A DNA stretch of 64,000 bases from assembly GCA_005778225.1 (NCBI GenBank), contig SXPC01000069.1:3806-67805 (forward strand). The letters run 5' to 3'. This DNA comes from Planctomyces sp. (lineage in GTDB: Bacteria > Planctomycetota > Planctomycetia > Planctomycetales > Planctomycetaceae). Shown here piece after piece: positions 1 to 64,000 of the stretch (positions within the stretch are counted from its first letter, which is position 1; every line of letters begins with the position of its first letter). The notes below the pieces were generated by a model. That model was not told where the DNA came from, did no database searches, and saw only the letters and a list, made by a program, of their open reading frames with translations. The position numbers were made by a program, and so were the translations under genes.

Positions 1-31
1 GGAGAGTCATTGCCCCGTACTGCGGGGCTCA

Positions 32-196
32 CTAGACAGTAGCGCGTCGTCCAAAGATCAGGGACACAATGAACATGATCAGGAAGACAAAGAACAGAAT
101 CTTTGCAATTCCCGCAGATGTCCCTGCAACACCCCCGAAACCCAAAGCCGCAGCAATCAAAGCAATCACAAGAAAAGTCAGTGCCCAGCTCAACAT
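32..196 (-). CDS. DUF1328 family small membrane protein (54 aa)
   Basis: Translated by hand: [54 protein letters not shown]; AAGGAG RBS; too short for the ORF track. Confidence 0.9.
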
Positions 197-262
197 GGTA
201 AGCTCCTTTTGAAGAATTAGCCGATCGGGAGTATTGATTCGCTCCCACGCTGGAGACTGTTA

Positions 263-278
263 TGCGAACTCTGTGCCA
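263..278 (-). promoter_or_regulatory. sigma54 (-24/-12) promoter for DUF1328 gene
   Basis: Minus strand TGGCACAGAGTTCGCA = GG-N10-GC. Confidence 0.65.
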
Positions 279-402
279 AAACGCGATGGGGTAATTCAAA
301 CAAGCGAATCTGGTCTCACAATCCTCTCATCTACTCCTTATCTATCTAGAGAGGATCGCAATCGCTTGATGTTCTATCAGTCACCGATCCCGAGAACCTA
401 AG

Positions 403-425
403 AATTGCTCGCTGCGCGAGCAATT
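403..425. promoter_or_regulatory. Perfect inverted repeat, candidate enhancer-binding-protein site
   Basis: AATTGCTCGC-tgc-GCGAGCAATT midway between two divergent sigma54 motifs. Confidence 0.4.
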
Positions 426-545
426 GAGTGATCTTGCTCGCTGTCCCCGCGTTCTCATCTGGCGTCGACGCAAATCTCTGTCAAATCACTGTTTGATTGA
501 CCTGATTTGTTAAAGAAGTCACCGAAAACCAAGTGTCTGATTGCA

Positions 546-560
546 TGGCATACGAATTGC
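546..560 (+). promoter_or_regulatory. sigma54 (-24/-12) promoter for csbD operon
   Basis: TGGCATACGAATTGC = GG-N10-GC, 60 nt upstream of ATG at 620. Confidence 0.7.
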
Positions 561-619
561 GTCAGTATGAATGCGTGGTTTACGCCTTCACGAACACGAC
601 ACTCTATTTGGAGACAGAA

Positions 620-1042
620 ATGATTACACGCGAACAACTGCAAGGCCAATGGAACCAAGTCAAAGGTCAGATCCGAGAGAAGTGGGGACAATTCAGTGAC
701 GATGATCTCCAGCGGTTCCAGGGGAATGGTGAGCAGCTCGTTGGCATGATCCAAGAGAAAACTGGCGCGACTCGTCAGGAGATCGAGCGTTTCCTCGACT
801 CGACCATGCAAGCCGGTAGCAGCTACATCAGCGCCGCCGCTGAGCGAACCGCACAATACACCGACCAGGCTCGTAAGCAAGTTCAACAGGGTTACGACCA
901 GGCCCGTCAACAAGTTGCACAGGGCTACGATCAGGCACAACAAACCGTTCGAGCCCGTCCAATGGAATCTCTCACCGCTGCATTCGGTGCAGGGATCGTT
1001 GCAGGAGTTCTGGTCGGGCTGCTGCTCACGCCTCGTCGCTAA
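620..1042 (+). CDS. csbD: CsbD family stress protein with C-terminal membrane anchor
   Basis: LQGQWNQVKGQIREKWGQFSDDDL motif; GGAG RBS before ATG 620. Confidence 0.85.
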   Translation: MITREQLQGQWNQVKGQIREKWGQFSDDDLQRFQGNGEQLVGMIQEKTGATRQEIERFLDSTMQAGSSYISAAAERTAQYTDQARKQVQQGYDQARQQVAQGYDQAQQTVRARPMESLTAAFGAGIVAGVLVGLLLTPRR

Positions 1043-1116
1043 TTGCACGCCCCACAAATTATCCAGGGAAGAACACTTTCAGCTATTGAGCTGACAACGA
1101 ATTAAGGAGCCTTATT

Positions 1117-1413
1117 ATGGTTACGAAATCAGAAAAGCCAAACGGTATTTACGAATCAGCTCGCCAACAAATGAATCAGGCTGAAGAAGCAATGATGAAT
1201 GCTGGCGAATGTGCGACCGATTATGTTCAGGAGCACCCTGTTTCTACCGTTCTCACTACCTTCGCGATCGGCATGGTCGCTGGAACATGTCTGGTTGCTG
1301 CCCTGATGCAGTCAGCAGCACCGAAGCGAACCTGGCGAGACGACGCCTACGATTGGGGCAGCAGCATGACTGACCGAGTGAAGCGATACGTCCCTGACCT
1401 GCACCGCAGCTGA
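1117..1413 (+). CDS. ElaB/YqjD (DUF883)-like membrane protein
   Basis: DYVQEHPVSTVLTTFAIGMVAG motif; AAGGAG RBS. Confidence 0.6.
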   Translation: MVTKSEKPNGIYESARQQMNQAEEAMMNAGECATDYVQEHPVSTVLTTFAIGMVAGTCLVAALMQSAAPKRTWRDDAYDWGSSMTDRVKRYVPDLHRS

Positions 1414-1473
1414 TCGATCCTCGAATTGCCGTTGTGCTAACTTCAAGATGAACTTCCAGACTCAGGAACGAAA

Positions 1474-1911
1474 ATGACGCAGATCACCGAAGCGGATCTC
1501 ATTCGTCAGAAAATGCGTCGCATCCGTCATAAGATGGATGACGATGTCGAAGGTCTTGTCCAGAATGCTTCCAAGCTGATGGACTACCATTACTATCTGA
1601 CGAACTATCCTTGGGCGACGCTCGGCGCCGCAGCGGTCATCGGGTATCTGCTCGTGCCGTCGTCATCGCCGAAGCCGCAGGAGACCAAGCTTCATCTCGA
1701 TCCTGAGCAGTTGGAACATATCATTGAACGCCAGGGAATCGTCGTCCAGACCAAAAATGCTGCTGAAAAGAAGCAAACGGTTCGCTCGACAATCTTCGGC
1801 TGGCTGGCAAGAACGGCTGTCAATGCAGCGCTTGCGTACGGGACGGTCTACGTTGATCAGGCCGTCCATGGTATTGTCGGCTCCAATGCAGAGAAGAGTA
1901 TCAAGCCATGA
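1474..1911 (+). CDS. Hypothetical membrane protein (DUF3618/YqjK-like)
   Basis: YPWATLGAAAVIGYLL segment; operon context. Confidence 0.55.
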   Translation: MTQITEADLIRQKMRRIRHKMDDDVEGLVQNASKLMDYHYYLTNYPWATLGAAAVIGYLLVPSSSPKPQETKLHLDPEQLEHIIERQGIVVQTKNAAEKKQTVRSTIFGWLARTAVNAALAYGTVYVDQAVHGIVGSNAEKSIKP

Positions 1912-2123
1912 TTACACACCGATTCTCCGGAGAACCAGGCGATCCTCAAGTCCGGGTCGCCCAACAACGTCAACGACCACAAACGCAACAGTCCTCATCG
2001 ACTAGTTTCCCGATGAGTGTTCAGGACATGGAAAAATGGGTCAAACAACATCAACTGGTCAGCCTCTCCGTAGCGGTCATCCTGGGGGTGAGCGTCGGAT
2101 GGATGATCAAGCGAAGATGGTAG
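1908..2123 (+). CDS. Small tail-anchored membrane protein
   Basis: ATGA overlap with upstream gene; C-terminal TM followed by KRRW. Confidence 0.6.
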   Translation: MITHRFSGEPGDPQVRVAQQRQRPQTQQSSSTSFPMSVQDMEKWVKQHQLVSLSVAVILGVSVGWMIKRRW

Positions 2124-2563
2124 ACGAAACAAAGGACCCGAAGGCCAAACAAGTCGTGGGCAATGTTCGCCGCAATGCGGTCGAACTCGTTCGCGACGTC
2201 GTGAAGCTGTTTGATCTACAGCTGCAGCTGGCTTACGTGGACCTTCAGGACTTCTTCCGTCGTACCCGTTTGACTCTTTTGGCAATCACGATCTGCTCCA
2301 TTGGACTGGTAGCCTCGACTCCCATCTTTTTGATGAGTCTGGCGCAACTGGTTCAACGGACGTGGAATCTGAGAATGGAAACCGCCCTCTTCATTGTCGG
2401 AGGAGCAGCGGCTTTGATGTTTTCATTGATCCTATGGATTGCGGTGAAGCGTTTAACAAAGGCGTCCCGCGTTCTTGGGCGATCAGTCGATGAGATGAGC
2501 CAGAATTTAGCCTGGCTGCGAGAGATTCTGTATAAGGACGAAGAAGGGAAGTCGGAAGACTAA
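2117..2563 (+). CDS. YqjE/'phage holin family' two-TM protein (host stress operon)
   Basis: Two TM helices, LFDLQLQLAYVDL motif; ElaB-YqjE-like context. Confidence 0.65.
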   Translation: MVDETKDPKAKQVVGNVRRNAVELVRDVVKLFDLQLQLAYVDLQDFFRRTRLTLLAITICSIGLVASTPIFLMSLAQLVQRTWNLRMETALFIVGGAAALMFSLILWIAVKRLTKASRVLGRSVDEMSQNLAWLREILYKDEEGKSED

Positions 2564-2620
2564 CCTCCCAGACCCCACACGGATCATTTTAAGTTTGCAA
2601 CATCCACAAGGAGCATTGAT

Positions 2621-2812
2621 ATGCCAACTTCTGAATCAACGTATTACGAAAAGCAGGGCCCGTCGTTCAGTTCAGCCCAACAGAACGAACTTCGCCCCGT
2701 CCCCGATCTGGTGACGTACCTCAAAGATTATGCTAAAGCGAATCCTGAGCAGGCGGCCCTATGGATCTTCGGGGCTGGCTTCATTCTCGGATGGAAGCTG
2801 AAACCCTGGTAA
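2621..2812 (+). CDS. Small membrane protein
   Basis: AAGGAG RBS; YAKANPEQAALWIFGAGFILGWKLKPW. Confidence 0.65.
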   Translation: MPTSESTYYEKQGPSFSSAQQNELRPVPDLVTYLKDYAKANPEQAALWIFGAGFILGWKLKPW

Positions 2813-3025
2813 CGGCTCCTTTTGCTGTGCCCTGAAACTGGCTTCAATAACAATCATTCGGTCGGCGATCAGCAAAACCGTCAACGCACGATGCTCAAGA
2901 TTTCACCTGAGATCTTGAGCATTTTTTGCATCCCCACCAAGTCCATCTCACACATCCTTCTCGTGACATGCGAACTGGAAACGGGTACATTCAGAACCTG
3001 AGATCTCGCTCGCATAGGAACATTC

Positions 3026-3943
3026 ATGAACTCTGCTACAAATTCGTCGTCCTCGGTTGGTCCGCGAACGAATGCCGCTGAACTGCTCATGGTCGAGTCC
3101 GTTTTAATCGCTGTTACTCGCATCACAACTTATGCTCGAGGTCAGTTGCTGACGAACGCGACCGGCTTTTTCTTCGAGCGCGACGGCAGACTATTCGTGA
3201 TTACGAACCGCCACGTCGTCATTTCGGAATCAACGGGACACCGCCCTGATCGAATTGACCTCGAACTTCACGTCAACGAAAAGAACATTGCAGAAGTCGC
3301 CTCTCAATCCATTCCGCTCTACAACAATGGCCAGCCAGTCTGGCGACAGGCACAGGATACGTCCGGGCTGGTCGATGTCGTCGCGATCGAAATCAATCGT
3401 TCCACACTCCCTTCCTCCTTTGTTTTCTATGCCTTCAACATGGAAAACCTGGTGGTCAAGATGGACGTCATAGAAGTGGGAACGCCGCTTCTGATCGTTG
3501 GCTTTCCCCTCGGCTTCCACGATACGCTGCATCACCTTCCCGTCGCGCGCCAAGCGATTATCTCATCCGCATTCGGGCTGCGTTTTCAGGGCCTGGGATA
3601 CTTCCTCACGGATGCCCGTCTTCATCGAGGCACCAGCGGTGCACCGGTCGTCACACGTTCGACACGTCAATCCGGACGCAACCAGCTTCCCTTCCTGTTG
3701 CTGGGCGTTCACTCCGCGCGACTGGATGCAGTCTATGATCTCAATCAGGATGAACGCCTCGCGCTGAACGTCGCCTGGTATTCAGACGTCTTGAGTGTCC
3801 TGACAGATCCCAACGCCCTCACGGCCCCCATGCCAGATGCACCAAAGACAGACTCTTCCGGCACTCCAGCAGGAAAGCAACCAGCTGCCAAGGGGCAACC
3901 CCAAAAGCCAGCCGAACCGATGGCCACCCAGCCAGTTCCTTAA
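3026..3943 (+). CDS. Trypsin-like serine protease
   Basis: TNRHV (His), D, GTSGAPV (Ser) motifs. Confidence 0.8.
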   Translation: MNSATNSSSSVGPRTNAAELLMVESVLIAVTRITTYARGQLLTNATGFFFERDGRLFVITNRHVVISESTGHRPDRIDLELHVNEKNIAEVASQSIPLYNNGQPVWRQAQDTSGLVDVVAIEINRSTLPSSFVFYAFNMENLVVKMDVIEVGTPLLIVGFPLGFHDTLHHLPVARQAIISSAFGLRFQGLGYFLTDARLHRGTSGAPVVTRSTRQSGRNQLPFLLLGVHSARLDAVYDLNQDERLALNVAWYSDVLSVLTDPNALTAPMPDAPKTDSSGTPAGKQPAAKGQPQKPAEPMATQPVP

Positions 3944-5412
3944 GCCAGAATGTCGTGCACGACTTTGGCGGGCTTCACACCCGTCAGTTTCTGGTTGAGC
4001 CCCTGGTAGTAGTACGACAGCTTGCTGTGATCCATGCCGAGCATGTGAAGCAGGGTCGCATGGAAATCACGTAGCGGAACCGGGTTGGAAGCCGCCGTAT
4101 AGCCCAGGTCATCCAGCTCTCCGTACGAATACCCGGGCTTCACGCCACCGCCGGCCATCCACAAGGTAAACGCAGCCGGGTTGTGATCACGGCCGACGAG
4201 AGGCATTTTCGTCCCACCCCGATTCTCTCGCATGGGCGTACGACCAAACTCGCCACTCCAGACGACGAGCGTGTCTTTGAGCATGTCACGCTGCTTCAGA
4301 TCAGTCAGCAAAGCGGAAATCGGCTGGTCAATGTCTTGACACTTGTTGCTGAACCCGCCATTGATCGCTTCATCTTTGTCCGCGCCGTGCGAGTCCCAGC
4401 CCCAGTCGAAGAGTTGAATGTAACGCACACCCGACTCGACCAGACGACGGGCCAACAAGCAATTGTTCGCGAAGGATTCTGCGCCTGGTTTGGACCCGTA
4501 CAGTTGATGAATTGCTTCAGGCTCTGTCGAGATATCCACAACTTCCGGCATGGCCGCCTGCATGCGATAGGCCATCTCGTACTGCGAAATTCTCGTCAGC
4601 GTTTCCGGGTCCTGGAATGTCTCATACGACTCCTGATTCAAAGACGCCAGCGCATCGAGCATGTCACGTCGAACTTCGCGCGAAACATTGTCCGGGTTCG
4701 ACATATTCAAGATCGCGTCACCTTTTGAGCGACACTGCACACCCTGATAAACGGATGGAAGAAACCCAGATCCCCAGAGGGCGTTCCCAGCCCGCGGCGA
4801 TCGTCCTCCAGACAGCAGCACGATAAACCCAGGCAGATTCTCATTGGCATTCCCCAGACCCCACGTCGTCCAGGCACCAATGGAAGGGTACCCCATGCGG
4901 GCTTGTCCCGTGTGAACCATCAACTCAGCAGGCCCGTGATTGAACTGATCCGTTTCCATCGTGCGGATGAAACACAGATCATCAACGTGCTTGGCCAAAT
5001 GAGGAAGTCGATCAGACATCCAGGCTCCGCACTGACCATGCTGTTTGAACGGAAACTGCGGACCGAGAAGCTGAGGCGTGCCTTGAATGAACGCAAACCG
5101 TCGCCCCTCCAGATACTTCTGCGGACAGTCCTTACCATCATACTTGACGAGTTCGGGACGATATTCAAACAGATCCAACTGACTGGGGGCACCGACCATG
5201 TGCAGATAAATGACCGACTTCACCCGTGCAGAATGCGTGATGGCCGAAACTGCGTTTTCAGACGCGAGGACGCGGTCGCCCATTGTCTGCGAAGCCAGCC
5301 ACGCCGCTCCCAGTCCAGTCGTGCAGTCACGCAGGAAATGTCGACGGGTAGTCAGCTCGATCTGTTGTCGGGCCAGTTCTTGAGGAATCGTCAGACGGTT
5401 CATCGTAGTCAT
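3940..5412 (-). CDS. DUF1501 (sulfatase-like) protein
   Basis: RRHFL leader, GAPSQLDLF, WDSH, GEFGRTP, GRDH motifs. Confidence 0.9.
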   Translation of the reverse strand: MTTMNRLTIPQELARQQIELTTRRHFLRDCTTGLGAAWLASQTMGDRVLASENAVSAITHSARVKSVIYLHMVGAPSQLDLFEYRPELVKYDGKDCPQKYLEGRRFAFIQGTPQLLGPQFPFKQHGQCGAWMSDRLPHLAKHVDDLCFIRTMETDQFNHGPAELMVHTGQARMGYPSIGAWTTWGLGNANENLPGFIVLLSGGRSPRAGNALWGSGFLPSVYQGVQCRSKGDAILNMSNPDNVSREVRRDMLDALASLNQESYETFQDPETLTRISQYEMAYRMQAAMPEVVDISTEPEAIHQLYGSKPGAESFANNCLLARRLVESGVRYIQLFDWGWDSHGADKDEAINGGFSNKCQDIDQPISALLTDLKQRDMLKDTLVVWSGEFGRTPMRENRGGTKMPLVGRDHNPAAFTLWMAGGGVKPGYSYGELDDLGYTAASNPVPLRDFHATLLHMLGMDHSKLSYYYQGLNQKLTGVKPAKVVHDILA

Positions 5413-8319
5413 TTACCTCGTCATGATTTCATCAAGATTGAGTAGAATCGTGGCGATGGATGTCAACGCCAGCTGAGCATTCGACTTCTCGCGGATCCGC
5501 TCGTAGGTTGCTTTAAGCGTCGCGACTTCTTCCGGCTTTGGATCACGTCCAGTGACGTTGACGAACCCAAAATGGATTTGCTCTTCAATGTGGTCGTTGC
5601 TGGACGTCATCCGCGCCGCGAGTGCCTGCGAACATTCATTGAACGACTCACTGTTGAGAGTCATCAAAGACTGCAACGGCGTGTTGGATCGCAAACGACG
5701 AGGAGCGCAGAACTCTCGCGTCGGTGCATCAAAGGCTGCAAAGAGCGGATACTGGATACTGCGTTTGACGTACGTATAAATCGATCGTCGGTAACGCTGC
5801 GGATCTCCTGGTGGAGGAGTTTCCCACTTATCGCTAGCCTTGAATGGAGTCCAGACCCCAGCCGCCAGCGGTGGATAACACGGCGGTCCATGAACGTCTC
5901 GATTTAACAACCCACTGGCCGCAAGTGCCTGATCGCGCACCATCTCGGCAGACAGCGTCTGTCGTGGACCACGGGCGAAAAGAACGTTGGCCGCATCATC
6001 CAGATCAGTTCGCATCTTGGAACTCTGACGATACGTCGATGAGAGAATCAGCTCACGAATCAACGCCTTGTGTGACCACTGTAGATCTGTTTGAAAACGA
6101 ACCGCGAGGTCATCAAGCAGATCAGGATGTGATGGCAGTTCGCCAGACGATCCAAAGTCTTCTTCTGTCGCGACCAAACCATGCCCAAACAACTGGGCCC
6201 AGACACGATTGACGGCGACGCGAGCCGTCAGCGGATTCTCTGGACTCGCGATCCACTTCGCCAGATCCAGCCGACTGGCTTTCCCATCGACCTGCATCGG
6301 CGGCAGTGATTCGGGAACCCCCGGTTGCACTTCCTCCCCTTTGGTCAGAAACGATCCGCGAATGAAGAGATGTGATGGGCGAGCGAACTCGTTCTGACGT
6401 TCTGCCAGGACTGGTACTGTTGTCGATTTCAGTTTGTTTTGTTGTGCTGTGAGATCCTTGATCTCCTTTTCCAGCGCCGTGAACTCACCAGCTTTCCCAA
6501 CATCCAGAACCTGTGGATCATCCGTCACCGCAAGATGCCCACGTCGACTCACCAGAGCAAACGAGGCGAGAATCCAGATCCGATGCTTCAACTTGACGGT
6601 GATTGTCGAGCCTGCGGGAATTTCGGTCACATCTTTCAGGACGAATGCGGCCTGTCTAGGCTGATTGATCCGAGAGTATGCCGAGAAACCAGCAGCGTTG
6701 TCATTCAGGCTGTCGTTTGGATTGTGAATCGGGAACGGTTCATCGGCGATCACACGGGCGATATCGAGTTTAAGAGGTGCGTCATCCTCCGGCGTATTCA
6801 GGTAAGCTTCCATCTGCGAAAGGACGAATCCCCATTCCGAATCGGAAACCGCCTTCACCGGGTCCAGCGGGAGAACCGTTAAACGAACCGCCGTCAGCGA
6901 CGTCATGTCAACGGGAAGCTTGGAGGTCAGCGTGATATCGGTATCACGAACCAGTGTCCCCGACGTGTAAAACTCATCGTGATCTTCTTTGCGATCAATG
7001 TTGATTTGTGTCGCGGTTGAGGAAGCAACTTCATCCAGTCGCAAACTTTTCCACGCAGGATTCGTGACGGACGTTGCAAACTGCTTGTTCCAGAGTTCCT
7101 GCTTTTTGGATGTCAGTTTTTTCCAGAGTTCTGTCGCCTGCTCATGGTCCGCAGGATTCACGGGCACCTTCAAAGTCGGCCAGTCTTCATTCAAATCCAT
7201 ATCGACCGTGTTGTTGAAAAACGCAGTGAACTGGTAGAACTCTTCATGTTTGATCGGATCATAGGGATGCGAATGGCATTGGACGCAGCCAAACGTGATC
7301 CCCTGCCACGCCTGCCACGTCGTGCTGACGCGATCGAGCACCGCCGCGATACGAAACTCTTCATCGTCGGTCCCGCCTTCTTCGTTGGATTGGGTCAACC
7401 GGTGAACAGCGGTCGCGATCTGATCATCAATCGTCGCATCGGGCAGAAGATCTCCTGCGATCTGTTTCATCGTGAACTGGTCATACGGCATGTCTTGATT
7501 GAACGCATCGATCACCCAGTCGCGGTACTTCCAGATCGAGCGATACCCATCCAGCCCGAGTCCCATCGAGTCCGCATACCGGACCTGATCCAGCCAGACC
7601 GACGCCCAGCGCTCCCCAAAGTGAGGAGACGACAGTAACGCATCAACAGCATGTTCACGGGCAACGGTCGGATTTTGTACGTACTCTTTAATGAACGTCT
7701 CGCGCAGTTCGGTCGTCGCGGGCAGTCCCGTAATGTCCATCGCAGCACGTCGCAGCCAGCGCAGAGGAATCTCATCGGCGGCAGGTTGTACGCCAGCGGT
7801 CTCAATCTTCGACAGAATGAAAGCATCAACCGGCTGACATGGCCACGCAGCATTTTTCACAGGGGGAAGTTCGGCTCGCTCTGGTTTTTCAAAGGCCCAG
7901 GGGGCTTTCCAATTCGCGCCTTGCTTGATCCAGCGTTTGAGAAGTTCGACTTCCTTTTCAGACAGACGAGGGCCATGCTCAGCCGGCGGCATCCGCTCAT
8001 CATCACCTGCGAGCACCCGTTCCAGCAGGTAGGACGAGTCCGGATCACCCGGTTCAATCACCTGCATCGCTTTTTCTGCATAGACGAACGACAGATCTCC
8101 TGCCTGCTTGACACCTCCATGACAGGCGGTGCAGTGTCGGGTCAGCAGCGGGCGAATCTCTTCGTTAAACCGGACTTTCGTCTCTACCGGCATATTTTCT
8201 TCGGCGTTCGCAGAGAGCATGCAAGCCATCACAGCGAGCGATGCAAAGGATCTCAGTAATGTCTGTCGAAGCCATTTGCTCATGATGCCATTGTCTCCAC
8301 CAGTCGCAGCGGATGCCAA
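5413..8319 (-). CDS. Planctomycete cytochrome c / DUF1549 / DUF1553 protein
   Basis: CTACH and CVQCHSHPYDPI; NPLTARVAVNRVW; start may be ~8283. Confidence 0.9.
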   Translation of the reverse strand: MASAATGGDNGIMSKWLRQTLLRSFASLAVMACMLSANAEENMPVETKVRFNEEIRPLLTRHCTACHGGVKQAGDLSFVYAEKAMQVIEPGDPDSSYLLERVLAGDDERMPPAEHGPRLSEKEVELLKRWIKQGANWKAPWAFEKPERAELPPVKNAAWPCQPVDAFILSKIETAGVQPAADEIPLRWLRRAAMDITGLPATTELRETFIKEYVQNPTVAREHAVDALLSSPHFGERWASVWLDQVRYADSMGLGLDGYRSIWKYRDWVIDAFNQDMPYDQFTMKQIAGDLLPDATIDDQIATAVHRLTQSNEEGGTDDEEFRIAAVLDRVSTTWQAWQGITFGCVQCHSHPYDPIKHEEFYQFTAFFNNTVDMDLNEDWPTLKVPVNPADHEQATELWKKLTSKKQELWNKQFATSVTNPAWKSLRLDEVASSTATQINIDRKEDHDEFYTSGTLVRDTDITLTSKLPVDMTSLTAVRLTVLPLDPVKAVSDSEWGFVLSQMEAYLNTPEDDAPLKLDIARVIADEPFPIHNPNDSLNDNAAGFSAYSRINQPRQAAFVLKDVTEIPAGSTITVKLKHRIWILASFALVSRRGHLAVTDDPQVLDVGKAGEFTALEKEIKDLTAQQNKLKSTTVPVLAERQNEFARPSHLFIRGSFLTKGEEVQPGVPESLPPMQVDGKASRLDLAKWIASPENPLTARVAVNRVWAQLFGHGLVATEEDFGSSGELPSHPDLLDDLAVRFQTDLQWSHKALIRELILSSTYRQSSKMRTDLDDAANVLFARGPRQTLSAEMVRDQALAASGLLNRDVHGPPCYPPLAAGVWTPFKASDKWETPPPGDPQRYRRSIYTYVKRSIQYPLFAAFDAPTREFCAPRRLRSNTPLQSLMTLNSESFNECSQALAARMTSSNDHIEEQIHFGFVNVTGRDPKPEEVATLKATYERIREKSNAQLALTSIATILLNLDEIMTR

Positions 8320-8331
8320 CGTGTTTTCTGC

Positions 8332-9807
8332 TCACAAAAGTATTCTCTCGATGATTTTACTCTTCTCGACGCCAGTGAGCTTAAAATCTAAGCCCTGAGT
8401 TCGAAATGTGAACCGTTCATGATCAATTCCCAGCAGATGCATAGCCGTCGCGTGCAAATCGTTCACGTGAACCGGATCCTCGGAAACATTGTAACTGAAA
8501 TCATCCGTCTTGCCGTAAGTCATGCCGGGCTTCACTCCGCCACCGGCCAGCCAGACCGTAAAGCAGCGAGGATGGTGATCCCGCCCCGAAGATGCTGCTT
8601 CCCAGGACTCCCCTTGTGAATAAACAGTACGACCAAACTCACCTCCCCAGATCACCAGCGTGTCCTCTAACAGGCCTCGCTGTTTGAGATCGGTGAGGAG
8701 AGCTGCGGAGGCCTGATCGGTGTCGTCGCAACGGGCCTTGCACCAGCTGGAGAGATTCGAGTGTGAATCCCAGTCAGGATGGAAGAGCTGAATGAATCGG
8801 ACGCCACGTTCTGCCAGACGTCTGGCGAGAATGCAATTGGACGCGTAACTCCCTGCGCGACGAGAATCCTCGCCATACAAAGCAAACGTCGATTCAGGTT
8901 CGTTCGACAAATCCGCCAGCTCGGGAACGCTCGTTTGCATCCGAAACGCCATCTCATACTGCTGAATGCGAGTCGCGATCTCGGGATCATGCGCTTGTTC
9001 GAATTTCAGTTCATTCGCCTGCGCGACAGCATCAAGCATACTGCGTCGCAGTTCACGCGGGAGCCCATTCGGGTCGCGGAGATAAAGGACCGGATCCTTA
9101 GAGTTTCGCAGCTTGACCCCCTGATACTTGCCGGGCAGGAACCCATTCCCCCAATAGTGGTCATACAACGGCTGATCACTGCCGCGCTTCATCTTCGAAA
9201 TCAAAACGACATAGTCCGGCAGATTCTTACACTCCGAACCAAGCCCATAACTGACCCAGCAGCCAAAGCTCGGACGTCCGGGAAGTTGATGCCCTGTCAG
9301 AAACTTCGTCATCGCGGGGGCGTGATTGATCTGGTCGGTCACCATCGATTTGATGAAACAGATCTCATCGGAGACTTTGGCGATATTCGGCAGCCACTCG
9401 CTGACTGTTGCCCCCGACTGGCCGTGCTGGGAAAACTTCGGCACAGCGGGTTTGACCGGCAGACTCTTTTGCCCCTTGGTCATGCCCGTCAGTCGTTGCC
9501 CCCCGCGGACGGACTCCGGCAGATCGGTCCCCGCGAGTTTTTCCAGCAGCGGCTTATGGTCATAAAGATCAATCTGCGACGGCCCGCCAGACTGCGTCAG
9601 AAAAATCACCCGCTTGGCTTTGGCGGCGAAGTGCGGCAGGCCCGGTAAACCGAATCCATCATCTGTTGACGGGCGCAAGGAGTCCGACCCCAATGTCGTT
9701 CGCGTCTGACTTCCACTCAGTAACCCAGCCACCGCCATCCCGCCGAGGTTGAGCCCCGACTGCTGGAGAAACAGACGACGTGATAACTGCATGTCGAAAT
9801 CATTCAT
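8332..9807 (-). CDS. DUF1501 (sulfatase-like) protein
   Basis: SRRLFL leader, GGPSQIDLYD, GEFGRT, GRDHHP; start MNDFDM overlaps upstream stop. Confidence 0.9.
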   Translation of the reverse strand: MNDFDMQLSRRLFLQQSGLNLGGMAVAGLLSGSQTRTTLGSDSLRPSTDDGFGLPGLPHFAAKAKRVIFLTQSGGPSQIDLYDHKPLLEKLAGTDLPESVRGGQRLTGMTKGQKSLPVKPAVPKFSQHGQSGATVSEWLPNIAKVSDEICFIKSMVTDQINHAPAMTKFLTGHQLPGRPSFGCWVSYGLGSECKNLPDYVVLISKMKRGSDQPLYDHYWGNGFLPGKYQGVKLRNSKDPVLYLRDPNGLPRELRRSMLDAVAQANELKFEQAHDPEIATRIQQYEMAFRMQTSVPELADLSNEPESTFALYGEDSRRAGSYASNCILARRLAERGVRFIQLFHPDWDSHSNLSSWCKARCDDTDQASAALLTDLKQRGLLEDTLVIWGGEFGRTVYSQGESWEAASSGRDHHPRCFTVWLAGGGVKPGMTYGKTDDFSYNVSEDPVHVNDLHATAMHLLGIDHERFTFRTQGLDFKLTGVEKSKIIERILL

Positions 9808-12800
9808 GAGTGATCGCCTCATCCAGGGACAACATCGAGCTGGCAACGACCATCCAGGAAGCAATGCCAGGAGCCGCGTCCTGTGAAAGAGCAGGGCGTT
9901 GACCGATCGAAGTGAATGCGACTGCTTCATCTGCATGCTGGCGGTAATACTCCGACGTCTCTTGCTGCAGTGAGCTGAAAATGCCCTGCTCGTCTGCTGA
10001 CAACTGCCGTTGAAGCAGGGCGCGAGCCAGCGTCTCCAGTTCCTTACTCTCGGAAGCAACCGCCGTCTCAGCTAACACGCGTGATGCTTCCAGGTACGTC
10101 ACATCATTCCACAACGTCAGCGCCTGCAGCGGCGTATTGGTCAACTTGGGCGCGACTTCACAGACACGACGCTCCGCATTATCAAACAAAAACGTCGGCG
10201 ATGACGACCGTCTCCAGAAAGCATACAGCGAGCGTCGATACTGCGACGGCCCCAGGTTCGGCTTGTAATCAAAACGCCCCATCGTGATCTCCGCCCACAC
10301 TCCATCCGGCTGCCACGGTTTCACCGGAGGACCGCCAATCGTGCTATTGAGCAGGCCAGACGCTTTCAGAGCCGCATCCCGGAGCATCCAGGCTGGCAGT
10401 CGATAACGATTCGCCCGCGCCAGCAGACGATTCTCAGGATCGCTCGCGAGCAGCGCCCCACTCAGATCGCTGGATTGCTGATAGGTCCTGCTCAGCACCA
10501 TCAGCTTAATGAGATACTTGACGTCCCAGTTATGCTCCATGAATTCGATGGCCAGCCAGTCGAGCAACTCAGGATGCGTCGGCTGTTCTCCCTGAAGCCC
10601 AAAGTCACCCGGAGTTCGCACGAGCCCTTGACCGAACACAAGCTGCCACAGGTGATTGACGATCACGCGTGACGTCAACGGGTTCTCTCGCGAAACGATC
10701 CAGTTCGCCAGATCCAGGCGTGTCGGCCGATCATTGGTTGGCCACTCCAGAAACTGATCCAGTAAAGCGGGATGAACGACTTCTCCCTTGGCATCCCAGA
10801 CGCCGCGTTCGAGCAAATAACTTGTCCTCGGCTGCGACTTCTCAGACAGCACCATGACGCTCTGCTCACGTCGCGACTTTTCAGTCTCCTTGAGCTGCTG
10901 AGTGGCTCGCTCCAGTCGATCCTTCGACGCCTGATACCCTTCATGGTCAATCAAATACTGTTCGAGCAATCGTTCCCTGAGCTGCGGGTCAAGTTGGGAT
11001 AAACTCCACGCTGTCGGGGCGCCATCGGCATCCGCCACCTCCGCCCGAGCCGCGTTGACGAACTCTTCAAACGGCGATGGAGACAGCGATTCGACTGGTA
11101 ACCCCGCCTGATCCGTCACGAGCAGACGAAAACGACCAATATTTCCATCCCCCGGCGTCGAACGATGCATCAGTGTCAACGTCAGACGCTCATCGTCAGC
11201 CAGTATCAGCGGCTCGGTCAATCGGATCACGACAGACATCTTCGACATGTCTTTCGCCCCAATTGATGACCAGCCATTCCGCGGATCATCATTGAGGAGA
11301 TTCTGGACACTGTTATAGCCGGTCTCCGTTTTTCCTCGCTCGGCTTCGTAATCTGCGAACGCATCATTCATCTCGATCTCACGAACCTGAGACGAACCGA
11401 CTCGCGCCACCGACAGTTTGACATTCGAAAGAATGAACTCTCCAGACTTGCCTCGCGACCATCTGCTATCGGTATGAGATGGATCAGTCAGAACTTCCAG
11501 TCGAACGCCCGTCAGTCGTTTGACATCGGCTGGCAGCGTGAACGTCAAGCGATAATCTTCATGATGCGGATGCACGCCAGTCGTCTGCACGATGCCATCC
11601 GGCGAGATCTCAAACTGCGTCCCATGCAACGAACTCAGCTCTGGTCGTTCTATGGGCTTCCACGTCTCAAACGACGCTGGCAACGTCTTGACGACATCCG
11701 TCAGCCAGCCATCAAACTCGCGCACAGCCAGCTCGCGGGCTGCTTCCCGTTCCTTCTGACACGCTTCTTTGAAATCCTTCGCCTGTTCATAAACGGACTC
11801 CGCCAACGGCGAGCGATATTTCAGATAGGGCTTCGCGCTCATCCCCGCCCGGCCATCTTCATCAATACTGTCGAAGAACGCCGCCAGCTCGTAGTAATCG
11901 CGATGCTCAATCGGATCGAACTTGTGTGAGTGACACTGTGTGCAGCCCAGCGTTAAGCCGAGGAAGACGGTCCCTGTCGTATTGACACGATCGATGACAT
12001 AATCAATGCGAGACTCTTCCGGATCGCGTCCCCCTTCGCCGTTGGTCATGTGATTGCGATGAAAGCAGGTCGCCAGTCGCTGCTCATCAGTGGCATTCTC
12101 CAGAAGGTCACCTGCGAACTGCTCGACAATGAACCTGTCAAACGGCTTATTCTCATGGAACGACTGAACCACCCAGTCCCGCCAAGGCCAGTTCTCTCGC
12201 TCGGCATCAATCTGGAATCCATCAGTGTCCGAATAACGAGCCGCATCCAGCCACCACATCGCCATCCGCTCACCAAACTGAGGGCTCGCGAGGAGGCGAT
12301 CAACCAGCTTTTCATAGGCATTCTCAGATCGATCCGCCATCGCTGCATCGAACACTTCGACCGATGGCGGCATTCCAGTCAGATCGAAATACAACCGTCG
12401 CACAAGCGTCCCTCGATCAGCCATTAGCGATGGCTGAAGCATTGCCTGCGCTAAACGCTTCTGTACGAACGCGTCAATCGGATGTGCGTTCGACACAGGG
12501 ACATCTGGACGCGTAGGCTTTTCAAATGACCAGTGTCGTCCCCATTGTGCTCCTTCTTCGATCCACTGTCTGAGAATTGCAATCTCGCGTTCAGACAGTG
12601 GCTTTCGATGGGAGGACGCGGGCGGCATGCGGAGATCGTCATCATGACTGACAATGCGGGCCAGTAGTTCGCTCTCATCCGGCTTGCCGGGGTTGATCGC
12701 GATTGTCCCATCGCGATCCTTCACCGCTTCCTCGCGCAGATCCAGACGCAGACCAGCTTCGCGCGTCATCGGATCCGGACCATGACAGTGAAAACAGCGA

Positions 12801-12934
12801 TCCGATAGTAGCGGTAGGACATCCCGACTAAAGCGTATCTCCTCACCGCCGAGAGCAGTCGACGATGTCATTGCTCCTGCCAGTATCAGGCAGAGAATCA
12901 GACAGCAGGTTTTGAGGTCAGGGATCATGGCCAC
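9800..12934 (-). CDS. Planctomycete cytochrome c / DUF1549 / DUF1553 protein
   Basis: Signal peptide, CFHCHGPD, CTQCHSHKFDPI, PTHPELLDWLA. Confidence 0.9.
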   Translation of the reverse strand: MAMIPDLKTCCLILCLILAGAMTSSTALGGEEIRFSRDVLPLLSDRCFHCHGPDPMTREAGLRLDLREEAVKDRDGTIAINPGKPDESELLARIVSHDDDLRMPPASSHRKPLSEREIAILRQWIEEGAQWGRHWSFEKPTRPDVPVSNAHPIDAFVQKRLAQAMLQPSLMADRGTLVRRLYFDLTGMPPSVEVFDAAMADRSENAYEKLVDRLLASPQFGERMAMWWLDAARYSDTDGFQIDAERENWPWRDWVVQSFHENKPFDRFIVEQFAGDLLENATDEQRLATCFHRNHMTNGEGGRDPEESRIDYVIDRVNTTGTVFLGLTLGCTQCHSHKFDPIEHRDYYELAAFFDSIDEDGRAGMSAKPYLKYRSPLAESVYEQAKDFKEACQKEREAARELAVREFDGWLTDVVKTLPASFETWKPIERPELSSLHGTQFEISPDGIVQTTGVHPHHEDYRLTFTLPADVKRLTGVRLEVLTDPSHTDSRWSRGKSGEFILSNVKLSVARVGSSQVREIEMNDAFADYEAERGKTETGYNSVQNLLNDDPRNGWSSIGAKDMSKMSVVIRLTEPLILADDERLTLTLMHRSTPGDGNIGRFRLLVTDQAGLPVESLSPSPFEEFVNAARAEVADADGAPTAWSLSQLDPQLRERLLEQYLIDHEGYQASKDRLERATQQLKETEKSRREQSVMVLSEKSQPRTSYLLERGVWDAKGEVVHPALLDQFLEWPTNDRPTRLDLANWIVSRENPLTSRVIVNHLWQLVFGQGLVRTPGDFGLQGEQPTHPELLDWLAIEFMEHNWDVKYLIKLMVLSRTYQQSSDLSGALLASDPENRLLARANRYRLPAWMLRDAALKASGLLNSTIGGPPVKPWQPDGVWAEITMGRFDYKPNLGPSQYRRSLYAFWRRSSSPTFLFDNAERRVCEVAPKLTNTPLQALTLWNDVTYLEASRVLAETAVASESKELETLARALLQRQLSADEQGIFSSLQQETSEYYRQHADEAVAFTSIGQRPALSQDAAPGIASWMVVASSMLSLDEAITHE

Positions 12935-13158
12935 ACCAACATGCCGAATGGCGAAGGATCACCAGGAAGGCGGCATTCAGCAGGGGACGTCAGACGGTTA
13001 GAAGACGAGGTCTTCTTCGAGTGGCGATTCCGACAAATCGCGGTGGGGCCTCAAGAACTCGCGAACACCCGTTACTATACCATCCCACTGCATCAAATCA
13101 AGCAGTACCAATATTTCACAAAGCTCTCTGTGATCAGGCGTAACAGCTACGAGTTGGA

Positions 13159-13247
13159 TGTGTGCCACGGCTGTGTCAGCCGTGCAGTGTTCATTCAAAG
13201 TGGACGTTCGTTGCGCGAAGACACGGCTGACACAGCCGTGGCACACA
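13159..13247. repeat. REP/REPIN-like inverted repeat, family A copy 1
   Basis: 26-bp perfect IR TGTGTGCCACGGCTGTGTCAGCCGTG ... CACGGCTGACACAGCCGTGGCACACA. Confidence 0.8.
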
Positions 13248-13309
13248 GGGAATAGAGTCGATTGGCTGGTGAACCGTTGCAACGAGAAAAAGCGGCCACG
13301 CCCTCCCGA

Positions 13310-14173
13310 TTATTCTGTAGTCAGTTCCTGCTTCACTGTCACCTCACCGTCAACCATCTGCACAATGAACTTGTCATTCTCGGCTGGAGAGACGGTCTTC
13401 TTCGGATCATTGTCAGCCACAAAGGCAAACGTGACTTTCGGGCTTCGGCAGTATTTGTGGGACCGCACGATTTTGGGCAGCAGTGTGAACGTCTGCTCGC
13501 CGACCGAATAAGTCACTTCTGACGTGGTCTCGTTCTTGACCTGAAACTCTCTCATTGCCGACAGCGGTCGCCCGAACAGATGAACGGCATAATAGACACC
13601 CGTCGTCGCGTTCCGTGCGACACCGATGCCCGTTTCGGTCACGTCTGCATCGAGCAGGTTCTCGCGATGGCCAGGCGATTTCTTCCAGCCGTCCATCAGC
13701 GTCTCAGACAGACTTTTCACGCTGTAAGCCTGCGTGCTGTAGGTAAAGGCGATGTTCTCTAGCGCCAGGCACGGCATGTAGCCCGCTTCTTTAGCGCGAT
13801 CCAGGAAGTTCCGCCCGTCAGCTTCGTGGCCATACTTGCTATTGTCAGCCATGTACTGGGCAAATTTCTGAGCCGCTGTTTTCAGCGATTCACTGATCAC
13901 CAGTTTCGACTTCTTTTCAGACGCTCGGAACTTGTTGGTCAGACTCAGAATCTGCTCGGCTGTCTCATTCAGATCGGGAGTGGCGGTCGGTTTTTCCACG
14001 GGCTTCAGCGACTTCAGGAACGCCTGATGCGGATCCTCTGGTTTTTGTTCCTGCGCGATCACAACACCTGTGCACAGCATTGCCAGGATCATCGTGTACA
14101 CGAAAACAACACTCCTGCTTCGAACTGACTTCGACACAACGTACCCTCCTGATTGATCACTCTCCAAGGACAT
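13310..14173 (-). CDS. CAP (SCP-like) domain secreted protein
   Basis: ENIA, WKKSPGHRENLL, TGIG motifs; signal/TM segment. Confidence 0.85.
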   Translation of the reverse strand: MSLESDQSGGYVVSKSVRSRSVVFVYTMILAMLCTGVVIAQEQKPEDPHQAFLKSLKPVEKPTATPDLNETAEQILSLTNKFRASEKKSKLVISESLKTAAQKFAQYMADNSKYGHEADGRNFLDRAKEAGYMPCLALENIAFTYSTQAYSVKSLSETLMDGWKKSPGHRENLLDADVTETGIGVARNATTGVYYAVHLFGRPLSAMREFQVKNETTSEVTYSVGEQTFTLLPKIVRSHKYCRSPKVTFAFVADNDPKKTVSPAENDKFIVQMVDGEVTVKQELTTE

Positions 14174-15539
14174 GTTTCAACGCTGACTTCAAATCAGGAT
14201 ACTCGTAGCGGTAACCCGTGTCTTTCAATTTTTGCGGTTCCATGCGCGTACTCGCCAAAAGCAACGCCTCCGCCATTTCTCCAAACATCATCTTCAACGC
14301 GAACGCTGGAGCGGGCACCATCGTTGGTCTCGAAAGAACCTGTCCCAAAGCTTGAGTAAACTCGCGATTGGTCGGCGCCTCGGGTGAAGAGAAATTGACA
14401 GGCCCCGAGTACGCCTCATTCTGAATCAAGTCATGAATCGCGTAGATCACATCATCCAGAACGATCCAACTCCAGAACTGCTTCCCACTGCCAACGACGC
14501 CACCTGCACCGAGTTTGAACGGCGTCAGCATCTTGGCGAGCGCACCACCTGCTGCAGAGAGGATGATTCCAAAGCGTGGATGGACGATGCGAATCCCTTT
14601 CTCTTTGGCAGCCCGTGTTGCATTCTCCCAGTCAATGCACGTCTCGGGCAGAAAGCCGTTGCCTGCAGACGAATTCTCAGACAGAACTTCATCGCCACGA
14701 TCCCCATAGAACCCAGATGCAGAGGCGCTGACGAGGACCTTGGGCGGATTCGCCAACTTCGCCAGCGTTTCCGACAATAGGGTCGTACTTTCGACCCGGC
14801 TGGCCCGAATCTTCTCTTTGACCTCGTTCGTCCAGCGTCCTGCTGCGATGTTCTCTCCCGCTAAATGGACGATGGCATCAAAGCCTTCCAGCTGAGAGGA
14901 ATCGAGCTGGCGTTGTCGAATGTCCCAGAGAATCTCGTGATACAGACGCAGCTTCGATGGAGAGCGAGTCAGAACAGACACCTCATGACCACCCGTCGAC
15001 AGAAACGCACACAACTGGCTTCCGACCAACCCTGACGCTCCCGTCACCAGGATTTTCAGACGCGGTCGCTCAGCATACTGGGCGTGTCGAACAAGGTCAG
15101 CTTTGAGAATCTGATGGCGATACTTGAACATTGCCTCAAGCTTGCTTGTGACAAAGCCTTCCCCGAAGACCTCGCCGAGCTTCCCCATCGGCAACTCGTA
15201 ATTGATATCGTCAATCAGGCGAGACTGTTGATCGCCAAGTCGTTCAAAACGATGACTATGAAACCATGACGCAAATGGCCCTTTGACCTGTCTGTCTTGG
15301 AACTGGACGTTCTGAATATAGCCTTCATGCCTGGCGTGCAGATCTTGCTGCACAATCGCCTTCACCTTTGCGATGAGCGTATCCCCATCGCGGATGGTCC
15401 CTGTCTTGTCGATGACTTCGACCGGTTCCCAGGGGGGCGTCAAACGTTGAAACGCCCCGGTTCGTTCATGCCATGCAAATGCTGTCTCGACAGACACAGG
15501 CAGGTCGACCTGCTTCAGGAAATGATGCATCTGCGACAT
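14157..15539 (-). CDS. TIGR01777-type epimerase/oxidoreductase with N-terminal SRPBCC domain
   Basis: TGASGLVG, HLAGENI, ASASGFYG motifs; N-terminal WHER...RLTPPWE. Confidence 0.85.
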   Translation of the reverse strand: MSQMHHFLKQVDLPVSVETAFAWHERTGAFQRLTPPWEPVEVIDKTGTIRDGDTLIAKVKAIVQQDLHARHEGYIQNVQFQDRQVKGPFASWFHSHRFERLGDQQSRLIDDINYELPMGKLGEVFGEGFVTSKLEAMFKYRHQILKADLVRHAQYAERPRLKILVTGASGLVGSQLCAFLSTGGHEVSVLTRSPSKLRLYHEILWDIRQRQLDSSQLEGFDAIVHLAGENIAAGRWTNEVKEKIRASRVESTTLLSETLAKLANPPKVLVSASASGFYGDRGDEVLSENSSAGNGFLPETCIDWENATRAAKEKGIRIVHPRFGIILSAAGGALAKMLTPFKLGAGGVVGSGKQFWSWIVLDDVIYAIHDLIQNEAYSGPVNFSSPEAPTNREFTQALGQVLSRPTMVPAPAFALKMMFGEMAEALLLASTRMEPQKLKDTGYRYEYPDLKSALKHVLGE

Positions 15540-15633
15540 GAGGAGCGATCTTTCGTCAAAGTGGATCAACGACCATACGAGTCATTATTGACGTCACGCC
15601 ACCACCGACCAGCGCAAACATCGCTGGTCCCAA

Positions 15634-16152
15634 TTACCGCAACTGCTTTTTAGGCATCATCGCCTGACGGATTTCCTTCGACATCGTTTCTTTCTTCATC
15701 TTCTCACGCTTGTCGTGCAGTTTACGACCGCGGGCGATCGCCAGCTGAACTTTCACCAGGCCACGCTTGAAATACATGGTCAGCGGGACGAGGGTCTGGC
15801 CGCGCTCTTTGGCAGAGTCAGCGAACTTCTTGAGTTCACGCCGATGCAGCAGCAGTTTGCGAACCCGTCGGGGAGGGTGTTTGTAAACACTTGCCTGTTT
15901 GAGTTCACCAATGTGGCAGCCCAGCAGCCAGAGTTCGTTGTCCCGCATCGACGCAAACGCTTCTTCGATCGACACCTGACCTTCGCGAATACTCTTCACT
16001 TCCGTCCCGTGAAGCATGATCCCACATTCGATCTCGTGGAGGATTTCGTACTCGTGACGCGCGCGACGATTCTGGCAGATCAATTCGATCGGCGGCTCCT
16101 TCTCCTTCGGGGAGGCAACAGCTTTGGCAGGTTTTCCACTCATGATCTTCAT
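15634..16152 (-). CDS. smpB: SsrA-binding protein
   Basis: NRRARHEYEI..ECGIMLHGTEVKSIR, RKLLLHRRE, GRKLHDKRE. Confidence 0.95.
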   Translation of the reverse strand: MKIMSGKPAKAVASPKEKEPPIELICQNRRARHEYEILHEIECGIMLHGTEVKSIREGQVSIEEAFASMRDNELWLLGCHIGELKQASVYKHPPRRVRKLLLHRRELKKFADSAKERGQTLVPLTMYFKRGLVKVQLAIARGRKLHDKREKMKKETMSKEIRQAMMPKKQLR

Positions 16153-16322
16153 CTTTAATGTCTGGAAACGGGACGATTACGACGCCTGTAACGATTGCGG
16201 GGATCAAAAGGGTCTTACCCCGACGACGCGTCAGATCATCCGTTTGACGATGTCATTCTACAACATAGTCTTCATTCCGAGTACTCTCAATTTGTACGCC
16301 ACCTGTTGTGCGGAATTCGATC

Positions 16323-17915
16323 ATGATCCAGACCGATAAGAAACTCTCGCTGACCGAATTCCTGGAGGAGATCAAACAGCAGAAAAACCGCACCGACGAT
16401 TCGGTTTCGAAAATCGATCTCCAGGCGTTTTTGAGTACGCAGGAACCGTCAACGTCTGTCCTGAATCGTCCCGCCGTCGCGGCGACTCCCCTGGCAACCA
16501 AATCGCTGGTTGAATCCTCAAAGGCAAAAATCCCGCCCAGACCTGTTTCTGCTCCCTCGGCCTCGGATAAGCCGGTTGCACTCAAACGAGACTCACATCT
16601 TTCGGAATTGTTCGACCGCGTCAACATGCTTCTTGGTGATCGCGTCAATGTCGATGCTCCATTCATCCCCAAGTGTCCAGAGACCCTGCGGGAAACCGGT
16701 CTGGTCGATGATGATATCGAACGCATCATCATGAAGTTTCTGGGCTCCTCTGGTTCTGCTTCGGGACGGGAGATCTCGATGCAGCTCCGGCTCCCCTATA
16801 AACTCATCCAGCCGATGCTCCAGCAGTTCAAGTATGACCAACTCGTGTCCCTCAAGGGGTCTGCGGAGATGGGCGACTATATTTACCAGATTACAGACGC
16901 TGGCCGTGAACGGGCTCGACGTTATTCCGCCGAATGTACGTACTTCGGATCTGCTCCCGTTCCTCTGCGCGATTACCTGCATGCCATGGAACGCCAGTCG
17001 ATCGCCAAACAGCAGGTGACCGAAGACCACCTCCGCGATGCCTTCAAAGACCTTCTGATCGCTCCCGACCTGCTTGACCGACTGGGGCCCGCGATCAATT
17101 CCGGACGAGGGATGTTCCTGTTCGGCGAGCCCGGTAACGGCAAGACGTCGATCGCAGAACGGATCACCCGCTGTTTTGGCTCATCGATCTGGATTCCTCG
17201 AACTCTCGGCATCGATGGGGACATCGTTCGTCTCTATGACCCGGGAATCCACGAACCGGTTCAGGTGGATAATACGGATGGCCTGTTTGACCTCTCTGGC
17301 GTCGACCAGCGATGGATTCTCGTTCAACGCCCGACCGTCATCGCAGGAGGCGAACTGACCATGAATGAACTGGAAGTTGTCCAGAACCTCCAGACGAAAA
17401 TCTGCGAAGCGCCACTCCAGCTCAAATCAAACTGCGGCACCCTCGTCATCGACGACTTCGGGCGCCAGCGCATGCCGGTCGAAGAACTTCTCAACCGCTG
17501 GATCGTCCCGCTCGAAAAACGCTACGACTTCCTGAACCTGCCGAGCGGCAAGAAGATCCAGGTTCCCTTCGATCAACTGATCGTCTTCTCGACAAACCTC
17601 GAACCCAAAGACCTCGTCGATGGGGCGTTCCTGCGACGGATCCCCTATAAGATCGAAGTCCCCGACCCAACGCGCGACCAGTTTACGAAACTCTTCGAGA
17701 TCATGTCTCCCAAACTCGGCTTCGAGTTCGACCGGGAAGCCGTCGATTATCTGATCGAGAAGCACTACCTGGCGATCAACCGCCCTTTCCGTGCCTGCCA
17801 GCCACGCGACCTGTTACTGCAGGTCCGCAACTTCTGCATTTACAAACAACTTCCCAAAAAGATCTCTCCAGCCGGGTTTGACTTTGCCGTCAGTAATTAC
17901 TTCTCCGTCATGTGA
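16323..17915 (+). CDS. AAA+ ATPase
   Basis: Walker A GEPGNGKT, Walker [21 protein letters not shown]. Confidence 0.85.
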
Positions 17916-17961
17916 TCTCTGTGACGAACGAGGCGTCCACCAGCCAATCAACGCCATTCCC

Positions 17962-18037
17962 TGTGTGCCACGGCTGTGTCAGCCGTGGAAGTGGACGTTC
18001 ATTGCGGGAAGACACGGCTGACACAGCCGTGGTACAC
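17962..18037. repeat. REP/REPIN-like inverted repeat, family A copy 2
   Basis: Same arms as 13159-13247 and a shared spacer AAGTGGACGTTC; between convergent genes. Confidence 0.8.
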
Positions 18038-18092
18038 CTCTAACTCACAGCTCATTTAACGCATGACCGATCGCTCTCACGGAGGCGGAACT

Positions 18093-19139
18093 CTAAACGA
18101 AACATCCCTGCACGCGAGGATCTTCGTCGATCATTTGCAGCAAGCGTTCGGCTGAACCTGGCTCGCTGAGAATTGTGTATCGTTCCGGACGCAGCTTCGG
18201 AGCAGCCTCCAATGCCTTCTGCCAGTCTGATCGCAAAAATGGATCGCGACGGATGGCGTCGAAAAATCCTGTTTCATCGAGCAGTCGGCCGATGGTCTCA
18301 TGCTCATGGTGTTGAAGTTGTGAGACCAGATAGGTCGCGACGCCAACCTGCAACCCATGCAAACGGGGGCGTTCTGCAAAGTGATCCAGCGAATGCGAAA
18401 TATTATGTTCGCTGCCACTGGCTGGCCTTGAGGAGCCGCAGATTTCCATCGCGATGCCATTGAGCATCAAAGCCGTACCGAGCAGTCTTGCGCCCTCGGG
18501 ATCATGTCGTGGACATGCCATGAATTGACGCACGGTGGAATCGGACAGCAAAGCCGCGAGATCGTTGACCGGTTCACCATGCTTATGAAACGCGAGCTTC
18601 CAGTCCTTCACCGCCGTGATCTTCGCGACCAGATCACCAACACCAGACAGCCAGAGATCACGGGGAGCCTCCAGGCAAACCTGTGTGTCGACGATCACGC
18701 CATGAGGCAGTCGCGACTTCATAGACTTACGTCGGCCATTGAGTGTCAGGCTCGATTGCGGACTGCAGAACCCATCATTTGACAGCGATGTCGGCACAGC
18801 TAGAAACGGCACATTCGCCAGGAACGCCACATACTTGGCGACATCGAGCGCTTTTCCACCGCCATACCCCACAATCGCCTGAGCATCCGCAGGGAGCTTC
18901 GACAGCGATGCGACCGCCGATTCAAACGAGGCATCATTGACTTCATCAATCAGCAATGTCTGGATCGAAGCCGACTTGAGCGATTCGTTCATCCGTTTCT
19001 GAAGTGACTCAATCAGTCCATGGCTATGCAGAACCACCACTTTCTTGAGATCCGCCCGGTGCAGATAGATCCCGATTCGATCCAGTGCACCGGGCTTCAT
19101 CCGAACCAGGGCAGGAACGTGTACCATCGGTATCAACAT
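18093..19139 (-). CDS. Glycerol-1-phosphate dehydrogenase-like (Fe-ADH/DHQS superfamily)
   Basis: GGGKALDVAK, PTSLSNDG, SSRPASGSEH, HGLQVG. Confidence 0.8.
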   Translation of the reverse strand: MLIPMVHVPALVRMKPGALDRIGIYLHRADLKKVVVLHSHGLIESLQKRMNESLKSASIQTLLIDEVNDASFESAVASLSKLPADAQAIVGYGGGKALDVAKYVAFLANVPFLAVPTSLSNDGFCSPQSSLTLNGRRKSMKSRLPHGVIVDTQVCLEAPRDLWLSGVGDLVAKITAVKDWKLAFHKHGEPVNDLAALLSDSTVRQFMACPRHDPEGARLLGTALMLNGIAMEICGSSRPASGSEHNISHSLDHFAERPRLHGLQVGVATYLVSQLQHHEHETIGRLLDETGFFDAIRRDPFLRSDWQKALEAAPKLRPERYTILSEPGSAERLLQMIDEDPRVQGCFV

Positions 19140-19141
19140 GC

Positions 19142-19825
19142 TCAAGACTCCTTGCGCTTCGTAGTAAGTGCCTCTGCCACCTGAGTCCATTGATTGAACC
19201 GGCGAAACGGCGTTCCTTGCTCTTGGAAGTGAGACGCTAACCATCCCCTGGCAAATCTCAGTTCCGGCAAGACAAGATCAGCCGCCGGTTCATCAGGTCG
19301 TCCGTCACCTGCGAATGCGACGGTTTCAAAATTTGCGAGCGCCCAACGAACCACACCAGGCTTATCGACGCCGACGTCATGTGAATAGAACGGCGACTCC
19401 CTATCACGCGACATTCTCAGACACCCCTCCGGTGCAATGTCACCAGGATTGGAAACAACCGCGACCTCAATGCCGCGTTGCTCAAGCAGGTAGTTGATGT
19501 ACCACGAGGAACCAGCAGACACGATCACGACATCCCAACCCGCATCCTGCAGTCGTGTGATATCCTCTGCCAGATGCTTATCAACTCCTGTCTCATCTGC
19601 GAGCTTGAGTAATTCGTCCTGTCCGACTTTGAGCTGCGAGAAGATCTCGTTTAGGGCATCGAAATGCGTCAAACGCCCCTCGGTATAGTCATCCCAATAA
19701 CTGAGGTTGGCTTGATCGCCCAGGCTGTCCAGAACGCATTGATAAAAATCTTCATCCGTTATCGTCCCATCAAAATCCGAAACCAGCAGCTTCGAACGAG
19801 TAAAACAATAGGGGCCGATCTGCAC
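19142..19825 (-). CDS. MtnX-like HAD-IB phosphatase
   Basis: DFDGTIT, VSAG, GVDK, GDGRPD. Confidence 0.8.
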   Translation of the reverse strand: MQIGPYCFTRSKLLVSDFDGTITDEDFYQCVLDSLGDQANLSYWDDYTEGRLTHFDALNEIFSQLKVGQDELLKLADETGVDKHLAEDITRLQDAGWDVVIVSAGSSWYINYLLEQRGIEVAVVSNPGDIAPEGCLRMSRDRESPFYSHDVGVDKPGVVRWALANFETVAFAGDGRPDEPAADLVLPELRFARGWLASHFQEQGTPFRRFNQWTQVAEALTTKRKES

Positions 19826-19977
19826 GATAAGAAACTCGATGTTGTCGGGCGTTGAATGAAGGTGAGCTCTCCGCGATCATACCGAGATCGACCGAAAGAC
19901 GCCAAACGAGCAAAGCAACCTCGATCAAATTCGAGAAAAGTCCGTCACCTGAGCCCAGGTGGAAAGCATAAAAAGAA

Positions 19978-20032
19978 AGTGGCAACGGTCGGATTCGAAC
20001 CGACGACCCGCGGCTTATGAGTCCGCTGCTCT
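19978..20032. repeat. attL: 55-bp direct repeat of tRNA 3' part
   Basis: Identical to 58919-58973. Confidence 0.95.
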
Positions 20033-20130
20033 CGCTACATGATGAGCTAGACCTAACTTCCAATTGTGCTTAGCATCCGACCTTTCGCGATTCATAATTC
20101 AGGAATTCTACTTCGGAAGGAACCGAAAAA

Positions 20131-20574
20131 ATGAGCGGCTCGGATGCCATTCTCGTCACCCAAACGCCCGACGGAAAAACTGCTGATGACACCAGATTCA
20201 TTCTCGAAGACAAACACGGCGAGTTGGTCGAACGATTGACCACGTCTCGCGATCCTCGCCCGGTCGACTCAATTCCCCGCTGGCGGCCAGCTCCCCCGCT
20301 GCCAATGAAAGAGACGATCGCTGAGCCCGTCCCACGCGAGATCACCGACGAGCTGAAAGTGAAGCCTTGGGATCTGATGAACCGTGAGGAACGCCGGGCT
20401 CTCAAAAGGCTGATTCGACGCACGGAGAACGCCCGTCCCAACCTCGAAGATATCGAACAGATGGCGAAGTCTTTAGGCCTCGGCAAATACGCGACGCCAG
20501 AGATGATGAAGCCAATTCGTGCTGTGGTAATCGACGAGATTCACGACGGAAAACCACTCGCGCAGGCTGCGTAA
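20131..20574 (+). CDS. Prophage hypothetical protein
   Basis: AAGGA RBS; 147-aa ORF. Confidence 0.6.
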   Translation: MSGSDAILVTQTPDGKTADDTRFILEDKHGELVERLTTSRDPRPVDSIPRWRPAPPLPMKETIAEPVPREITDELKVKPWDLMNREERRALKRLIRRTENARPNLEDIEQMAKSLGLGKYATPEMMKPIRAVVIDEIHDGKPLAQAA

Positions 20575-20736
20575 TCATGACGGATCCCACGGTCAAAATG
20601 CTGGCCAGGATTCTTGGACCGTTTCCAAAAATCCGCCCCAGACTCACAGCGCGGAAGATCCCGGCCAGCGTCCTACGCCGCCGGGCTCGCTTCTTCGCAG
20701 CTCTCACACGGAAGCGATGAGCAAAGGAATCAAACC

Positions 20737-20907
20737 ATGACGGTTTGTGACAAACACGGCAACGAAGATCCGCCCGACCCATACGACGGCCGTCCGGATT
20801 GGACACCCGCCGACACCGCGTTTGAAAGTTGTTTCTGGTCAATCAACGCTGACCTGGTCGCGATGATTCTGGCCGTCATCCTGGTTGTCATTTTTGGATG
20901 GAGTTGA
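20737..20907 (+). CDS. Small membrane protein
   Basis: AAGGA RBS; C-terminal TM helix. Confidence 0.5.
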   Translation: MTVCDKHGNEDPPDPYDGRPDWTPADTAFESCFWSINADLVAMILAVILVVIFGWS

Positions 20908-20909
20908 GA

Positions 20910-21365
20910 ATGGATTCTTTGTCATTGAAACGAGTTTTGCCGGGCTCTCGATATGCAGTCCGATTCACAAAGAGTACTTGGTTTGCAGAGCCAGGTGACG
21001 AATGCGTTTTGGTTTGTGACAGCATCCATCACGACACGCCACAATGGCATCTGGAAAACGAAGAAGACGTAAAATTTCACACAGACAGAAAGAGTACCGA
21101 GCAGTTGGACTTCGAGTTCATTGCCGGCCCGCTGCCAGTTCCAGAGAACACCGAGCGTCAAACTTACTGGTATGAGAACCCATTCAATATTTTGCTGATG
21201 GCAATCCTTATCGCGATCATCCTGACCGAGATCAACCAATGCTTTCACCATCTGAACAGCTCGAAAGAACCACAGCCTTCCACGAACTCGGTCCGCTTGG
21301 TGTCGAGCGACTGCCAGTCGTTCGACCCAACTGGATCGATAGCCGAACCTGGATGGAGATCGTAG
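20910..21365 (+). CDS. Hypothetical membrane protein
   Basis: ORF directly after previous stop; one TM segment. Confidence 0.5.
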   Translation: MDSLSLKRVLPGSRYAVRFTKSTWFAEPGDECVLVCDSIHHDTPQWHLENEEDVKFHTDRKSTEQLDFEFIAGPLPVPENTERQTYWYENPFNILLMAILIAIILTEINQCFHHLNSSKEPQPSTNSVRLVSSDCQSFDPTGSIAEPGWRS

Positions 21366-21498
21366 CTAACAGTACGAAGACCAACCTCGTCTCGACGCTC
21401 ATTGAAAATGCTTTGCTCGCCTTCCGAATTCGGAGAACCGCCGAGCTGTTTGAGAAAGCTTTCTTCGTCGGCCCCGTTCACTTCCCAGGATTGCTGTC

Positions 21499-21771
21499 GT
21501 GCCCCGGTCAAATCTCAAACGAGTCGTCGTTCAATTCGACCCAATCGAGCGATTCTGGAAGGTTTCTTCGGCTCCACCACTCGTTCAACGTCCGGCAACC
21601 CTCACCCCGTTCGGAGAGTTCTGCCGGAACGTCCTTAGCGCACAGAATGCCTTCCAGCGGTTAGCCGACCAGATGGAACCGTGGCACGTCCGAGACCGTC
21701 GGGAGCGTCTGGAACGCCTCTCGGACGACTTCCAAGCCTATGTGCTTTCATGCTCTCAAAACGTCGCTTGA
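21499..21771 (+). CDS. Hypothetical protein
   Basis: 90-aa ORF; overlaps alternative ORF 21239-21664. Confidence 0.3.
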   Translation: MPRSNLKRVVVQFDPIERFWKVSSAPPLVQRPATLTPFGEFCRNVLSAQNAFQRLADQMEPWHVRDRRERLERLSDDFQAYVLSCSQNVA

Positions 21772-21860
21772 TACCCCCCCCCACCCATTGTCCGAGAAAA
21801 ATCACGGAACACGCCCGGGCGGTTTCCGTGTAATTTTCCTAAGTTTTACGACCCCCCTAT
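21771..21860 (-). other. Candidate cos (packaging) site
   Basis: GGGGGGTCGTAAAACTT...GGAAACCGCCCGGGCGTGTTCCGTGATTTTT...G-run; dyad CACGGAA-N14-TTCCGTG. Confidence 0.45.
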
Positions 21861-22042
21861 CATGAGCCATGTGTCACGACAGATGTGTCGTGTATTTGGG
21901 GGGTCAGGTCGTGAGTCGGGAGTCGCGACACTTTGGTCGTACATCCGAAGATGAAATGACGACCGACTCATGAGATTTGAGTCGGTCGGATCATCAAAGC
22001 ATTGATGAGATCACGAGCATGTTGCCATTGTCGGCACACTAA

Positions 22043-22837
22043 CTAAGCAGCGAGATCCAATGATGTGGAAATTTCCGCATCGAATCGTTTGGCTGAGATC
22101 TCGCAATAACTTTCCTCTTGCTCAAACATGATGACGCGTCGACCTGTTCTCATTGCTGCAACTCCAGTCGTGCCCGATCCACCGAACGTGTCCAGGATCA
22201 ACGAACCAGGTTGAAACGGTCGCATCAACTCAACCATCAGATCAGTTGGCTTACCGGTGAGGTGATACTTATCTGTCTGCTTGACTGGAAACGTGTAGCA
22301 TCCGTCATAAGGACCATCGTGCGTGGCTTTGTGCACGCTGCCTTTCGATCCCCAAACGATGTACTCGCATTGATGGCGGAAGTATCCCTTGTGTGGGGCT
22401 CGGCTCCCTCGTCCTTTGTTCCAGGTGGCGATACCCTTCCACCCAAAGCCAGACGCCTGGACGATGTTGATCATTGATGGCAGCATTCGCCAGTCGATGA
22501 AGCTGAGAACGTACGCACCTGGTCGGCATGCTTGGAAGGCTTGACCCATCAGCAAAGTCAGCCAGAACTCGAAGCCTCTCGGCTCTCTGGCGTCGCCGTC
22601 GAATGATGGCCTGCCGCGCGCATCAGCGTGATGTGCATACTTAGCAACGACGTCCTGCCCGCGACCGGCAACTGTCCCAGCTCCTGAGCAGTAGGGGGGA
22701 TCGGTTAGAAATCCGTCGATCGACTTCTTCGGCAACCGACGGACCAGGTCGAGAGCTTCGCCATGGTAAAGCTGGACAGAATCGTTCTGATAATACGGCC
22801 GAACTCCGTCGAGAGTCGGCCAGGCGGTCGTCTTCAT
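22043..22837 (-). CDS. Orphan N6A/N4C DNA methyltransferase (beta class)
   Basis: TDPPY before DTFGGSGTTG; HLTGKP. Confidence 0.9.
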   Translation of the reverse strand: MKTTAWPTLDGVRPYYQNDSVQLYHGEALDLVRRLPKKSIDGFLTDPPYCSGAGTVAGRGQDVVAKYAHHADARGRPSFDGDAREPRGFEFWLTLLMGQAFQACRPGAYVLSFIDWRMLPSMINIVQASGFGWKGIATWNKGRGSRAPHKGYFRHQCEYIVWGSKGSVHKATHDGPYDGCYTFPVKQTDKYHLTGKPTDLMVELMRPFQPGSLILDTFGGSGTTGVAAMRTGRRVIMFEQEESYCEISAKRFDAEISTSLDLAA

Positions 22838-22902
22838 GAGTCGCATCCTGCGTTCGTGTGAGAGAGGAAGGTGTTTTCCCACACGAGCGCAGCTAGCGCG
22901 GA

Positions 22903-23742
22903 CTAAGCCGCCAGACGATACTTCGTCATCGTCAGCTTCCCCTCGAACGTCGTGAGGTCGCGGCCGTCTTTGCGCACGACAACCACGAAACCGTAATAGT
23001 CCGGACTGATCGCGGCCGTCTGAACCTTCGACGGCTCGAACTTCACCGCGACTCGTCCAGTCGGCACATGCACAACACCGGTCAACGTCCCGACTTCCTC
23101 GCTGGTCGGCTTGCTGTAATAGAGCGTCACAGTCGCGCCTGTGATGTCGATGTCCGGATTCGAGACCTTGTGGGTCAGAACGATCGCACGGCCATCAACG
23201 GCCGCGTAATCGTCACCACAAACGAGATTGATGTTTCCGTCCTTGTCGACCGGGCTGTATCCGATTGCCGGTCCGATCTTGTTCGTCAGCTGAGAGATCG
23301 CCGTCGACGCGAAACCGGAAATGATGCGGCCCGTCGCCGTCCAAACCCTGCTGGCGATCGATGTTTGAACCGAGTCTGCCAGGCCCATCGAGTCGCCAGG
23401 CTTCGCCCAGGCACCCTCTCGACCCTCTGTGATCGGGATCTCATACACAAAGCTGATCGGGTTGTCGAACTGGTCCGGCGTGCCGTTGTCGCACACGGCC
23501 CAGGAGTAATACATCGTCTCCGGACTGCTGTTGAGATCATCGGCCTGCACGCTCGCGATGTATTGAGATTTGCCGACGCCGACAACGGCCAGCTCGTCCA
23601 TCATCAGATAGGGCTGGTCGTTGATGTTCCACGCTTTGAACGTCTGCGTCGACCAGTGATAGAACTCTCCGGCCGCGTTCCAAATGCGAACGTAACAGTC
23701 GAGACCTTCATCGTCGGTGATCTTAAAATCAATCATTGCCAT
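22903..23742 (-). CDS. Phage tail-associated hypothetical protein
   Basis: End of tail module; beta-rich C-terminus. Confidence 0.6.
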   Translation of the reverse strand: MAMIDFKITDDEGLDCYVRIWNAAGEFYHWSTQTFKAWNINDQPYLMMDELAVVGVGKSQYIASVQADDLNSSPETMYYSWAVCDNGTPDQFDNPISFVYEIPITEGREGAWAKPGDSMGLADSVQTSIASRVWTATGRIISGFASTAISQLTNKIGPAIGYSPVDKDGNINLVCGDDYAAVDGRAIVLTHKVSNPDIDITGATVTLYYSKPTSEEVGTLTGVVHVPTGRVAVKFEPSKVQTAAISPDYYGFVVVVRKDGRDLTTFEGKLTMTKYRLAA

Positions 23743-23750
23743 TGGATTTC

Positions 23751-25172
23751 CTAGCCTACGCCCCATTGAAGTGATGATTGAGACCGCGCCCGTCTCTTGC
23801 GTCTTGACAGCTTCGTCAAAGAGTCTGAATCGAGTTCACCGTAGCGTTGTTTGCGATCGTCGCTGCGGATCTCCAGGTGACCCGTTCCGGCTGTGTAGTC
23901 TCCCCGCTCGTTCTTGTGCAGGTTGAATTGCCCTGTAACGGTCTGCCCTGTCGTCGGATTGCGGAGCTTGACTTCGGGCGCTCGACCCTCGATCGCATGC
24001 TTGCCCAGGCCGGTCAATGTTTGGTAGGTCGGATAGACGATTTCCGTGAACGTTGTGTTGGCAGACATCATGTGCGTGTAGAACATGCCGAGCCGCGCGT
24101 CGCCGGTAAAGGTGGCGCGACGATGAAGCGTCCCATCGGTCGTCAGATCTTGCAGCGTAAAGACATCGAGATAGCCGCCGCCGTGTGGCCGAAAGTCGAT
24201 CTGCGTTTTCTGTTGAATGACCAATGAGTAACAGACGAACGGCACTCCAATCACAGGCGCAGTGTCAACTGCATCAACCAGGATCTTATCAGCTGCCAAT
24301 CGCTTCTCGCCGTGGAACCCGCCGCCCAACAGATTCGCGTCCCGATCGCCAACCGCATACCAGTTTTCGGATTCGCCTTGAATCGAATACGCGTTGTTGT
24401 CGCGGAAGCTCGCGAAGGTATCAAGCCCACCACCACGCGTTTGCGGGTGATCGAGAGAGACGAAATTGATTCCGAAGATGTACAGCGCTTTGACGCCGGT
24501 TCCGTTGCCTGTATGCCTGACTCGAATCGTCCGGGCACCGGGCACCACAGAAAACTCTGCGATGATCAGTCGGCCCGACTGCGTGCCGGTCAGATTCTCT
24601 TGCCAGACGATCTTGCCAGCTACTGAGATCTCAACTTCAGCGCCTCCAGACGAAGCGAGAAATGCGACCCGACATTTTGCCTCCGGTGGAAAAGTTTCGT
24701 CCCATTCCAGGCAGTCATTGCCAAGCGTGGTCAGTCGAGCGACTGGCGCAGTTCCCGCCGTTGATCCAGGAACAACTGTCGCCACTCCGATGTTTTGATC
24801 CGACCAGCCCGTTGGCCCAGCTCCGAGAGCAGCAACCGCCGACGTCGCGACTCCGATCCGCGTCGGAATTCGCTTGTAAGCGCAAGCCGACATGCCGACG
24901 AGGTTCTGAACGAGCGAGATTCCGAATCGATCTTGTGACTGCACCTGCCCGTTCGAATCTTGCACGGTATTGATCGAACCAGAGAGGCCGTACTTTCCAT
25001 TGGCCATCTGCACCTGCAGGCCACCTTTGCCGCCGCCGGGCTTGTGGGAGAACAGCAAAAGAGAATTTGCATTTTGCCACACAGCGATCTTGAGCGAACT
25101 ACCGGCGGTCAGGTCGTTCGGGGGCAGGATCTCGGCCGGAAGTCCGGACGTGTCGCGTTGTGCTTCGGGCAT
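23751..25172 (-). CDS. Putative tail/receptor-binding protein
   Basis: Start MPEAQ with AAGGA RBS; G/T/S-rich beta-like sequence. Confidence 0.55.
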   Translation of the reverse strand: MPEAQRDTSGLPAEILPPNDLTAGSSLKIAVWQNANSLLLFSHKPGGGKGGLQVQMANGKYGLSGSINTVQDSNGQVQSQDRFGISLVQNLVGMSACAYKRIPTRIGVATSAVAALGAGPTGWSDQNIGVATVVPGSTAGTAPVARLTTLGNDCLEWDETFPPEAKCRVAFLASSGGAEVEISVAGKIVWQENLTGTQSGRLIIAEFSVVPGARTIRVRHTGNGTGVKALYIFGINFVSLDHPQTRGGGLDTFASFRDNNAYSIQGESENWYAVGDRDANLLGGGFHGEKRLAADKILVDAVDTAPVIGVPFVCYSLVIQQKTQIDFRPHGGGYLDVFTLQDLTTDGTLHRRATFTGDARLGMFYTHMMSANTTFTEIVYPTYQTLTGLGKHAIEGRAPEVKLRNPTTGQTVTGQFNLHKNERGDYTAGTGHLEIRSDDRKQRYGELDSDSLTKLSRRKRRARSQSSLQWGVG

Positions 25173-25176
25173 GGTC

Positions 25177-25533
25177 TCAATCCTTGATACCGTAATCGGA
25201 ATTCCAACAGGTGATGCACTCCGGGTATTTCGTCGCTGCGAACTTCGCCAGGTCGATCTTCGGACATCGGCAGAGCCGACAACGCACCGCGCCTTTACCC
25301 CAAACGCACTTGTTGCAGTTCGCCAGGCGCCGCTGCATCTCGTCAGGCGGATTGAGCTCGCCGCCGGATTCAATGATCGCTCCGAGCTTTTCCGGCGCGT
25401 CCCGCATGACGCGAAGCGCCTCTCGAGTACTCGTCTGTCCGGCGACGACGTCGAGCGCGAGCGACACGCCCGACTTGATGACGGCCGGCAAGATTTGAAC
25501 GGCCGCTTTGACCTTTTCCTCACATGTACACAT
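25177..25533 (-). CDS. Cys-rich small phage protein
   Basis: GGAG RBS; RRLANCNKC..CRLCRC..C motif. Confidence 0.65.
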   Translation of the reverse strand: MCTCEEKVKAAVQILPAVIKSGVSLALDVVAGQTSTREALRVMRDAPEKLGAIIESGGELNPPDEMQRRLANCNKCVWGKGAVRCRLCRCPKIDLAKFAATKYPECITCWNSDYGIKD

Positions 25534-25624
25534 TTCGAAAAATCTCCATCCTTGGAGCGAAGGTGCCGTTCCCTTTTGCCGGGAGAAGGGTATGGTGGCA
25601 CACCTCTTTCTCCGGGATTCATCC

Positions 25625-25825
25625 ATGAAAACGCATCGCTTGTTGATCGTGATCTGCTTGTTTCTTTGTGTGCCAATCTCCTGCATCGGCTGGTCGGTTT
25701 ACAAAGACCGGCAACTGATGCCGCTGTCCGGCGAGGACGGCGAGTACCTCGACCAGGTCGAGAAACACAACCGCGCTCTGATCGACAAAGTGGAACGCGA
25801 TCGCGAAGCCGCTAACCAAAATTGA
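25625..25825 (+). CDS. Opposite-strand single-TM small protein (moron)
   Basis: MKTHRLLIVICLFLCVPISCIGWSVYK then charged helix; fills the gap between tail genes. Confidence 0.55.
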   Translation: MKTHRLLIVICLFLCVPISCIGWSVYKDRQLMPLSGEDGEYLDQVEKHNRALIDKVERDREAANQN

Positions 25826-28800
25826 TGGTCACGTTGTTCATCGCGAATTCCTCTCTCTGGTCGTACGTTGTGATGCTGCCAGTCGGGCATTCCGTCAGAT
25901 AGAGAACGGTTCCCTCAAATCCAGAACCCGCGTTGATTTCAAGCCGATAACTCGAAGGCCCAAGTTTCGTCAGCTGCACCGACATCGGAATCGCTGCACT
26001 GCCTGGATCTGGAACTGACCAGGTACAACCGGACTCGTTGCCAGTTTGGAAGTCGACAGTCCCGTTGTAAGTCGCTTCCGGCACGCCACCAAAGAACGTG
26101 TTGTAGACCCAATCCAACTCAGCAGGCAGGCCACACATTGAACAGGCACAACAGCACGTGTTCGTCGCGTCGCTGACTGTCACCTCATACACGTTGGTCG
26201 GCCCGACGTGTCGTGCGTACCGGTTGTAAGTCTTGCTGCAACTGCTGTCAGCGTTGCGAATCACCATAACGACCTGCGCCGCCGATCCACCGACGCAGGT
26301 TAGTTCGACATCAGCTCTGAGACAGTCGTCCGTACCTGGAACGATGAAGTCGGCAATCTCATAAAGTCCACTGCCCGCGACTCCGCTGAGGTTGATGTTG
26401 CCGGTCCAGCTGTGACAGGCGGTCGTGATTGTTGTGTTTAGAACCATCGTCGAACCGGCTGAATTACAGTCGTATGGTGGCGGGTCAGCTTCACAATCAG
26501 GTTGCGGTCCTGAAAAACATCGCCCCTGGATAATGCCACCGTTCGTGAAGCCACCACTCTCGATGATCGAGTCTTTCGCCGCGAAAAGTGCATCACCGAG
26601 ACAGGGGCAGTAGCATTCGCACGTACCGCCGGCGTTGATGATCCACGCACGTGGCCCGGCCCCTTCGACGCCGATGAATAGTTCGTTGAACGTCTCGACC
26701 GACGTCACGGGAACAAAATCACCAGGTGCGCTATCAACGTGAGAAAGTCGATAAAGACACACGCCACCGCCGGGACAATCACCCGTCACGCCGTTGCACA
26801 CGTGAACATACAGCCGACCGTTGTTACTGACGATGAATTGTCCTGGAGAGTCTTCCGGCCGGCATGTGCATTTGCAGTTGGTGTACCAGCTGCGAGGCTC
26901 CGAAAATTCTTCGTCTCCGATGTCTCCGCACTCAATCACACACTGCGCCTTACAGGTCTGCACCAGGTAAAAAGTATCCGCTGGTGACTCAAAGTAGACG
27001 CTGACGGGCTCACCTGGATTGACGAGCGACATCGCCAACGCATAGGCGCCGATTGCACCAAAGATATCACCTCGTCTCAGCGACTTACTCTTGTGTTCAA
27101 AGAGCAGAGAGCGATAGTCGTCAGGTGAGACGATGCCCGTGCTTCCGCCCAGATTTGATTTCGAGATCGCCAGGATATCCTTGCCGGGATGCGCGGCATC
27201 ATCAACGATGTGCGTGCCCCAAACGTAATCCCCAGCCAGCGTGTAATGATGGTAAGGTGACTCAGCGAGACTGCCGCAAAGAAAGGTCGCAGGATCGGTG
27301 TACCGATACCCTGAACCGACTTCGACATAGCCGGTCGACGTCGTTCCCCAGTTCGGCTGGTAACGAGTATTGATCCACGGCGTGAGGCTTGTCGTATTCT
27401 CAACGATGGACTTCGTGTCGACCGTGAAAGTCTCGATGTTCGAGCCAATGTAGAGCGCCGCCGAGCCGTCACCATTCCCGACGTAGTATGTGGGAAACGT
27501 ATAATTCCCGGTCTGTGTGGCGATGGGATCGCAATTGCCACCAAGATACGTGCCGGCCCCGAAACCATCAGTCCATGACTCAGAGCAAAAAGTCTTCTTT
27601 AGGCCTGTCAGCGTGCCGTCAGCCTGCAGGCTAAAAAATATCGAATGGAAATAATAGACGGTGGTTGGCGGAATGGACCCCATGATAGGAAGCGCTTCGT
27701 CGAACCAACGGCACCAGCCGAAATAGGTATCATTGCTCAACACTTCGATGCGGAATCGCTGCAGGCAGCTGGCGTCGAAGCCGTGCCAATAGCCGGGACT
27801 CACGACAGCGGGCTCACCGATCGGCGCGGCGACGGTCATCGTATGCGTTTGCGTGTAATCAACCGGGCCTTGAATCCCGAGATACAAGTCCGCCGACTCT
27901 GGATAATGCACGCTGGCCACAAACCCCGTCGACCCGGCGTTGATTTCGTCGCAGAGCAGCTGCAGAGCGACTTGATATTCGGTTTCCGCGTCCAGCGAGA
28001 CACTAAAGGTTGTGCCGTCGATTGTCGCAGCGAGAACGGTATCCTCTGGCCAGAAGCCATAAGGCAAAAATGGATTGCCTGGATACTCCGCAATGAAACA
28101 ACGCCAGCCGGGATGCCCAAACCAGAACCATTCCTCAAAATCTTCACCAGTCACATCGGTGTTAAGGTCAGGCTCGGCTGTCAGAAGATAGTAACCGCCG
28201 GCATCGTAGACGAACGACGTGTGAGATCCATCGTCACCATTGAGGACTGCGTATTCTGAGGCAGCCAGCAAGATGCTTTCTGCGCCTTTCCACGTCCGGA
28301 ACATGATCGTGTCCGAACTTCCGCATCCCGCCATCACTGAGATATGACCGACGCCGTTTTCGGTCATCGATGGATTCTCAAACCAGTCATCAAAAAGAAC
28401 GGTTGTGCTGAGATCAGCGACCGCATCCACAGTCACCAGCCCATAAGTCCCGGTCCCCGTCTCTCTGAAGACGATCTGCCATGAGGAGACTTGCTGATTG
28501 TACCAGGCCCAGATGATTGAATCGTAAAAGATGCCTAGATGCGCGAACCGATAGTTCTGATAGCGCTGTTTTTGGTTATGTTGAAAGTTACTTCCGTCGA
28601 ACGACTCCAGCCTGAGAATTGACGTTGATGTGATATCGACCGCGGCGACTTCATCCGGACCATTGTCGGACGATCTGAGAATGACCGACTCATACCCCGG
28701 ACTGGCCACAATGCGCGTCCAGACACCATGGGTTTCGTCGAGGACGCACCCAGCTGACACAAGGAAGCGATGCGGATCGGTCCCGATGTCTTCGCCGATC

Positions 28801-28883
28801 GCTTCGCCGCTTTGATTCAGTCCGTCGAACTCCAGCGGTTCGCGTGGGTTGCTGTCTCGTGTACGCTCACAACAGCAACTCAT
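25812..28883 (-). CDS. Large Cys-rich tail tip/adhesin-like protein (1023 aa)
   Basis: Position after distal tail genes; MSCCC start, many Cys clusters. Confidence 0.6.
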   Translation of the reverse strand: MSCCCERTRDSNPREPLEFDGLNQSGEAIGEDIGTDPHRFLVSAGCVLDETHGVWTRIVASPGYESVILRSSDNGPDEVAAVDITSTSILRLESFDGSNFQHNQKQRYQNYRFAHLGIFYDSIIWAWYNQQVSSWQIVFRETGTGTYGLVTVDAVADLSTTVLFDDWFENPSMTENGVGHISVMAGCGSSDTIMFRTWKGAESILLAASEYAVLNGDDGSHTSFVYDAGGYYLLTAEPDLNTDVTGEDFEEWFWFGHPGWRCFIAEYPGNPFLPYGFWPEDTVLAATIDGTTFSVSLDAETEYQVALQLLCDEINAGSTGFVASVHYPESADLYLGIQGPVDYTQTHTMTVAAPIGEPAVVSPGYWHGFDASCLQRFRIEVLSNDTYFGWCRWFDEALPIMGSIPPTTVYYFHSIFFSLQADGTLTGLKKTFCSESWTDGFGAGTYLGGNCDPIATQTGNYTFPTYYVGNGDGSAALYIGSNIETFTVDTKSIVENTTSLTPWINTRYQPNWGTTSTGYVEVGSGYRYTDPATFLCGSLAESPYHHYTLAGDYVWGTHIVDDAAHPGKDILAISKSNLGGSTGIVSPDDYRSLLFEHKSKSLRRGDIFGAIGAYALAMSLVNPGEPVSVYFESPADTFYLVQTCKAQCVIECGDIGDEEFSEPRSWYTNCKCTCRPEDSPGQFIVSNNGRLYVHVCNGVTGDCPGGGVCLYRLSHVDSAPGDFVPVTSVETFNELFIGVEGAGPRAWIINAGGTCECYCPCLGDALFAAKDSIIESGGFTNGGIIQGRCFSGPQPDCEADPPPYDCNSAGSTMVLNTTITTACHSWTGNINLSGVAGSGLYEIADFIVPGTDDCLRADVELTCVGGSAAQVVMVIRNADSSCSKTYNRYARHVGPTNVYEVTVSDATNTCCCACSMCGLPAELDWVYNTFFGGVPEATYNGTVDFQTGNESGCTWSVPDPGSAAIPMSVQLTKLGPSSYRLEINAGSGFEGTVLYLTECPTGSITTYDQREEFAMNNVTINFG

Positions 28884-29407
28884 GTTGACCCGTACCCCCT
28901 GTTGAGACCGCCGGTGTGATCGCCTTCCAGGTTGTCACCTTCGCTGCTCCACGCCAATTCGACCGACCAGCCATTGATGCCTTTGATGCGGATCTCGACT
29001 TCGCCGTTTGGTAAATCGCCACCATCGAGAGTCAAAGTGAAGATGTCTGGATTGGCCACGACGGTGGCCAGCTCATTCCAGGACTTGCGAACGCTAGGAG
29101 CTTCCTCTTCTTCCTCTTCGACTTCTGGACTCTCCAATTTCTCCTCCCACCCAATGAGCCAGTCTTCTTCAATGTCCTCTTCGCCCGCTTGGCGAAAAAT
29201 GACTCGAAGTATGGCGGAACCGCCGGTGGCACTGCGGAAGGACAAGAACCAAACGCGCGTGCAAGATCCGCCGCCGACGCCAGGCTTCGGACCTTTCGGA
29301 CGCTTCGCTTCGTTGATGACGGCCTCGATCTTGGACTTGTTCTGGCCGAACCAGCTATCCAAGACCTTCAGCCGATTCGCCAACGCATCACTCAATACAC
29401 TCGCCAT
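28880..29407 (-). CDS. Tail-module hypothetical protein
   Basis: ORF coupled to neighbours. Confidence 0.6.
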   Translation of the reverse strand: MASVLSDALANRLKVLDSWFGQNKSKIEAVINEAKRPKGPKPGVGGGSCTRVWFLSFRSATGGSAILRVIFRQAGEEDIEEDWLIGWEEKLESPEVEEEEEEAPSVRKSWNELATVVANPDIFTLTLDGGDLPNGEVEIRIKGINGWSVELAWSSEGDNLEGDHTGGLNRGYGST

Positions 29408-29418
29408 CGTCTGACCCC

Positions 29419-30369
29419 TTAGGTGTTGCTGCCGACGCCAGGCATGTCGGCAAACGAGACGATGTAGTAGGCGTCATGTGACCGAGCGACGGCGTTGGCC
29501 AGCGTGGGGTCGACGAGGACTCCCCCCGCGCCATTCAGTAACGCTTCGGTTGTGATGGGATCATCCGATCCGTTGTCCGGATCAAGATCCTTGAACGTGA
29601 TGGCAACCTGCTTACCCTCGACGAGCTTCTTATAGCCCTTGTCGATGACACGGGGCTGAAAGCTCAATCGATCAACATCGATATCCCATTCGCCGGTGAA
29701 GTACTTGATCTGCTCTCCGGTTTCTTCGTTGACCCCTTCATACTGCTCATCCGAGACAGTGGGATTACGAAAGAAGGCTTTCCCGGCCGGGATTGAGCGG
29801 CCCCGAATTGAGATTGTCGCGCTGTTGACTGAGTTCGAGTAGTCATGCAGAAAGTCAGGCGGCGCGGCGAAGTTTTTTCGAAAGTGATACGTCACCGTTT
29901 CCCAGTCGACTTCCAGCGGTGGATCGTAGGTCTCATGCGCCGAGGTGAAGACAGGATCGCCGTGTATGTCGTGCGTGACGACGCGTTTCCCCATCCGAGC
30001 TTGTGAGGTGATGTTGACCTTCCGCTGGAGCGGGTGTGGCTGATCGCGTTTCTCTTTCTGCTTCTGGCCAAGAGGCTTGTTGTTGTATTCGTACTTCAGC
30101 TTCCAGAAGAGCCCGGCTTCGTGCTCAATCTGGATCTTCCTCGCCGTCAAGAACCAGTTCTGGTTATGACTGTCGAGGTAGGTCGGCAGATACAAGGGCG
30201 AGCCGGACTTCCGTTTCGCAAACGAGAATCCTGGAACATTCTGACGGACCCACTCGCCGTCGAGCGCGGCGCTGCTGACCTTGATCCGGAAGATCCGTTC
30301 GGTATTCACTTCCGACCCGTCATCAGTGACCGGTCTGGCGCGAAGTTCAGAGGCCCAAATCACACTCAT
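29419..30369 (-). CDS. Putative distal tail protein
   Basis: Directly downstream of tape measure. Confidence 0.55.
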   Translation of the reverse strand: MSVIWASELRARPVTDDGSEVNTERIFRIKVSSAALDGEWVRQNVPGFSFAKRKSGSPLYLPTYLDSHNQNWFLTARKIQIEHEAGLFWKLKYEYNNKPLGQKQKEKRDQPHPLQRKVNITSQARMGKRVVTHDIHGDPVFTSAHETYDPPLEVDWETVTYHFRKNFAAPPDFLHDYSNSVNSATISIRGRSIPAGKAFFRNPTVSDEQYEGVNEETGEQIKYFTGEWDIDVDRLSFQPRVIDKGYKKLVEGKQVAITFKDLDPDNGSDDPITTEALLNGAGGVLVDPTLANAVARSHDAYYIVSFADMPGVGSNT

Positions 30370-32900
30370 TAACCCACCTCATTCAGTTCGATGCCCTTCT
30401 TGTCGGCCATCGCTTTCAGGTATTGATTGGCCGCTTTCTGCTCTGTCAGGATCATGGCTTCCCCTGCCGTCGGGCGCTTCCCGCCACGGTTGGCGATCGC
30501 CTCGACGATCGCGGAGTAACCGGCCGTAGTGCTTGCCATGACAGCGGCCGGTTGCTTCGACTTCGGTTCCCCGTCGTCCTTGGTCTTGCCGGCGATCTCT
30601 TCCTGTTGTTGCTTGAGGAAGCGGGCATACGTGTCGTCGTCGATTAGCTTGAGGTCGTGCAGCTCGTTGACCTTCGCCAGTTCCGCCTGCAGCTTCTCAA
30701 ACGGTGTCCGCGTCCGCTCGAAGATGTCTTTCGGCGCTTGTTCCAGGTAGCGTTTGCGCTCGTCGGCTTCCTGATTCTCGCGTTTCTTCTTCTCTCTGGC
30801 TTCTTCCTCGTCGCGGTCAAACTTTTCTTTGGCCGCGTCATACCGAGCCTGCATTTCCTCGAACTGGCGAACGGCCTCTGCTGGGATGCCTTGCGCGAGC
30901 AGCTCGGTGGCCTTCACGGTCGTTTCGGACATGCGGCCTTCGAAGACGGCGATCTGGCCAGACAGACGGCCGATCTCGTCATAGAGCTGGCGTTCTCCGG
31001 AATCGATCTCGGCTTGCTTCTTCTTCTCTTCATTGAGCCGCTCGACGTTCTTTCTCAGATGTTCGTACTCAGCGATCGTCTGACCGTCGACGCCGGCCGT
31101 CTCCATATCGCGGACCTTGAGCGAGGCCTCGGTGGCTGTGCCTTCGAGCATCCACATTTCCCGGCGCAGCTTCTCGATGTCGTCGAGGACGTTCTTGAAC
31201 GGGCTCTCGATCTCCTCAGGCATCATGGCATCGGCGTCAAACAACGGTTGCTTCGCCGCCTGGACCGCTTCATCCTTCATGTCCAGGACCGCTTCGGCCG
31301 CCTGGTTGGAATAATCAGGGACTTCACCGAGCAAGCCGCCCAGCGTCGTCACGTAGCCACGAGCAGTATCGATCCACTGAATCAGCTTGTTCAGCGCTCC
31401 CAATCCCCAGGCGAGCAGCTCCCCAAATGGTTTGGCGATCCGGCTGACGATCCCCCCGATCGTCAACACGACGCCTTCCCAGGCGGATGAAATTCGTCGG
31501 CCGGTTCCGCCGATGCCTTCGTCCATCTGTTGAGCAATGCGAGACGCTTCGCCGTGGAAATTACTCATCTTCCCGCGCAGCTGGTCAATCATGGCTCCGT
31601 TGAAAGCCAACTGCATCGCTGACTTCGATGACCGTTCGCCGAACACTTCGAAGAATTTCGATGTCTTCTCCTGTTCACTCCAATTCGCGGTAACCGCTCC
31701 AATGTCCTTCATAACGTCGAGCATGTCGCGCATCTCGCCGTTGGCATCAGCCGTCGCCACGCCGAAAATCGTCTCATTGCGAGCCAGGTCAACCATCAGG
31801 TTCTTAAGGTCGGTACCGGCGAGTGTGCCCTGAATTCCGTTGTTCGCCAGGACGCCGGCCGCGACACTGACACTCTCCAAAGATTGCCCAGCTGTCCTCG
31901 CCACGCTGCCGGCATATTTCATCGTGTCGGCCATCATTCGAACATCAGTGTTCGAGCCGGTAAACGCGACCGTCATCACATCGCCGACGTAACCAATTTC
32001 GTCGGCCGTGTGACCAAACGCGGAACCGATGTTGGTCGCGACGTCAGCGGCGACCCCCATATCCACGGCTCCGGCGCGTGCCAGGTTCATGACGCCAGGG
32101 ATCCCCTGCAGGATTTGCTTGGTCGTGAACCCGGCCATCCCGAGGTAGCGCATCCCGTCGGCCGCTTCTTTCGCAGTGAACGACGTCTCGGCACCGAGTC
32201 GGAGCGCGGTATTTGTGAGCGCGGTAAACTCCAGCTTCGTCGCATGCGTCACCGCGCCGACTTGCCGCATCGTGTCGTCGAAGGACGCGTACTGTGCGAC
32301 CATCGGCGACACGGCCTTGACGGCCAGATAGGACGCGCCCGCAATCAGACCGATGGCGATCGCGACCTTCCCGAGCATGGGAATCGATGAGCCCAGCTTC
32401 ATCACATCGCTGACCAGGCGGCCGAGGTTGAGCCCGGATGTTTTGGATCCAAAGTCGATCAGTCGCGACTGCAGCTCAAAGAGCACACCACGCGAGTTCT
32501 TCGCGCCGGCAATGAAGCCCGACCACCCTTTGCCCAGGTCGACACCAGTCATCCTGGAAGCGAATGAGACAACGCGGCCGCCAAGATCGGAGAGCGTGCC
32601 GCGTGCGACCTTCGCTTTCGCGTTGAACTTATCAAAGACTTTTCCCAGGTCGACCCCGGTCGTCTTCGAGGTCCAGTCAACCACGCGTGTCTGCAGATCA
32701 GACAACGCACCACGAGCCTGTCTGGCTTTCGCGACAAATCGATCGAACATCTGACCGATGTCGACGCCGGTCGTCTTGGAAGCAAAGTCGACGACACGCG
32801 TCTGCAGATCAGACAGCGTGCCTCTCGCCGACTTGGCACCGCTGATGAACGGTGCCACATTCATATTCAGACGCGCGACCAGATCGCCGATTGATGCCAC
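30369..32900 (-). CDS. Tail tape measure protein (TP901-type core)
   Basis: LGAETSFTAKEAADGMRYLGMAGF, GIQGTLAGT motifs; follows the chaperone genes. Confidence 0.92.
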   Translation of the reverse strand: MASIGDLVARLNMNVAPFISGAKSARGTLSDLQTRVVDFASKTTGVDIGQMFDRFVAKARQARGALSDLQTRVVDWTSKTTGVDLGKVFDKFNAKAKVARGTLSDLGGRVVSFASRMTGVDLGKGWSGFIAGAKNSRGVLFELQSRLIDFGSKTSGLNLGRLVSDVMKLGSSIPMLGKVAIAIGLIAGASYLAVKAVSPMVAQYASFDDTMRQVGAVTHATKLEFTALTNTALRLGAETSFTAKEAADGMRYLGMAGFTTKQILQGIPGVMNLARAGAVDMGVAADVATNIGSAFGHTADEIGYVGDVMTVAFTGSNTDVRMMADTMKYAGSVARTAGQSLESVSVAAGVLANNGIQGTLAGTDLKNLMVDLARNETIFGVATADANGEMRDMLDVMKDIGAVTANWSEQEKTSKFFEVFGERSSKSAMQLAFNGAMIDQLRGKMSNFHGEASRIAQQMDEGIGGTGRRISSAWEGVVLTIGGIVSRIAKPFGELLAWGLGALNKLIQWIDTARGYVTTLGGLLGEVPDYSNQAAEAVLDMKDEAVQAAKQPLFDADAMMPEEIESPFKNVLDDIEKLRREMWMLEGTATEASLKVRDMETAGVDGQTIAEYEHLRKNVERLNEEKKKQAEIDSGERQLYDEIGRLSGQIAVFEGRMSETTVKATELLAQGIPAEAVRQFEEMQARYDAAKEKFDRDEEEAREKKKRENQEADERKRYLEQAPKDIFERTRTPFEKLQAELAKVNELHDLKLIDDDTYARFLKQQQEEIAGKTKDDGEPKSKQPAAVMASTTAGYSAIVEAIANRGGKRPTAGEAMILTEQKAANQYLKAMADKKGIELNEVG

Positions 32901-32928
32901 GTGACCTCCCTGTCCTCATCGAACAGCG

Positions 32929-33270
32929 TCAGGCGGCATGTACTCCGACAGCCGCCGCGCTTTCTTCCGGCGTCCGTTCCGGGACTTCAAACCCGTTCCC
33001 CGTCTCAACGAACGTGAGGAAGTCGGCCATGAAATCGGCCATCGTCAGATCGCATTCGGGCCAGTGGAATCTGGCCTGCCATGCAATCTGCCAGACGGCT
33101 CGATAGTCTGCCCGACGTTCTCCCCACGGTTCCGCTTCATCTGCTGCCAGGACCTCGTCGAAATCTTCCGGCGGTATCCTGTCCAACTCCGCTCGCCAGT
33201 TCAGCCGCCCGCCTTGCAAGGCGATCAGCTGAATCTGTCTTAAGCGTCGTCGGTTTCTTCGGAGTTTTTT
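32929..33270 (-). CDS. Tail assembly chaperone GT extension (-1 frameshift frame)
   Basis: -1 frame open from the slippery site into ORF 32929-33219. Confidence 0.75.
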   Translation of the reverse strand, partial: KKLRRNRRRLRQIQLIALQGGRLNWRAELDRIPPEDFDEVLAADEAEPWGERRADYRAVWQIAWQARFHWPECDLTMADFMADFLTFVETGNGFEVPERTPEESAAAVGVHAA

Positions 33271-33623
33271 ACGGGGTCATCCGCCTTGTCTGGTCGTGTC
33301 GGGAAACAGTGTTCCAGGCAGTAGCCGAACAGGACGCCGACGAAGCCCCCGTCCTGACGCTGTAGCTTCTTCGCCTGGTCTTTGGTCAGCATGAGCTTCC
33401 CCTTCTCGTCGACTGCACACAGCGAGATCAGAAGCGGTTTGGCTTCTTTGCGACGCAGTTTCAGCTCGGCTTCGTTGCCGACTTGTGTGAAGGCTTCGTA
33501 TTCACCACGTTCCAGATCACTCAGCGACCTGATCCGCACCCGTCGCGTCTGTTCTCCGTAAGGCACTTCGACGTAGCGATAACGCCGTGGCAGCGGCGTT
33601 AGCATCTCCTCCAGCGTGATCAT
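33240..33623 (-). CDS. Tail assembly chaperone (gpG-like)
   Basis: VRIRSLS..ER, LISLCAVDEKG motif; between tail tube and tape measure. Confidence 0.75.
   Translation of the reverse strand: MITLEEMLTPLPRRYRYVEVPYGEQTRRVRIRSLSDLERGEYEAFTQVGNEAELKLRRKEAKPLLISLCAVDEKGKLMLTKDQAKKLQRQDGGFVGVLFGYCLEHCFPTRPDKADDPVKNSEETDDA
33264..33270 (-). other. Programmed -1 frameshift heptamer A AAA AAC
   Basis: GTA AAA AAC near the end of the chaperone gene. Confidence 0.8.
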
Positions 33624-34164
33624 CGGTGCTTCCACCGGCTTGGCTGGTTGTGGAGTCTGTGTCGTCTCCGTCGAGGTCTCCGGAGTCGGAGTCGTCGAGA
33701 TCGCTGGTGTCGTCGTCGGACTGGGGGATTGCTGGTTCATCGGTCACGGCCTTAATGGAGAGTTGGAAAAGGTTCCAGTCATCCGCCGTGAACAGATTCT
33801 TGTGATCGCTGGCGGAACTGGCGTTCTCACCCAACACGAACAGGTTGCGGTTGTAGTCGTATCCGGCGATCAGACCGTGTCGATAAAGCTCCTTGTGTTT
33901 GACTTCAATGAACTTCGAAAGCGCCTCCTGAGCGAACTGAGCTTCGGCCATCTGATGCGGAGTCATATTGGCACGACGGATACATTCGTCGTCGGCCGGC
34001 ACGGCGACCCCCATCTGGACCAGGCGGTAGGCATGGGGATGTGAGACGATGGCTCCGACCTTCCAGACCGTCGTGCCGTTGGCGCGTGTCTCCACCTTGT
34101 CAGCAGGTGGTTTGGGTGAACGGGGATTAACCAGGACGTTCGGTTTGATGTATTCAGCTTTCAC
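33517..34164 (-). CDS. Phage hypothetical protein with acidic tail
   Basis: AGGAGGAG RBS before GTG. Confidence 0.6.
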   Translation of the reverse strand: MKAEYIKPNVLVNPRSPKPPADKVETRANGTTVWKVGAIVSHPHAYRLVQMGVAVPADDECIRRANMTPHQMAEAQFAQEALSKFIEVKHKELYRHGLIAGYDYNRNLFVLGENASSASDHKNLFTADDWNLFQLSIKAVTDEPAIPQSDDDTSDLDDSDSGDLDGDDTDSTTSQAGGSTDDHAGGDANAAATALSLRRSALRRTDATGADQVAE

Positions 34165-34199
34165 GACGGCGCTCCTCCTGAGCAGATGATTGATGGGGG

Positions 34200-34236
34200 A
34201 AAAACGAAACCCTCGCCCGGTTCTTCCAGGCGAGGG
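34200..34236 (-). terminator. Intrinsic terminator after tail tube gene
   Basis: CCCTCGCC..GGCGAGGG then TTTCGTTTTT. Confidence 0.55.
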
Positions 34237-34247
34237 GATCAGTTTGA

Positions 34248-34679
34248 TTACTCTTCTTCCGCGACCGTGGCTGCCCAGTTCGGCGTACCAGAAGTCTCGA
34301 AGTTGAAATCGCCTTTGAGGTAGTCCGCCTTGGCGACCTTGATGCTGAAGTCGATCCCGGCGACGTTGAATGAGTGAGCCTTGACCGGCGTGGTCGCGTA
34401 CTCAATCTGTACCGTTGAATCAGCTGGCGGATCTGGAATGTCTTCCAGGAGTGCGGTGTGTCCTGCCAGAGCGGGATCGAAGAACCCGCTCGACTTCACG
34501 GTGCCAGGTTCCGCCAGCCCGACCGATCCCTTCTCTTCGTATTCATCTGTTTCCAGGTCGGTCAAATCGGTTGTCTTGGTTTTAAACCCGGACAAGTCGA
34601 TCGACTCCTGTTGAGCGATCGGGACAAGAGCCCCTGCGATGCCATACAGGATCTTTGTGCCTTTGGTTCTTACTTTCAT
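34248..34679 (-). CDS. Major tail tube protein
   Basis: DLTDLE..GLAEPGTV..FDP..H motif; position. Confidence 0.75.
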   Translation of the reverse strand: MKVRTKGTKILYGIAGALVPIAQQESIDLSGFKTKTTDLTDLETDEYEEKGSVGLAEPGTVKSSGFFDPALAGHTALLEDIPDPPADSTVQIEYATTPVKAHSFNVAGIDFSIKVAKADYLKGDFNFETSGTPNWAATVAEEE

Positions 34680-34711
34680 TCGCTTCCCCCACGAAATGTG
34701 CCGTTACAGAA

Positions 34712-35182
34712 TCAAACGGTTTCGCGGACGTCGAACAGGATGCGGAAGGTCTGCAGACACTCGAAGGAGTGAATTTGTGAACCATCTTCTGAGCGGATTG
34801 TGTCGTTCGTTTCACCCGTCGGATGAACGGCGTCGATCCTGATCGTCAGACCGTTGATGGTCGTTTCGCCTTCGTAGTCCAGAAGGACTCTTCGCGCATG
34901 CCGTCCGAGCCGCCACGCGAGTGCCTGCGAATCATGCAGGCAATGTAATTCGACCGAATCAGTTGCACCGCCGGTCTCGAAAATGGTCTGGCCTGCAGCC
35001 GCCAACGCCTCGCGATCGCCTTTCGGATCGAGCGTTTCCTGTGCGTCCTGGTCGGTGGCATAGATGACGATGTAAGGGAACTTCGTCGCCTGACCACCGT
35101 CGCCGGCGTAGACCTGAGGACAGACGGACTTGAACGCAACATCTGAGAGCAGAGCTTGCACGACAGCACTAGCGAGTGACAC
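34712..35182 (-). CDS. Tail terminator/completion protein
   Basis: FPYIVI motif; position; AAGGAGG RBS. Confidence 0.65.
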   Translation of the reverse strand: MSLASAVVQALLSDVAFKSVCPQVYAGDGGQATKFPYIVIYATDQDAQETLDPKGDREALAAAGQTIFETGGATDSVELHCLHDSQALAWRLGRHARRVLLDYEGETTINGLTIRIDAVHPTGETNDTIRSEDGSQIHSFECLQTFRILFDVRETV

Positions 35183-35672
35183 GGTTGGCCTCCTTTGCCA
35201 ATTCCTCACGCGCCTTCTCAATGAGGCGCTGTTTCATGGTTCCCATTGAGGCGCTGACGCCCTCTTTCACAAACTGGTATTGAGGCATGCGGCCGGTGCG
35301 TCGCCCCTTCTTCGTCCGTCGCTCTTTTGTCCCCAGACCCGGCCAGTGAATGTTGCGAGCAGACAGGCCAACTCCGGGACGCTTTCCTTTGCGGACGGGA
35401 AGCTTCTTGTTCTTTTTGATTCCGACGCCGGCACCGAGTTTGCCGATTGTCACCGCTGAGCGGCCGCGTTTGACTGATTGGCCAATGGCCTTCTTTCCAG
35501 ACTTCCATTTGACGCGTTGCTTGATGGCTTTCACGCCTGGTCGCATCGCCGCCGTCATTGACGTGCGGGCGATGCGGTTGGCCGCTTTCTTCTCCAGGTG
35601 GATCAGCGCGTCGTCGACTTCGTCGAAGCCGGTCATGATGCGTTCAGCAACGCGACGTCGGTAACCGCTCAT
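35169..35672 (-). CDS. HK97 gp10-like neck protein
   Basis: GFDEVDDAL, basic, GT..TGRMP..FV. Confidence 0.7.
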   Translation of the reverse strand: MSGYRRRVAERIMTGFDEVDDALIHLEKKAANRIARTSMTAAMRPGVKAIKQRVKWKSGKKAIGQSVKRGRSAVTIGKLGAGVGIKKNKKLPVRKGKRPGVGLSARNIHWPGLGTKERRTKKGRRTGRMPQYQFVKEGVSASMGTMKQRLIEKAREELAKEANRVTR

Positions 35673-36016
35673 GTCATGAGTTCCATGCAATCGAGATGCT
35701 GCTCTTTATCGCGTTCTTCGATATTGCGGTTGGCGATGATCTCGAACCGACGGCTGCCATATCTGATTCGCCAGGTCGTTTTGATCTCGCGAGTGACTCT
35801 GTCACTGAGCATTTCAATGCGATGTGTGAGCGTGGCTTCCGTTTGCTCAGCTCGTTCGAATTCTCCGCCTGTTCTTGGCTTTATGGCGGCGTAGCGCTGC
35901 ACGACCGCTTCCCAGCTGGCGTCGTCGCTGAAATCAATATGACCATCAACCGTGACGTCCGCGTCTGCACGCGGACGTTCGATGGTGACCAGGTGACGAC
36001 GTTTGCCAGCTCCCAC
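35669..36016 (-). CDS. Head closure protein
   Basis: AGKRRHLVTIE, GGE, THRI, RIRYGSRRFEI. Confidence 0.8.
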   Translation of the reverse strand: MGAGKRRHLVTIERPRADADVTVDGHIDFSDDASWEAVVQRYAAIKPRTGGEFERAEQTEATLTHRIEMLSDRVTREIKTTWRIRYGSRRFEIIANRNIEERDKEQHLDCMELMT

Positions 36017-36026
36017 GGGAATCCCC

Positions 36027-36374
36027 TTAGTTGATCCCGTTGGCTCTGCGAGCTGCGTCCACGAGAGGCGCGACCATGGAGCGGCCGATCTGGCCCAACG
36101 CAGCGACGTCGTCGAGCGTGAAGACGGGCTCGCCTTGTTGGGTGATGATCGCGAACGGCAGCAGCAGCTCGTAATCAACGGTGTCAGGATCGGCGGTTTT
36201 CTTCGCAGCCTCGTAAGCACGACCGGCCTGGAAGCCCATTTCCACGGCCAGCAGACCGAATGAACCGAGGCTGTCTGTCAGCGTCACTGGAATGTCATTG
36301 GCAGCCGAGGCCTTCATGATGCGGTCTCGGAGAGCGGCTCCGGACGCGGCCGGCGCTTGGATCGAATCAGTCAT
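36027..36374 (-). CDS. Tail-assembly-chaperone-like protein in neck module
   Basis: GEPVFTLDDVAALG..LVDAARRANG; AGGAG RBS. Confidence 0.5.
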   Translation of the reverse strand: MTDSIQAPAASGAALRDRIMKASAANDIPVTLTDSLGSFGLLAVEMGFQAGRAYEAAKKTADPDTVDYELLLPFAIITQQGEPVFTLDDVAALGQIGRSMVAPLVDAARRANGIN

Positions 36375-36438
36375 TATCAAGACTCCTAACGGGGATCGGA
36401 CTCGAAGGGGATCAACACCCTAAGCCCGACGGTTGCCG

Positions 36439-37044
36439 CTAGTCGTCCAGAGAGACGCACAGCCGCTTGTCTCGGCACTCGAATGAACGAATCAGCGTTC
36501 GCACTCCGAACGGGATCTCAACGACTCCCTTGGCTTCGTCGCCGCGATTCTCGAAGTAGTTCGCGACCAGCATCTGGACAGCGACTTTCGCCGCGTGAGG
36601 GATCAGAGGCGGGAAGTAGCCCGCGACGTAGCGAATCCGGACGGCCGCTTCTCGAGGCGTGACTACCGGCCAACCGTTGACCGGCAAAATGCGACCAGGT
36701 TCGACGACAGATAGGACGGTGTAATCGGCTTCGGGCATAACCACGTCGGCACCATCTTCGCCGACGTAAGTGATCGACAGGACCTCGCGTAACGGCGGCC
36801 GTGGCATCAGGATCGCCAGGCCGTCACCTCCGAACGGAAAGCAGGGGAGTGTCAGCTCGAACGTCTGGACGGCCAATGCCCGCCAGCTGCGAGACTCGCA
36901 GACCTCACGAGCGGACGAGATCAAGCCCTGGATCAGCTCGTCTTCGTCGGTGATGTCTTCCGGGACACGCAGCTGCTTTTTCACCAGGCTCAGCGAAACG
37001 ATCTCGGCGGCCGCGTCCGGTGGCGTAATCTGCATCAATCCCAT
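36439..37044 (-). CDS. Head-tail connector protein
   Basis: VSLSLVKKQLRV..DEDELIQGLI, AVQMLVANYFENR. Confidence 0.85.
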   Translation of the reverse strand: MGLMQITPPDAAAEIVSLSLVKKQLRVPEDITDEDELIQGLISSAREVCESRSWRALAVQTFELTLPCFPFGGDGLAILMPRPPLREVLSITYVGEDGADVVMPEADYTVLSVVEPGRILPVNGWPVVTPREAAVRIRYVAGYFPPLIPHAAKVAVQMLVANYFENRGDEAKGVVEIPFGVRTLIRSFECRDKRLCVSLDD

Positions 37045-37134
37045 TTGTCAGCTCTCCAAAACAAAAAGAGAGCGCAGGCCAGGCTCTCAGCAGATTACGT
37101 CTTCCACCTCCCGGCCCGCGCTCATCCCCCATCA

Positions 37135-37575
37135 TTAGCTGGCGGGATGCTCTGCAGCGTAGACGTCGAGAGCGTTCTTGATCTTGCCAGCGATCGCTTT
37201 CCCGACGCCGGGAATAGCGTTGACGTCCGTGGCCTGCAGCTGAGCGATCGTCGCAATGCCAGCCTTGGTGACGAGACTGATCACGTCCGCATCCAGGGCG
37301 AGCTGGTCGAGATCAGAAGCCGGTGCCGTCGATTCGCTGGTCGGCTGCTCGGTGACTACAGGACGGCGGCTGAAGCGACCGCCGGTGATCGGTGACGATG
37401 GAGCAGCGCCGGTGTCTTCGGGAGCAGGATCGACCATGAGCGGCTTTTCGACGGGCTCGTCGCTGAGGAGATTTGACGCACGCAATCGAGAGGCGTCGAA
37501 CTCAGAAACGTCGACCACGCCCGGCCCCACGTTGATGTCGCCCAGGAGAACGGTTGATTTGAGATTCACGAGCAT
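37135..37575 (-). CDS. Helix-hairpin-helix domain protein
   Basis: AGIATIAQL..IPGVGKAIA. Confidence 0.65.
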   Translation of the reverse strand: MLVNLKSTVLLGDINVGPGVVDVSEFDASRLRASNLLSDEPVEKPLMVDPAPEDTGAAPSSPITGGRFSRRPVVTEQPTSESTAPASDLDQLALDADVISLVTKAGIATIAQLQATDVNAIPGVGKAIAGKIKNALDVYAAEHPAS

Positions 37576-37610
37576 AATTTGACTTCCAAGAATGAAATGG
37601 GGTTGAACAC

Positions 37611-37650
37611 AAAAAAGGCCGGCCAGCTCGTCGAGGACGAACCGCCGGCC
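37611..37650 (-). terminator. Intrinsic terminator after capsid gene
   Basis: GGCCGGC..GCCGGCC then T6. Confidence 0.6.
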
Positions 37651-37683
37651 GCATTTTCCACCGGTCGCCAGAGCGACCGTCAG

Positions 37684-39099
37684 TTACGACGCAGCGACGC
37701 CGGTGTCGATCTCCGAGCAGATCGCGAAGGCATTATCGCGCAGGCAGGCCGCGTCGAGGTCCTGCAGAGCGGAGACGATGAGCGTGCCTTGCTTGGACTT
37801 CGTCAAAGCGTCGACCGTGACGTCGATCCCTGACCAGAAGCCGAACAACAGCTGGGAGAAGTCCCCGAAGATCAACGCCGTCAGATTGTTGGTGTTGGTG
37901 CCTTTGGTCAAGTTCGTCGGAACCTGGTTCGAGGCCATCGCACGATAACCGTTGACCATACCGTCCGACGACGGAACAGACTGCGTCTGCCAGAGGTACT
38001 GGCCGGTCGTGTTCGACTTCTCAGTCACCTTCATGTGACCGCGACCGCGTGCGCTGGTCAAATATGCCAGGCGACCCGAGGCCGCATTCGCGACCGAGAC
38101 GAGCGTTTCATGCTCAACGACTTTCGCCCAGGTGAGAGCGCCGCCGTTGGAACCGATCACGACTTTTGGCACGTTCGAATTCTGCATCAGTCCGAGCGGC
38201 TGTCCAGAATTACCGGAACCGTTCAGACCAGCCTTGTCGATGCCGATCGCGATGTTGGTCATCAGACGACGCATCGAGAACAGCTGCAGGTCGATCGAGG
38301 TTTGATTTCGCATCTTGCGCGAGATCTCGGCATAACCCCCGATCGTCTTCGTACGGAGCTGGACTTCACCAAAGGCCGCGGTGTCCTTGCCGACGTCGGT
38401 CAACTCGCCCACCCAGTAGGTCGAACCAGCGTTGGTTTCCTTAGGAATGTCGAGTTCGCCAACCAGACCGGTCAGCGACTGCGCACCAAGCTGGAACAGG
38501 CAGGTTTCGTTACGCAGGAAGTCGATCAGCGTCTGACGCGTGTTGTGGACGATCATCGTCGCCCCGGCGGTAGTGTCGAGTTCGCCGGCGCGGAACTCAC
38601 GACCGCCAACATACGCTTCGCGCTGAGCTGGAAGTGTCGTCGGCATGTAGAAGCCGGACGGTTTGCGTCCGCTACGGTGAGCGATCTCCTGAGAAATCTC
38701 CCCTTCGTATCCGTCCAACGACCGCTTTTCAGCCAGGCATTCCAGCGCCCGGTAGAAGCTGTACTGTGTGGCGTCAGGATTCTCGACCGGATCGTTGGCC
38801 CGTTCCTGCTCGGTCTCCAGTTCTGGACCACGGAAGCTGGTCCCGCCGCCGCCGCGTGATTCGCCGCCGAGTTTTCGGAGACGTTCTTCGCGGTCGCGTT
38901 TGGCGGTCGCGGCTCGTTCTTCTTCTTCGGCTTTCTCGGTGATCTCTGTTTTGAGATCTTCCGCTTCCGTGAGCAGCTCGTCGAGCTTGGTGTTTTCGTC
39001 GTCGGTCAGATCGCGTTTTTCGTTCTTCGCGAGCTTCTGCAGGTTGCGAATGTTCTTTTTAACGCCGTCTAGTTTGGCACGCAGTTCGGCCAGATTCAT
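37684..39099 (-). CDS. HK97-fold major capsid protein with N-terminal scaffold (delta) domain
   Basis: Coiled-coil N-terminus, YWVGE, GSG..QPLG, IFGDFSQ. Confidence 0.92.
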   Translation of the reverse strand: MNLAELRAKLDGVKKNIRNLQKLAKNEKRDLTDDENTKLDELLTEAEDLKTEITEKAEEEERAATAKRDREERLRKLGGESRGGGGTSFRGPELETEQERANDPVENPDATQYSFYRALECLAEKRSLDGYEGEISQEIAHRSGRKPSGFYMPTTLPAQREAYVGGREFRAGELDTTAGATMIVHNTRQTLIDFLRNETCLFQLGAQSLTGLVGELDIPKETNAGSTYWVGELTDVGKDTAAFGEVQLRTKTIGGYAEISRKMRNQTSIDLQLFSMRRLMTNIAIGIDKAGLNGSGNSGQPLGLMQNSNVPKVVIGSNGGALTWAKVVEHETLVSVANAASGRLAYLTSARGRGHMKVTEKSNTTGQYLWQTQSVPSSDGMVNGYRAMASNQVPTNLTKGTNTNNLTALIFGDFSQLLFGFWSGIDVTVDALTKSKQGTLIVSALQDLDAACLRDNAFAICSEIDTGVAAS

Positions 39100-39201
39100 G
39101 TCATCATCCTTGATTGGGGAAGCAAACGATTCCTTCAATGCAATCGCTGAGCGATCCGGCCCGCACTCCGGCGTGTCTCTGATGCTGTGCAATCAGGAAA
39201 C

Positions 39202-39229
39202 AAAAAAGGCCGCCTATTCGCAGGCGGCC
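39202..39229 (-). terminator. Intrinsic terminator upstream of capsid gene
   Basis: GGCCGCC..GGCGGCC then T6. Confidence 0.55.
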
Positions 39230-39265
39230 GGTTGCTCTACACTTCCCCCGAGAGGAGACATAACC

Positions 39266-39460
39266 ATGATTCAATCAACTCAGTTCATGGCTCATCTGAT
39301 TAACCAGATCGACGACGACGTGAGAGTGTCGATCGAGCAGTCCGCCGACGAGCTGCCAGGCGATGAAGACGACATCGCGGCCGAACTCGATCGACCACGC
39401 GAGACCAGGGTTGCCTTCCTAGTCTTGACTCAATGTGCCGGCCGTCTCAATTGGGATTAA
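39266..39460 (+). CDS. Opposite-strand small acidic protein
   Basis: GAGGAG RBS; MIQSTQF...; 64 aa. Confidence 0.55.
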   Translation: MIQSTQFMAHLINQIDDDVRVSIEQSADELPGDEDDIAAELDRPRETRVAFLVLTQCAGRLNWD

Positions 39461-39462
39461 CC

Positions 39463-39792
39463 ATGTCGAGGATTTACACGAGAGAAGAATTCCTCGCCCT
39501 GATTGCCAAAGGGTTACCGGACCGTTTCGAGGTTTACGACGTCAAGTCGTCTGGATTTCGAAAGGCGATCCGTGAACCGATGCGAGGCGATTCGATGTTC
39601 GAGACGTTTCGACCTGGTCCGTTGAACCTGTCGGTCAGTTTTTCACTGACCGAGCAGGAACGGTACCCGTTTAGGCCAGATCCAGCATGCGCATTCGACG
39701 AGCCCGGCGAGCTGCCAGTAGTGCCGGGATCTCTTTTTTCAGTTTCAAGGTCTCAGCCGCCCGAGCCTCGAGACTGCGCTTCAGAATCGTGA
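39463..39792 (+). CDS. Opposite-strand hypothetical protein
   Basis: ATG 2 nt after previous stop; 3' end overlaps protease gene. Confidence 0.45.
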   Translation: MSRIYTREEFLALIAKGLPDRFEVYDVKSSGFRKAIREPMRGDSMFETFRPGPLNLSVSFSLTEQERYPFRPDPACAFDEPGELPVVPGSLFSVSRSQPPEPRDCASES

Positions 39793-40309
39793 CGTCCGTC
39801 CCCAGGTACGCCGGATAGGTGACCGGTGAGACGTCGTAAACGGACACGTCGAGCAGCTCCCGCGTGACGACGTCGGTCCCGCGAACGATTCGTTCGCTTT
39901 CTTCGCTTCTGAGCTCGAAGCCAAAAGACGAGCCCGAGATGTCCCCGCGTTCGATCGAAATAAACGTGTTGTTTCCCCAGGTCGTTTCAGCGAGCCAGCA
40001 ACGATACCCCAGGCCGATCGAGTCGACCCACAGTTCCAACGTCTTCGAGCGATTGCGACCGAGAACCGCGCCTGAGTCGTGGTTGAACAGGCAGCGGATG
40101 TCATCTTCCTTCAAGGCCCGATCAAACGCACCAGGCATGATGCGTTCCCGGAACCCCGGCCACAGCTCGAACTCGGTCCCCTCTGGATCGTTCGGATCGT
40201 AGAAAACGGCCGCGTATCCCTCGACGTATCGCTTGCCGCTATCGGATCGCGTGTCCACCTTCACTCCGGCCCGCGCTTGAACCAGGCCGCGACGTTCGAT
40301 GCCCTTCAT
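39671..40309 (-). CDS. HK97 prohead protease
   Basis: EGYAAVF, ERIMPGAF, LFNHD, SSFGF, DVSPVTYPAY. Confidence 0.93.
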   Translation of the reverse strand: MKGIERRGLVQARAGVKVDTRSDSGKRYVEGYAAVFYDPNDPEGTEFELWPGFRERIMPGAFDRALKEDDIRCLFNHDSGAVLGRNRSKTLELWVDSIGLGYRCWLAETTWGNNTFISIERGDISGSSFGFELRSEESERIVRGTDVVTRELLDVSVYDVSPVTYPAYLGTDVTILKRSLEARAAETLKLKKEIPALLAARRARRMRMLDLA

Positions 40310-40364
40310 GGCTTCCCCCCTGTTTGATACTTCCTGTAATCCGTCAAAATCACCCGTCAGACGC

Positions 40365-42041
40365 TCAAATTTGCCCCTCTGGCGCAACGCGAGAGTTCAC
40401 CAGCTCCACAGCCATGCCGATCACTTCGCCGTCCCAGCGTTGCGACAGGCCAGCCACACAACCTGCCAGGTCGCCGGCCGGATCCGTCGGCAGAGCGGCC
40501 AGACAATCACGTCGCTGACCTTCAATCCATGTCCTCAAGCGTTCGCCGGTCGTGATATCTCCCAGCTTCTCCTGGACGATGCCGGCTTGCTGATCGAAGA
40601 TTTCGGCCACTCTGTCCTCAAACGCTGCCCGGGACAAAGACGATTTCGCCGCTCGCTCCAATGCCCGTACCTGACGTTGGACAAGGCCGCTGATCACTTT
40701 GCCCGTCAACCCGATGAAACCTTTATGCGCCCCGCGCACATTCTCGTCGTCGGATGGGGGCTTTTTGTCATTCGGTGGATCATTCGACGTTTTTGGTGCG
40801 TCGCTTGGTGCGACCTGCTTCCCGAAAATGGCCGCTGGCTTCGCTAGGTCGTCACCTCCTGGAAGTGGTGGCAGATCCTCGAGCGCACGGACTTCGTTCA
40901 AAGTCATGAACCCCGAGAAGATCGCGTTGCGGTGTGCCTGGTACCGCGACGTGATGTCCCCGCGTTCCAGACCGTCAATGTTGTAGCGGACGATGAACTT
41001 GCCGCGCTGACGACCTCGAAACAGCTTGCGGGCCATTTCCTGCTCGTCTCTGATCAGCCACGGCCGCATCGTGTGACGGGCGAAGTACCGGATCATGGCG
41101 TCGAGCGAATTGTTATTCGCATCGTCCATATGTCCGACCATCATCGGCGGACAGTTGAAGACGCACGTCGCGATTTTCTTCCCGTTGAAGACGCGGCTCT
41201 CCAACAGCTGAGCTTCGCCGAGGGGCATGGTGAAGTTTTTCAGATCGGAACCGCCTTCCAGGAGAAGCACTTTCCAGGCGTTCTCACCGTTGACCTGGTC
41301 CTCGATGTCGCCCTTTAATCGGTTGTAAGCGATGTCGCCCATTTCCTCCGGTACTGTGATCGCGATTGACGGCCGGGCTCCACTGTCGAAGAACTTCTTG
41401 ACGAAGCGTTCTTCGACTTTGCCCAGGCGAATGAGATCCCCCATGTAGCAGCGGATCGGAGAAACCCCGACGAGCCCGTTCGTCGTGAAGCCAGGGACGT
41501 GCAACATCTCATGTGAACCGTAGTGGGGTTTCACCTGGTTCGACGCGCGGTAATAGAGCAGATCGTCTTTGCCCTTCAGTGGCGTGATCGTCGACGGGTG
41601 CATCGGCGTTAATCTGGTGACTTCCTGACTCACCAGGTCCCAATCAATTCCGGTGTAGGAATTGCCCCATAAAGCGACGTGAGCTTGCCGCGCTTCCTGG
41701 AAGGCCATCGGGATCATGTCTGGGTGTGGTTCGAACGCAAGCAGATGTTTTACGGGATGCGATTCGACGTTGACCCACTTGCCAGCTTTCTTTTGCAGCA
41801 CATCGACGGGTAGCGATCCTTTCGTTTCGCTCATCACCTTCACGCAGGCATAGCAATCGGCCAGCTTCAGGGCCAGTTCCTCGTCGACCAGCTCCGGGAC
41901 CAAGGACTTACCCGCCGATTGGCGTGAGTGGTAATGACGCATGACCGTTTGCGCGAAGGTTTCCCCCGCGGCCCGCGACTCCAGGAAGCCACCGACGCGC
42001 CGCAGCTGGCGGCCGGCATAAGATTGAATCGTGCGAATCAT
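40365..42041 (-). CDS. HK97 family portal protein
   Basis: LWGNSY, GVSPI, FNCPP, MTLNEVRALEDLPP..GGD. Confidence 0.93.
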   Translation of the reverse strand: MIRTIQSYAGRQLRRVGGFLESRAAGETFAQTVMRHYHSRQSAGKSLVPELVDEELALKLADCYACVKVMSETKGSLPVDVLQKKAGKWVNVESHPVKHLLAFEPHPDMIPMAFQEARQAHVALWGNSYTGIDWDLVSQEVTRLTPMHPSTITPLKGKDDLLYYRASNQVKPHYGSHEMLHVPGFTTNGLVGVSPIRCYMGDLIRLGKVEERFVKKFFDSGARPSIAITVPEEMGDIAYNRLKGDIEDQVNGENAWKVLLLEGGSDLKNFTMPLGEAQLLESRVFNGKKIATCVFNCPPMMVGHMDDANNNSLDAMIRYFARHTMRPWLIRDEQEMARKLFRGRQRGKFIVRYNIDGLERGDITSRYQAHRNAIFSGFMTLNEVRALEDLPPLPGGDDLAKPAAIFGKQVAPSDAPKTSNDPPNDKKPPSDDENVRGAHKGFIGLTGKVISGLVQRQVRALERAAKSSLSRAAFEDRVAEIFDQQAGIVQEKLGDITTGERLRTWIEGQRRDCLAALPTDPAGDLAGCVAGLSQRWDGEVIGMAVELVNSRVAPEGQI

Positions 42042-43756
42042 AGCTCGAACTTCCTTAGTCCGCGTTTCAGGTACGGATTGAAAGTCACATCCGTCATATG
42101 AAGGAACTCCGAATACCCCATGAGCGTGGCGACGGCGCCGTCGATCTTGTCTTCACTGTGTTCTTTGTCTGGCATGACCAGTCCGGCCGCGTCCGTCTTC
42201 ACGACCAGGTTGTCGAAGAACCAGCCGAGCATTTCGTTGTCGCCGTGCAGTATTCGCCCGTTGCTCAAGCCGTCGGTAAAGCGTTTGATAGGAGCGTTAT
42301 ATTTCGCGACCGACTGCTGGAACCCATAGAACTTGATTTTCAAGTACTTCTGCACGTACATCCCGACTGCCTGCGCGTTGTTCTTGTCGCAGGCGATCGA
42401 GCGGACGTCGTATAGCTCTTTGCAGACGCGAAGCTGTTCGTAGAGGAAATCCGGATCGAATGACTTTCCTGGAATGACTTGCAGCCAGCCCTGTTTTATG
42501 AAAGTCCGGAATGGTTCCTGTTTAAGATTACGAGGGCCTTTCTCTGGCACCCATGCCCAGCATTTTACCGCGTACCTACGGTTCGGATCGTCTTCGGCTC
42601 CCAAGCCAAAAACTAAGGCAAGCGCAGCCAGGTCGTTATTCCAACCGAGATCAAGGCCAGCGGTACATTGCATCCCAATCAGCGACGGCAGCTTGCCGCT
42701 TCCGCATTTCCACATCTCCTCACTGATGATGCGTGCCTGCGATCGTACGCGGACGTTGCAGTAGTAACGCAGCAGGTTGAGCATTTCCAACGGATCATGT
42801 TCCGCCTTCCGGGCGATCGCCTCGATCGTCCGGATAAAGCAGGAGACCCCCAGGTTCGGCGAGGCCTTGTACCAACATGAGGAATCGAGCGGGTTGTCGT
42901 CAGCGTCGATCTCCGCCATGAAGATGAACCACTCATCATCCTGGACGACGCCACGAATCACCTTATCGCAGTAGGTGTACTGCTCATTCCAGAGCTTCGA
43001 GCGTTCGTTGCCGGCCGTCGTGATGAAGATCAGCAGCGACTGCGGATCTTTCCCCAGACCCGTGCGCAGCTTGTCGAGCAGCTTACGATGCTTCTCTTTC
43101 CATTCGTGCAGCTCGTCGACGACGACGGCGTGATAGCGGCCGCCGTCTTCTCCCGATCCATCCGCCCCAAGGCGGTTGATCATTCCATATTTGCCGATCT
43201 TTATCAGCCTGGTCTGTATGTCGCAGCGGTCGAGTAACTCTTGATGCTGTGCCACGAAGCGAGCGACTTCCGCATAGACGTACTTCGTCTGCTCTCGCTT
43301 GGTCGCAGCGAGGACGATTTCAGGCTCGAGCACGCGAGGCGAATCGAAGAACGCCAGAATCATGAGCAGCAGCGCGGCGAAGGGACTCTTGCCATTTCCC
43401 CGGGCCATCGTGATGAAGGCGAACAGGAACCGACGCATACCGTCGGACTTCCGTTTCCAGCCGAATAGCACCCAGACGATAAACTTCTGGAACGGTTCGA
43501 GCTTGAACGGCTTCCCACCTTTCTTGTCCAGATAGAACAGCGAGGCAAACGAGATCACCCGCGACGCTCGCTTGGCATCAAACCAATACAGGTACGCTTT
43601 CTTCGTGGACTTCTTCAAATCGCCCAGGTGACGAACGACCGCCAACCGGACCTTCTTCGCGACCGAGATCTTCCCGGCGACGACGTCTTCCATCCATTTC
43701 GTGACTTCCGCCTGGTGAGGGTACAGCTCGGCCGTCGGCTTCGTAGCGAATGGCAT
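42038..43756 (-). CDS. terL: Terminase large subunit
   Basis: MARGNGKS, VVVDELHE, ITTAG, GLDLG, KIDGAVA. Confidence 0.95.
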   Translation of the reverse strand: MPFATKPTAELYPHQAEVTKWMEDVVAGKISVAKKVRLAVVRHLGDLKKSTKKAYLYWFDAKRASRVISFASLFYLDKKGGKPFKLEPFQKFIVWVLFGWKRKSDGMRRFLFAFITMARGNGKSPFAALLLMILAFFDSPRVLEPEIVLAATKREQTKYVYAEVARFVAQHQELLDRCDIQTRLIKIGKYGMINRLGADGSGEDGGRYHAVVVDELHEWKEKHRKLLDKLRTGLGKDPQSLLIFITTAGNERSKLWNEQYTYCDKVIRGVVQDDEWFIFMAEIDADDNPLDSSCWYKASPNLGVSCFIRTIEAIARKAEHDPLEMLNLLRYYCNVRVRSQARIISEEMWKCGSGKLPSLIGMQCTAGLDLGWNNDLAALALVFGLGAEDDPNRRYAVKCWAWVPEKGPRNLKQEPFRTFIKQGWLQVIPGKSFDPDFLYEQLRVCKELYDVRSIACDKNNAQAVGMYVQKYLKIKFYGFQQSVAKYNAPIKRFTDGLSNGRILHGDNEMLGWFFDNLVVKTDAAGLVMPDKEHSEDKIDGAVATLMGYSEFLHMTDVTFNPYLKRGLRKFEL

Positions 43757-44241
43757 CAGTCGTCCTCCTCATCGAGCATGCCCCCCATCGTGGACTTCTC
43801 ATCAACCACGAACGAAACGACGGCACCTCGAGCGCGAGGCGTCAGGCCGAACTCTCCGCACCAAGCGAGGACGTCTTTCCACGACTGACGATGCAGCGAA
43901 ACAATCGGATCTTGATACCGGCCGCCCTTTTCCGAGAAGCACGTGTGATTGGGCAAACTCTCCAGTTCATCGGAGTAATACAGCCACCAATGGTAGGCCG
44001 TCATGCCGGCACGCCAGGCGAGCCAATCCCCTTCCGTCAAAGCGCCGGCTTCAATCAACAACTGACCTAGGCGACGGTGTTCGGCGACGACTTCTGAGGA
44101 CCACAGTCGCATGGCCGGGGGAAGTTTCTTCTTCCACTCCTCCGCGACCGGCTTCATATCTTTGGGTTTGAACGTCCCGTCGGCTTTCTTCTGAGCGATC
44201 GTCTTCGGCTTGCGGCCGCTGCGTCCTGCTTTCCCCGCCAT
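43756..44241 (-). CDS. terS: Terminase small subunit (P27 family)
   Basis: GRKPK start; EFGLTPRAR. Confidence 0.85.
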   Translation of the reverse strand: MAGKAGRSGRKPKTIAQKKADGTFKPKDMKPVAEEWKKKLPPAMRLWSSEVVAEHRRLGQLLIEAGALTEGDWLAWRAGMTAYHWWLYYSDELESLPNHTCFSEKGGRYQDPIVSLHRQSWKDVLAWCGEFGLTPRARGAVVSFVVDEKSTMGGMLDEEDD

Positions 44242-44267
44242 CACGCCCCCTCCGTCGTCATCCAATG

Positions 44268-44301
44268 AAAAAGGCCGGTCGTGTCCAGAGACACGCCGGC
44301 C
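44268..44301 (-). terminator. Intrinsic terminator just upstream of terS
   Basis: GGCCGGCGTGTC..GACACGACCGGCC then T5. Confidence 0.55.
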
Positions 44302-44316
44302 AGGTGATCAGCCGGA

Positions 44317-45120
44317 TCACACATCGGTCAGATCGTGATCTTCGCTTTCCGCTTCGGCGCGTCCTTCACCTTGAACTCGTAGCGCGAGCAGCTCGCCATG
44401 CGGAAGTGCTTCTTCTCGTCGCCGGTCTGAGGATCGACGAACGGATCCCACATCTGCACAATGCGACCGTCCGGAAGCGGGAACTCGCCCAGACCCAACT
44501 TGTTGCGGATCGCTTCCGCGATGTCGTCGGCTTCCTGGTAGCACTCCCGGCCGCGTTGCAGGACCGCGTCCCGCTGCTCGACCAGCTCGACCAGGCGTTC
44601 GATCTTGATCGGCTCCGTCGCCGGCGTCGGCGCGGAGACTGGCTGAGGAGCTGGTTCGTCGGTTTGGGCGAGCAGCTGGTCGACCGACGGCACGACTGGT
44701 ACCGCTGACTCCGGTTTGACCTTCGGTTTGCGACCGCGCTTTGGTTTTGCCGGCTTCGAGGCTGGCTCGTTGGATGTGGTTGACATGGTTCGCGTATCCT
44801 TCCGCGTGTTCGCCGGTTGCCCGGCCGAAGCCCCCATCTTCGAGGGCGGTTTTCCGGTTGTGGCACGTTGCGCACAACGGTTGATGATTCGTGGGATCCC
44901 AGAACAGCTTCCGGCATCCCTTATGCGCCTTGATGTGGTCGATGACCGTGGCTTCAACGAGCCATTCGTTTTTCAGGCACTCGCAGCACAGCGCATTTTC
45001 TGGACGCGAGAGGAAGGCCAGACGGTAGCGTTGCCACCGTCTGCCGTACCCCCGCTTGTGGGCGCTCAGCCGTCTCTCGTCGCGCCGCGTGCGGGGAGTT
45101 TCTTTGCTGCTGTCGTTCAT
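44317..45120 (-). CDS. Packaging-associated HNH endonuclease (HK97 gp74-like)
   Basis: RGYGRRW, CCEC, DHI..H, N.QPLCATCHNRKT; the C-terminal ~160 aa look like read-through. Confidence 0.85.
   Translation of the reverse strand: MNDSSKETPRTRRDERRLSAHKRGYGRRWQRYRLAFLSRPENALCCECLKNEWLVEATVIDHIKAHKGCRKLFWDPTNHQPLCATCHNRKTALEDGGFGRATGEHAEGYANHVNHIQRASLEAGKTKARSQTEGQTGVSGTSRAVGRPAARPNRRTSSSASLRADAGDGADQDRTPGRAGRAAGRGPATRPGVLPGSRRHRGSDPQQVGSGRVPASGRSHCADVGSVRRSSDRRREEALPHGELLALRVQGEGRAEAESEDHDLTDV
44328..44786 (-). CDS. Hypothetical protein between HNH and terS
   Basis: AAGGA RBS; basic N-terminus. Confidence 0.6.
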   Translation of the reverse strand: MSTTSNEPASKPAKPKRGRKPKVKPESAVPVVPSVDQLLAQTDEPAPQPVSAPTPATEPIKIERLVELVEQRDAVLQRGRECYQEADDIAEAIRNKLGLGEFPLPDGRIVQMWDPFVDPQTGDEKKHFRMASCSRYEFKVKDAPKRKAKITI

Positions 45121-45131
45121 TTGACATTGGC

Positions 45132-45257
45132 TTATCGCGTTTCGTCATCACACGAACAATGGTTCGTGTCGGTGCGTTTCACCAGCATCCAAAAGATACA
45201 AAGATCGACGGCCAGATAGAGACTTAAAAGCAGTGTCTCGAAGTACTCCAAAGTCAT
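45132..45257 (-). CDS. 41-aa single-TM peptide
   Basis: Hand translation MTLEYFETLLLSLYLAVDLCIFWMLVKRTDTNHCSCDDETR; AAGGTG RBS. Confidence 0.4.
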   Translation of the reverse strand: MTLEYFETLLLSLYLAVDLCIFWMLVKRTDTNHCSCDDETR

Positions 45258-45366
45258 ATGTCACACCTTTCACGAGCGGTTAAACTCCGCCCAACATGCC
45301 AACGGTTTCTATTCCGAGACCAGGAATAACGTCAGGCAGCCACATAGCTGCCGGCGTTTCAAGTGT
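45232..45366 (-). pseudogene. Degenerate duplicate of 45753-45887 (5' part of holin-like gene)
   Basis: Ungapped 135-bp alignment, ~75% identity, in-frame TAA. Confidence 0.7.
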
Positions 45367-45778
45367 TGCTGTGCATCCCGTCATCACTGGCCGCAGATTC
45401 CGCAGATCGAACTTGGTCGGCTGTCATCACGCCGGTTGTCGGATGCTCAACGAATCCGCAACCACATTCACCGGAGTTCTCGTCAAACAGGACGCAATGT
45501 CTTTCTCCGCAACTCATGACCCGGATGGACACCATCCGAGGCGTGCCGTCAGCTGTCTTCAGCGCGTTGCGCTGTGACTGACTGCGAGCGTCCAGGACAT
45601 ACGCCAACTCGGCGATGTTATCGAACCGGTCGATTGCCTTGTCCTTGTGACGGATCAGCCCCAGCGCGTCGTTGTCCAGTTCCCACGCTGCTTTCTCGAT
45701 CGCCCACTTCAGCAGGTCGACCATCATGATCAAACAAATCACCAGCAGCTTTAGCAGCCCGAAACGCACCAAACCCAT
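45359..45778 (-). CDS. N-terminally anchored membrane protein (lysis cassette candidate)
   Basis: Hydrophobic N-terminus; overlaps the upstream ORF in another frame. Confidence 0.45.
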   Translation of the reverse strand: MGLVRFGLLKLLVICLIMMVDLLKWAIEKAAWELDNDALGLIRHKDKAIDRFDNIAELAYVLDARSQSQRNALKTADGTPRMVSIRVMSCGERHCVLFDENSGECGCGFVEHPTTGVMTADQVRSAESAASDDGMHSNT

Positions 45779-45905
45779 ACTTCACCACCTTCACGAGCGG
45801 ACGAACCCCGCCCAACATGCCGACGGCCTCGATACCGAGACCGGAAATAATGCCAGGCAGCAACGTCGCTGCCAGCGTTCCAAGAGTTCCCAGACCGATG
45901 AGCAT
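45618..45905 (-). CDS. Holin-like small membrane protein
   Basis: GGAGG RBS; hydrophobic N-terminus, charged tail. Confidence 0.45.
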   Translation of the reverse strand: MLIGLGTLGTLAATLLPGIISGLGIEAVGMLGGVRPLVKVVKYGFGAFRAAKAAGDLFDHDGRPAEVGDRESSVGTGQRRAGADPSQGQGNRPVR

Positions 45906-47194
45906 TAGGTGACCTCCAAAGGTTTGTCAGGCCAGAAGAGACGTTTGAGAGCCCGCAGGATTTTGAGACGCTCGACGATGATCGCCACGATGCCGTGCTT
46001 CATGACGTCGTCGGGAAGTTCGCCGTCTTCTGGTACCGGCTCTTCGGGTTGCTTCTGCAGAACGGCGAGCATCTTTTCGTAGATGCCTCCGTCGTATCGC
46101 TGCGTATAGATCTCAACGTCTGCGAGTTGGATCTTCTGGATGCCGTCGTTGATGTGCCGTTTCACCAGGCCTTGCATCTGATTGAGAATCATGTTCTTGA
46201 CGAACCCCTGAATCATTTCGGGGATCATCACATGCAATGCGATCGGCTTATAAACCTTGCCCGACGTCCGCCTGATGGCGTCGAACAAATTGGGTCGGTT
46301 GACTTTGCAAACCACCTCCGCGTGGACACGATCGCCGAACACCGACGCGACGAGCTGCTTCAGACACGAATCGGCCGCCTCAGCTGCTGACCGACGGGCG
46401 CTATGGTCCACGTCGGCCAGTTCATCAACTGTGATGACGATCGCGACCCCTGAGAGGTCGTAACCTCTGAGGATCATGCCTTCATGCTCACTGCCGGCAG
46501 CTGCTGCAGGTGTCGGTGTGGCTCCTTGCGACGCGGGCACGGGATCATCCGCCGCCAGTGGCTGCGTGGATCCAAATTCCACCGCCACGTCGGCGTTTGC
46601 AGCTGGCTCGCGTTGATCAAGTGCGTTGCGCGCTACCCACGCGATGAAATTGCCCAGATGCGAGGGATCATATCCGACCCAATAGTGCGGAGTTCCTCGA
46701 ATCCAGATCAGAGGTGATGTGAGCTGATGGGCGGCTTGCGGCCGCGTTTGCTTTGGGCCTGGTCCAGCCTGATACGGTCCAGCGGGGACGGCTTGGAAGA
46801 ACTCCTGATCGATACCCGGCGGCTGCCACTGCATGTTTGTCTGCAGTCCCTTCCAGACGTAAACGACGTCCATCGGGGGAAGGTGACCAGCTCGACGTTG
46901 CTGCTCGAATGCAGCAGCAGCGTTGTCTTGGTGGAACACAACGATTTGCGGTCGGTCCACTGTGCGAGAAAATGCTTGGGGCGCTGGCGTCTTGGCAACA
47001 GCGACCGTCGTCGGTTGGGTGTGTCGGTCCTGTCCCCAGAGGGACGTTAGGCAAATGGCCACCAACGCCACCAAGCATACAACCAGGAAACGAGTTGCTT
47101 TGAACAACTCGCTCCAGTATTCAGATTTCTTAACCGGCAAGTTATGCCGCCAGCGTTCGAGAGTTGTCATCGTGACCGCTTCCTTCGTCGTCAA
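45905..47194 (-). CDS. Membrane-anchored hypothetical protein (429 aa)
   Basis: N-terminal TM segment. Confidence 0.6.
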   Translation of the reverse strand: MTTKEAVTMTTLERWRHNLPVKKSEYWSELFKATRFLVVCLVALVAICLTSLWGQDRHTQPTTVAVAKTPAPQAFSRTVDRPQIVVFHQDNAAAAFEQQRRAGHLPPMDVVYVWKGLQTNMQWQPPGIDQEFFQAVPAGPYQAGPGPKQTRPQAAHQLTSPLIWIRGTPHYWVGYDPSHLGNFIAWVARNALDQREPAANADVAVEFGSTQPLAADDPVPASQGATPTPAAAAGSEHEGMILRGYDLSGVAIVITVDELADVDHSARRSAAEAADSCLKQLVASVFGDRVHAEVVCKVNRPNLFDAIRRTSGKVYKPIALHVMIPEMIQGFVKNMILNQMQGLVKRHINDGIQKIQLADVEIYTQRYDGGIYEKMLAVLQKQPEEPVPEDGELPDDVMKHGIVAIIVERLKILRALKRLFWPDKPLEVT

Positions 47195-47750
47195 AAACGA
47201 TTGTTCCTACTGGCAGGTAGCAGGAGAGATGCGACAGGTCTCCGGGGCTCACCTTATGGCCTTCGGGAAGCCGATCGCGTTCGCGGTCATGGCCTCCATA
47301 TACGACGGCTTCAGTTGCTGCCCAGGAGCAAAAAACCTGACCGTCATCGACACGCGTCGGTAGCCCTAACGCGTCGCACAACGGCCCGTAGAGAAACGAC
47401 CGACCGAACTGACGCGGCGAGGAATAGCTCATTCCGCGTCGTTCCAAGTACCAGCGCACAACCTTCCCACCTTTGACGCCTGATGACGGATCGAGGCGAA
47501 ACAGATCGATCTCGCAGTTCTCGCGATAATTCGTGAGCGGCATTTGCTCAACGCCGCGGCCCTCCATGGAATGCAGAATGTCGACGAACAGCTCGTCGTC
47601 GACCTGGTGTGGGTAAGCGACCCCGACGTGGGAATACGGCGAGGCCGTCCAGTGTTGAATGATGCGGGAGTACCACAGCGTCCCACGAAACAGCAGCAAA
47701 TCGCCCGGCCCGATCGTCTCCCGCACCTCCGACCACTTCACCTGCCGCAT
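47142..47750 (-). CDS. Permuted papain-like NlpC/P60 amidase (YaeF/YiiX-like)
   Basis: PGDLLLF, YSHVG, FCSW (His before Cys). Confidence 0.8.
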   Translation of the reverse strand: MRQVKWSEVRETIGPGDLLLFRGTLWYSRIIQHWTASPYSHVGVAYPHQVDDELFVDILHSMEGRGVEQMPLTNYRENCEIDLFRLDPSSGVKGGKVVRWYLERRGMSYSSPRQFGRSFLYGPLCDALGLPTRVDDGQVFCSWAATEAVVYGGHDRERDRLPEGHKVSPGDLSHLSCYLPVGTIVFDDEGSGHDDNSRTLAA

Positions 47751-47825
47751 CGTGCGCCCCCGTTTTCGGTTTGACGCAGCGATCGAGATTCTGTTACACC
47801 TCTGCCCCCTTACGAGAGACAGACG

Positions 47826-47862
47826 AAAAAGTCCGGATTCCCAATCCATCGGGAATCCGGAC
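47826..47862 (-). terminator. Leader terminator of late operon
   Basis: 12-bp perfect stem GTCCGGATTCCC/GGGAATCCGGAC then T5. Confidence 0.65.
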
Positions 47863-47944
47863 CGTCAAGGCAGCTGCGTCAAACTATGTCCGGCGGTTGC
47901 CCTCGAAGTCGCTAAAGATGGCGACGAATCGAATCTGAGGGACA

Positions 47945-48484
47945 TTGATGTCCGTAACCAACTCTGCAGGCGAACGTGTCGACGTTCGCGACCGCTCACC
48001 TGATGCCTATGCCCTTCTCCTCGAAACCGATCATCTGAAATCCCATCACAGAAGGTGGCGAAAAAAAGCCAGGGACGTACTCAGCGAAGCCGGCTGGAGC
48101 AAAAGCGAACTGGCAGTCGCCATTCCGGCCGGTGACTCCGGACGGCCTCGTAAGAATCTTAGCGTCCGCCACGCACTCAACCAAGATGCCTGGTCTCGGC
48201 TCCGACGGGATTTTGCCAAGTCGGACCCGTTCAAAAACAAGCTCGTCGCTATGGGATACCTCTCGATTGTCTGCGAATGGCAGCAGGTCGAGATCGCTTT
48301 AGCATTCGGACACCACAAGTTTCACACGTGCCGATTGATGGGACGATGCCACGAGATCTTCGCGAAGTTCCTGAGCCGGCCACGTCCGCAGATGATCGAG
48401 CTGCCAGGCGTCGAGTACTCTAAACTCGCGGCCCCGATTCAAATCCGACGAAACAAACGTGACAGCTTCTCTCTGGCGGCATAG
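47945..48484 (+). CDS. Putative late-gene regulator with C-terminal sigma70-r4-like HTH
   Basis: WQQVEIALAFGHHKFHTCRLM; divergent from late operon. Confidence 0.5.
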   Translation: MMSVTNSAGERVDVRDRSPDAYALLLETDHLKSHHRRWRKKARDVLSEAGWSKSELAVAIPAGDSGRPRKNLSVRHALNQDAWSRLRRDFAKSDPFKNKLVAMGYLSIVCEWQQVEIALAFGHHKFHTCRLMGRCHEIFAKFLSRPRPQMIELPGVEYSKLAAPIQIRRNKRDSFSLAA

Positions 48485-48523
48485 ATTCGTTCCCAAACCT
48501 CATCTCATAAGCGGGCCAACCTT

Positions 48524-48775
48524 ATGCAATCTGCACCGACTCTCACCGCTCCCACTCCGTTACCAGTTCCGAAACTGACGGCATTTCAAAAACACGTTCT
48601 CAACGTCGTCCGGGCTCTGGGCCCCATGAGCTGCGCCGACGTCGCGAAGAAATGCCATCCCCATCGGAAGCATGTCATGAAGGCGCTGTATCGGTTGCGA
48701 AAATGCGACCTGGTCTATCGCGGCGGCCAGGGGTATAGCGCGGCAGCCGCTGACGACCTGCCAGCGGCCGCGTGA
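48524..48775 (+). CDS. Winged-helix DNA-binding protein
   Basis: LTAFQKHVL..GPMSCADVAK..VMKALYRL..LV. Confidence 0.65.
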   Translation: MQSAPTLTAPTPLPVPKLTAFQKHVLNVVRALGPMSCADVAKKCHPHRKHVMKALYRLRKCDLVYRGGQGYSAAAADDLPAAA

Positions 48776-48776
48776 G

Positions 48777-49217
48777 TCATTCGATGATATCGCCGGACGC
48801 ATAAGCGACGACGTCCTTCAGCCATGCTCGGAGCTCTTTGATATCGTCGTCGTCAATGTCCTCAGCGTTGGCGAGTTCGTGGTAGAGGTGTTTGACCTGG
48901 TCGAGTAACCAATCACTATTCTCTCGCAGACGAGCGTCTCGTTTCCACTTTTCATGTTTGGTTCTCTCGATCGCCTGATACTCATCCTGCTTTTCCGGCG
49001 TCCAGATGTAGGTCGGTCCGATGCTGCAGTTCCCGGTCGACCGAGCCCAATGAAACATACGTTCGACCTCAAACTGAACGACGTCGCCGGTCACAAGAAT
49101 GTCGACGCCTTCATGCTCGAAACGAACGACGGACCGCCTTGCTTTCGCGTGCATGATCGCCATCCGGACAGCACAATTGAGCGTCTGACGTTTGGGATTG
49201 AATTCTATGATGGCCAT
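48777..49217 (-). CDS. Hypothetical protein
   Basis: GAGGAG RBS; last gene of early operon. Confidence 0.6.
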   Translation of the reverse strand: MAIIEFNPKRQTLNCAVRMAIMHAKARRSVVRFEHEGVDILVTGDVVQFEVERMFHWARSTGNCSIGPTYIWTPEKQDEYQAIERTKHEKWKRDARLRENSDWLLDQVKHLYHELANAEDIDDDDIKELRAWLKDVVAYASGDIIE

Positions 49218-49227
49218 CCGTCGCTCC

Positions 49228-49521
49228 TCACATACCTAACATCGTGAGAAAGAAAAACACGAGCCACCCAACGATCAGGCCAAAGAGAAGTGCAGCATCA
49301 GCCTTCTTCTTCATGGAGTCCATAGATTGTTCTCGCTGCGTCAGATTACGAATCACAACGCCTTCATTGTCGATTGGATCATGAGACAGGTTGACCCGTA
49401 CGGTTTGCGGACTTTTCGTGATCTCGATCGACCTCACGAATCGGCGCTCTTCGCCCTCGTAAAGTTCAACGTAGCAACCTTGCTGAGTGTCGACGTCGGC
49501 GATGAAAAAGAACTTCGGCAT
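49228..49521 (-). CDS. Hypothetical protein, C-terminal TM
   Basis: Coupled ORF. Confidence 0.55.
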   Translation of the reverse strand: MPKFFFIADVDTQQGCYVELYEGEERRFVRSIEITKSPQTVRVNLSHDPIDNEGVVIRNLTQREQSMDSMKKKADAALLFGLIVGWLVFFFLTMLGM

Positions 49522-50126
49522 TATCTCCGCTCCTCAAACGGGATCATCTTGTCGGTGTAACCCAGCCGCGATGGATGCGACGGGAATCCTGATTTCGTCA
49601 TCGCCAGGCACATCGGCTTGATCCCCAGCTCTGCCAGATGTTCGAGGACATACTTCGCCTGGTTCCATTCCCCGCACTTCACCTCGTCATCGCGCCAGCA
49701 TTCCAGGTCGGCAGTGTTCCCCCAGCAAATGCAGGTCGCATGAGTCGAGAGACAAGCTAGCGTGATCCAGTCGAGCAGATCGTCGCCAACCAGCTCGTCG
49801 TATTCCTTCGGCAGCTGCTTCGACTCGGTCATGATGACCGAGAACAGGTTGACCAGGTAAAACGATCCGAAACCGTGTCTGGTCGCGAACCCGATCAGCT
49901 TTCGGACAGTCGCATCGTTCACCTTGGCGTCGGCCACAGAAGGATTGAGGCTGATGTAACAGACCCGAGGTTTCGTGAAGTCCCAAGCCCTGACCAGGCA
50001 ATAACGATGCTCACCGTTGGAGCTGAAGACGGCCGTCGAGATCTGCGAGACTTTCTTCGCCTGCGCCTCCGGATCGGGGAACATCTTGAACAATGCCCTG
50101 GCGTTGTTGAATGGATCATGCGTCAT
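49521..50126 (-). CDS. DUF1643 family protein
   Basis: HRYCLVRAW, LNPSVAD..DAT, VNLF, WG, HP. Confidence 0.85.
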   Translation of the reverse strand: MTHDPFNNARALFKMFPDPEAQAKKVSQISTAVFSSNGEHRYCLVRAWDFTKPRVCYISLNPSVADAKVNDATVRKLIGFATRHGFGSFYLVNLFSVIMTESKQLPKEYDELVGDDLLDWITLACLSTHATCICWGNTADLECWRDDEVKCGEWNQAKYVLEHLAELGIKPMCLAMTKSGFPSHPSRLGYTDKMIPFEERR

Positions 50127-50416
50127 CGTGTCACCGCCTTCGCTGGGAGCTGCTGTTCCAAAATGGCCTTGATGATTTCCCAGCTCGAAGAACTCATCGA
50201 GAGCTTGATCGAACTATCCCCATTCTCTTTGCTGATCATCAGCGAACAGAGTCCGCCGTTGCCGGTATCAAACCCGACCGAAATACTTCCGGTCCATCCG
50301 TCAGCCTCAATCGTCAGGAGACGACGGTAGTCGGTCCTCGACTTATTCGCTCTGAAGCCCTTGAAGAGCAGCCAATCATGGATGTCGCCCCTGACATCGC
50401 CTTTTGCATTTCTCAT
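50123..50416 (-). CDS. Hypothetical protein
   Basis: RBS and ATGA coupling. Confidence 0.55.
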   Translation of the reverse strand: MRNAKGDVRGDIHDWLLFKGFRANKSRTDYRRLLTIEADGWTGSISVGFDTGNGGLCSLMISKENGDSSIKLSMSSSSWEIIKAILEQQLPAKAVTR

Positions 50417-50439
50417 CGTTCCCCCTTGTTTAGTTATGA

Positions 50440-50832
50440 CTAAATTCCGTGCCTACTGATCTCGGCGACCGTCTCCAGCAACCAGTCCGCGTGACACTCA
50501 CGATTGAGCGGACACCAACACGCGAGATTCTTTCCTGCGAGGTTCCGGACGGCGTTCCGAAACGTCTGCAGCGGCCGTGCTTCGTTCTGCTCCGATTGCC
50601 ACATCGACAAGAACCATTTCTTGTAAAACTCGATCGCATCTTTTCGATCGATATACAGACCAAACTCCTTCTCCCCGTTCGATGGTCGTATCACGATGAA
50701 GTCATGCATCTGAAACGGATTGCCGAGAATCGTCGGCCGTCCCACATAGGCAACCGGCAGACCGTTCGGGCTCGCATCCTGGAGACGGAAGCCCTTGCTT
50801 CGTTTGCGTTGAATCCGGACGGGCGTCGTCAT
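50440..50832 (-). CDS. DUF4326 family protein
   Basis: YVGRPTILGNPF, LAGKNLACWCP..CHAD. Confidence 0.88.
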   Translation of the reverse strand: MTTPVRIQRKRSKGFRLQDASPNGLPVAYVGRPTILGNPFQMHDFIVIRPSNGEKEFGLYIDRKDAIEFYKKWFLSMWQSEQNEARPLQTFRNAVRNLAGKNLACWCPLNRECHADWLLETVAEISRHGI

Positions 50833-52061
50833 TCCCTCACCTCCGGCATCCCGTTGTGTTCAAAGCCATCGAGCAACCGGCCGGCCGCTTTCTTGCCGAC
50901 ACGCATGACGCTGACTGGAAGTTCCTCGATTCGTTGTGAGTAGCTATAACGCTCCTCACGCGGGATCTCATCGGCGAACTTACCGTTTGAGAACATCATT
51001 CGATGCGGATGGGAGTCGAGGTTCATTCCGTGAGTGAAGCAGTCGTAATCGGGCATGCCGATCCATTCGCCGTGTTGCTTGTAGAAAAATGGGACGTCGG
51101 CTGCTAAACACTGGTCGCGAAGAGTTCGTGCCCAGTTGGGATGCATTGGACGGATGCTCTTCTCTTTGCCGGATTCGCCACCACAGATCACCCAGTCAAT
51201 CGAAGCCCCTGTATCGGTGTCACCTTCTGGCCAGTAAGTCACTCCAGACAACACATTGGTCGAGCAAGGTGCGTTTCGATTGATAGGTGGAATGAGTGTC
51301 AGATCCACCGGCCCGAGAAGCGGCTCGCAACTGAGGAACAACACCGGCGACAGTTCGCGGCATCTGAGCAGTTGAGGAATCCGCTTATAAGCCATCTCCT
51401 GATTCTCGACTGAAGTGCCAAGCCAAACATTGCTGAGCGGCTTCTTTCGATACCTTGGAACTTCACCTGGTTCGATGCCGGCAAGATCAATCATCGGCTC
51501 GCTTAGATTCCACATGGGCAGAATGTTTTCTGGCCGCTTCGTTACCAACAACCAGTCGAGCCACGGTGTCGCTTGCGTTAGCTTAAAAAGTCGATTCAAC
51601 ACGTCGGACATTGTGACTAACTGCCAGCCCTGCGGATCTCGTTTCATTGATTCGAGATCCGCTGTGTCCCAGTGCTCATGCCCCCACTCTCGCTGAGAAT
51701 ATGGCTTGATCCAGGCATCGCCAGCGCCATTTACGATCGGACCAAACCATGACTCAAAGACATCGGCGAACGATGCGCAGAAAACTTTCTGGCGTACTCC
51801 CGCTTTCTCAGCTTGCTCGTTCCATTTGAGCGGTTGAGCCCACATCGATTCAGCAGCGAGAACTCGCTTCCCTTCGACGGCCTCCGGCCCCCAAACACCG
51901 AGTAAGCTGGGATTGCGTTTGCTCTGTGCCGCTGCGTAGCAGTGGACACATCCAGGCGAAACACGCTGGCATCCTCGCCAGGGATTGAAAGTATGATCGG
52001 TCCACTCAATTTTCGAATTAGATCCCACGTTTTCCCTTTCGTTCGCGATAGTGCAAACCAC
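50829..52061 (-). CDS. DUF5131 (phage Gp37/Gp68) protein
   Basis: SKIEWTDHTFNPW.GC..VSPGC.HCYA, TKRPEN, SCEPLLG, GGESG; real start probably 52028. Confidence 0.9.
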   Translation of the reverse strand: MVCTIANERENVGSNSKIEWTDHTFNPWRGCQRVSPGCVHCYAAAQSKRNPSLLGVWGPEAVEGKRVLAAESMWAQPLKWNEQAEKAGVRQKVFCASFADVFESWFGPIVNGAGDAWIKPYSQREWGHEHWDTADLESMKRDPQGWQLVTMSDVLNRLFKLTQATPWLDWLLVTKRPENILPMWNLSEPMIDLAGIEPGEVPRYRKKPLSNVWLGTSVENQEMAYKRIPQLLRCRELSPVLFLSCEPLLGPVDLTLIPPINRNAPCSTNVLSGVTYWPEGDTDTGASIDWVICGGESGKEKSIRPMHPNWARTLRDQCLAADVPFFYKQHGEWIGMPDYDCFTHGMNLDSHPHRMMFSNGKFADEIPREERYSYSQRIEELPVSVMRVGKKAAGRLLDGFEHNGMPEVRE

Positions 52062-52221
52062 CTGACAGAACTGAAATCACCGGTTGATAGCCGGGGATCA
52101 TGAGTTGAACTCGTTCCTTACCACCCTTCGCCGGTCCGACGCAGCGACCAGGCAAATACACATCCGGAAGATGTGACCGCTTCGAAGCTCGTTGAACCCA
52201 AACCAAATCACCTTCATTCAT
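52018..52221 (-). CDS. Small hypothetical protein
   Basis: Coupled to replication gene. Confidence 0.45.
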   Translation of the reverse strand: MNEGDLVWVQRASKRSHLPDVYLPGRCVGPAKGGKERVQLMIPGYQPVISVLSGGLHYRERKGKRGI

Positions 52222-53371
52222 CGCTTGCCCTTTCCTCAGTGATGACGGCAACCGAACCCCCGGCCGCCTGCTTTGCTCTCAATTCCCTAATCGCAGCGTC
52301 GCGTCGACTCTCAAACTCCCGCGTCCCTTGCTCGTCGGTCGGCAACTTGCCGAGGTCACTACCCCGCTTCGCTCCGAACTTCTGACGCCAGAACTTCTTC
52401 GCCTCGTCGAGACATGAGTCAGCGTGATACCGGCAGGAATTCCCGTCGCCATCCTCACCCGTTTTCAGCAGCGTCACCAGAACCGCCGCGACGCTGCCGA
52501 TCGGCTTCCGCCCTCGCTTCACATGCTCAGCCGCCTTTGCTTTCTGCCTGACCAGGTTCAACGTAATCGCCAGGATGAAGGCTTCCAGCTCACCAGGCGT
52601 GTCGACGTCGACGCCATGCAATGCCCCCAGCTCGTCGCAGACGCCCTCCAGGGCTCGTATCTGGTCCACAAAGGCCATGACCCCCGTCTCCGATCGCAGC
52701 TGCGTGTCAGAGACCCAGGGAACCGCAGGACCAGGTCGCGTCTCACGGTTCTTTCTCCCCTCTGAAGAGTAGGAAGTATTTTTAGAGATACTTTCAGGGG
52801 ATTTAATACTAGTACTGGGCGCATCTGCTGATGAAGAAGAAGGTGATGATGATGAAGACGATGATGATGCTGATGAAGAAGACGGCGGTGATGAAGAAGA
52901 CAAACGACGTTGTGCCGCCGCCCAGGCCGCAACGTCGTCAACCTGATCTCGCTGCTGCAGCGTTGCCGGAGGTTCGTCTTCGAGACCTGCCACCGCCTCT
53001 TTCAGCTTCTCCATGTCGATGGCGAACATCAGCGGCCGGGAACTATTCTCCGGCCGCTCCTCAAGATCGGGGATGCTGACAAACGCATGTCCGCGACGTT
53101 TGAGGTGATCAATGCACCGGTCGAGCGTGGCGGAACTCAGACGCGCGTCTGAGCCCGCATAGTCGACTAGGTGCGTGCGCTTGATCGAGAAGATGCGGAA
53201 CCCGTTGACGAGCCGGACTTCCTTACCGGAAGCCATCAGCGCGTCCGCAGCTCGCAGCAGAGCGATCAGGAGACGACGCTCGTAGCCCGGCGCGTCGTCT
53301 TCGGGAAACGATAACCGTTTAACCTCCGCGATGAACGCGACCAGGTCGAAGTTCAAAGACTTCTGTTGCAT
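52214..53371 (-). CDS. Putative replication initiator
   Basis: wHTH-like N-terminus, central Ser-rich linker encoded by repeats plus an AT-rich tract. Confidence 0.6.
   Translation of the reverse strand: MQQKSLNFDLVAFIAEVKRLSFPEDDAPGYERRLLIALLRAADALMASGKEVRLVNGFRIFSIKRTHLVDYAGSDARLSSATLDRCIDHLKRRGHAFVSIPDLEERPENSSRPLMFAIDMEKLKEAVAGLEDEPPATLQQRDQVDDVAAWAAAQRRLSSSSPPSSSSASSSSSSSSPSSSSADAPSTSIKSPESISKNTSYSSEGRKNRETRPGPAVPWVSDTQLRSETGVMAFVDQIRALEGVCDELGALHGVDVDTPGELEAFILAITLNLVRQKAKAAEHVKRGRKPIGSVAAVLVTLLKTGEDGDGNSCRYHADSCLDEAKKFWRQKFGAKRGSDLGKLPTDEQGTREFESRRDAAIRELRAKQAAGGSVAVITEERASDE
52777..52900. repeat. Putative phage origin: four 12-bp iterons plus AT-rich tract
   Basis: TGATGAAGA(A/C)GA at 52829, 52850, 52871, 52889. 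Confidence 0.6.
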
Positions 53372-53414
53372 GGCATGCCTGCCGATCTAAGGGCTTCCCA
53401 GCCCGTTTGGAGCT

Positions 53415-53681
53415 TTAACCCTTTGCAGTTCGGACGTAATTCGGCGTTTTGCTTACCGGCATTAAGTCGCCCAGAGGGTCAAAGAAAACCGGCTCAGCGA
53501 CTAAGCCAGGCTGGTCGATCGGTTCGGCAATGGCGGTCAGCAGCTCCGACCGCAAGATGGTGATACCGGCAGGCGCTTGAATGCCGAGACGCACTTTGTC
53601 GCCTCGAATATCAACCACCATGATGGTGATGTCATTTCCGATACGTATCGTCTGATTCAGCTTTCGTGAGAGGACTAACAT
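53415..53681 (-). CDS. csrA: Carbon storage regulator CsrA/RsmA homologue
   Basis: MLVLSRKLNQTIRIGNDITIMVVDIRGDKVRLGIQAPAGITILRSEL. Confidence 0.92.
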   Translation of the reverse strand: MLVLSRKLNQTIRIGNDITIMVVDIRGDKVRLGIQAPAGITILRSELLTAIAEPIDQPGLVAEPVFFDPLGDLMPVSKTPNYVRTAKG

Positions 53682-53743
53682 TGCGATTCCCTTCAATGAT
53701 GATTCACCGGGCGATCATCGCCGGCCCGGCAACGGCGTGTGTT

Positions 53744-54220
53744 TCATAAGGTGAGCGGACGCAAACTTTCGATCTGTTCGTCGAGCAGCTCCGGAAACAA
53801 CATTTCCGACTGCTCGCGTTCAAGGTTCGTGATCTTTTTTTGATTTCGCTTGGCTCGCTGGTCAGCGACCTTCTCAGCAGACAGCGGACGATATTCCAGC
53901 AATGAGCCCCATGCGATGACATAACGAAATGGGTAAACTGTCTGCCCGTTGAAGTCATAGCCGGGATGATGTTGCGCGGTCAGTCGTTCCTGCGAGCTTT
54001 GTTCTGGCGCAGGTGGCTGCCAGCCTTGTCGGCCCGGCCATTGGGCGCAGAAATATCGTTTGATTGATCCATCGACTCGATCAGTAATTACCCAAACTCC
54101 ATAAGCCGAGGCGTCATCGCCGAGCTGCAGCTTCGCGTGCGATAGTTCCGAGTTCATATCCTCAGCAAGTGTTGCCCGAGACTCGGCAGATTCGATTTCA
54201 AATTTTGTTGGCGTTGCCAT
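53744..54220 (-). CDS. Hypothetical protein
   Basis: Early operon ORF. Confidence 0.55.
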   Translation of the reverse strand: MATPTKFEIESAESRATLAEDMNSELSHAKLQLGDDASAYGVWVITDRVDGSIKRYFCAQWPGRQGWQPPAPEQSSQERLTAQHHPGYDFNGQTVYPFRYVIAWGSLLEYRPLSAEKVADQRAKRNQKKITNLEREQSEMLFPELLDEQIESLRPLTL

Positions 54221-54223
54221 CGC

Positions 54224-54607
54224 TCAGTTCCCTTGGATCATGGAGTCGAACTTGTCAGTCACCCATTGAGCGACGTTGGTAAAAACGTCATCGCGGATCG
54301 CATCCAGGCGTTGGGCAGCCTTGAGAGGTTTGCCTGTGCCATTTCCGCACAAGATGTGAATCTCCACACTCTTCATCAATGTCACGAACCGCGAGACAGA
54401 GTTGCCGCGGAACATCGTGACGACGTCGACGACGACGTCCTTGGTGTCGAGGTCGAGGAACCCGACAAGCATGCGCGGGAACTGCTCTGGCCTAGCAACT
54501 TCGACGCAGAAAGTCAGCGAGTACTGCAGTTCGACATTGGTGTGCCGGCAGATCGTGAATACCTTCGACGGCCGTCGGCGCTGTTTGGTTGTCTGTTGAG
54601 GCTTCAT
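54224..54607 (-). CDS. Hypothetical protein
   Basis: Early operon ORF with RBS. Confidence 0.55.
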   Translation of the reverse strand: MKPQQTTKQRRRPSKVFTICRHTNVELQYSLTFCVEVARPEQFPRMLVGFLDLDTKDVVVDVVTMFRGNSVSRFVTLMKSVEIHILCGNGTGKPLKAAQRLDAIRDDVFTNVAQWVTDKFDSMIQGN

Positions 54608-54622
54608 CCCTGATCCCTTTTC

Positions 54623-54859
54623 CTAGACCTCTATGCCGTGTTTTTTAAGTTCCTGAATCCAGAACTGCTTCAGCTCATCGGAGCAGTGAGCCATGGCATC
54701 GGCCCACGTCGGAAAGCGGCCATGCTGACCGTAGAATTTGTATTGGTAGTACATCGATTGTTGATTGTGTGGCCACGATGGATCGTGATCCTTCGCGCAT
54801 TCCTGACAGACGTCGGGAGCGCATGGCATCAGCGTCCACGGTCCCAAGTGATTGCTCAT
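54623..54859 (-). CDS. Small putative metal-binding phage protein
   Basis: CQECA..H...PHNQQS..Y...PTWADAMAHC; GGAGG RBS. Confidence 0.65.
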   Translation of the reverse strand: MSNHLGPWTLMPCAPDVCQECAKDHDPSWPHNQQSMYYQYKFYGQHGRFPTWADAMAHCSDELKQFWIQELKKHGIEV

Positions 54860-55224
54860 ATCGATTCCTCCCTGAGCAGTCCGACGCGTTCCATACACCA
54901 GGCACGCCAATCAAGATTTCCACGAACCAGGTCGTCGGCCGGCGGTACAGCAACCGGCAGATAGCGAACAAGAATCACATTCTCACCGGCACGTTGCCCG
55001 CGTTTTGTGACGTAGTCGATGTGCATCCGCTCCGGATCTGGCTGACGTTCCGCGACGATGATTTTTTCCATCTCGCCGACGTGATCGTTGACCTGATCAA
55101 GCACATCAACACGACGCGGGCTCTCTTTTTTGCCCTCGTAAACGAACCGCATCAGAAAGGGAGCCCGGCCGACTTCCATCGGCTCCGGAAACGACGGATG
55201 TTCAAGTTTGACAAGCACGGTCAT
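54856..55224 (-). CDS. Hypothetical protein
   Basis: GGAGG RBS; ATGA coupling. Confidence 0.6.
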   Translation of the reverse strand: MTVLVKLEHPSFPEPMEVGRAPFLMRFVYEGKKESPRRVDVLDQVNDHVGEMEKIIVAERQPDPERMHIDYVTKRGQRAGENVILVRYLPVAVPPADDLVRGNLDWRAWCMERVGLLREESI

Positions 55225-55299
55225 GATCGGCCCTCCGGGAGACCGCCGGTCGGGCGCACCTTAAACCGCGACCGACGGCACTCCGAGAGGGATCGAACA

Positions 55300-56376
55300 T
55301 CAAACGGCCTTGCGCCGTGTCTTCGTGAGAGCTGGGTTAACATCGCTGGAGATCTCCTCCAGGAAGCATTCCGGGACAGCGCAGTTCTCGATCGCTTCGC
55401 GAATCCGCTGCGTCGGGTTGTCGTAGAACTCCGCCGTCACGCCTTGGACGTAGTGAGCCGTGATCCAGTTGCCCAAGCCCGCTTCGATCGTGTTGTATCG
55501 CGTCGCCACCGTCTCGCGAAAATTCTTGAAGATGAGACGATCGGTGAAGCCGGCGGCCGGCAGAATGTCGCGCCGCCACGTTGCCCGCCAGCCTGTCTTC
55601 CAGGAACCGTTGCGACGCTGATGCCCCGACGTCGTGAAGCCCGGAAAAATCTTCGTCTCGGTCGATCGATACGATGGAAGCGACTGCAGCTGGCGAATGA
55701 CGACGTCCGTCAGCGGCAACGATTGCAGCTTCGAAGTCTTCTTTGCGATGATCCGGATATTCCGGTCCTGCCAGTGGATTTGATCCCAGCGCAGATTGAG
55801 CGTGTCGGTGGTCCGCTGCCCGTACGTGTAGAACATGCAGAGCAGGACCTGCCAGGACCGGCAACAATCTTTCTTCCTGGTTGGATAAGTCGCGAAGCGG
55901 CACGCATCCCACAGACGATCCATTTCGTCGTGTGTGATCGTCTCGCGTTTGATCTTCGGCGGGATCCGCACAAGCCGCGACTTTTTCCGATAGCCCAGCG
56001 AGGGAACCCGGTTGATCAGTTCGGCGTCGTGAGCAAACGAGAAGACGGCTTTGACCTCGCGCCAGATCTTGTTGATCGTCGACGGTGACAGCGGCTTGCC
56101 CGCCTTCGTTGTTGTCAACTTCAAACCATCGGAAAACGACCTGATGTCGTCCTTCCCATACGACCGAATATCGCGAACTCCGAGGATACGCTCGAAGTGC
56201 CTGATGGCATTGCGGTCCTCTTTGATCGACCCCGGCGACTGATCCTCCTCGATCTCTTTGAGAACGAAGTTTTCGTAATAGTCGGAGAGCGAAATCAGCG
56301 AATCGTCGGTGGTTTCGTGTTGTTCTTCGTCGCCCGTAAAGAGACGCAAAATATTGGGGCTGGCAGCAGCGATCAT
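55300..56376 (-). CDS. int: Tyrosine recombinase/integrase
   Basis: YGQRTTD..LRWDQI, KKT, FKNFR, AHY..VTAEFY. Confidence 0.88.
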   Translation of the reverse strand: MIAAASPNILRLFTGDEEQHETTDDSLISLSDYYENFVLKEIEEDQSPGSIKEDRNAIRHFERILGVRDIRSYGKDDIRSFSDGLKLTTTKAGKPLSPSTINKIWREVKAVFSFAHDAELINRVPSLGYRKKSRLVRIPPKIKRETITHDEMDRLWDACRFATYPTRKKDCCRSWQVLLCMFYTYGQRTTDTLNLRWDQIHWQDRNIRIIAKKTSKLQSLPLTDVVIRQLQSLPSYRSTETKIFPGFTTSGHQRRNGSWKTGWRATWRRDILPAAGFTDRLIFKNFRETVATRYNTIEAGLGNWITAHYVQGVTAEFYDNPTQRIREAIENCAVPECFLEEISSDVNPALTKTRRKAV

Positions 56377-56618
56377 GGCCCGGATCTTTCACCAGTTGAC
56401 TACGGCGCTCCATCTCCTCCATGGGAAATGACATGACTCCCTCGCAGTCTTCACTCACTCGAAGACTTGGGAATTCTTTAGCACGCAAACAGCAACGGAT
56501 CAGCGTTCATAGATGGCGAACGGATAGCGAGAACAATTAGACACGGGGACAGTCGGCATAACCGAAAGCCCCGTTCTAATCGAAGCACGGTGTGAGCAAT
56601 TCACCGCGCACAAAAAAA

Positions 56619-56715
56619 CTCGTAATCGTTCAACCAGCCAAAACCCCTTATCCGAGGGTGCGGCGGTAAGAATTCTGTTTAAGGAACTCCGACCTCCGCG
56701 GCTGAACGATACGAG
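56619..56715 (-). ncRNA. Putative three-way-junction antisense/attenuator RNA
   Basis: Long closing stem, two hairpins, followed by U7; G-U pairs favour the minus strand. Confidence 0.55.
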
Positions 56716-56794
56716 ATGAAACCCGATAGTTCTGAGCAGCAGCAAAACGATGTGACATACATCGTAGGGCGGAATAAGTAATTTGGTTGAGACC

Positions 56795-56822
56795 ACATTA
56801 CCTTCCGCCGCGACGGTGTCAA
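56795..56822 (-). promoter_or_regulatory. sigma70-type promoter of int/early operon
   Basis: TTGACA-16 nt-TAATGT. Confidence 0.65.
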
Positions 56823-56959
56823 CCCATATCTCGCGCAGAGCCGCGCGTGTCTGTCAGCAGGACAGTGAAGAAAAAGCAACTCGCTCCTAATGTGTGGTGG
56901 ATGGTCTCCCGCACTTTCTGCTCGTCAAATTCTCGTGTGAGTGAGATATAGAATGGACC

Positions 56960-57718
56960 TTAATTCAAATTTGCAGATAGGCGAAACAACATGGCGTTGG
57001 TTGCCTGCTGATCGACTAAAGTCATCGAGCCATCCGGATGATGAATTAGTATGGCCGCGGTTTTTCCCATCCGACGCTCCACCAGTTCGATACTTTGTTT
57101 TAGATCTTCCCTGGACTCAATCAGAATCGGGGCATAGCCTTCCAAACCCTGCTCTTCAATGGTCTGTCTGGCGATCTCTTCTGCGGGGAATACACAGATG
57201 CATAATGGGGGAAACTCACCGCCTCCCATAGACAGCACTCCCTCTTTCCTTCGCTCTTCATTTCGGAATCCCGCCAAGTAGCAGGGGAAACTCAGGCGAA
57301 CGGTTTCCGTCCCGTCGGAGTGTTTTTGCTGCAACGAAAATGAGTCCATCAACGATGCCAAGTAGGGTGGCAACGGACGCTCGACATACAGGAGCGAGTA
57401 CAGCGATTGTTCGATTGTGAGAAGTAGCCGATCCTTCGATTTATCAAAGGGATCGATGATGAGATGAGTTACTTGCGGAAACCGCATCATGACACTGGCT
57501 ATCCACCCGGTCAGGTCGCAGTGATTCTGGATTTCATAGAGAAACTCGTTGTTCCGAATCCGGGTCTCTTGACTTCGCGATGTGAAGAGGAAGACAGCAT
57601 GACGGTCTTCCCCTATGTTGTTGCTTGCAAACGGTGCACTTGTCAGAATCTCGGAAGAGTGTTCTTTCAATGTGACAAAGTACATCGGCACGCGCACGAC
57701 TTGCTGCGATTTTTTCAC
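56960..57718 (-). CDS. Accessory hypothetical protein
   Basis: GGAG RBS; 252 aa. Confidence 0.6.
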   Translation of the reverse strand: MKKSQQVVRVPMYFVTLKEHSSEILTSAPFASNNIGEDRHAVFLFTSRSQETRIRNNEFLYEIQNHCDLTGWIASVMMRFPQVTHLIIDPFDKSKDRLLLTIEQSLYSLLYVERPLPPYLASLMDSFSLQQKHSDGTETVRLSFPCYLAGFRNEERRKEGVLSMGGGEFPPLCICVFPAEEIARQTIEEQGLEGYAPILIESREDLKQSIELVERRMGKTAAILIHHPDGSMTLVDQQATNAMLFRLSANLN

Positions 57719-57795
57719 TTAAGCGGACTCCATTTCCAAATCTGACCGACGTTCGCTTCTTTTCCCCGTCGTCCATCCTAGTAAAAAGGTCAGCT

Positions 57796-58146
57796 TCACT
57801 GCCGACCCGCTAAACTCATTTGCTGTACCTTCCAGTCGAGGTAAGGCTGCAGGTCAACGATCATCTGGTGATAGCCCTCGGTCGTCTGGAGGCACTCGAT
57901 GTGTTGCCAGTGGTGCTGGTCATCGAAGTAGAACAGCGGGATTTTTGCCTTCGGAACTTTGACAGCGACTTTGCCTTGAGGAAGAGCGCGAGTGTCGCGA
58001 TTAGCGGCCGCTTCCAGTGTGGTTGCGTGTCCCAGTACGGTCATAATCAAGTGATCAAGGTCCTGATACTCTGGTCGCTCAACAGCCTCCGTGATGAGTG
58101 ACCAATCCAGATGGAAGACATGATTTTCGTATGCCAGGGTGACCAT
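57796..58146 (-). CDS. Accessory hypothetical protein
   Basis: GGAG RBS. Confidence 0.6.
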   Translation of the reverse strand: MVTLAYENHVFHLDWSLITEAVERPEYQDLDHLIMTVLGHATTLEAAANRDTRALPQGKVAVKVPKAKIPLFYFDDQHHWQHIECLQTTEGYHQMIVDLQPYLDWKVQQMSLAGRQ

Positions 58147-58245
58147 GGAAAAACTCCAACTCGGTCAAGCCAGCCTTGGCAGGTTGCTCGCCGCATTTTT
58201 GCACGCGATGCTTCCGTAAAACTCAAAGACAAACGGGCAACAAGA

Positions 58246-58641
58246 CTATTTTGGTTTGTTAGGTGGTCGGTGGTCGTCGTCGACGTACTCTTCCCTCGGT
58301 CCGAGTGTCGATTCCAGATCCTGCAAGTCTTTGTCATCGTCGCGAGTGACGAAGATCAGCGCTTCGATTGGAGCAATAACCGCCGTCTCACGGCCGGGAC
58401 GGCGGATATTCTCCATGTGTTCACGAGGCTGATGCGGAATATGAACCACTCGATCGACTCGGAAACAAAGTCCATGGTATGACGGACTCAAGTACTCGCC
58501 GACAACTGGCAATCGCGGAAACGGATAGACCGGATCTTTTAACGGTGGAACTTTGCATTCCTTCTCCGTCCAAGTCTTTGTTAATCGAACCATCGCATAG
58601 GTTCGAACTTCTGAGGCATACTCCGTGCGCTCTTCGCTCAT
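58246..58641 (-). CDS. Accessory hypothetical protein
   Basis: 131-aa ORF; FPRLPVVGEYL motif. Confidence 0.55.
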   Translation of the reverse strand: MSEERTEYASEVRTYAMVRLTKTWTEKECKVPPLKDPVYPFPRLPVVGEYLSPSYHGLCFRVDRVVHIPHQPREHMENIRRPGRETAVIAPIEALIFVTRDDDKDLQDLESTLGPREEYVDDDHRPPNKPK

Positions 58642-58748
58642 TTACTTCTCTTCCATGGGAAAGCAAATCCGTGGAGCTTCGCATCCCAGCGAAGTGGCAT
58701 AGCAGCCAAGATTGAAGGCGTCGTTCTTGACGCCAAACAAAAAGACAA

Positions 58749-58827
58749 ACGGGCAGCGAGAGATATCCAGGCTACTTATTCAAAAGCCCCGAGGAGAGTC
58801 ACCTATTCCCCGCTTCTCGCCGCCCGT
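58749..58827 (-). ncRNA. Putative three-way-junction RNA next to attR
   Basis: 13-bp closing stem ACGGGCGGCGAGA/TCTCGCTGCCCGT, GUGA-capped hairpin, second hairpin, U-rich tail. Confidence 0.45.
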
Positions 58828-58918
58828 GTGATCCTTTTTACGGTGGCGCAGCGGATTTATAGTCCGCAGCGCCAATCAGGTCGTATTTTCGAGAGTAAAG
58901 CCTTCCGCAGAAGGACTT

Positions 58919-58994
<76 letters not shown>

Positions 58995-59193
58995 ATCTGT
59001 GGAGATGGACACAAAACGAGACAATCAAATCGACTGTCGGTTCGCATCTGAGGCAGAATCTTAGTCAATCAGATCGTCTGATTCAATTTCGTACGCCCGG
59101 TTTTTCGGGTCTCCCTCCAAAATCTCGTCTGATCGTGATCCATCAGCAACGATCAGGCGATATGGAAAACAGCAGACGTCTTCAGATCAAAGC

Positions 59194-59526
59194 TTATCCC
59201 TTTGGATGGCTGATATCGCATTGGTGGACGACGCGGTTGATGATGACCTCCGCGCCGCACATTTCATAAACTTCTTCCGTCATTCTCGCGAAATCTTCGT
59301 CTGTACAGCGGACAGAGCCTTCAAGACAGTAGCCACTTGGGGTTCGTCGCACAGTCAAATCCTCGAACTCGAATCCACCATCGTGGAGCAGGCGGGTCTT
59401 GATGGATTCTTCTGGCAGATGCGGGTTCTCTGGTGACTGTGCCATGTACTCGAGCAGCGTTCGATACAGCCCGGAATCCGTTAAGGGATAATCCATCACA
59501 AAATCATCGGAATCCTGTGCTTTCAT
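59194..59526 (-). CDS. Hypothetical protein (BON-like)
   Basis: AAGGA RBS; LEGSV..VIINRVV. Confidence 0.5.
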   Translation of the reverse strand: MKAQDSDDFVMDYPLTDSGLYRTLLEYMAQSPENPHLPEESIKTRLLHDGGFEFEDLTVRRTPSGYCLEGSVRCTDEDFARMTEEVYEMCGAEVIINRVVHQCDISHPKG

Positions 59527-59688
59527 GGTGTATTCCTTTACGACACAGTGGTTTAAGCGATCCGACCCGCACAGCAACATTTTGAGTGAGTTGTTGCCAG
59601 ACATCGCAGGCCAACGCATCGATTATCACCAATGCGTTTCTCGGACGCAAGAGAAATATTCCCACTCAAGCCATTATGTCGCAGGAGT

Positions 59689-60732
59689 TTACTTCGAGGC
59701 AGCCATGGGAGGACGCACAGGCGCCGGGCAACAATTCAGCGGGCAGAAATCGTGGTTTGCCCCATATTTACCGATCGCCTGTTTCTCCGAACGCAGTCCG
59801 ATCCGCTCCTGGATCAATTCCCGGATCATGCCCACAAACTTGGGATGAACCCCCGCACTTTCCGCGCGAGCCATGTTCATGCCGAGCTCTTCGCATTTGT
59901 CTTTCGCCTCAACATCGAGATCGTACAGGACCTCCATGTGATCCGAGAGGAATCCAATCGGCGAGATGACAACATTCCTGACCCCCTGCTCGTTTAAACC
60001 TTGCAGATGATCGAGAATATCTGGTTCCAGCCAGGGATCTTGAGGTCGTCCGCTTCGGCTTTGATAAACGAGCTTCCAACGATCTGCGGGCAATTCCAGA
60101 CGCTCTGCAACGAGTCGGCAGGTCTCTTCCAACTGCTTCACATAGTCTGAGGAGTTCGCCATGCTCATTGGGATACTGTGAGCTGTGAAGGCGATGACGT
60201 AGGAGTTTTGGCCATTCTCTGGGAGTTTCGCAATGGCTTCCCGAACGCGTTCCGCATTGACATCGATGAAGTCAGGGTGGTTGTAGAACACGCGGATTTT
60301 ATCGATGACAGGCGCATCGTCGCCAACGATTTCCCGGGCCTGAATCAGGTTCTCACGGTACTGTCGACACCCCGAATAACAGCTGTACCCGCTAGTGACG
60401 TAAGCGAGCGCCCGCTTGATGCCATCCGCTTTCATCTTCTCGACGGTCTCAGGCAGCATGGGATGCCAGTTGCGATTCCCCCAATAGACAGGCAGGTCAA
60501 TGCCTGATCGCTTCAGTTCTGCTTCCAGAGCAGCGATGAACTCGCGATTCTGTTCGTTGATCGGGCTGACGCCATCGAACATCTCATAGTGATGAGCAAC
60601 TTCCAGCATCCGCTCGCGAGGCACATTCCTCCCACGAAGGACGTTTTCGAGAAATGGAATCACATCCTCCATCTTCTCCGGCCCACCAAAGGAAACCACC
60701 ATCACGGCATCATAAGCTGATTCTGGCATCAC
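59689..60732 (-). CDS. hemH: Ferrochelatase
   Basis: SFGGPE, FTAHSIP, YQSRSG..PWLEP, GFLSDHMEVLYDLD. Confidence 0.93.
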   Translation of the reverse strand: MMPESAYDAVMVVSFGGPEKMEDVIPFLENVLRGRNVPRERMLEVAHHYEMFDGVSPINEQNREFIAALEAELKRSGIDLPVYWGNRNWHPMLPETVEKMKADGIKRALAYVTSGYSCYSGCRQYRENLIQAREIVGDDAPVIDKIRVFYNHPDFIDVNAERVREAIAKLPENGQNSYVIAFTAHSIPMSMANSSDYVKQLEETCRLVAERLELPADRWKLVYQSRSGRPQDPWLEPDILDHLQGLNEQGVRNVVISPIGFLSDHMEVLYDLDVEAKDKCEELGMNMARAESAGVHPKFVGMIRELIQERIGLRSEKQAIGKYGANHDFCPLNCCPAPVRPPMAASK

Positions 60733-60785
60733 GATCTCGCAGTCTCTTTTGGTTCACATTCCTGAAGCTGTCTTCTCGTCCTGAA

Positions 60786-60892
60786 GTAGGGTGCTGGTGA
60801 GGCTTCGAACCGCACCAAATGCAGTTTCAAAAAGTGAATCACCGCTCGAAGCCACATTTGGTGCGGTTCGCAAAGCCTCACCAGCACCCTAC
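60786..60892. repeat. GTAG-type REPIN
   Basis: GTAGGGTGCTGGTGAGGCTT..CGAACCGCACCAAATG inverted against CATTTGGTGCGGTTCG..AAGCCTCACCAGCACCCTAC. Confidence 0.8.
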
Positions 60893-61070
60893 AAGACGTT
60901 GTCTACATTATTGCCAATCTTGCCAGAACGACCACTGACAAGCCCCTGTCTCTTTTGCACTTCCGAACTCTGCTACCTCTGCTTCCCACTGCAAGCTCCG
61001 CGTTCTAGTCTTCTCCTCTTCCTGAACGCATCTTGACTAAATTCCCATCTTCACTCAAGATACCGCCCGT

Positions 61071-62705
61071 TTGACGAACCGTAACCACAGGATGTGGGAC
61101 TTCCTCGATCTTTTGATCCGGTTAAACAGCATGGATGCTGATCCGATTTGGCGTTTGGAATCTCGCTCCAGCCGGCCGCTTATGGCCAGGCTGCTTCTGC
61201 CTCATGCGCAGCTGGTGAATGCGTCTGCCTCGCTCATGGTCAACGGCGTTTGCGAACGCAGCAATCGATGTCATCTGGGGGACTTGTTCGCGTGCATTCC
61301 GGGAAATCAGTCCAACGGCCTCAGCTACATTGACGATGCAATCAAGTCCGGCGCCCGGGCGTTTCTCCTTGACCGCCCACTGCCGCAACTTCCCTACCCG
61401 CAGCTGATCACCCCCACCGTCCGCGGCGATTTTTCCCGTTTATGCCATGCCCTGTCCGGGTTCCCATCACATGAACTCACGACCGCCGGCATCACCGGCA
61501 CTAACGGCAAAACGTCAACGACCTGGCTGCTGCAGGCGATCTGGCGGTCCATCGGCATTCGCTCGGGACTCATGGGAACGATTCATCACGAGACTGGTGG
61601 TTTCTCGCCGCACGCGAGCAACCTGACGACACCGACCTCTGCTCACCTGGCCAATCTCCTGCGAGAAACCCACGAGAATCACGCGACGCACACCGCCCTC
61701 GAACTCTCCAGCCATGCCCTTGATCAACAGCGTTGCGCGGGCCTGATGCTTGATGTCGCTGCGATCACCAACGTCACGCGAGATCACCTCGACTACCATG
61801 CCACCTTCGAGGATTACCTCGATGCAAAGGCACGCATCGCCTCTCACATCAAATCGGGCGGAACTCTCTGGCTGAACGAAGCCTCGGCCACCTATCACCA
61901 ACTGCGGGATGCCCTCGAAGGTCATCAGTTTGACCCGATCCGTCTACGAACTTTCGGCATGACCCCGCATGCGGATCTTTCAGCCAGTGACATTCGCCCG
62001 ACGAAGACCGGTTCCAGGTTCATTGTGACCCATCAAAGACAATCTGTCGAAACAACGCTGCACCTGGCCGGCCATCACAATATCGAAAACGCACTCACCG
62101 CGATCGCTTGCGCTCTTTCCACAGGCATCTCATTAAAAGACGCCTGCCACGGCGTTTCGACGCTCGCTCATGTCCCCGGACGCCTGCAGCGAGTCGACGC
62201 GGGCCAACCGTTAGATGTTTTCGTCGACTATGCACATACTCCGGATGGCTTGACCCGTGTCCTGCAGTCATTGCGTTCTCAGACAACCGGTCGGCTGATC
62301 GTCGTGTTTGGAGCGGGTGGAAACCGGGACATCGCCAAACGCCCTCTCATGGGAGACGCGGTCGCGAAGTATGCAGATGTCATGGTCCTTACCAGCGACA
62401 ATCCGCGTCATGAAGAGCCAATGTCGATCATCCACCAGGTCTTTGCGGGCATTCCCAATACCGCGACAGGGAACGTCGCCATCGAAGCTGACCGACACAA
62501 CGCCATCGCCTATGCACTCTCGAAAGCTGAACCCGGCGATACGGTCCTGATCGCTGGCAAAGGTCACGAGACAACTCAAACCATCGGCGATCAGGTGATC
62601 CCCTTTGATGACGCCCGCGTGATTCATTCCCTCCTCTCTGTCCCTCCGATTCTCCCCCTCGATCGACCAACCCCTGACACGCATCCCTGGAGAAAAACCG
62701 GTTGA
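61071..62705 (+). CDS. murE: UDP-MurNAc-tripeptide synthetase (mDAP-type)
   Basis: GITGTNGKTS, ELSSH, DHLDYH, DYAHTPD, DNPR, GKGHE; start uncertain. Confidence 0.93.
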   Translation: MTNRNHRMWDFLDLLIRLNSMDADPIWRLESRSSRPLMARLLLPHAQLVNASASLMVNGVCERSNRCHLGDLFACIPGNQSNGLSYIDDAIKSGARAFLLDRPLPQLPYPQLITPTVRGDFSRLCHALSGFPSHELTTAGITGTNGKTSTTWLLQAIWRSIGIRSGLMGTIHHETGGFSPHASNLTTPTSAHLANLLRETHENHATHTALELSSHALDQQRCAGLMLDVAAITNVTRDHLDYHATFEDYLDAKARIASHIKSGGTLWLNEASATYHQLRDALEGHQFDPIRLRTFGMTPHADLSASDIRPTKTGSRFIVTHQRQSVETTLHLAGHHNIENALTAIACALSTGISLKDACHGVSTLAHVPGRLQRVDAGQPLDVFVDYAHTPDGLTRVLQSLRSQTTGRLIVVFGAGGNRDIAKRPLMGDAVAKYADVMVLTSDNPRHEEPMSIIHQVFAGIPNTATGNVAIEADRHNAIAYALSKAEPGDTVLIAGKGHETTQTIGDQVIPFDDARVIHSLLSVPPILPLDRPTPDTHPWRKTG

Positions 62706-64000
62706 CCACCGCGCCCACCTTCACTGTCTCCCAGATCGCGTCGGCCCTCGAAGCCGACGTCCTCTTCCCTGCACCCCAGCACGAAACGATCACTGGTTTC
62801 TCGATCGACTCACGCTCAATTCAGCCGGGCCAACTGTTCTGGGCTCTTCCCGGCAAAACACACGACGCACACGTCTACCTGTCGGAAGCATTCTCGTCCG
62901 GTGCAACATCCGCCATCGTCAATCGAAATCATCCGATTGTCGCCGAGCTGATTTCCTCTGGCACGAATAATGGCGTCGATCAGCCACGCAATGTCATCGC
63001 CGTCAACGACACGTATCATGCCCTTCGTAAACTCGCGACGTGGCACCGAACTCACCTGGATACCCTCACTCTCGGCATCACTGGCAGTGTCGGCAAGACG
63101 ACAACTAAAGACTTTCTTCACGACTTGTTGTCAGCGCAGTTTCAAGGCCTGAAAACGCCGGGCAACTTCAACACTGATGTTGGATTACCGCTTTCGCTGC
63201 TTCAACTTTCGTCGCAGCACGAATTCGGCCTGTTTGAAATGGGGGCACGCTCGCCGGGCGATATTCGTCTGCTGGCTGACATCGTCCGTCCGGAAATCGG
63301 CTTGCTGACGGCTGTTGAACCTGCCCACCTCGAGACCTTCGGCGGAATGGACACGATCTACCAGACCAAATGGGAGTTGATCGAAGCACTGCCTACAACC
63401 GGCTTTGCAGTCATTAACGGCGATGACCCCAAGCTCAAGCGTTTAGCATCGCATCTTGACTGCAAGGTCCTTACGGTCGGATTCCAACCGGGCAACAGCC
63501 TGTCCTGCACGCATCAGCATATTGATCCTAAGCGAGGCATTCAGTTCGACGCAGACGGCGTGCATTATCAGACACGCCTCTATGGCAAGCCTTCCATTCA
63601 AGCCTGCATGTTCGCGATCGCGGTCGCAAGAGAGCTTGGAGTCGATGGTTCCCTAATCAAGCCCGCTGTGGAGTCCCTTGTTCACCCACCAGGACGCATG
63701 CAACCGCTGCGAGTCGGACGCTGGACGATTCTCGACGATACTTACAACGCCTCCCCAGCCTCGATGAAGGAAGCCGTCAATACCCTCGCCAACTGGCCCG
63801 AAGATCTGAAAAAGATCGTCATCGCGGGTTCCATGTTCGAACTTGGCAAACGTTGCTCGGAATACCATTTCCAGGTTGGCCAGCTCGTCGCGAAACGAGG
63901 CATCGATCAACTTCTGACCTGTGGCGAACAGGCCCTCGCAATGGCGCGTGGCGCGATCTCCTCCGGCATGTCCGGCGGTTGCGTCTCGGTCTTTCCTGAT
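62702..64000 (+). CDS. murF: UDP-MurNAc-pentapeptide synthetase (runs off the window)
   Basis: Hand translation from TTG 62702: IDSR, GITGSVGKTTTK, GNFN..GLP, EMG, DDTYNASP, MFELG. Confidence 0.9.
   Translation, partial: MTTAPTFTVSQIASALEADVLFPAPQHETITGFSIDSRSIQPGQLFWALPGKTHDAHVYLSEAFSSGATSAIVNRNHPIVAELISSGTNNGVDQPRNVIAVNDTYHALRKLATWHRTHLDTLTLGITGSVGKTTTKDFLHDLLSAQFQGLKTPGNFNTDVGLPLSLLQLSSQHEFGLFEMGARSPGDIRLLADIVRPEIGLLTAVEPAHLETFGGMDTIYQTKWELIEALPTTGFAVINGDDPKLKRLASHLDCKVLTVGFQPGNSLSCTHQHIDPKRGIQFDADGVHYQTRLYGKPSIQACMFAIAVARELGVDGSLIKPAVESLVHPPGRMQPLRVGRWTILDDTYNASPASMKEAVNTLANWPEDLKKIVIAGSMFELGKRCSEYHFQVGQLVAKRGIDQLLTCGEQALAMARGAISSGMSGGCVSVFPD

Follow-up and report, generated by a model that had tools for sequence, protein, structure and literature searches.

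The window analyzed here is a 64,000-nt stretch of a Planctomycetaceae genome that was assembled from a freshwater metagenome and is 87% complete. It holds a complete-looking HK97-type temperate siphophage of ~39 kb, inserted in a tRNA-Met gene (Table 1). Apart from csrA and the DUF5131 and DUF1643 genes, the genes of its early operon were without annotation, and no CI/Cro-like gene was recognized in the prophage with Pfam and PHROGs. No RNA sequencing run containing this DNA was listed; the only run containing it in full was a freshwater metagenome, probably the source of the DNA.

Table 1. Features of the prophage and of its RBS hairpins (positions within the window)
Feature	Position	Strand	Remarks
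att repeat, distal end of the prophage	19978..20032		55-nt exact copy of the tRNA-Met 3' part; direct repeat with 58919-58973
RBS hairpin before gene 20131	20112..20127	+	ttcgg-AAGGAA-ccgaa; sampled probability 0.93
Connector and tail module, then final gene	22043..37044	-	Includes large tail proteins
N6/N4 DNA methyltransferase	22043-22837	-	Final gene after the tail module
Hairpin before methyltransferase	22842..22852	-	cgca-GGA-tgcg; ATG at 22837
RBS hairpin before gene 25172	25177..25187	-	tcaa-GGA-ttga; sampled probability 0.84
Tape measure	30369-32900	-
RBS hairpin before gene 34164	34171..34183	-	gctc-AGGAG-gagc; low predicted occupancy, 0.02
RBS hairpin before gene 35182	35185..35201	-	ttggc-AAAGGAG-gccaa; in minimum-energy fold; sampled probability 1.0
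Adaptor	36439-37044	-
Packaging and head module	37684..44241	-
HK97-type capsid	37684-39099	-
Capsid RBS hairpin	39103..39114	-	atca-AGGA-tgat; predicted occupancy 0.04
Protease	39671-40309	-
Portal	40365-42041	-
TerL	42038-43756	-
RBS hairpin before portal gene	42046..42062	-	cggact-AAGGA-agttcg, with G·U pairs; sampled probability 0.77
TerS	43756-44241	-
RBS hairpin before gene 44786	44791..44806	-	cgcg-GAAGGATA-cgcg; sampled probability 0.95
Strong intrinsic terminator	47830..47863	-	15-bp stem, TGGA loop, U-tract; separates early from lysis/packaging genes
Early operon	48560..55224	-	Same direction as integrase
DUF1643 gene	49521-50126	-	Early operon
DUF5131 gene	50829-52028	-	Early operon
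csrA	53415..53681	-	Early operon; 88 aa (52-aa CsrA domain, 36-aa C-terminal tail)
Tyrosine integrase	55300..56376	-	Pfam Phage_integrase, E 4.7e-12
att repeat, second copy inside tRNA-Met	58919..58973		tRNA gene 58920-58994, minus strand

An initial annotation of this DNA had read a csrA homologue with intact RNA-binding motifs in the early operon, and our analysis confirmed it. The product scored 77.9 bits with the Pfam CsrA family (PF02599; cut-off 27), the match covering residues 1 to 52 of the ~53-residue domain. It also matched the "CsrA-like regulator" family PHROG 9500 (phrog_9500, E 6.5e-16) and phrog_5527 (E 9.6e-15). In an alignment of 40 homologues, the invariant residues L2, V3, L4, R6, R44, and E46 were all kept, including the RNA-contact residues of beta1 (L2, L4, and R6) and beta5 (R44 and E46); the nearly invariant H43 was replaced by L. 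The closest solved structures were those of B. subtilis CsrA, Geobacillus CsrA, and RsmE, whose alignments agreed on the RNA-contact residues, and the similarity to RsmE extended across residues 1 to 58. Judged by its sequence, the gene is a canonical, phage-borne member of the CsrA family lying inside an att-bounded prophage. Members of this family are dimeric and recognize GGA when a short RNA hairpin presents it in its loop.

Fifty-nine GenBank phage records matched the phage CsrA. No close full-length homologue was found, the best matches reaching 51 to 58% identity over the N-terminal part only. Among the top matches, one was chromosomal and one lay on a phage-like contig, so these homologues form no dedicated phage subfamily. 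The five prophage copies did not group together in a tree of 42 CsrA domains, the 52 alignment columns of which cannot separate a single origin from multiple origins. Three distantly related Planctomycetaceae prophages (G225, G223, and G205) keep csrA in the same position, in the interval between integrase and lysis/terminase genes, on the same strand as the capsid gene and 10 to 15 kb upstream of it. When the early-region proteins were compared with these three prophages by tblastn, only csrA and the integrase gave a match. A capsid search across the phylum for more csrA-carrying relatives added two truncated loci and nothing else, and among 160 TerL-related loci csrA was confined to two already known prophages. 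Genomes of this bacterial family contain 8 to 17 CsrA-family loci each; the host of the prophage has seven other paralogues besides the phage copy.

We then examined how the SD sequences of the phage genes are displayed. A site was counted as positive when the SD GGA lay in a loop of at most 8 nt closed by a stem of at least 4 pairs, with G·U pairs allowed. Under this tolerant criterion, 18 of the 33 phage SD-GGA sites were positive, against 9.5±2.4 expected from flank-wise shuffles (p=0.0015) and 9.8±2.3 from a flank-swap null (p<0.0005), p-values that need a roughly six-fold correction since several stem and loop definitions were tried. SD-matched draws of host genes gave 8.1±2.5. An excess of SD GGAs in short, weak hairpin loops, about twice chance and at the RNA level of the sense strand, is thus statistically detectable. 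It depends mainly on allowing G·U pairs. With strict Watson-Crick stems of at least 4 pairs, 6 of the 33 phage sites were positive compared with 8.5% of host genes (p≈0.06), and the nulls predicted 2.6 to 2.8 (p 0.04 to 0.06), which is marginal. The initial annotation had suggested testing phage against host RBSs for an enrichment of such hairpins; the test gave an excess for G·U-tolerant stems and a marginal one for strict stems.

The excess was specific in its position. The offset profile of the stems had its sole peak at the GGA (z=4.0), and registers that bury the GGA in a stem were depleted (d=+4 to +8, z -1.3 to -2.1). When A·C pseudo-wobbles were allowed as a control, the excess was gone (z=0.2), which places the signal at the RNA level and on the sense strand. 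No excess was found in host genes by the same test (z=-1.2 and -0.3), nor in host genes with strong SDs when G·U pairs were allowed. It was likewise absent from phages L5, phiC31, and lambda and from a set of unrelated phages found through TerL, in which 1,166 SD-GGA genes were scored (z=1.1 and -1.3); the absence held across ~1,300 genes of unrelated phages. The csrA-carrying relatives had 28 positive sites of 68, compared with 18.7 to 19.0 expected (p 0.005 to 0.009). Replication in the relatives was weak overall (p 0.005 to 0.06): it dropped to p≈0.05 with a second gene caller, vanished in the TerL±10 kb subregions, and was not seen in the csrA-carrying relatives with strict Watson-Crick stems. 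The related prophage G003, in whose 40 kb of retrieved sequence no csrA was found, had the same tendency, and the csrA-carrying Pseudomonas phage PA8 had no RBS hairpin excess.

All the hairpin strings listed in the initial annotation were present in the sequence at the positions given there. The gene upstream of 25172 has its TGA stop within the 3' arm of the hairpin before 25172. In the csrA leader, CATTG...CAATG encloses a 10-nt loop. The start of the so-called Cys-rich tail gene is uncertain because its GGA is 15 nt from the ATG, and the "stem" at 54604-54613 has just 3 pairs, with the start codon within its 3' arm. The capsid and csrA-leader hairpins were absent from the predicted minimum-energy fold; no phage leader exceeded its shuffles in thermodynamic stability, and no conservation of hairpins was seen at orthologous genes in the relatives. 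The portal RBS hairpin was missing from the earlier list.

The hallmarks of a Csr system were also searched for. The canonical SELEX consensus of CsrA/RsmE is RUACARGGAUGU. A preference of the phage RBSs for CA(N)GGAUG closure, as had been suggested, was not found: CA(N)GGA(N)TG occurred at 3 of 45 phage and 121 of 3787 host RBSs, rates that look alike as raw counts, and the sense strand had 11 CsrA consensus words versus 8.3 expected. A CsrA dimer would favor a second, upstream GGA hairpin. Of the GGAs 10 to 60 nt upstream, the share lying in hairpin loops was 32% for the phage and 31% for the host, which is no enrichment. The eight noncoding stretches of the prophage had GGA at about the host rate, and no sponge-like GGA-rich RNA of the CsrB type was found among them. 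No PF02623 match to the FliW partner was detected in the genome, whose 87% completeness leaves the absence unproven.

Phage-borne csrA genes are already known and have been catalogued since 2020, as in the RsmM type of Pseudomonas Hollowayvirus (F116-like) phages, e.g., PA8 (Sobrero & Valverde 2020, PMC7366521). Like RsmM/PA8 and the members of PHROG 9500/5527, the protein described here has a CsrA domain with a C-terminal extension, and its gene lies among the early genes of a temperate phage; csrA of PA8, too, is in the early operon, close to the repressor. However, identity is only 38%, the host is a Planctomycete, the prophage lineage is a separate one that keeps csrA between integrase and the genes for lysis and packaging, and PA8 lacks the RBS hairpin excess. 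The csrA homologue gp28 of PTXU04, assayed by CRISPRi-ART (PMC11879866), is also phage encoded, but PTXU04 is an E. coli phage, and gp28 has no known targets and no reported tie to phage RBS structure. RsmQ of plasmid pQBR103 (PMC9928087) is similarly a CsrA/Rsm homologue on a mobile element whose host has paralogues of its own; it differs in being plasmid borne and in targeting host mRNAs and behavior, and control of the plasmid's own genes through RBS hairpins is not claimed (PMC9928087). As in canonical repression by CsrA/RsmE (RsmE-hcnA structure 2jpp), the SD GGA at many of the phage sites falls in the loop of a putative hairpin. Unlike in the canonical system, the stems are weaker, consensus flanks and second sites are not enriched, and a sponge RNA and the FliW partner were not found.

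The explanation that we put forward, tentatively and as possible rather than probable, is that many RBSs of the phage are bound by proteins of the CsrA family, which would tune translation genome-wide, not as a late-gene switch. In the phage RBSs, evolution would have produced stems that are short, weak, and in many cases G·U-containing and that show the SD GGA in the loop. The binder might be phage CsrA, a subset of the seven further paralogues in the host, or a combination of these, and translation would be damped or tuned over the whole phage genome, in early and late genes; host mRNAs may be additional targets of phage CsrA. We infer CsrA as the binder, repression upon binding, and any timing role. 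A broader reading, which we consider somewhat unlikely, is that a Planctomycetaceae prophage lineage has coupled its translation to the CsrA network, with phage CsrA and the unusually large set of host paralogues acting on the SD-loop hairpins of many phage genes; a temperate phage would then be controlled post-transcriptionally, across its genome, by a regulator of its own. A narrower proposal, made in the initial annotation, was that CsrA acts on CA(N)GGAUG hairpins and silences or times the virion genes, partly replacing a repressor. The capsid RBS, where CAAGGAUG sits within the hairpin atca-AGGA-tgat and matches the SELEX core CARGGAUG, is in line with it, as is the failure of Pfam and PHROGs to recognize a CI/Cro-like gene. 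Yet the motif is not enriched, early and late genes have hairpins equally often (8/14 versus 9/17), and the capsid hairpin, the flagship site, is not conserved among the csrA-carrying relatives and is not thermodynamically favored, its occupancy being predicted at 0.04. Most early proteins are simply unannotated, and a repressor may be among them; the strong terminator between the early and the lysis/packaging genes suggests ordinary transcriptional control of early versus late genes. A late-gene switch in place of a repressor is not supported, and we regard this strict version as highly improbable.

The phage CsrA could instead be aimed chiefly at the host, as an accessory regulator that serves lysogenic conversion or host takeover, resetting host translation in motility, metabolism, and defense, with the RBS excess irrelevant and partly due to analysis choices. 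Plasmid RsmQ does work globally on host mRNAs (PMC9928087), and host manipulation has been proposed for phage csrA genes (PMC11879866, PMC7366521). The behavior of PA8 and G003 and the fragile replication in the relatives point the same way. Such a role would leave unexplained why the excess is centered on the SD GGA, is G·U dependent, and is seen neither in the host nor in unrelated phages; we consider it somewhat unlikely, and it is compatible with CsrA binding at phage RBSs rather than exclusive of it. The hairpins may also have nothing to do with CsrA and keep the SD unpaired yet preorganized in a loop, for efficient ribosome recruitment or for translational coupling in packed operons. The depletion of GGA-in-stem registers alongside the enrichment of GGA-loop registers, the equal share of early and late genes, the hairpins of the relative with no csrA found nearby, and loop sequences of ordinary SD composition with nothing further all agree with this. 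However, a general translational benefit should not be limited to one prophage lineage in a CsrA-rich host family, and neither host genes, strong SDs included, nor L5, phiC31, lambda, or the ~1,300 genes of other phages had the G·U-tolerant excess. We hold display without CsrA to be improbable.

With regard to the function of phage csrA genes, we know of one knock-down phenotype in the literature, that of PTXU04, and of no targets; to our knowledge, autogenous cis-regulation has so far been shown for no phage csrA. If CsrA does act at the SD-loop hairpins, the prophage would be the first example of a phage that controls its own translation via a CsrA that it carries, and it would open up the biology of the Planctomycetota, with their 8 to 17 CsrA paralogues. 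If the excess is unrelated to CsrA, the finding shrinks to one further csrA of a phage, from a host phylum new for such genes. One relative with a csrA-carrying prophage, Planctomicrobium sp. SH527, is listed under a strain name and with a complete chromosome; should a culture be obtainable, it would make the idea accessible to laboratory work.

The csrA gene of the prophage lies within an element of ~39 kb bounded by an exact direct repeat that corresponds to part of a tRNA-Met gene. The element has almost all of its genes on the minus strand. The features are listed in the table below. The assembly holding the window (5.1 Mb, 305 contigs, 87% complete; the window comes from contig C46) contained no other HK97-type prophage, and a freshwater metagenome was the only sequencing run that contained the window DNA in full. 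Relatives identified subsequently bear the names Planctomycetaceae or Planctomicrobium. A strong intrinsic terminator with early genes on one side and lysis and packaging genes on the other is probably the terminator of the early operon and a likely site for control of early versus late transcription.

Features of the prophage, in element gene order
Feature	Position	Strand	Remarks
Boundary repeat	19978-20032 and 58919-58973		55 nt, exact, direct
tRNA-Met gene	58920-58994		3' part forms the boundary repeat
Three unannotated genes			First, before the integrase
Tyrosine integrase	55300-56376		After the three unannotated genes
Early block with csrA, DUF5131 protein and DUF1643 protein	55224-48560		After the integrase
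csrA	53415-53681		88 aa
Gene immediately downstream of csrA	52214-53371		385 aa, no family match; three 21-nt tandem units (52826-52901) encode a highly acidic repeat
Intrinsic terminator	47830-47863	minus	Perfect 15-bp stem, TGGA loop, U-tract
Amidase-like gene, membrane-protein gene			After the terminator
Direct repeat	45239-45367 and 45760-45888		129 nt, imperfect (77%), spacing 521 nt; between lysis-like genes and gene 44786
TerS, TerL, portal, protease, HK97-type capsid			In this order, after the membrane-protein gene
Protease-capsid gap	39100-39670	minus	571 nt without convincing ORF, which is uncommon within a head module; ordinary GGA density
Adaptor, neck proteins, tail chaperones, tape measure			After the capsid
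Overlapping ORFs	33517-34164 and 33240-33740	minus	Different frames, 224-nt overlap; shortly before the tape measure gene
Large tail proteins, then DNA methyltransferase			After the tape measure

The initial annotation had described a csrA homologue with intact RNA-binding motifs, and this description was correct. The product matched Pfam CsrA end to end (77.9 bits; cut-off, 27) as well as PHROG 9500 ("CsrA-like regulator"), and its best matches among solved structures were Bacillus subtilis CsrA (1t3o), Geobacillus CsrA in complex with FliW (5dmb), and hcnA RNA-bound RsmE (2jpp). When the protein was aligned with 39 homologues, it kept every invariant residue (L2, V3, L4, R6, R31, G33, P37, R44, and E46), and the only change at a nearly invariant position was H43 to L. 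No match was found for the 36-residue C-terminal tail. Since csrA was reported in 30 of 2,517 phage genomes, in a study that called for loss-of-function tests (Sobrero & Valverde 2020, PMC7366521), and 59 GenBank phage records matched the protein, phage csrA is already known in kind. Knock-down of a phage csrA led to smaller plaques (CRISPRi-ART study, PMC11879866).

Next, related prophages were sought by their capsids and found in 13 of 398 family genomes (26-47% identity). In three of these genomes (G225, G223, and G205), csrA shared the strand of the capsid gene and was located 10 to 15 kb upstream of it, with the integrase on one side and the lysis/terminase genes on the other, as in the window's prophage. 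Apart from CsrA and the integrase, no early-region protein of the window's phage had a tblastn match in these three prophages. In G205 (Planctomicrobium sp. SH527; contig C1, fetched region L032, ~7569-7770), csrA stops 10 nt before the start of an amidase-like gene and therefore directly precedes the lysis/late module. The csrA of G321, 62% identical, lay on the opposite strand, 18 kb downstream. No csrA was found in the 40 kb fetched from each of G003, G153, and G199, and among 160 further TerL-related loci (genomes and IMG/VR) it occurred only in the two prophages already known. The genome G321 carries two very similar prophage copies (G321:C2 and G321:C1; L034/L035 and L042/L043), which agree in synteny and share identical stretches of leader sequence. 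In each of them a 7-bp hairpin (tggtgaa-GGGA-ttcacca) sits right on the RBS of the portal gene, and csrA accompanies one copy.

We then examined the proposal that hairpins presenting GGA are enriched at phage RBSs over shuffled sequences and host RBSs. Every hairpin string quoted initially was present in the window. Genes were called genome-wide by one procedure, with 45 phage starts curated, and a hairpin was counted when a stem of at least 4 pairs with a loop of at most 8 nt held the GGA of the Shine-Dalgarno (SD) sequence. Allowing G·U pairs raised the count above expectation: 18/33 phage SD-GGA sites qualified, compared with 8.6 ± 2.4 expected from SD-preserving shuffles, 9.5 ± 2.4 from flank-wise shuffles (p = 0.0015), 8.1 ± 2.5 from SD-length-matched host draws (P < 0.0002), and 9.8 ± 2.3 when flanks were swapped intact among phage genes (p < 0.0005). 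Host genes gave 484/1967 against 508 expected from flank-wise shuffles, and a host sample gave z = -0.3 after flank-swap. When the loop register was slid along the leader, only one peak was found, at the GGA (z = 4.0), and registers pairing the GGA were depleted. Replacing G·U by an A·C pseudo-wobble abolished the excess (z = 0.2). Therefore, the signal is a sense-strand, RNA-level property and not one of DNA palindromes. There was no excess in control phages with annotated starts (L5, z = -1.3; phiC31, z = 0.0; lambda, z = 0.7), in the csrA-bearing Pseudomonas phage PA8 (annotated starts; z = 0.8), in unrelated TerL-related phages (749 SD-GGA genes, z = 1.1; 417, z = -1.3), or in close IMG/VR relatives (89 genes, z = 1.1). 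The p-values need correction because about six stem/loop definitions were tried. The excess is probably real in the window's prophage, at about nine sites above expectation.

With Watson-Crick stems, the enrichment was marginal: 6/33 phage sites qualified versus 8.5% of all host genes (p = 0.06) or 10.4% of operon-internal host genes (p = 0.15). By Boltzmann sampling, the probability that the GGA lies in a small hairpin loop exceeded 0.5 in 6/33 phage leaders versus 12% of host leaders, and no phage leader was more stable than its own shuffles. CsrA consensus words on the phage sense strand were at expectation. The CA(N)GGA(N)TG closure, said to be lacking from the few host RBSs inspected initially, did not appear to set the phage apart (RBSs of 3/45 phage genes versus 121/3787 host genes). 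Strict readings thus yielded little. The excess was also weaker in relatives than in the window's prophage. The three csrA-bearing relatives had 28/68 sites versus 19.0 ± 3.4 (p = 0.009) or 18.7 ± 3.2 (p = 0.0045) expected, with z = 1.7 to 2.0 (p ≈ 0.05) under a second gene caller and z = 0.8 when restricted to the TerL ± 10 kb sub-regions. G321b and G003 pooled gave p ≈ 0.02 to 0.03 with G·U and p ≈ 0.006 when only Watson-Crick pairs were counted.

The pattern does not fit a dedicated late switch. The version proposed initially, in which CsrA times virion gene translation, is very improbable, as hairpins were equally common on early (8/14) and late (9/17) genes. Its flagship site, the capsid hairpin, did not occur in the corresponding leaders of G225, G223, and G205, and the minimum-energy fold in the window omitted it together with the csrA-leader hairpin. 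In G003 (contig C26, L040; fetched 40 kb without csrA), a 6-bp hairpin (tgtcga-AGGA-tcgaca), stronger than that of the window, was found on the capsid RBS. Hairpins were not conserved at orthologous genes, upstream GGAs showed no preference for hairpin loops (phage, 32%; host, 31%), and the prophage had no GGA-dense non-coding stretch. Together with the early/late parity, these results are compatible with weak sites spread diffusely over many of the phage's RBSs.

Our tentative first choice is that CsrA-family proteins would bind SD-loop hairpins across the phage genome. The literature searched held no demonstration of a phage csrA regulating the RBSs of its own phage. A phage CsrA directed mainly at the host is possible but doubtful; plasmid-borne RsmQ targets host mRNAs (PMC9928087). 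That the hairpins serve SD display independently of CsrA is unlikely. The hairpin data are compatible alike with phage CsrA, with host CsrAs, or with such a display function, and cannot separate them. The initial observation was confirmed in part, and its interpretation partly supported.

Binding of phage hairpins by CsrA-family proteins could involve host copies, and eight CsrA-family loci (L001 to L008; seven besides the phage copy) were found in the window's own genome and 9 to 17 in each of ten related genomes. No FliW was detectable in the window's genome (assembly 87% complete). This expansion in Planctomycetaceae seems unstudied in the literature searched. In a tree of 42 CsrA domains, the chromosomal copies formed several orthologous groups common to different genera, and the five prophage-associated copies were divergent singletons; the tree rests on 52 columns, from which a single and separate origins of the prophage copies are not resolvable. 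Elsewhere in the element, the ORF at 33240-33740 matched tail assembly chaperone PHROG 344, and with the ORF that it overlaps may form a programmed-frameshift chaperone pair.

Follow-up and report, generated by a model that had tools for sequence, protein, structure and literature searches.

A few enterobacterial phages (P1/P7, P4 and N15) are known to control their lysogeny genes by RNA alone. In P4, the CI RNA is a three-stem antisense RNA, a loop of which pairs with the leader of the operon that is kept off in the lysogen. CI and C4 RNAs are cut out of longer transcripts by RNase P, and in vivo they end transcription early or block translation. The promoter of the N15 CA RNA is followed within ~180 nt by an intrinsic terminator, and the resulting short RNA gates the operon downstream. 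The C4 RNA is phage-encoded and non-coding and is built of three stems, a closing stem and two hairpins; one of its loops finds its target in the leader of an operon that the lysogen has to keep off (PMC5320573). This loop (about 8-12 nt) and its target vary together between phages, which sets specificity (PMC5320573).

The locus described here lies on a contig of a freshwater-metagenome genome, in a 64-kb stretch of DNA that was analysed at its full length and is referred to below as the window. The region of interest would comprise the promoter and 5' leader of a prophage integrase operon, and is read, with a probability that we put at about 0.55, as a terminator-type attenuator that gates the integrase gene (int) and is set by antisense pairing between the leader transcript (RNA-1) and a second structured RNA (RNA-2). 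Antisense-RNA control resembling P4 CI and P1 C4 in its logic is plausible. RNA-1 and RNA-2 are both modelled as three-stem RNAs, with a closing stem, two hairpins and covariation, and the loop of RNA-2 arm 2 is complementary to the 5' end of the int leader and covaries with it. Unlike the enterobacterial systems, however, RNA-1 is the target-bearing leader rather than the antisense effector, with effector and target residing in different RNAs; only one loop would pair, and its target is located at the very 5' end, upstream of the terminator, instead of at a ribosome-binding site. The putative effector, RNA-2, is encoded outside the leader, 0.3-2 kb further upstream where att meets the tRNA. 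Neither sequence nor covariance models link the prophage RNAs to C4, c4-a1b1 or isrK, and the host is not an enterobacterium. An initial annotation of the leader had proposed a P4 CI/P1 C4-like analogue; what survives of that proposal is a promoter-proximal three-stem leader RNA with a U-tract, whilst the loop pairings that it envisaged do not, and membership of the C4, c4-a1b1 or isrK families is not supported. The Rfam comparison that it called for (C4, c4-a1b1, isrK) yielded nothing, as an Rfam 15 cmscan returned no match for the leader, either in a scan of the whole window at the gathering threshold or in one of 56200-57000 at E<=10. In common with N15 CA, a promoter and a terminator are found within ~180 nt, a short RNA is predicted and a downstream operon would be gated. 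The N15 and prophage sequences are nevertheless unrelated, the terminator stem here closes a three-way junction and the gated gene is an integrase rather than an anti-repressor.

Neither RNA-1 nor RNA-2 is catalogued in Rfam 15 (RNA-2 was searched over 58600-59000 at E<=10, with no match), and literature searches surfaced no description of either; the main text of one candidate-RNA survey contains no integrase-leader motif and no 'Planctomycet-' term (PMC5737381). Together they form a sequence-unrelated, covariation-supported RNA pair that accompanies tRNA-targeting integrases, both in environmental metagenomes and in a bacterial family that has been little studied, and suggest that an integrase leader, far from being a plain spacer, can be a long and presumably regulated RNA. 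Should the pairing prove functional, it would provide a new and directly testable case of termination under antisense control, a possible means by which an element senses its own integration and two new RNA families for annotation libraries.

The integrase leader and its prophage setting

The prophage (19978-58973, ~39 kb) is bounded by a perfect 55-nt direct repeat, the copies of which occupy 19978-20032 and 58919-58973; the second copy forms the 3' part of a tRNA-Met gene and constitutes the att core. All of the long prophage ORFs inspected lie on the minus strand. Read from the tRNA, the order is three orphan ORFs, the leader region, the tyrosine integrase and then small ORFs, a CsrA homologue and DUF5131/DUF4326/DUF1643 genes (Table 1). 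The integrase start, ATGAT(C/T)GC, is kept among homologues.

Table 1. Coordinates of the features discussed, as positions in the window
Feature	Position	Strand	Remarks
Host tRNA-Met	58920-58994	-	3' 55 nt (58973-58919) are the att core
RNA-2, predicted three-way junction and U-rich tail	58738-58828	-	junction 58828-58755; 91 nt downstream of the att core
Three orphan ORFs	58641-58246, 58146-57796, 57718-56960	-	between tRNA and int promoter
Sigma-70-type promoter-like site	56795-56822	-	TTGACA 56822-56817, 16-nt spacer, TAATGT 56800-56795
Unpaired AU-rich 5' end of RNA-1 (18 nt)	56768-56788	-	unpaired in MFE and centroid folds
Small hairpin P0 (ACGAUGU / ACAUCGU)	56747-56765	-	predicted fold; a hairpin at the same place in relatives
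Three-way junction	56619-56715	-	16-bp P1, long hairpin P2, short hairpin P3, 7-nt joiner
U7 tract	56612-56618	-	directly after P1
Hairpin H1, opening with GUGCGC	56585-56611	-	RUGCGC right after the U-tract
Strong hairpin H2, then U-rich UUGUUCUC	56528-56580	-	equally strong hairpin here in relatives, several with a U-tract after it
Downstream targets proposed in the initial annotation	56487-56526	-	TATCCG 56526-56521; ATCCG..CTGTTT 56500-56487; complementarity at chance level
Alternative-frame ORF, 383 aa from TTG 56488	55337-56488	-	+2 frame, overlaps the whole int gene
Tyrosine integrase, 358 aa	55300-56376	-	Pfam PF00589 4.7e-12; phrog_1 2.9e-26

Pfam and PHROG searches with the three orphan ORFs gave nothing above threshold. 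In a relative from the X2 run, ~91% identical, exactly two blocks are kept, one holding the tRNA and RNA-2 (58741-58985) and the other the promoter, RNA-1 and int (54854-56910), and the 1.83 kb separating them is swapped for 660 other nucleotides. The replaced interval, 56911-58740, carries the three orphan ORFs and extends from RNA-2 to the int promoter; the 660 nt found in its stead are unrelated, and it is a swappable cargo or immunity slot. The orphan-ORF position in another relative, L004, is occupied by what we take, on reading the translation, to be two tandem helix-turn-helix-like ORFs. The notion of a repressor-less lysogen, as originally put forward, is not borne out by this arrangement of ORFs between tRNA and promoter in the window and in L004. 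Several repeats were also observed here. A 27-nt direct repeat, 85% identical, is found just after the first orphan ORF (58219-58245) and again just after RNA-2 (58735-58761). Between the tRNA and RNA-2 lies a perfect 11-bp hairpin, GGCGCUGCGGA-CUAUAAA-UCCGCUGCGCC (58846-58874, minus strand), which resembles the anticodon arm of the adjacent tRNA-Met, and a similar tRNA-like fragment follows the tRNA of L004.

The promoter-like site and the imperfect palindrome overlapping it, both of which had been pointed out beforehand, are present. The promoter is absent from the consensus-scan list because its -10 element matches TATAAT at only 3/6 positions; transcription is predicted to start near 56788 (-), and the inverted repeat spans the -10 element and this start site (about 56806-56771). 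The predicted RNA-1, ~177 nt in length (about 56788 to 56612), opens with an AU-rich 5' end, continues with a small hairpin and the three-way junction, and closes with U7. Its 5' end contains UACUUAUUC (56780-56772) and the box UCCGC (56773-56769). The core, described from the outset as a long stem enclosing two hairpins and followed by U7, is upheld by folding: the closing stem P1 is formed from the strands 56715-56700 and 56635-56619, the predicted free energy of the junction is -46 to -53 kcal/mol and its z-score is -4.7, with 0/200 shuffles as good, whilst the full predicted 177-nt RNA-1 has a z-score of -4.2.

At the sequence level, a stable 16-bp P1 stem with a U-tract directly 3' on the transcribed strand has the make-up of an intrinsic terminator, and the G+C-rich stem base with U5-7 directly after it is shared with canonical terminators. 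In contrast to the 3-8-nt loop of the latter, however, the RNA-1 stem is capped by two conserved hairpins and a joiner, ~65 nt in all. The 5' strand of P1 would therefore be made long before its 3' strand, which leaves an interval for regulation. H2, further downstream, is likely to be a second terminator-like element, judging from its predicted fold. We regard the fold of RNA-1 and its terminator-like end as genuine and conserved.

The leader was found to be single-copy in its own genome by DNA search, and none of the listed public sequencing runs that contain this DNA is recorded as RNA. Its description as rich in hairpins holds for the structures; it is not wholly non-coding, as an alternative-frame ORF with a strong Shine-Dalgarno sequence starts within it at 56434. 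A further ORF, 56500-56796 (98 aa), was considered as a gene and rejected; it has no Pfam or PHROG match, and coding in this interval is disfavoured because the leader of the X2 relative carries three separate 1-nt indels.

A family of structured leaders upstream of tyrosine integrases

DNA searches with the leader gave no match in 60 relatives or in a phage collection, and homologues were therefore sought through the integrase. Scanning genome and viral contigs with the integrase as a single protein brought up no close relative; the homologues recovered are at most 48% identical to that of the window, and a class-wide integrase search added nothing outside the family. The regions upstream of these homologues are unalignable as plain sequence, yet they have a common architecture. 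The same topology was obtained in 10 independently folded full-length loci (L023, L028, L030, L031/32, L033, L034, L039, L045, L046 and L047), all with P1, P2, P3 and a joiner of consensus UUWGG, directly followed by U5-7 and then by RUGCGC. L058 is an eleventh further full-length member, identified by covariance-model match only, and L005 is a partial one that is cut at a contig end. The family is small and partly kin, with L045, L046 and L047 coming from one genome (G083).

A promoter-like pair similar to that of the window (TTGACA-like / TAnnnT) precedes the U-tract at the same distance, 185-205 nt, in the 10 loci whose upstream sequence is long enough. It is followed by CC, an AU-rich stretch of ~12 nt, (A)UCGCC and a small hairpin, and the segment equivalent to the 5' end of RNA-1 is AU-rich with an (A)UCGCC-like sequence at its end in all relatives. 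Every RNA-1 member is located 144-312 nt upstream of a tyrosine integrase, and where flanks are available the order is tRNA, RNA-2, promoter, RNA-1 and int. These features define a type A integrase-leader RNA family (promoter, ~75-85 nt, P1/P2/P3 junction with joiner UUWGG, U5-7, RUGCGC), into which the window fits. 'Type B' leaders (L006, L024-27, L029 and L035) have a different three-way junction without a clean U-tract and are unmatched by the covariance models R1 and R2.

As MAFFT and RNAalifold missed the fold, the folds of individual sequences were projected onto the alignment, and covariance models served to refine the resulting structures. R1, which was built on seven members, picked up members on which it had not been trained, namely L039 (36.8 bits) and three copies in the complete genome G083. 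Each of the G083 copies lies between a different tRNA-Leu gene and an ORF of 340 or 341 aa; two of these ORFs are Pfam-confirmed tyrosine integrases, and the third (L047) has no Pfam match and is ~27% identical to the integrase of the window. With R2 all members score 51-94 bits, the window reaching 61.3 bits with this model and 65.9 bits with R1, and full-length R2 matches in four whole genomes are confined to such integrase loci.

The stem sequences of P1-P3 differ between members and covary. In alignment A5, 72.8% of cells are paired compared with 61.5+-1.6 in shuffles, a value that 0/500 shuffles reach, in covariance-model alignments that are fitted to the structure and leave 27% of cells unpaired. 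Cells with a double change number 55 in A5, as against 25.5+-4.2 in shuffles (0/500 reach it) and 14-20 in slid controls, and compensatory changes occur in 23/33 pairs. The excess of GU/UG over AC/CA pairs in A5 (36 versus 19) favours the int-sense strand as the RNA.

The best-conserved part of the alignment consists of the junction nucleotides (GYCG|UGG ... GGGG-UUWGG-CCGG). This conservation counts in favour of the junction being a riboswitch-like or protein-binding aptamer, in which the binding of a small molecule or of a phage or host protein sets the formation of P1, and CsrA homologues are encoded downstream of int in both the prophage and a relative. There is, however, no clearly conserved anti-terminator, the GGA motifs in the loops are not conserved and the gene context offers no clue to a ligand, which makes such an aptamer highly improbable.

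Five T residues of the U-tract and TGCGC are invariant in all aligned members. The RUGCGC that follows the U-tract (ATG or GTG, then CGC; 56611-56606 in the window) is present in all members, where it opens ORFs of 5 to ~60 codons with very different sequences, and could be either a leader-peptide start codon or a conserved hairpin or binding site.

The family also allowed the original pairing scheme to be evaluated. According to this scheme, the RNA-1 loops AAACAG and CGGAUA pair with CUGUUU, AUCCG and UAUCCG downstream and thereby stop transcription or translation ahead of int. The hexamers and their complements are indeed present at these places, and three stems, one of them a closing stem, resemble C4 as described (PMC5320573). 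The matches are only 5-6 nt, however, and their energies are at chance level. The P2 and P3 loops of 11 members were compared with their own post-terminator leaders and with those of the other ten, and no cognate preference of hairpin loops for the downstream leader was found in these 11 family members. For the window, the loop/leader duplexes reach -7.1 and -7.6 kcal/mol against non-cognate means of -7.3 and -7.9, ranking 7 and 8 of 11. The covariation of loops and targets expected across relatives is likewise missing, as the loop sequences are not conserved and have no covarying target, and no C4-type Rfam match speaks for the scheme, to which we attach very little credence. The preferred reading places the pairing partner of RNA-1 elsewhere, upstream of the promoter.

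RNA-2 and the 5' end of RNA-1

The second structured RNA is encoded close to the att core (Table 1). RNA-2 has a closing stem, two arms (1 and 2) and an AGG-containing joiner, and ends in a U-rich tail or strong terminator; the loop of arm 1 is of the GNRA type in most members. Double-change cells in its alignment number 48, compared with 20.6+-3.6 in shuffles (0/500 reach it), and RNA-2 of the window scores 37.1 bits with the covariance model R3. R3 also matched a pair of additional tandem copies in L031 and, in G201, a single copy located 1 kb upstream of the L028 RNA-1. In L031 the layout is tRNA, RNA-2 copies, about 1.2 kb, promoter, RNA-1 and int; here, three tandem RNA-2-type junctions (L031:520-816) follow a tRNA-Asn, with arm-2 loops that are similar in copies 1 and 3 and different in copy 2.

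The apex of RNA-2 arm 2 carries GAAUAAGUA (58781-58773), which is complementary to 56780-56772 of RNA-1. No further copy of this 9-mer or of its complement exists in the 64 kb, for an expectation of 0.06. Complements between the RNA-1 5' end and arm 2 measure 9 nt in the window, 11 in L030, 8 in L031, 12 in L045, 10 in L046 and 11 in L047, as compared with non-cognate matches that reach 6-9 nt, and a 7-nt complement was identified by eye in L028/L052. In every case the upstream complement coincides with the arm-2 apex of RNA-2, and its sequence differs between elements. When the six elements were compared in a 6x6 matrix, the cognate duplexes (-13.3 to -21.7 kcal/mol; -20.9 for the window) were the best in every row and column, whereas non-cognate duplexes gave -2.3 to -12.1 kcal/mol. 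The predicted complementarity between the RNA-1 5' end and RNA-2 arm 2 is thus one that covaries in six elements. The upstream sequence available for L033, L034 and L039 yielded no RNA-2; matches of 8-11 nt in L033 and L039 lie outside any RNA-2-like fold and were treated as chance. The RNA-1 of L058 and the RNA-2 of L049, which are on different contigs, have no complementarity evident by eye.

A different account of these data is that the leader is a constitutive insulator or structured 5' UTR, blocking read-through from the tRNA and cargo genes or stabilising the mRNA, and that the 9-12-nt repeats are bound, as DNA, by a protein (Int, Xis or a repressor, for instance). Inverted repeats that covary might in principle serve as protein-binding sites of this sort, and one arm of the repeat overlaps the start site and the imperfect palindrome at -10 in the manner of an operator. 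It is also the case that the tRNA and cargo genes are upstream of the int leader on the same strand, and that the terminator features are invariant. Nevertheless, a conserved promoter stands between cargo and terminator, which implies that the terminator acts on its own transcript. Similarly, the upstream repeat copy always falls at the arm-2 apex of a covarying RNA fold, and only one inverted pair exists, without a cluster of arm-type integrase sites near either att end (none was found near 19978-20300 or 58700-58919 with the 9-mer and up to 2 mismatches). We therefore regard the account by insulation and DNA sites as rather unlikely.

RNA-1 might alternatively be a stable small RNA of ~177 nt that acts in trans, or as a sponge for RNA-2, with int expressed from elsewhere. 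A promoter with a terminator ~177 nt later amounts to a complete small-RNA gene, and RNA-2 weakly resembles the RNA-1 junction in its modelled fold, R3 matching the RNA-1 of L045 weakly, at 16.4 bits. Against this stands the constant position of RNA-1, which in every case precedes a same-strand integrase by 144-312 nt; no other promoter for int is evident. We know of no trans target for RNA-1, and consider a free-standing small RNA improbable.

We favour instead control of int by attenuation, and infer from the sequences that both RNAs are made, that transcription terminates, that the two RNAs pair in vivo and in which direction control runs. Most transcripts from the promoter would stop at the three-way-junction terminator (P1 and U7), and integrase would be made only once that stop is overcome, a decision most likely set when the initial ~10-20 nt of the leader pair with the loop of RNA-2 arm 2. 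In the preferred direction, pairing would favour termination and keep int off in the lysogen, the alternative being that it promotes read-through. The 5' box (AUCGCCAC-like) has a second potential partner in the 5' strand of P2, with which it tends to covary; cognate pairs rank about 2.9/10 on average, but the window ranks 8, and this alternative pairing is suggestive. By sequestering the box, RNA-2 could, we conjecture, favour folding of the junction and termination; because the pairing of box and P2 is only suggestive, the route from RNA-2 binding to altered termination is put forward as conjecture.

No sigma-70-like promoter of its own was seen for RNA-2 by eye. For this reason, and because RNA-2 shares the strand of the tRNA and is separated from the att core by 91 nt, the tRNA promoter may be what drives it, and then in the integrated state only. 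A tentative and somewhat doubtful extension is that the two RNAs act as a sensor of the integration state without a protein repressor. The tRNA promoter would then supply RNA-2 only in the lysogen, where its loop would pair with the int leader and force termination. After excision, or on infection, RNA-2 would lose its promoter and the leader would be read through, leading to expression of the integrase and the genes behind it. Under such a scheme, covariation of loop and box would define immunity or specificity groups among elements.

Reading frames across and beyond the integrase gene

Two observations concern the leader and the genes beyond int. The int leader contains a GGA-rich sequence, CAUGGAGGAGAUGGAG, at 56421-56406. 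Both the window (53415-53696, minus strand) and a relative (L023:4290-4426) have a gene for a CsrA homologue within a few genes downstream of int.

The alternative-frame ORF has an ATG at 56434, within the leader, that is preceded by the Shine-Dalgarno sequence GAGGGAG (56443-56437). Across int of the window, the +2 frame contains 1 stop, whereas synonymous shuffling leads one to expect 12.2; in all of the 22 remaining long ORFs of the window, this frame is interrupted by 5-64 stops. Equivalent ORFs are found at L004:848-2740, L005:962-2620, L023:337-1926, L006:1388-2656 and L007:1299-2840, and run ~500 nt past the int stop in some loci. No Pfam domain was detected in the alternative-frame ORF, the part of the L005 ORF beyond the int stop has no homologue, and the extensions in L005, L023 and L004 are mutually unrelated. 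In the distant G083 integrases the +2 frame is not stop-free. Among members of the window's integrase clade, all nine that were tested have 0-3 stops across int in the +2 frame versus 4-14 expected (P<=0.003 each), and the ORF is a candidate overprinted gene or else the mark of an unexplained constraint.

Follow-up and report, generated by a model that had tools for sequence, protein, structure and literature searches.

In IS10, a stable stem-loop RNA (RNA-OUT) pairs through its loop with the extreme 5' end of the recombinase mRNA (RNA-IN); it is cis-encoded, overlaps its target perfectly over about 35 nt and blocks translation. In another setting, the 3' external transcribed spacer of a host tRNA yields the RNA 3'ETS-leuZ, a sponge for small RNAs. 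The sib element of phage lambda is a cis-acting RNase III site that lies downstream of int and becomes detached from it on integration. To our knowledge, the control of integrase expression is known mostly via proteins (CII, Xis and integrase autoregulation) and lambda sib, and our literature searches found no small RNA reported as pairing with an integrase leader. The CI RNA of phage P4 and the C4 RNA of P1/P7 each derive, by RNase P processing, from the leader under their own control, and the genes that they regulate serve immunity or replication. Pairing of P4 CI is known to cause premature transcription termination (PMC4825925). That integrated elements might be transcriptionally coupled to tRNA promoters has been raised as speculation only (PMC2951348).

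The element described here occupies positions 58749-58827 (minus strand) of the window, by which we mean the whole 64-kb stretch of Planctomyces sp. DNA that was analysed. In working principle it comes closest to P4 CI, P1 C4, IS10 RNA-OUT/RNA-IN, tRNA 3'-trailer RNAs and lambda sib, none of which fits it as a family. As in P4 CI and P1/P7 C4 (Rfam RF01695), a small compact phage RNA is predicted to pair through its loops with short leader sites of the same element, the target leader ends in a terminator as it does for CI, and the “address” is present in three copies, comparable to seqA, seqB and seqC. Unlike C4, the window has no match to RF01695, at the gathering score or at E up to 10, and unlike CI and C4 the RNA lies beside att, 2 kb upstream of its target on the same strand, is probably part of a host tRNA transcript and has the integrase leader as its target. 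With RNA-OUT/RNA-IN it would share the pairing of a stem-loop RNA with the 5' end of a recombinase transcript, but it is trans-encoded, uses 7-12 nt plus a short second segment, and is directed at a long leader whose terminator is far from the start codon. A base-pairing regulatory RNA that derives from a tRNA 3' trailer, as we suppose here, would recall 3'ETS-leuZ, except that here the prophage provides the trailer, which would be present only, or for the most part, while the prophage is integrated. As with lambda sib and with state-dependent promoters that span att junctions, such as ICEclc Pcirc, we propose that integrase expression is tied to the integration state, with recombination altering the neighbourhood of an RNA-level or promoter element at att; unlike sib, the element here lies upstream of int at the same prophage end and stays linked to it, and it is the upstream promoter that changes. 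Overall, the sequence comparisons set out below support antisense pairing.

The window contains a single complete tRNA gene, a tRNA-Met (CAT) at 58920-58994 on the minus strand, identified with ARAGORN and Rfam. The 3' 54 nt of this gene plus one base make up an exact 55-nt direct repeat (repeat family D5; 19978-20032 and 58919-58973). The copy in the tRNA gene is the att core, rebuilt by the prophage, and the distal copy at 19978-20032, which represents the displaced 3' part of the tRNA, lies at the opposite prophage end. The two copies enclose 38.9 kb, with almost every long ORF on the minus strand; products encoded there include a large terminase (42038-43756), a DNA methylase and a DUF5131 protein. 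Beyond the copies lie host genes, for ferrochelatase and a Mur ligase on one side and for an alcohol dehydrogenase and a HAD hydrolase on the other. The 38.9-kb element is thus a prophage inserted in tRNA-Met, and since the att copies bound this block of phage genes, 58749-58827 is located within the prophage, with all phage genes co-oriented with it. On its phage side (19988-20049, minus strand), the distal att copy runs on into what resembles a degenerate 5' portion of a tRNA, and the whole stretch scores 32 bits against the Rfam tRNA model; attP of the excised circle would accordingly carry a near-complete pseudo-tRNA upstream of the antisense RNA.

A non-coding arm of 279 nt extends from the rebuilt tRNA-Met to the first phage ORF (start at 58641), which is on the same strand. 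Read along the minus strand, it contains a small hairpin (58914-58901), a 29-nt palindrome (58873-58845), an A-tract, the element itself (58827-58749), a U-rich tail (58748-58734) and a further hairpin (58734-58717). In a DNA homologue search the region 58200-58925 was single-copy in its own genome, with nothing significant in 200 same-family genomes and no phage record. The ORFs beside the element are orphans: neither viral contigs nor 398 genomes of the order yielded a relative of a 131-aa ORF (ORF131), and a neighbouring 116-aa ORF has one weak match.

The sequence-only reading had proposed a three-way junction with a 13-bp closing stem, which the RNAfold prediction for the minus strand reproduces: a closing stem P1 (58827-58815 with 58761-58749) encloses the arms P2 (58812-58790) and P3 (58789-58767), with an MFE of -38.8 kcal/mol (z = -4.03) that none of 200 shuffles equalled. 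The plus strand folds to only -28.6 kcal/mol, because one G.U pair of P1 becomes C.A. An arm described earlier as capped by a GUGA tetraloop is present, although the tetraloop belongs to a possible alternative fold and the MFE structure has a 9-nt loop instead. When the flanks are included (fold of 58734-58842), the A-tract at 58833-58839 can pair with the U-rich tail (58734-58748, 11 of 15 positions U) that directly follows the closing stem, lengthening the closing helix to about 22 bp. Rfam gave no match over 56200-59100, at the gathering score or at E up to 10, and none for six relatives. No close homologue of the element was found in the 200 same-family genomes or in the phage collection and, as there is no integrase above 48% identity either, the window's own fold is without covariation support. 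An exact 15-mer, TGCCCGTTTGTCTTT, occurs twice on the minus strand (58741-58755 and 58225-58239), each time with the start of a phage ORF 80-100 nt further downstream; the 3' end of the closing stem and the tail make up one copy (58741-58755), and the other has no surrounding stem (z = +2.6).

The closing stem, with 10 G-C pairs among its 13 bp, is followed by UUUGUCUUUUUGUUU, and the element resembles an intrinsic terminator in this GC-rich stem, the U-rich run and the upstream A-tract. It differs from one in that the stem encloses a branched, two-arm insert of 53 nt rather than a short loop of 3-8 nt and in that the U-run is interrupted, and a simple terminator scan did not return the site. 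Among the relatives, too, a U-run follows the element at some loci and is absent at others. At the ends of host tRNA genes the order is A-tract, GC-rich stem, U-run, a pattern that the junction follows, and the terminator of the host tRNA-Thr likewise has a large inner part. The closing stem, A-tract and U-rich tail together probably act as an intrinsic terminator that ends the RNA, and such a terminator would shield the co-oriented prophage genes from tRNA read-through. One alternative is that the element does nothing but terminate or insulate, stopping read-through from the tRNA promoter and giving the rebuilt tRNA its 3' end, with any complementarity to the leader coincidental; the likeness to the host tRNA terminators, including that of tRNA-Thr, speaks for it. 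Many terminators of the clade have RUGCGC after the U-run (e.g. host tRNA-Asp, tRNA-Glu and tRNA-Cys), and the same tail is found on integrase leaders.

The prophage encodes a tyrosine integrase of 358 aa (PF00589; 55300-56376, minus strand) whose homologues share 40-48% identity, searches of same-family genomes and metagenomes having returned nothing above 48%. Upstream of int is a 585-nt stretch without credible ORFs that holds a leader RNA, predicted at 56606-56788 (minus strand) on the basis of its fold (z = -4.15), an alignment with five relatives and the covariance model R2. A promoter-like site, TTGACA-16-TAATGT, precedes it at 56795-56822, and relatives have TTGACA-type promoters at the same position. 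In the leader, the 5' tail is succeeded by a hairpin and then by a domain whose long closing stem runs into U7 (56618-56612), and this long-stem terminator ends 230 nt before int. The tail, CCAAAUUACUUAUUC (56772-56786), is predicted to be unpaired and aligns with the stretch targeted in relatives. It can also find a partner in cis (GGAUAAG ... UUUUGG, 56638-56653, minus strand; duplex -12.2 kcal/mol), a hairpin just before the 3' strand of the terminator stem whose loop co-varies with the 5' tail in relatives.

An exact 9-nt complementarity between the element and the start of the leader had been noted from the window alone, and it holds at the positions given then: GAAUAAGUA (58781-58773) is the exact complement of UACUUAUUC (56780-56772), both on the minus strand and each occurring as an exact 9-mer once in the 64 kb. 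The target was said to follow an early transcription start, and it does correspond to about +8 to +16 of the leader, 15 nt after the TTGACA-16-TAATGT site and at the start of the 585-nt stretch. The match forms part of a longer antisense segment in P3, GAAUAAGUAGCCUGG (58767-58781, minus strand; local duplex -13.1 kcal/mol), which aligns in register with CCAAAUUACUUAUUC through nine Watson-Crick pairs, one G.U, two mismatches and three further Watson-Crick pairs. This parallels the two-part pattern of the relatives, in which a variable run is accompanied by UAGGY against RCCUA. A second segment, GGAAUAGGUGA in P2 (58799-58809, minus strand; duplex -13.8 kcal/mol), pairs with the same leader site using two G.U pairs, which is not expected if the element were a terminator only. 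One “address” is present in several copies, namely the tail, its cis complement in the terminator domain and one or two trans complements near att. The trans duplexes are only slightly stronger than the cis duplex. RNAcofold found no dimer gain, which is uninformative, as the program has no way of representing contacts between a loop and a tail within closed helices.

On its own, the 9-nt match of the window is close to chance level, being equalled in 9-13% of shuffles: of 300 dinucleotide-shuffled versions of the 79-mer, 26 reach a run of at least 9 nt against the leader and 40 against the whole intergenic region, and a 10-nt complementary run is present elsewhere in the neighbouring 3.4 kb (55300-58748). 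These figures suit the terminator-only explanation. With the target narrowed to the 23 nt that correspond to the targeted stretch of the relatives, 9 nt are reached by 62 of 5000 shuffles (p ~0.012). Once joined with the comparative evidence the match is significant; it is convincing because the relatives keep the complementarity with different letters. A better match than the 9-mer is found elsewhere on the same strand, where TTTCCCATGGARGAGA (58645-58662 vs. 56411-56428) is alike at 16 of 18 positions, including an exact 11-mer; its copies lie just upstream of the start codon of ORF131 and 35-50 nt upstream of that of int.

The relatives are integrase loci at 40-48% identity from same-family genomes and metagenomes. 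In most of them the order, all on one strand, is a tRNA gene, a structured non-coding stretch, 0.5-4 kb of other sequence, a promoter, the leader and int. The leaders are homologous: they have in common a promoter of the TTGACA type, short conserved motifs that flank a variable, A/U-rich 5' stretch, then a hairpin, and a 3' domain that has a long closing stem and U6-7 followed by AUGCGC. In 15 related loci, the structured element behind the tRNA can pair over 7-12 nt with the tail of its own leader, always at the same leader position, and the letters differ from locus to locus. The cognate run measures 9 nt in the window, 8 nt in L040, 7 nt in L043, 11 nt in L050, 7 nt in L053 and 11 nt in L039, which has a second run of 8 nt. 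With the covariance model R2, built on the 3' part of the leader, three more loci (L081, L082 and L083) were found in the complete genome G058, at three different tRNA-Leu genes, each of them followed by a more distant tyrosine integrase. The integrases of these islands are 59-69% identical, and each island has its own leader, its own att-proximal RNA and a different “address”, with private two-part matches of 12+7, 10+5 and 9+11 nt. A second group, at tRNA-Phe, tRNA-Asp and tRNA-Glu, differs from the first in both element and leader but obeys the same pairing rule, with runs of 12, 7 (11 with one G.U), 10, 10, 11 and 10 nt at six loci. Another locus, L036, has no match of 9 nt or more. One copy of the element, in G177:C9, is separated from its tRNA by a strong terminator and has no integrase or leader within 10 kb, and it was left aside as a likely remnant.

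The cognate pairs were compared with permuted assignments of elements to leaders, and distance from the -10 box served to define the target stretches; the target lies 12-16 nt after this box in the five loci measured (window, L040, L043, L050 and L053). The cognate assignment is the best of 120 permutations for five first-group loci and the best of 720 for the six second-group loci (sum 60 vs. mean 41). For nine loci with the window's type of leader, the cognate runs are 9, 8, 7, 11, 7, 11, 12, 10 and 11 nt, compared with a mean of 6.4 and a maximum of 9 nt for off-diagonal pairs, and 1 of 200,000 random assignments reaches the cognate sum, which is about what is expected from drawing the identity itself. 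The target stretches and -10 anchors of all these tests were chosen by eye once the first matches had been seen; relatedness among the loci can only make the tests conservative. The complementarity, whose lack of conservation the sequence-only reading had named as a refutation, is conserved as co-variation in 15 loci, G.U pairs on this strand included, and in the covariation check cognate pairs beat every other assignment. After these tests of cognate vs. non-cognate pairs, the plain terminator with a chance match was dropped as the whole story. Complementarity at the same leader position, in different letters, at 15 loci makes that explanation quite unlikely, and both functions could coexist in one element.

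The most common att-proximal element in the relatives is an uncatalogued RNA, here called type A, with a GGUUG P1, a GNRA-capped P2, a variable antisense stretch and UAGGYC. It was located at L040:9201-9489, L042:7950-8015, L043:9127-9192 and L063:10007-10193 and, in G058, at L081:6910-6986, L082:6979-7050 and L083:7156-7230; it was found only beside tRNA genes, often in two or three tandem copies, and shows compensatory changes. In an alignment of ten copies, which was fitted to the model and is biased towards structure, 90.7% of cells are paired, there are seven compensatory pairs and the covariation score is 0.419 vs. 0.147 in shuffles (0 of 500 as high). By these measures type A is a structured RNA. 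A dispersed, REP-like repeat was considered for this element and set aside, as the type A model R1 matches only loci that adjoin tRNA genes. The same model has no match in the window or in the window's genome, so that the junction of the window would be an analogue or a far-diverged member rather than a demonstrable homologue. It shares with type A the position between tRNA and leader, the strand, and a segment complementary to the tail of its own leader.

A second and larger RNA, type B, contains GAUGAGGCC, a GYAA-capped hairpin, a UUCG hairpin, an antisense stretch and a closing stem with U5-6. It was found 3' of tRNA-Phe, tRNA-Asp or tRNA-Glu in L038 and L049 (two copies each), L037, L041, L064 and L065, where it starts 13-35 nt after the tRNA, and its leader, which belongs to a different type, contains the antisense stretch a further time internally. 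Type B always ends in the closing stem and U5-6; in type A, some loci have a closing stem with a U-run and others a separate terminator after the element.

The complementary motif could instead work as DNA. GRAATARGT, present in the two arms and inverted in the leader, would then bind integrase or a repressor, as an att-arm site and an autoregulatory operator, with the hairpins incidental. The arm copies are direct repeats 28 bp apart and 150-190 bp from the crossover region, which is arm-type-like, and for KplE1 an integrase promoter that overlaps integrase binding sites is known (PMC2951348). Against this, where copies differ, G.U pairing accommodates the differences on the transcribed strand alone (L041, P2 of the window and several cis pairs), and the motif sits in predicted loops and junctions and in the predicted unpaired tail. 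Run length and register vary (7-12 nt) and the letters are unrelated among loci. There is no repeated motif common to both att arms, only 8-11-mers at chance level, and the integrases have only about 30 residues ahead of the core-binding domain and therefore no room for an arm-binding domain. The N-terminal parts of the integrases of the three G058 islands are about 50% identical, which leaves the question unaffected either way. The sequence-only reading had offered a DNA operator as an alternative; as the G.U pairs make sense only for an RNA on this strand, we consider it very improbable.

The non-coding arm does hold sites that are likely to act as DNA, and this counts in favour of the operator. 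A palindrome at 58845-58873 (minus strand), with arms of 10-11 bp and a 7-nt spacer (-20 kcal/mol, z = -4.9), mimics the anticodon arm of the tRNA, its arms matching tRNA nt 22-32 at 8-9 of 10 positions. Similar palindromes lie 3' of the tRNA in L039, L042, L043, L064, L065 and L063, each copying the 5' anticodon stem and the adjoining D-stem bases of its own target tRNA (7-10 of 10). The spacer is unlike the anticodon loop and the site is between the tRNA and the antisense RNA. Judging from this resemblance, the palindrome is probably an idealised extra core-type site for the integrase.

Returning to RNA pairing, its direction can be read in two ways. The leader is preceded by a promoter of its own, ends at a strong U7 terminator and can thus be a discrete small RNA of about 180 nt, the element is part of the 5' untranslated region of the first prophage gene, and P4 CI and P1 C4 act on leader sites. 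On these grounds the terminated leader could be the regulator and the element its target, its binding to the arms altering termination at 58734-58748 and thereby read-through from the tRNA into the ORFs at 58641-56960. The genes downstream of the element are not conserved, however, with ORF131 lacking a homologue in the 398 genomes, whereas integrase and leader are always present among the relatives, and the cis partner of the tail suggests that the leader itself is the switch. A regulatory leader acting on the element is therefore unlikely.

The element as the source of the antisense RNA, which we favour, raises the question of its promoter. The element starts 92 nt after tRNA-Met, and the terminator-like scan shows one weak hairpin in between, directly after the tRNA (58914-58901, minus strand), with a weak U-containing tail. 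Because of this short distance, the common strand and the non-coding nature of the att arm, the RNA is most likely a tRNA 3' trailer. Among the relatives the element is always downstream of a tRNA gene on the same strand and in several it starts 13-35 nt after it, which leaves no room for a promoter. A crude promoter scan found no consensus promoter upstream of the element in the window, L081 and L083; L081 and L083 have neither a consensus promoter nor a terminator between tRNA and element. Similarly, a crude scan of the far phage arm, which lies upstream in the excised circle, found no promoter that reads toward the core. The layout is consistent with a supply of the RNA by the host tRNA promoter, without proving it.

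At the level of sequence, the analysis demonstrates that the element is folded and that its complementarity to the leader tail is under selection, as follows from the co-variation. On this basis we regard it as rather probable that 58749-58827 is the core of a prophage antisense RNA, carried in the tRNA trailer, that pairs with the leader tail and controls termination ahead of int. Of the trans-acting RNA regulator that the sequence-only reading had suggested, antisense pairing is upheld by co-variation and a chance match is disfavoured, and the regulatory step is what we infer. That reading did not mention the terminator-like closing stem with its U-tail, the match of the second arm or the competing cis partner in the leader. 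The RNA would be made as the 3' trailer of tRNA-Met, and the top of P3, and also P2 by way of its G.U pairs, would bind the single-stranded 5' tail of a leader that presumably starts at the TTGACA-16-TAATGT site, 2 kb downstream of the element, and has its own terminator before int. Since the same tail can pair in cis inside the terminator domain of the leader, the trailer RNA may compete with this contact and so tip the leader towards termination or towards read-through into int. As for the direction, our guess is that a free tail disturbs its own terminator domain and permits read-through into int, and that the trailer RNA removes the tail, so that the leader would terminate and int would be switched off once the phage lies behind the tRNA promoter. 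A sensor of integration state (or of growth rate), in which an antisense RNA driven by the tRNA promoter takes the tail from its cis partner and turns int off or on, is a possibility that we regard as real but as somewhat short of probable.

If this is true, it would be an uncatalogued, RNA-based control of site-specific recombination, common to tyrosine-integrase elements of Planctomycetaceae-like bacteria. Mobile elements would obtain a direct read-out of the integrated state or, through tRNA-promoter activity, of growth rate. It would also provide a concrete reason for the frequent co-oriented insertion of such elements just downstream of tRNA genes, a question that has been raised and left open (PMC2951348). 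Owing to the private addresses of 7-12 nt, several islands in one genome, e.g. the three at tRNA-Leu genes of G058, could be controlled independently, and the co-varying “address” makes the idea directly testable by compensatory mutations. At least three RNA families that are absent from Rfam are added by the finding.

Two further tRNA-linked arrangements were observed. The tRNA-Phe islands carry an initiator-like tRNA-Met just 3' of the integrase gene (L037:5938-6009, L038:867-940 and L041:202-275), which is presumably encoded by the element. In the window's own genome, the tRNA-Ser genes at C113:17139-17228 and C115:19805-19890 are followed by near-identical non-coding stretches of 130 nt, with integrase genes nearby, and these stretches may represent another tRNA-linked element family.
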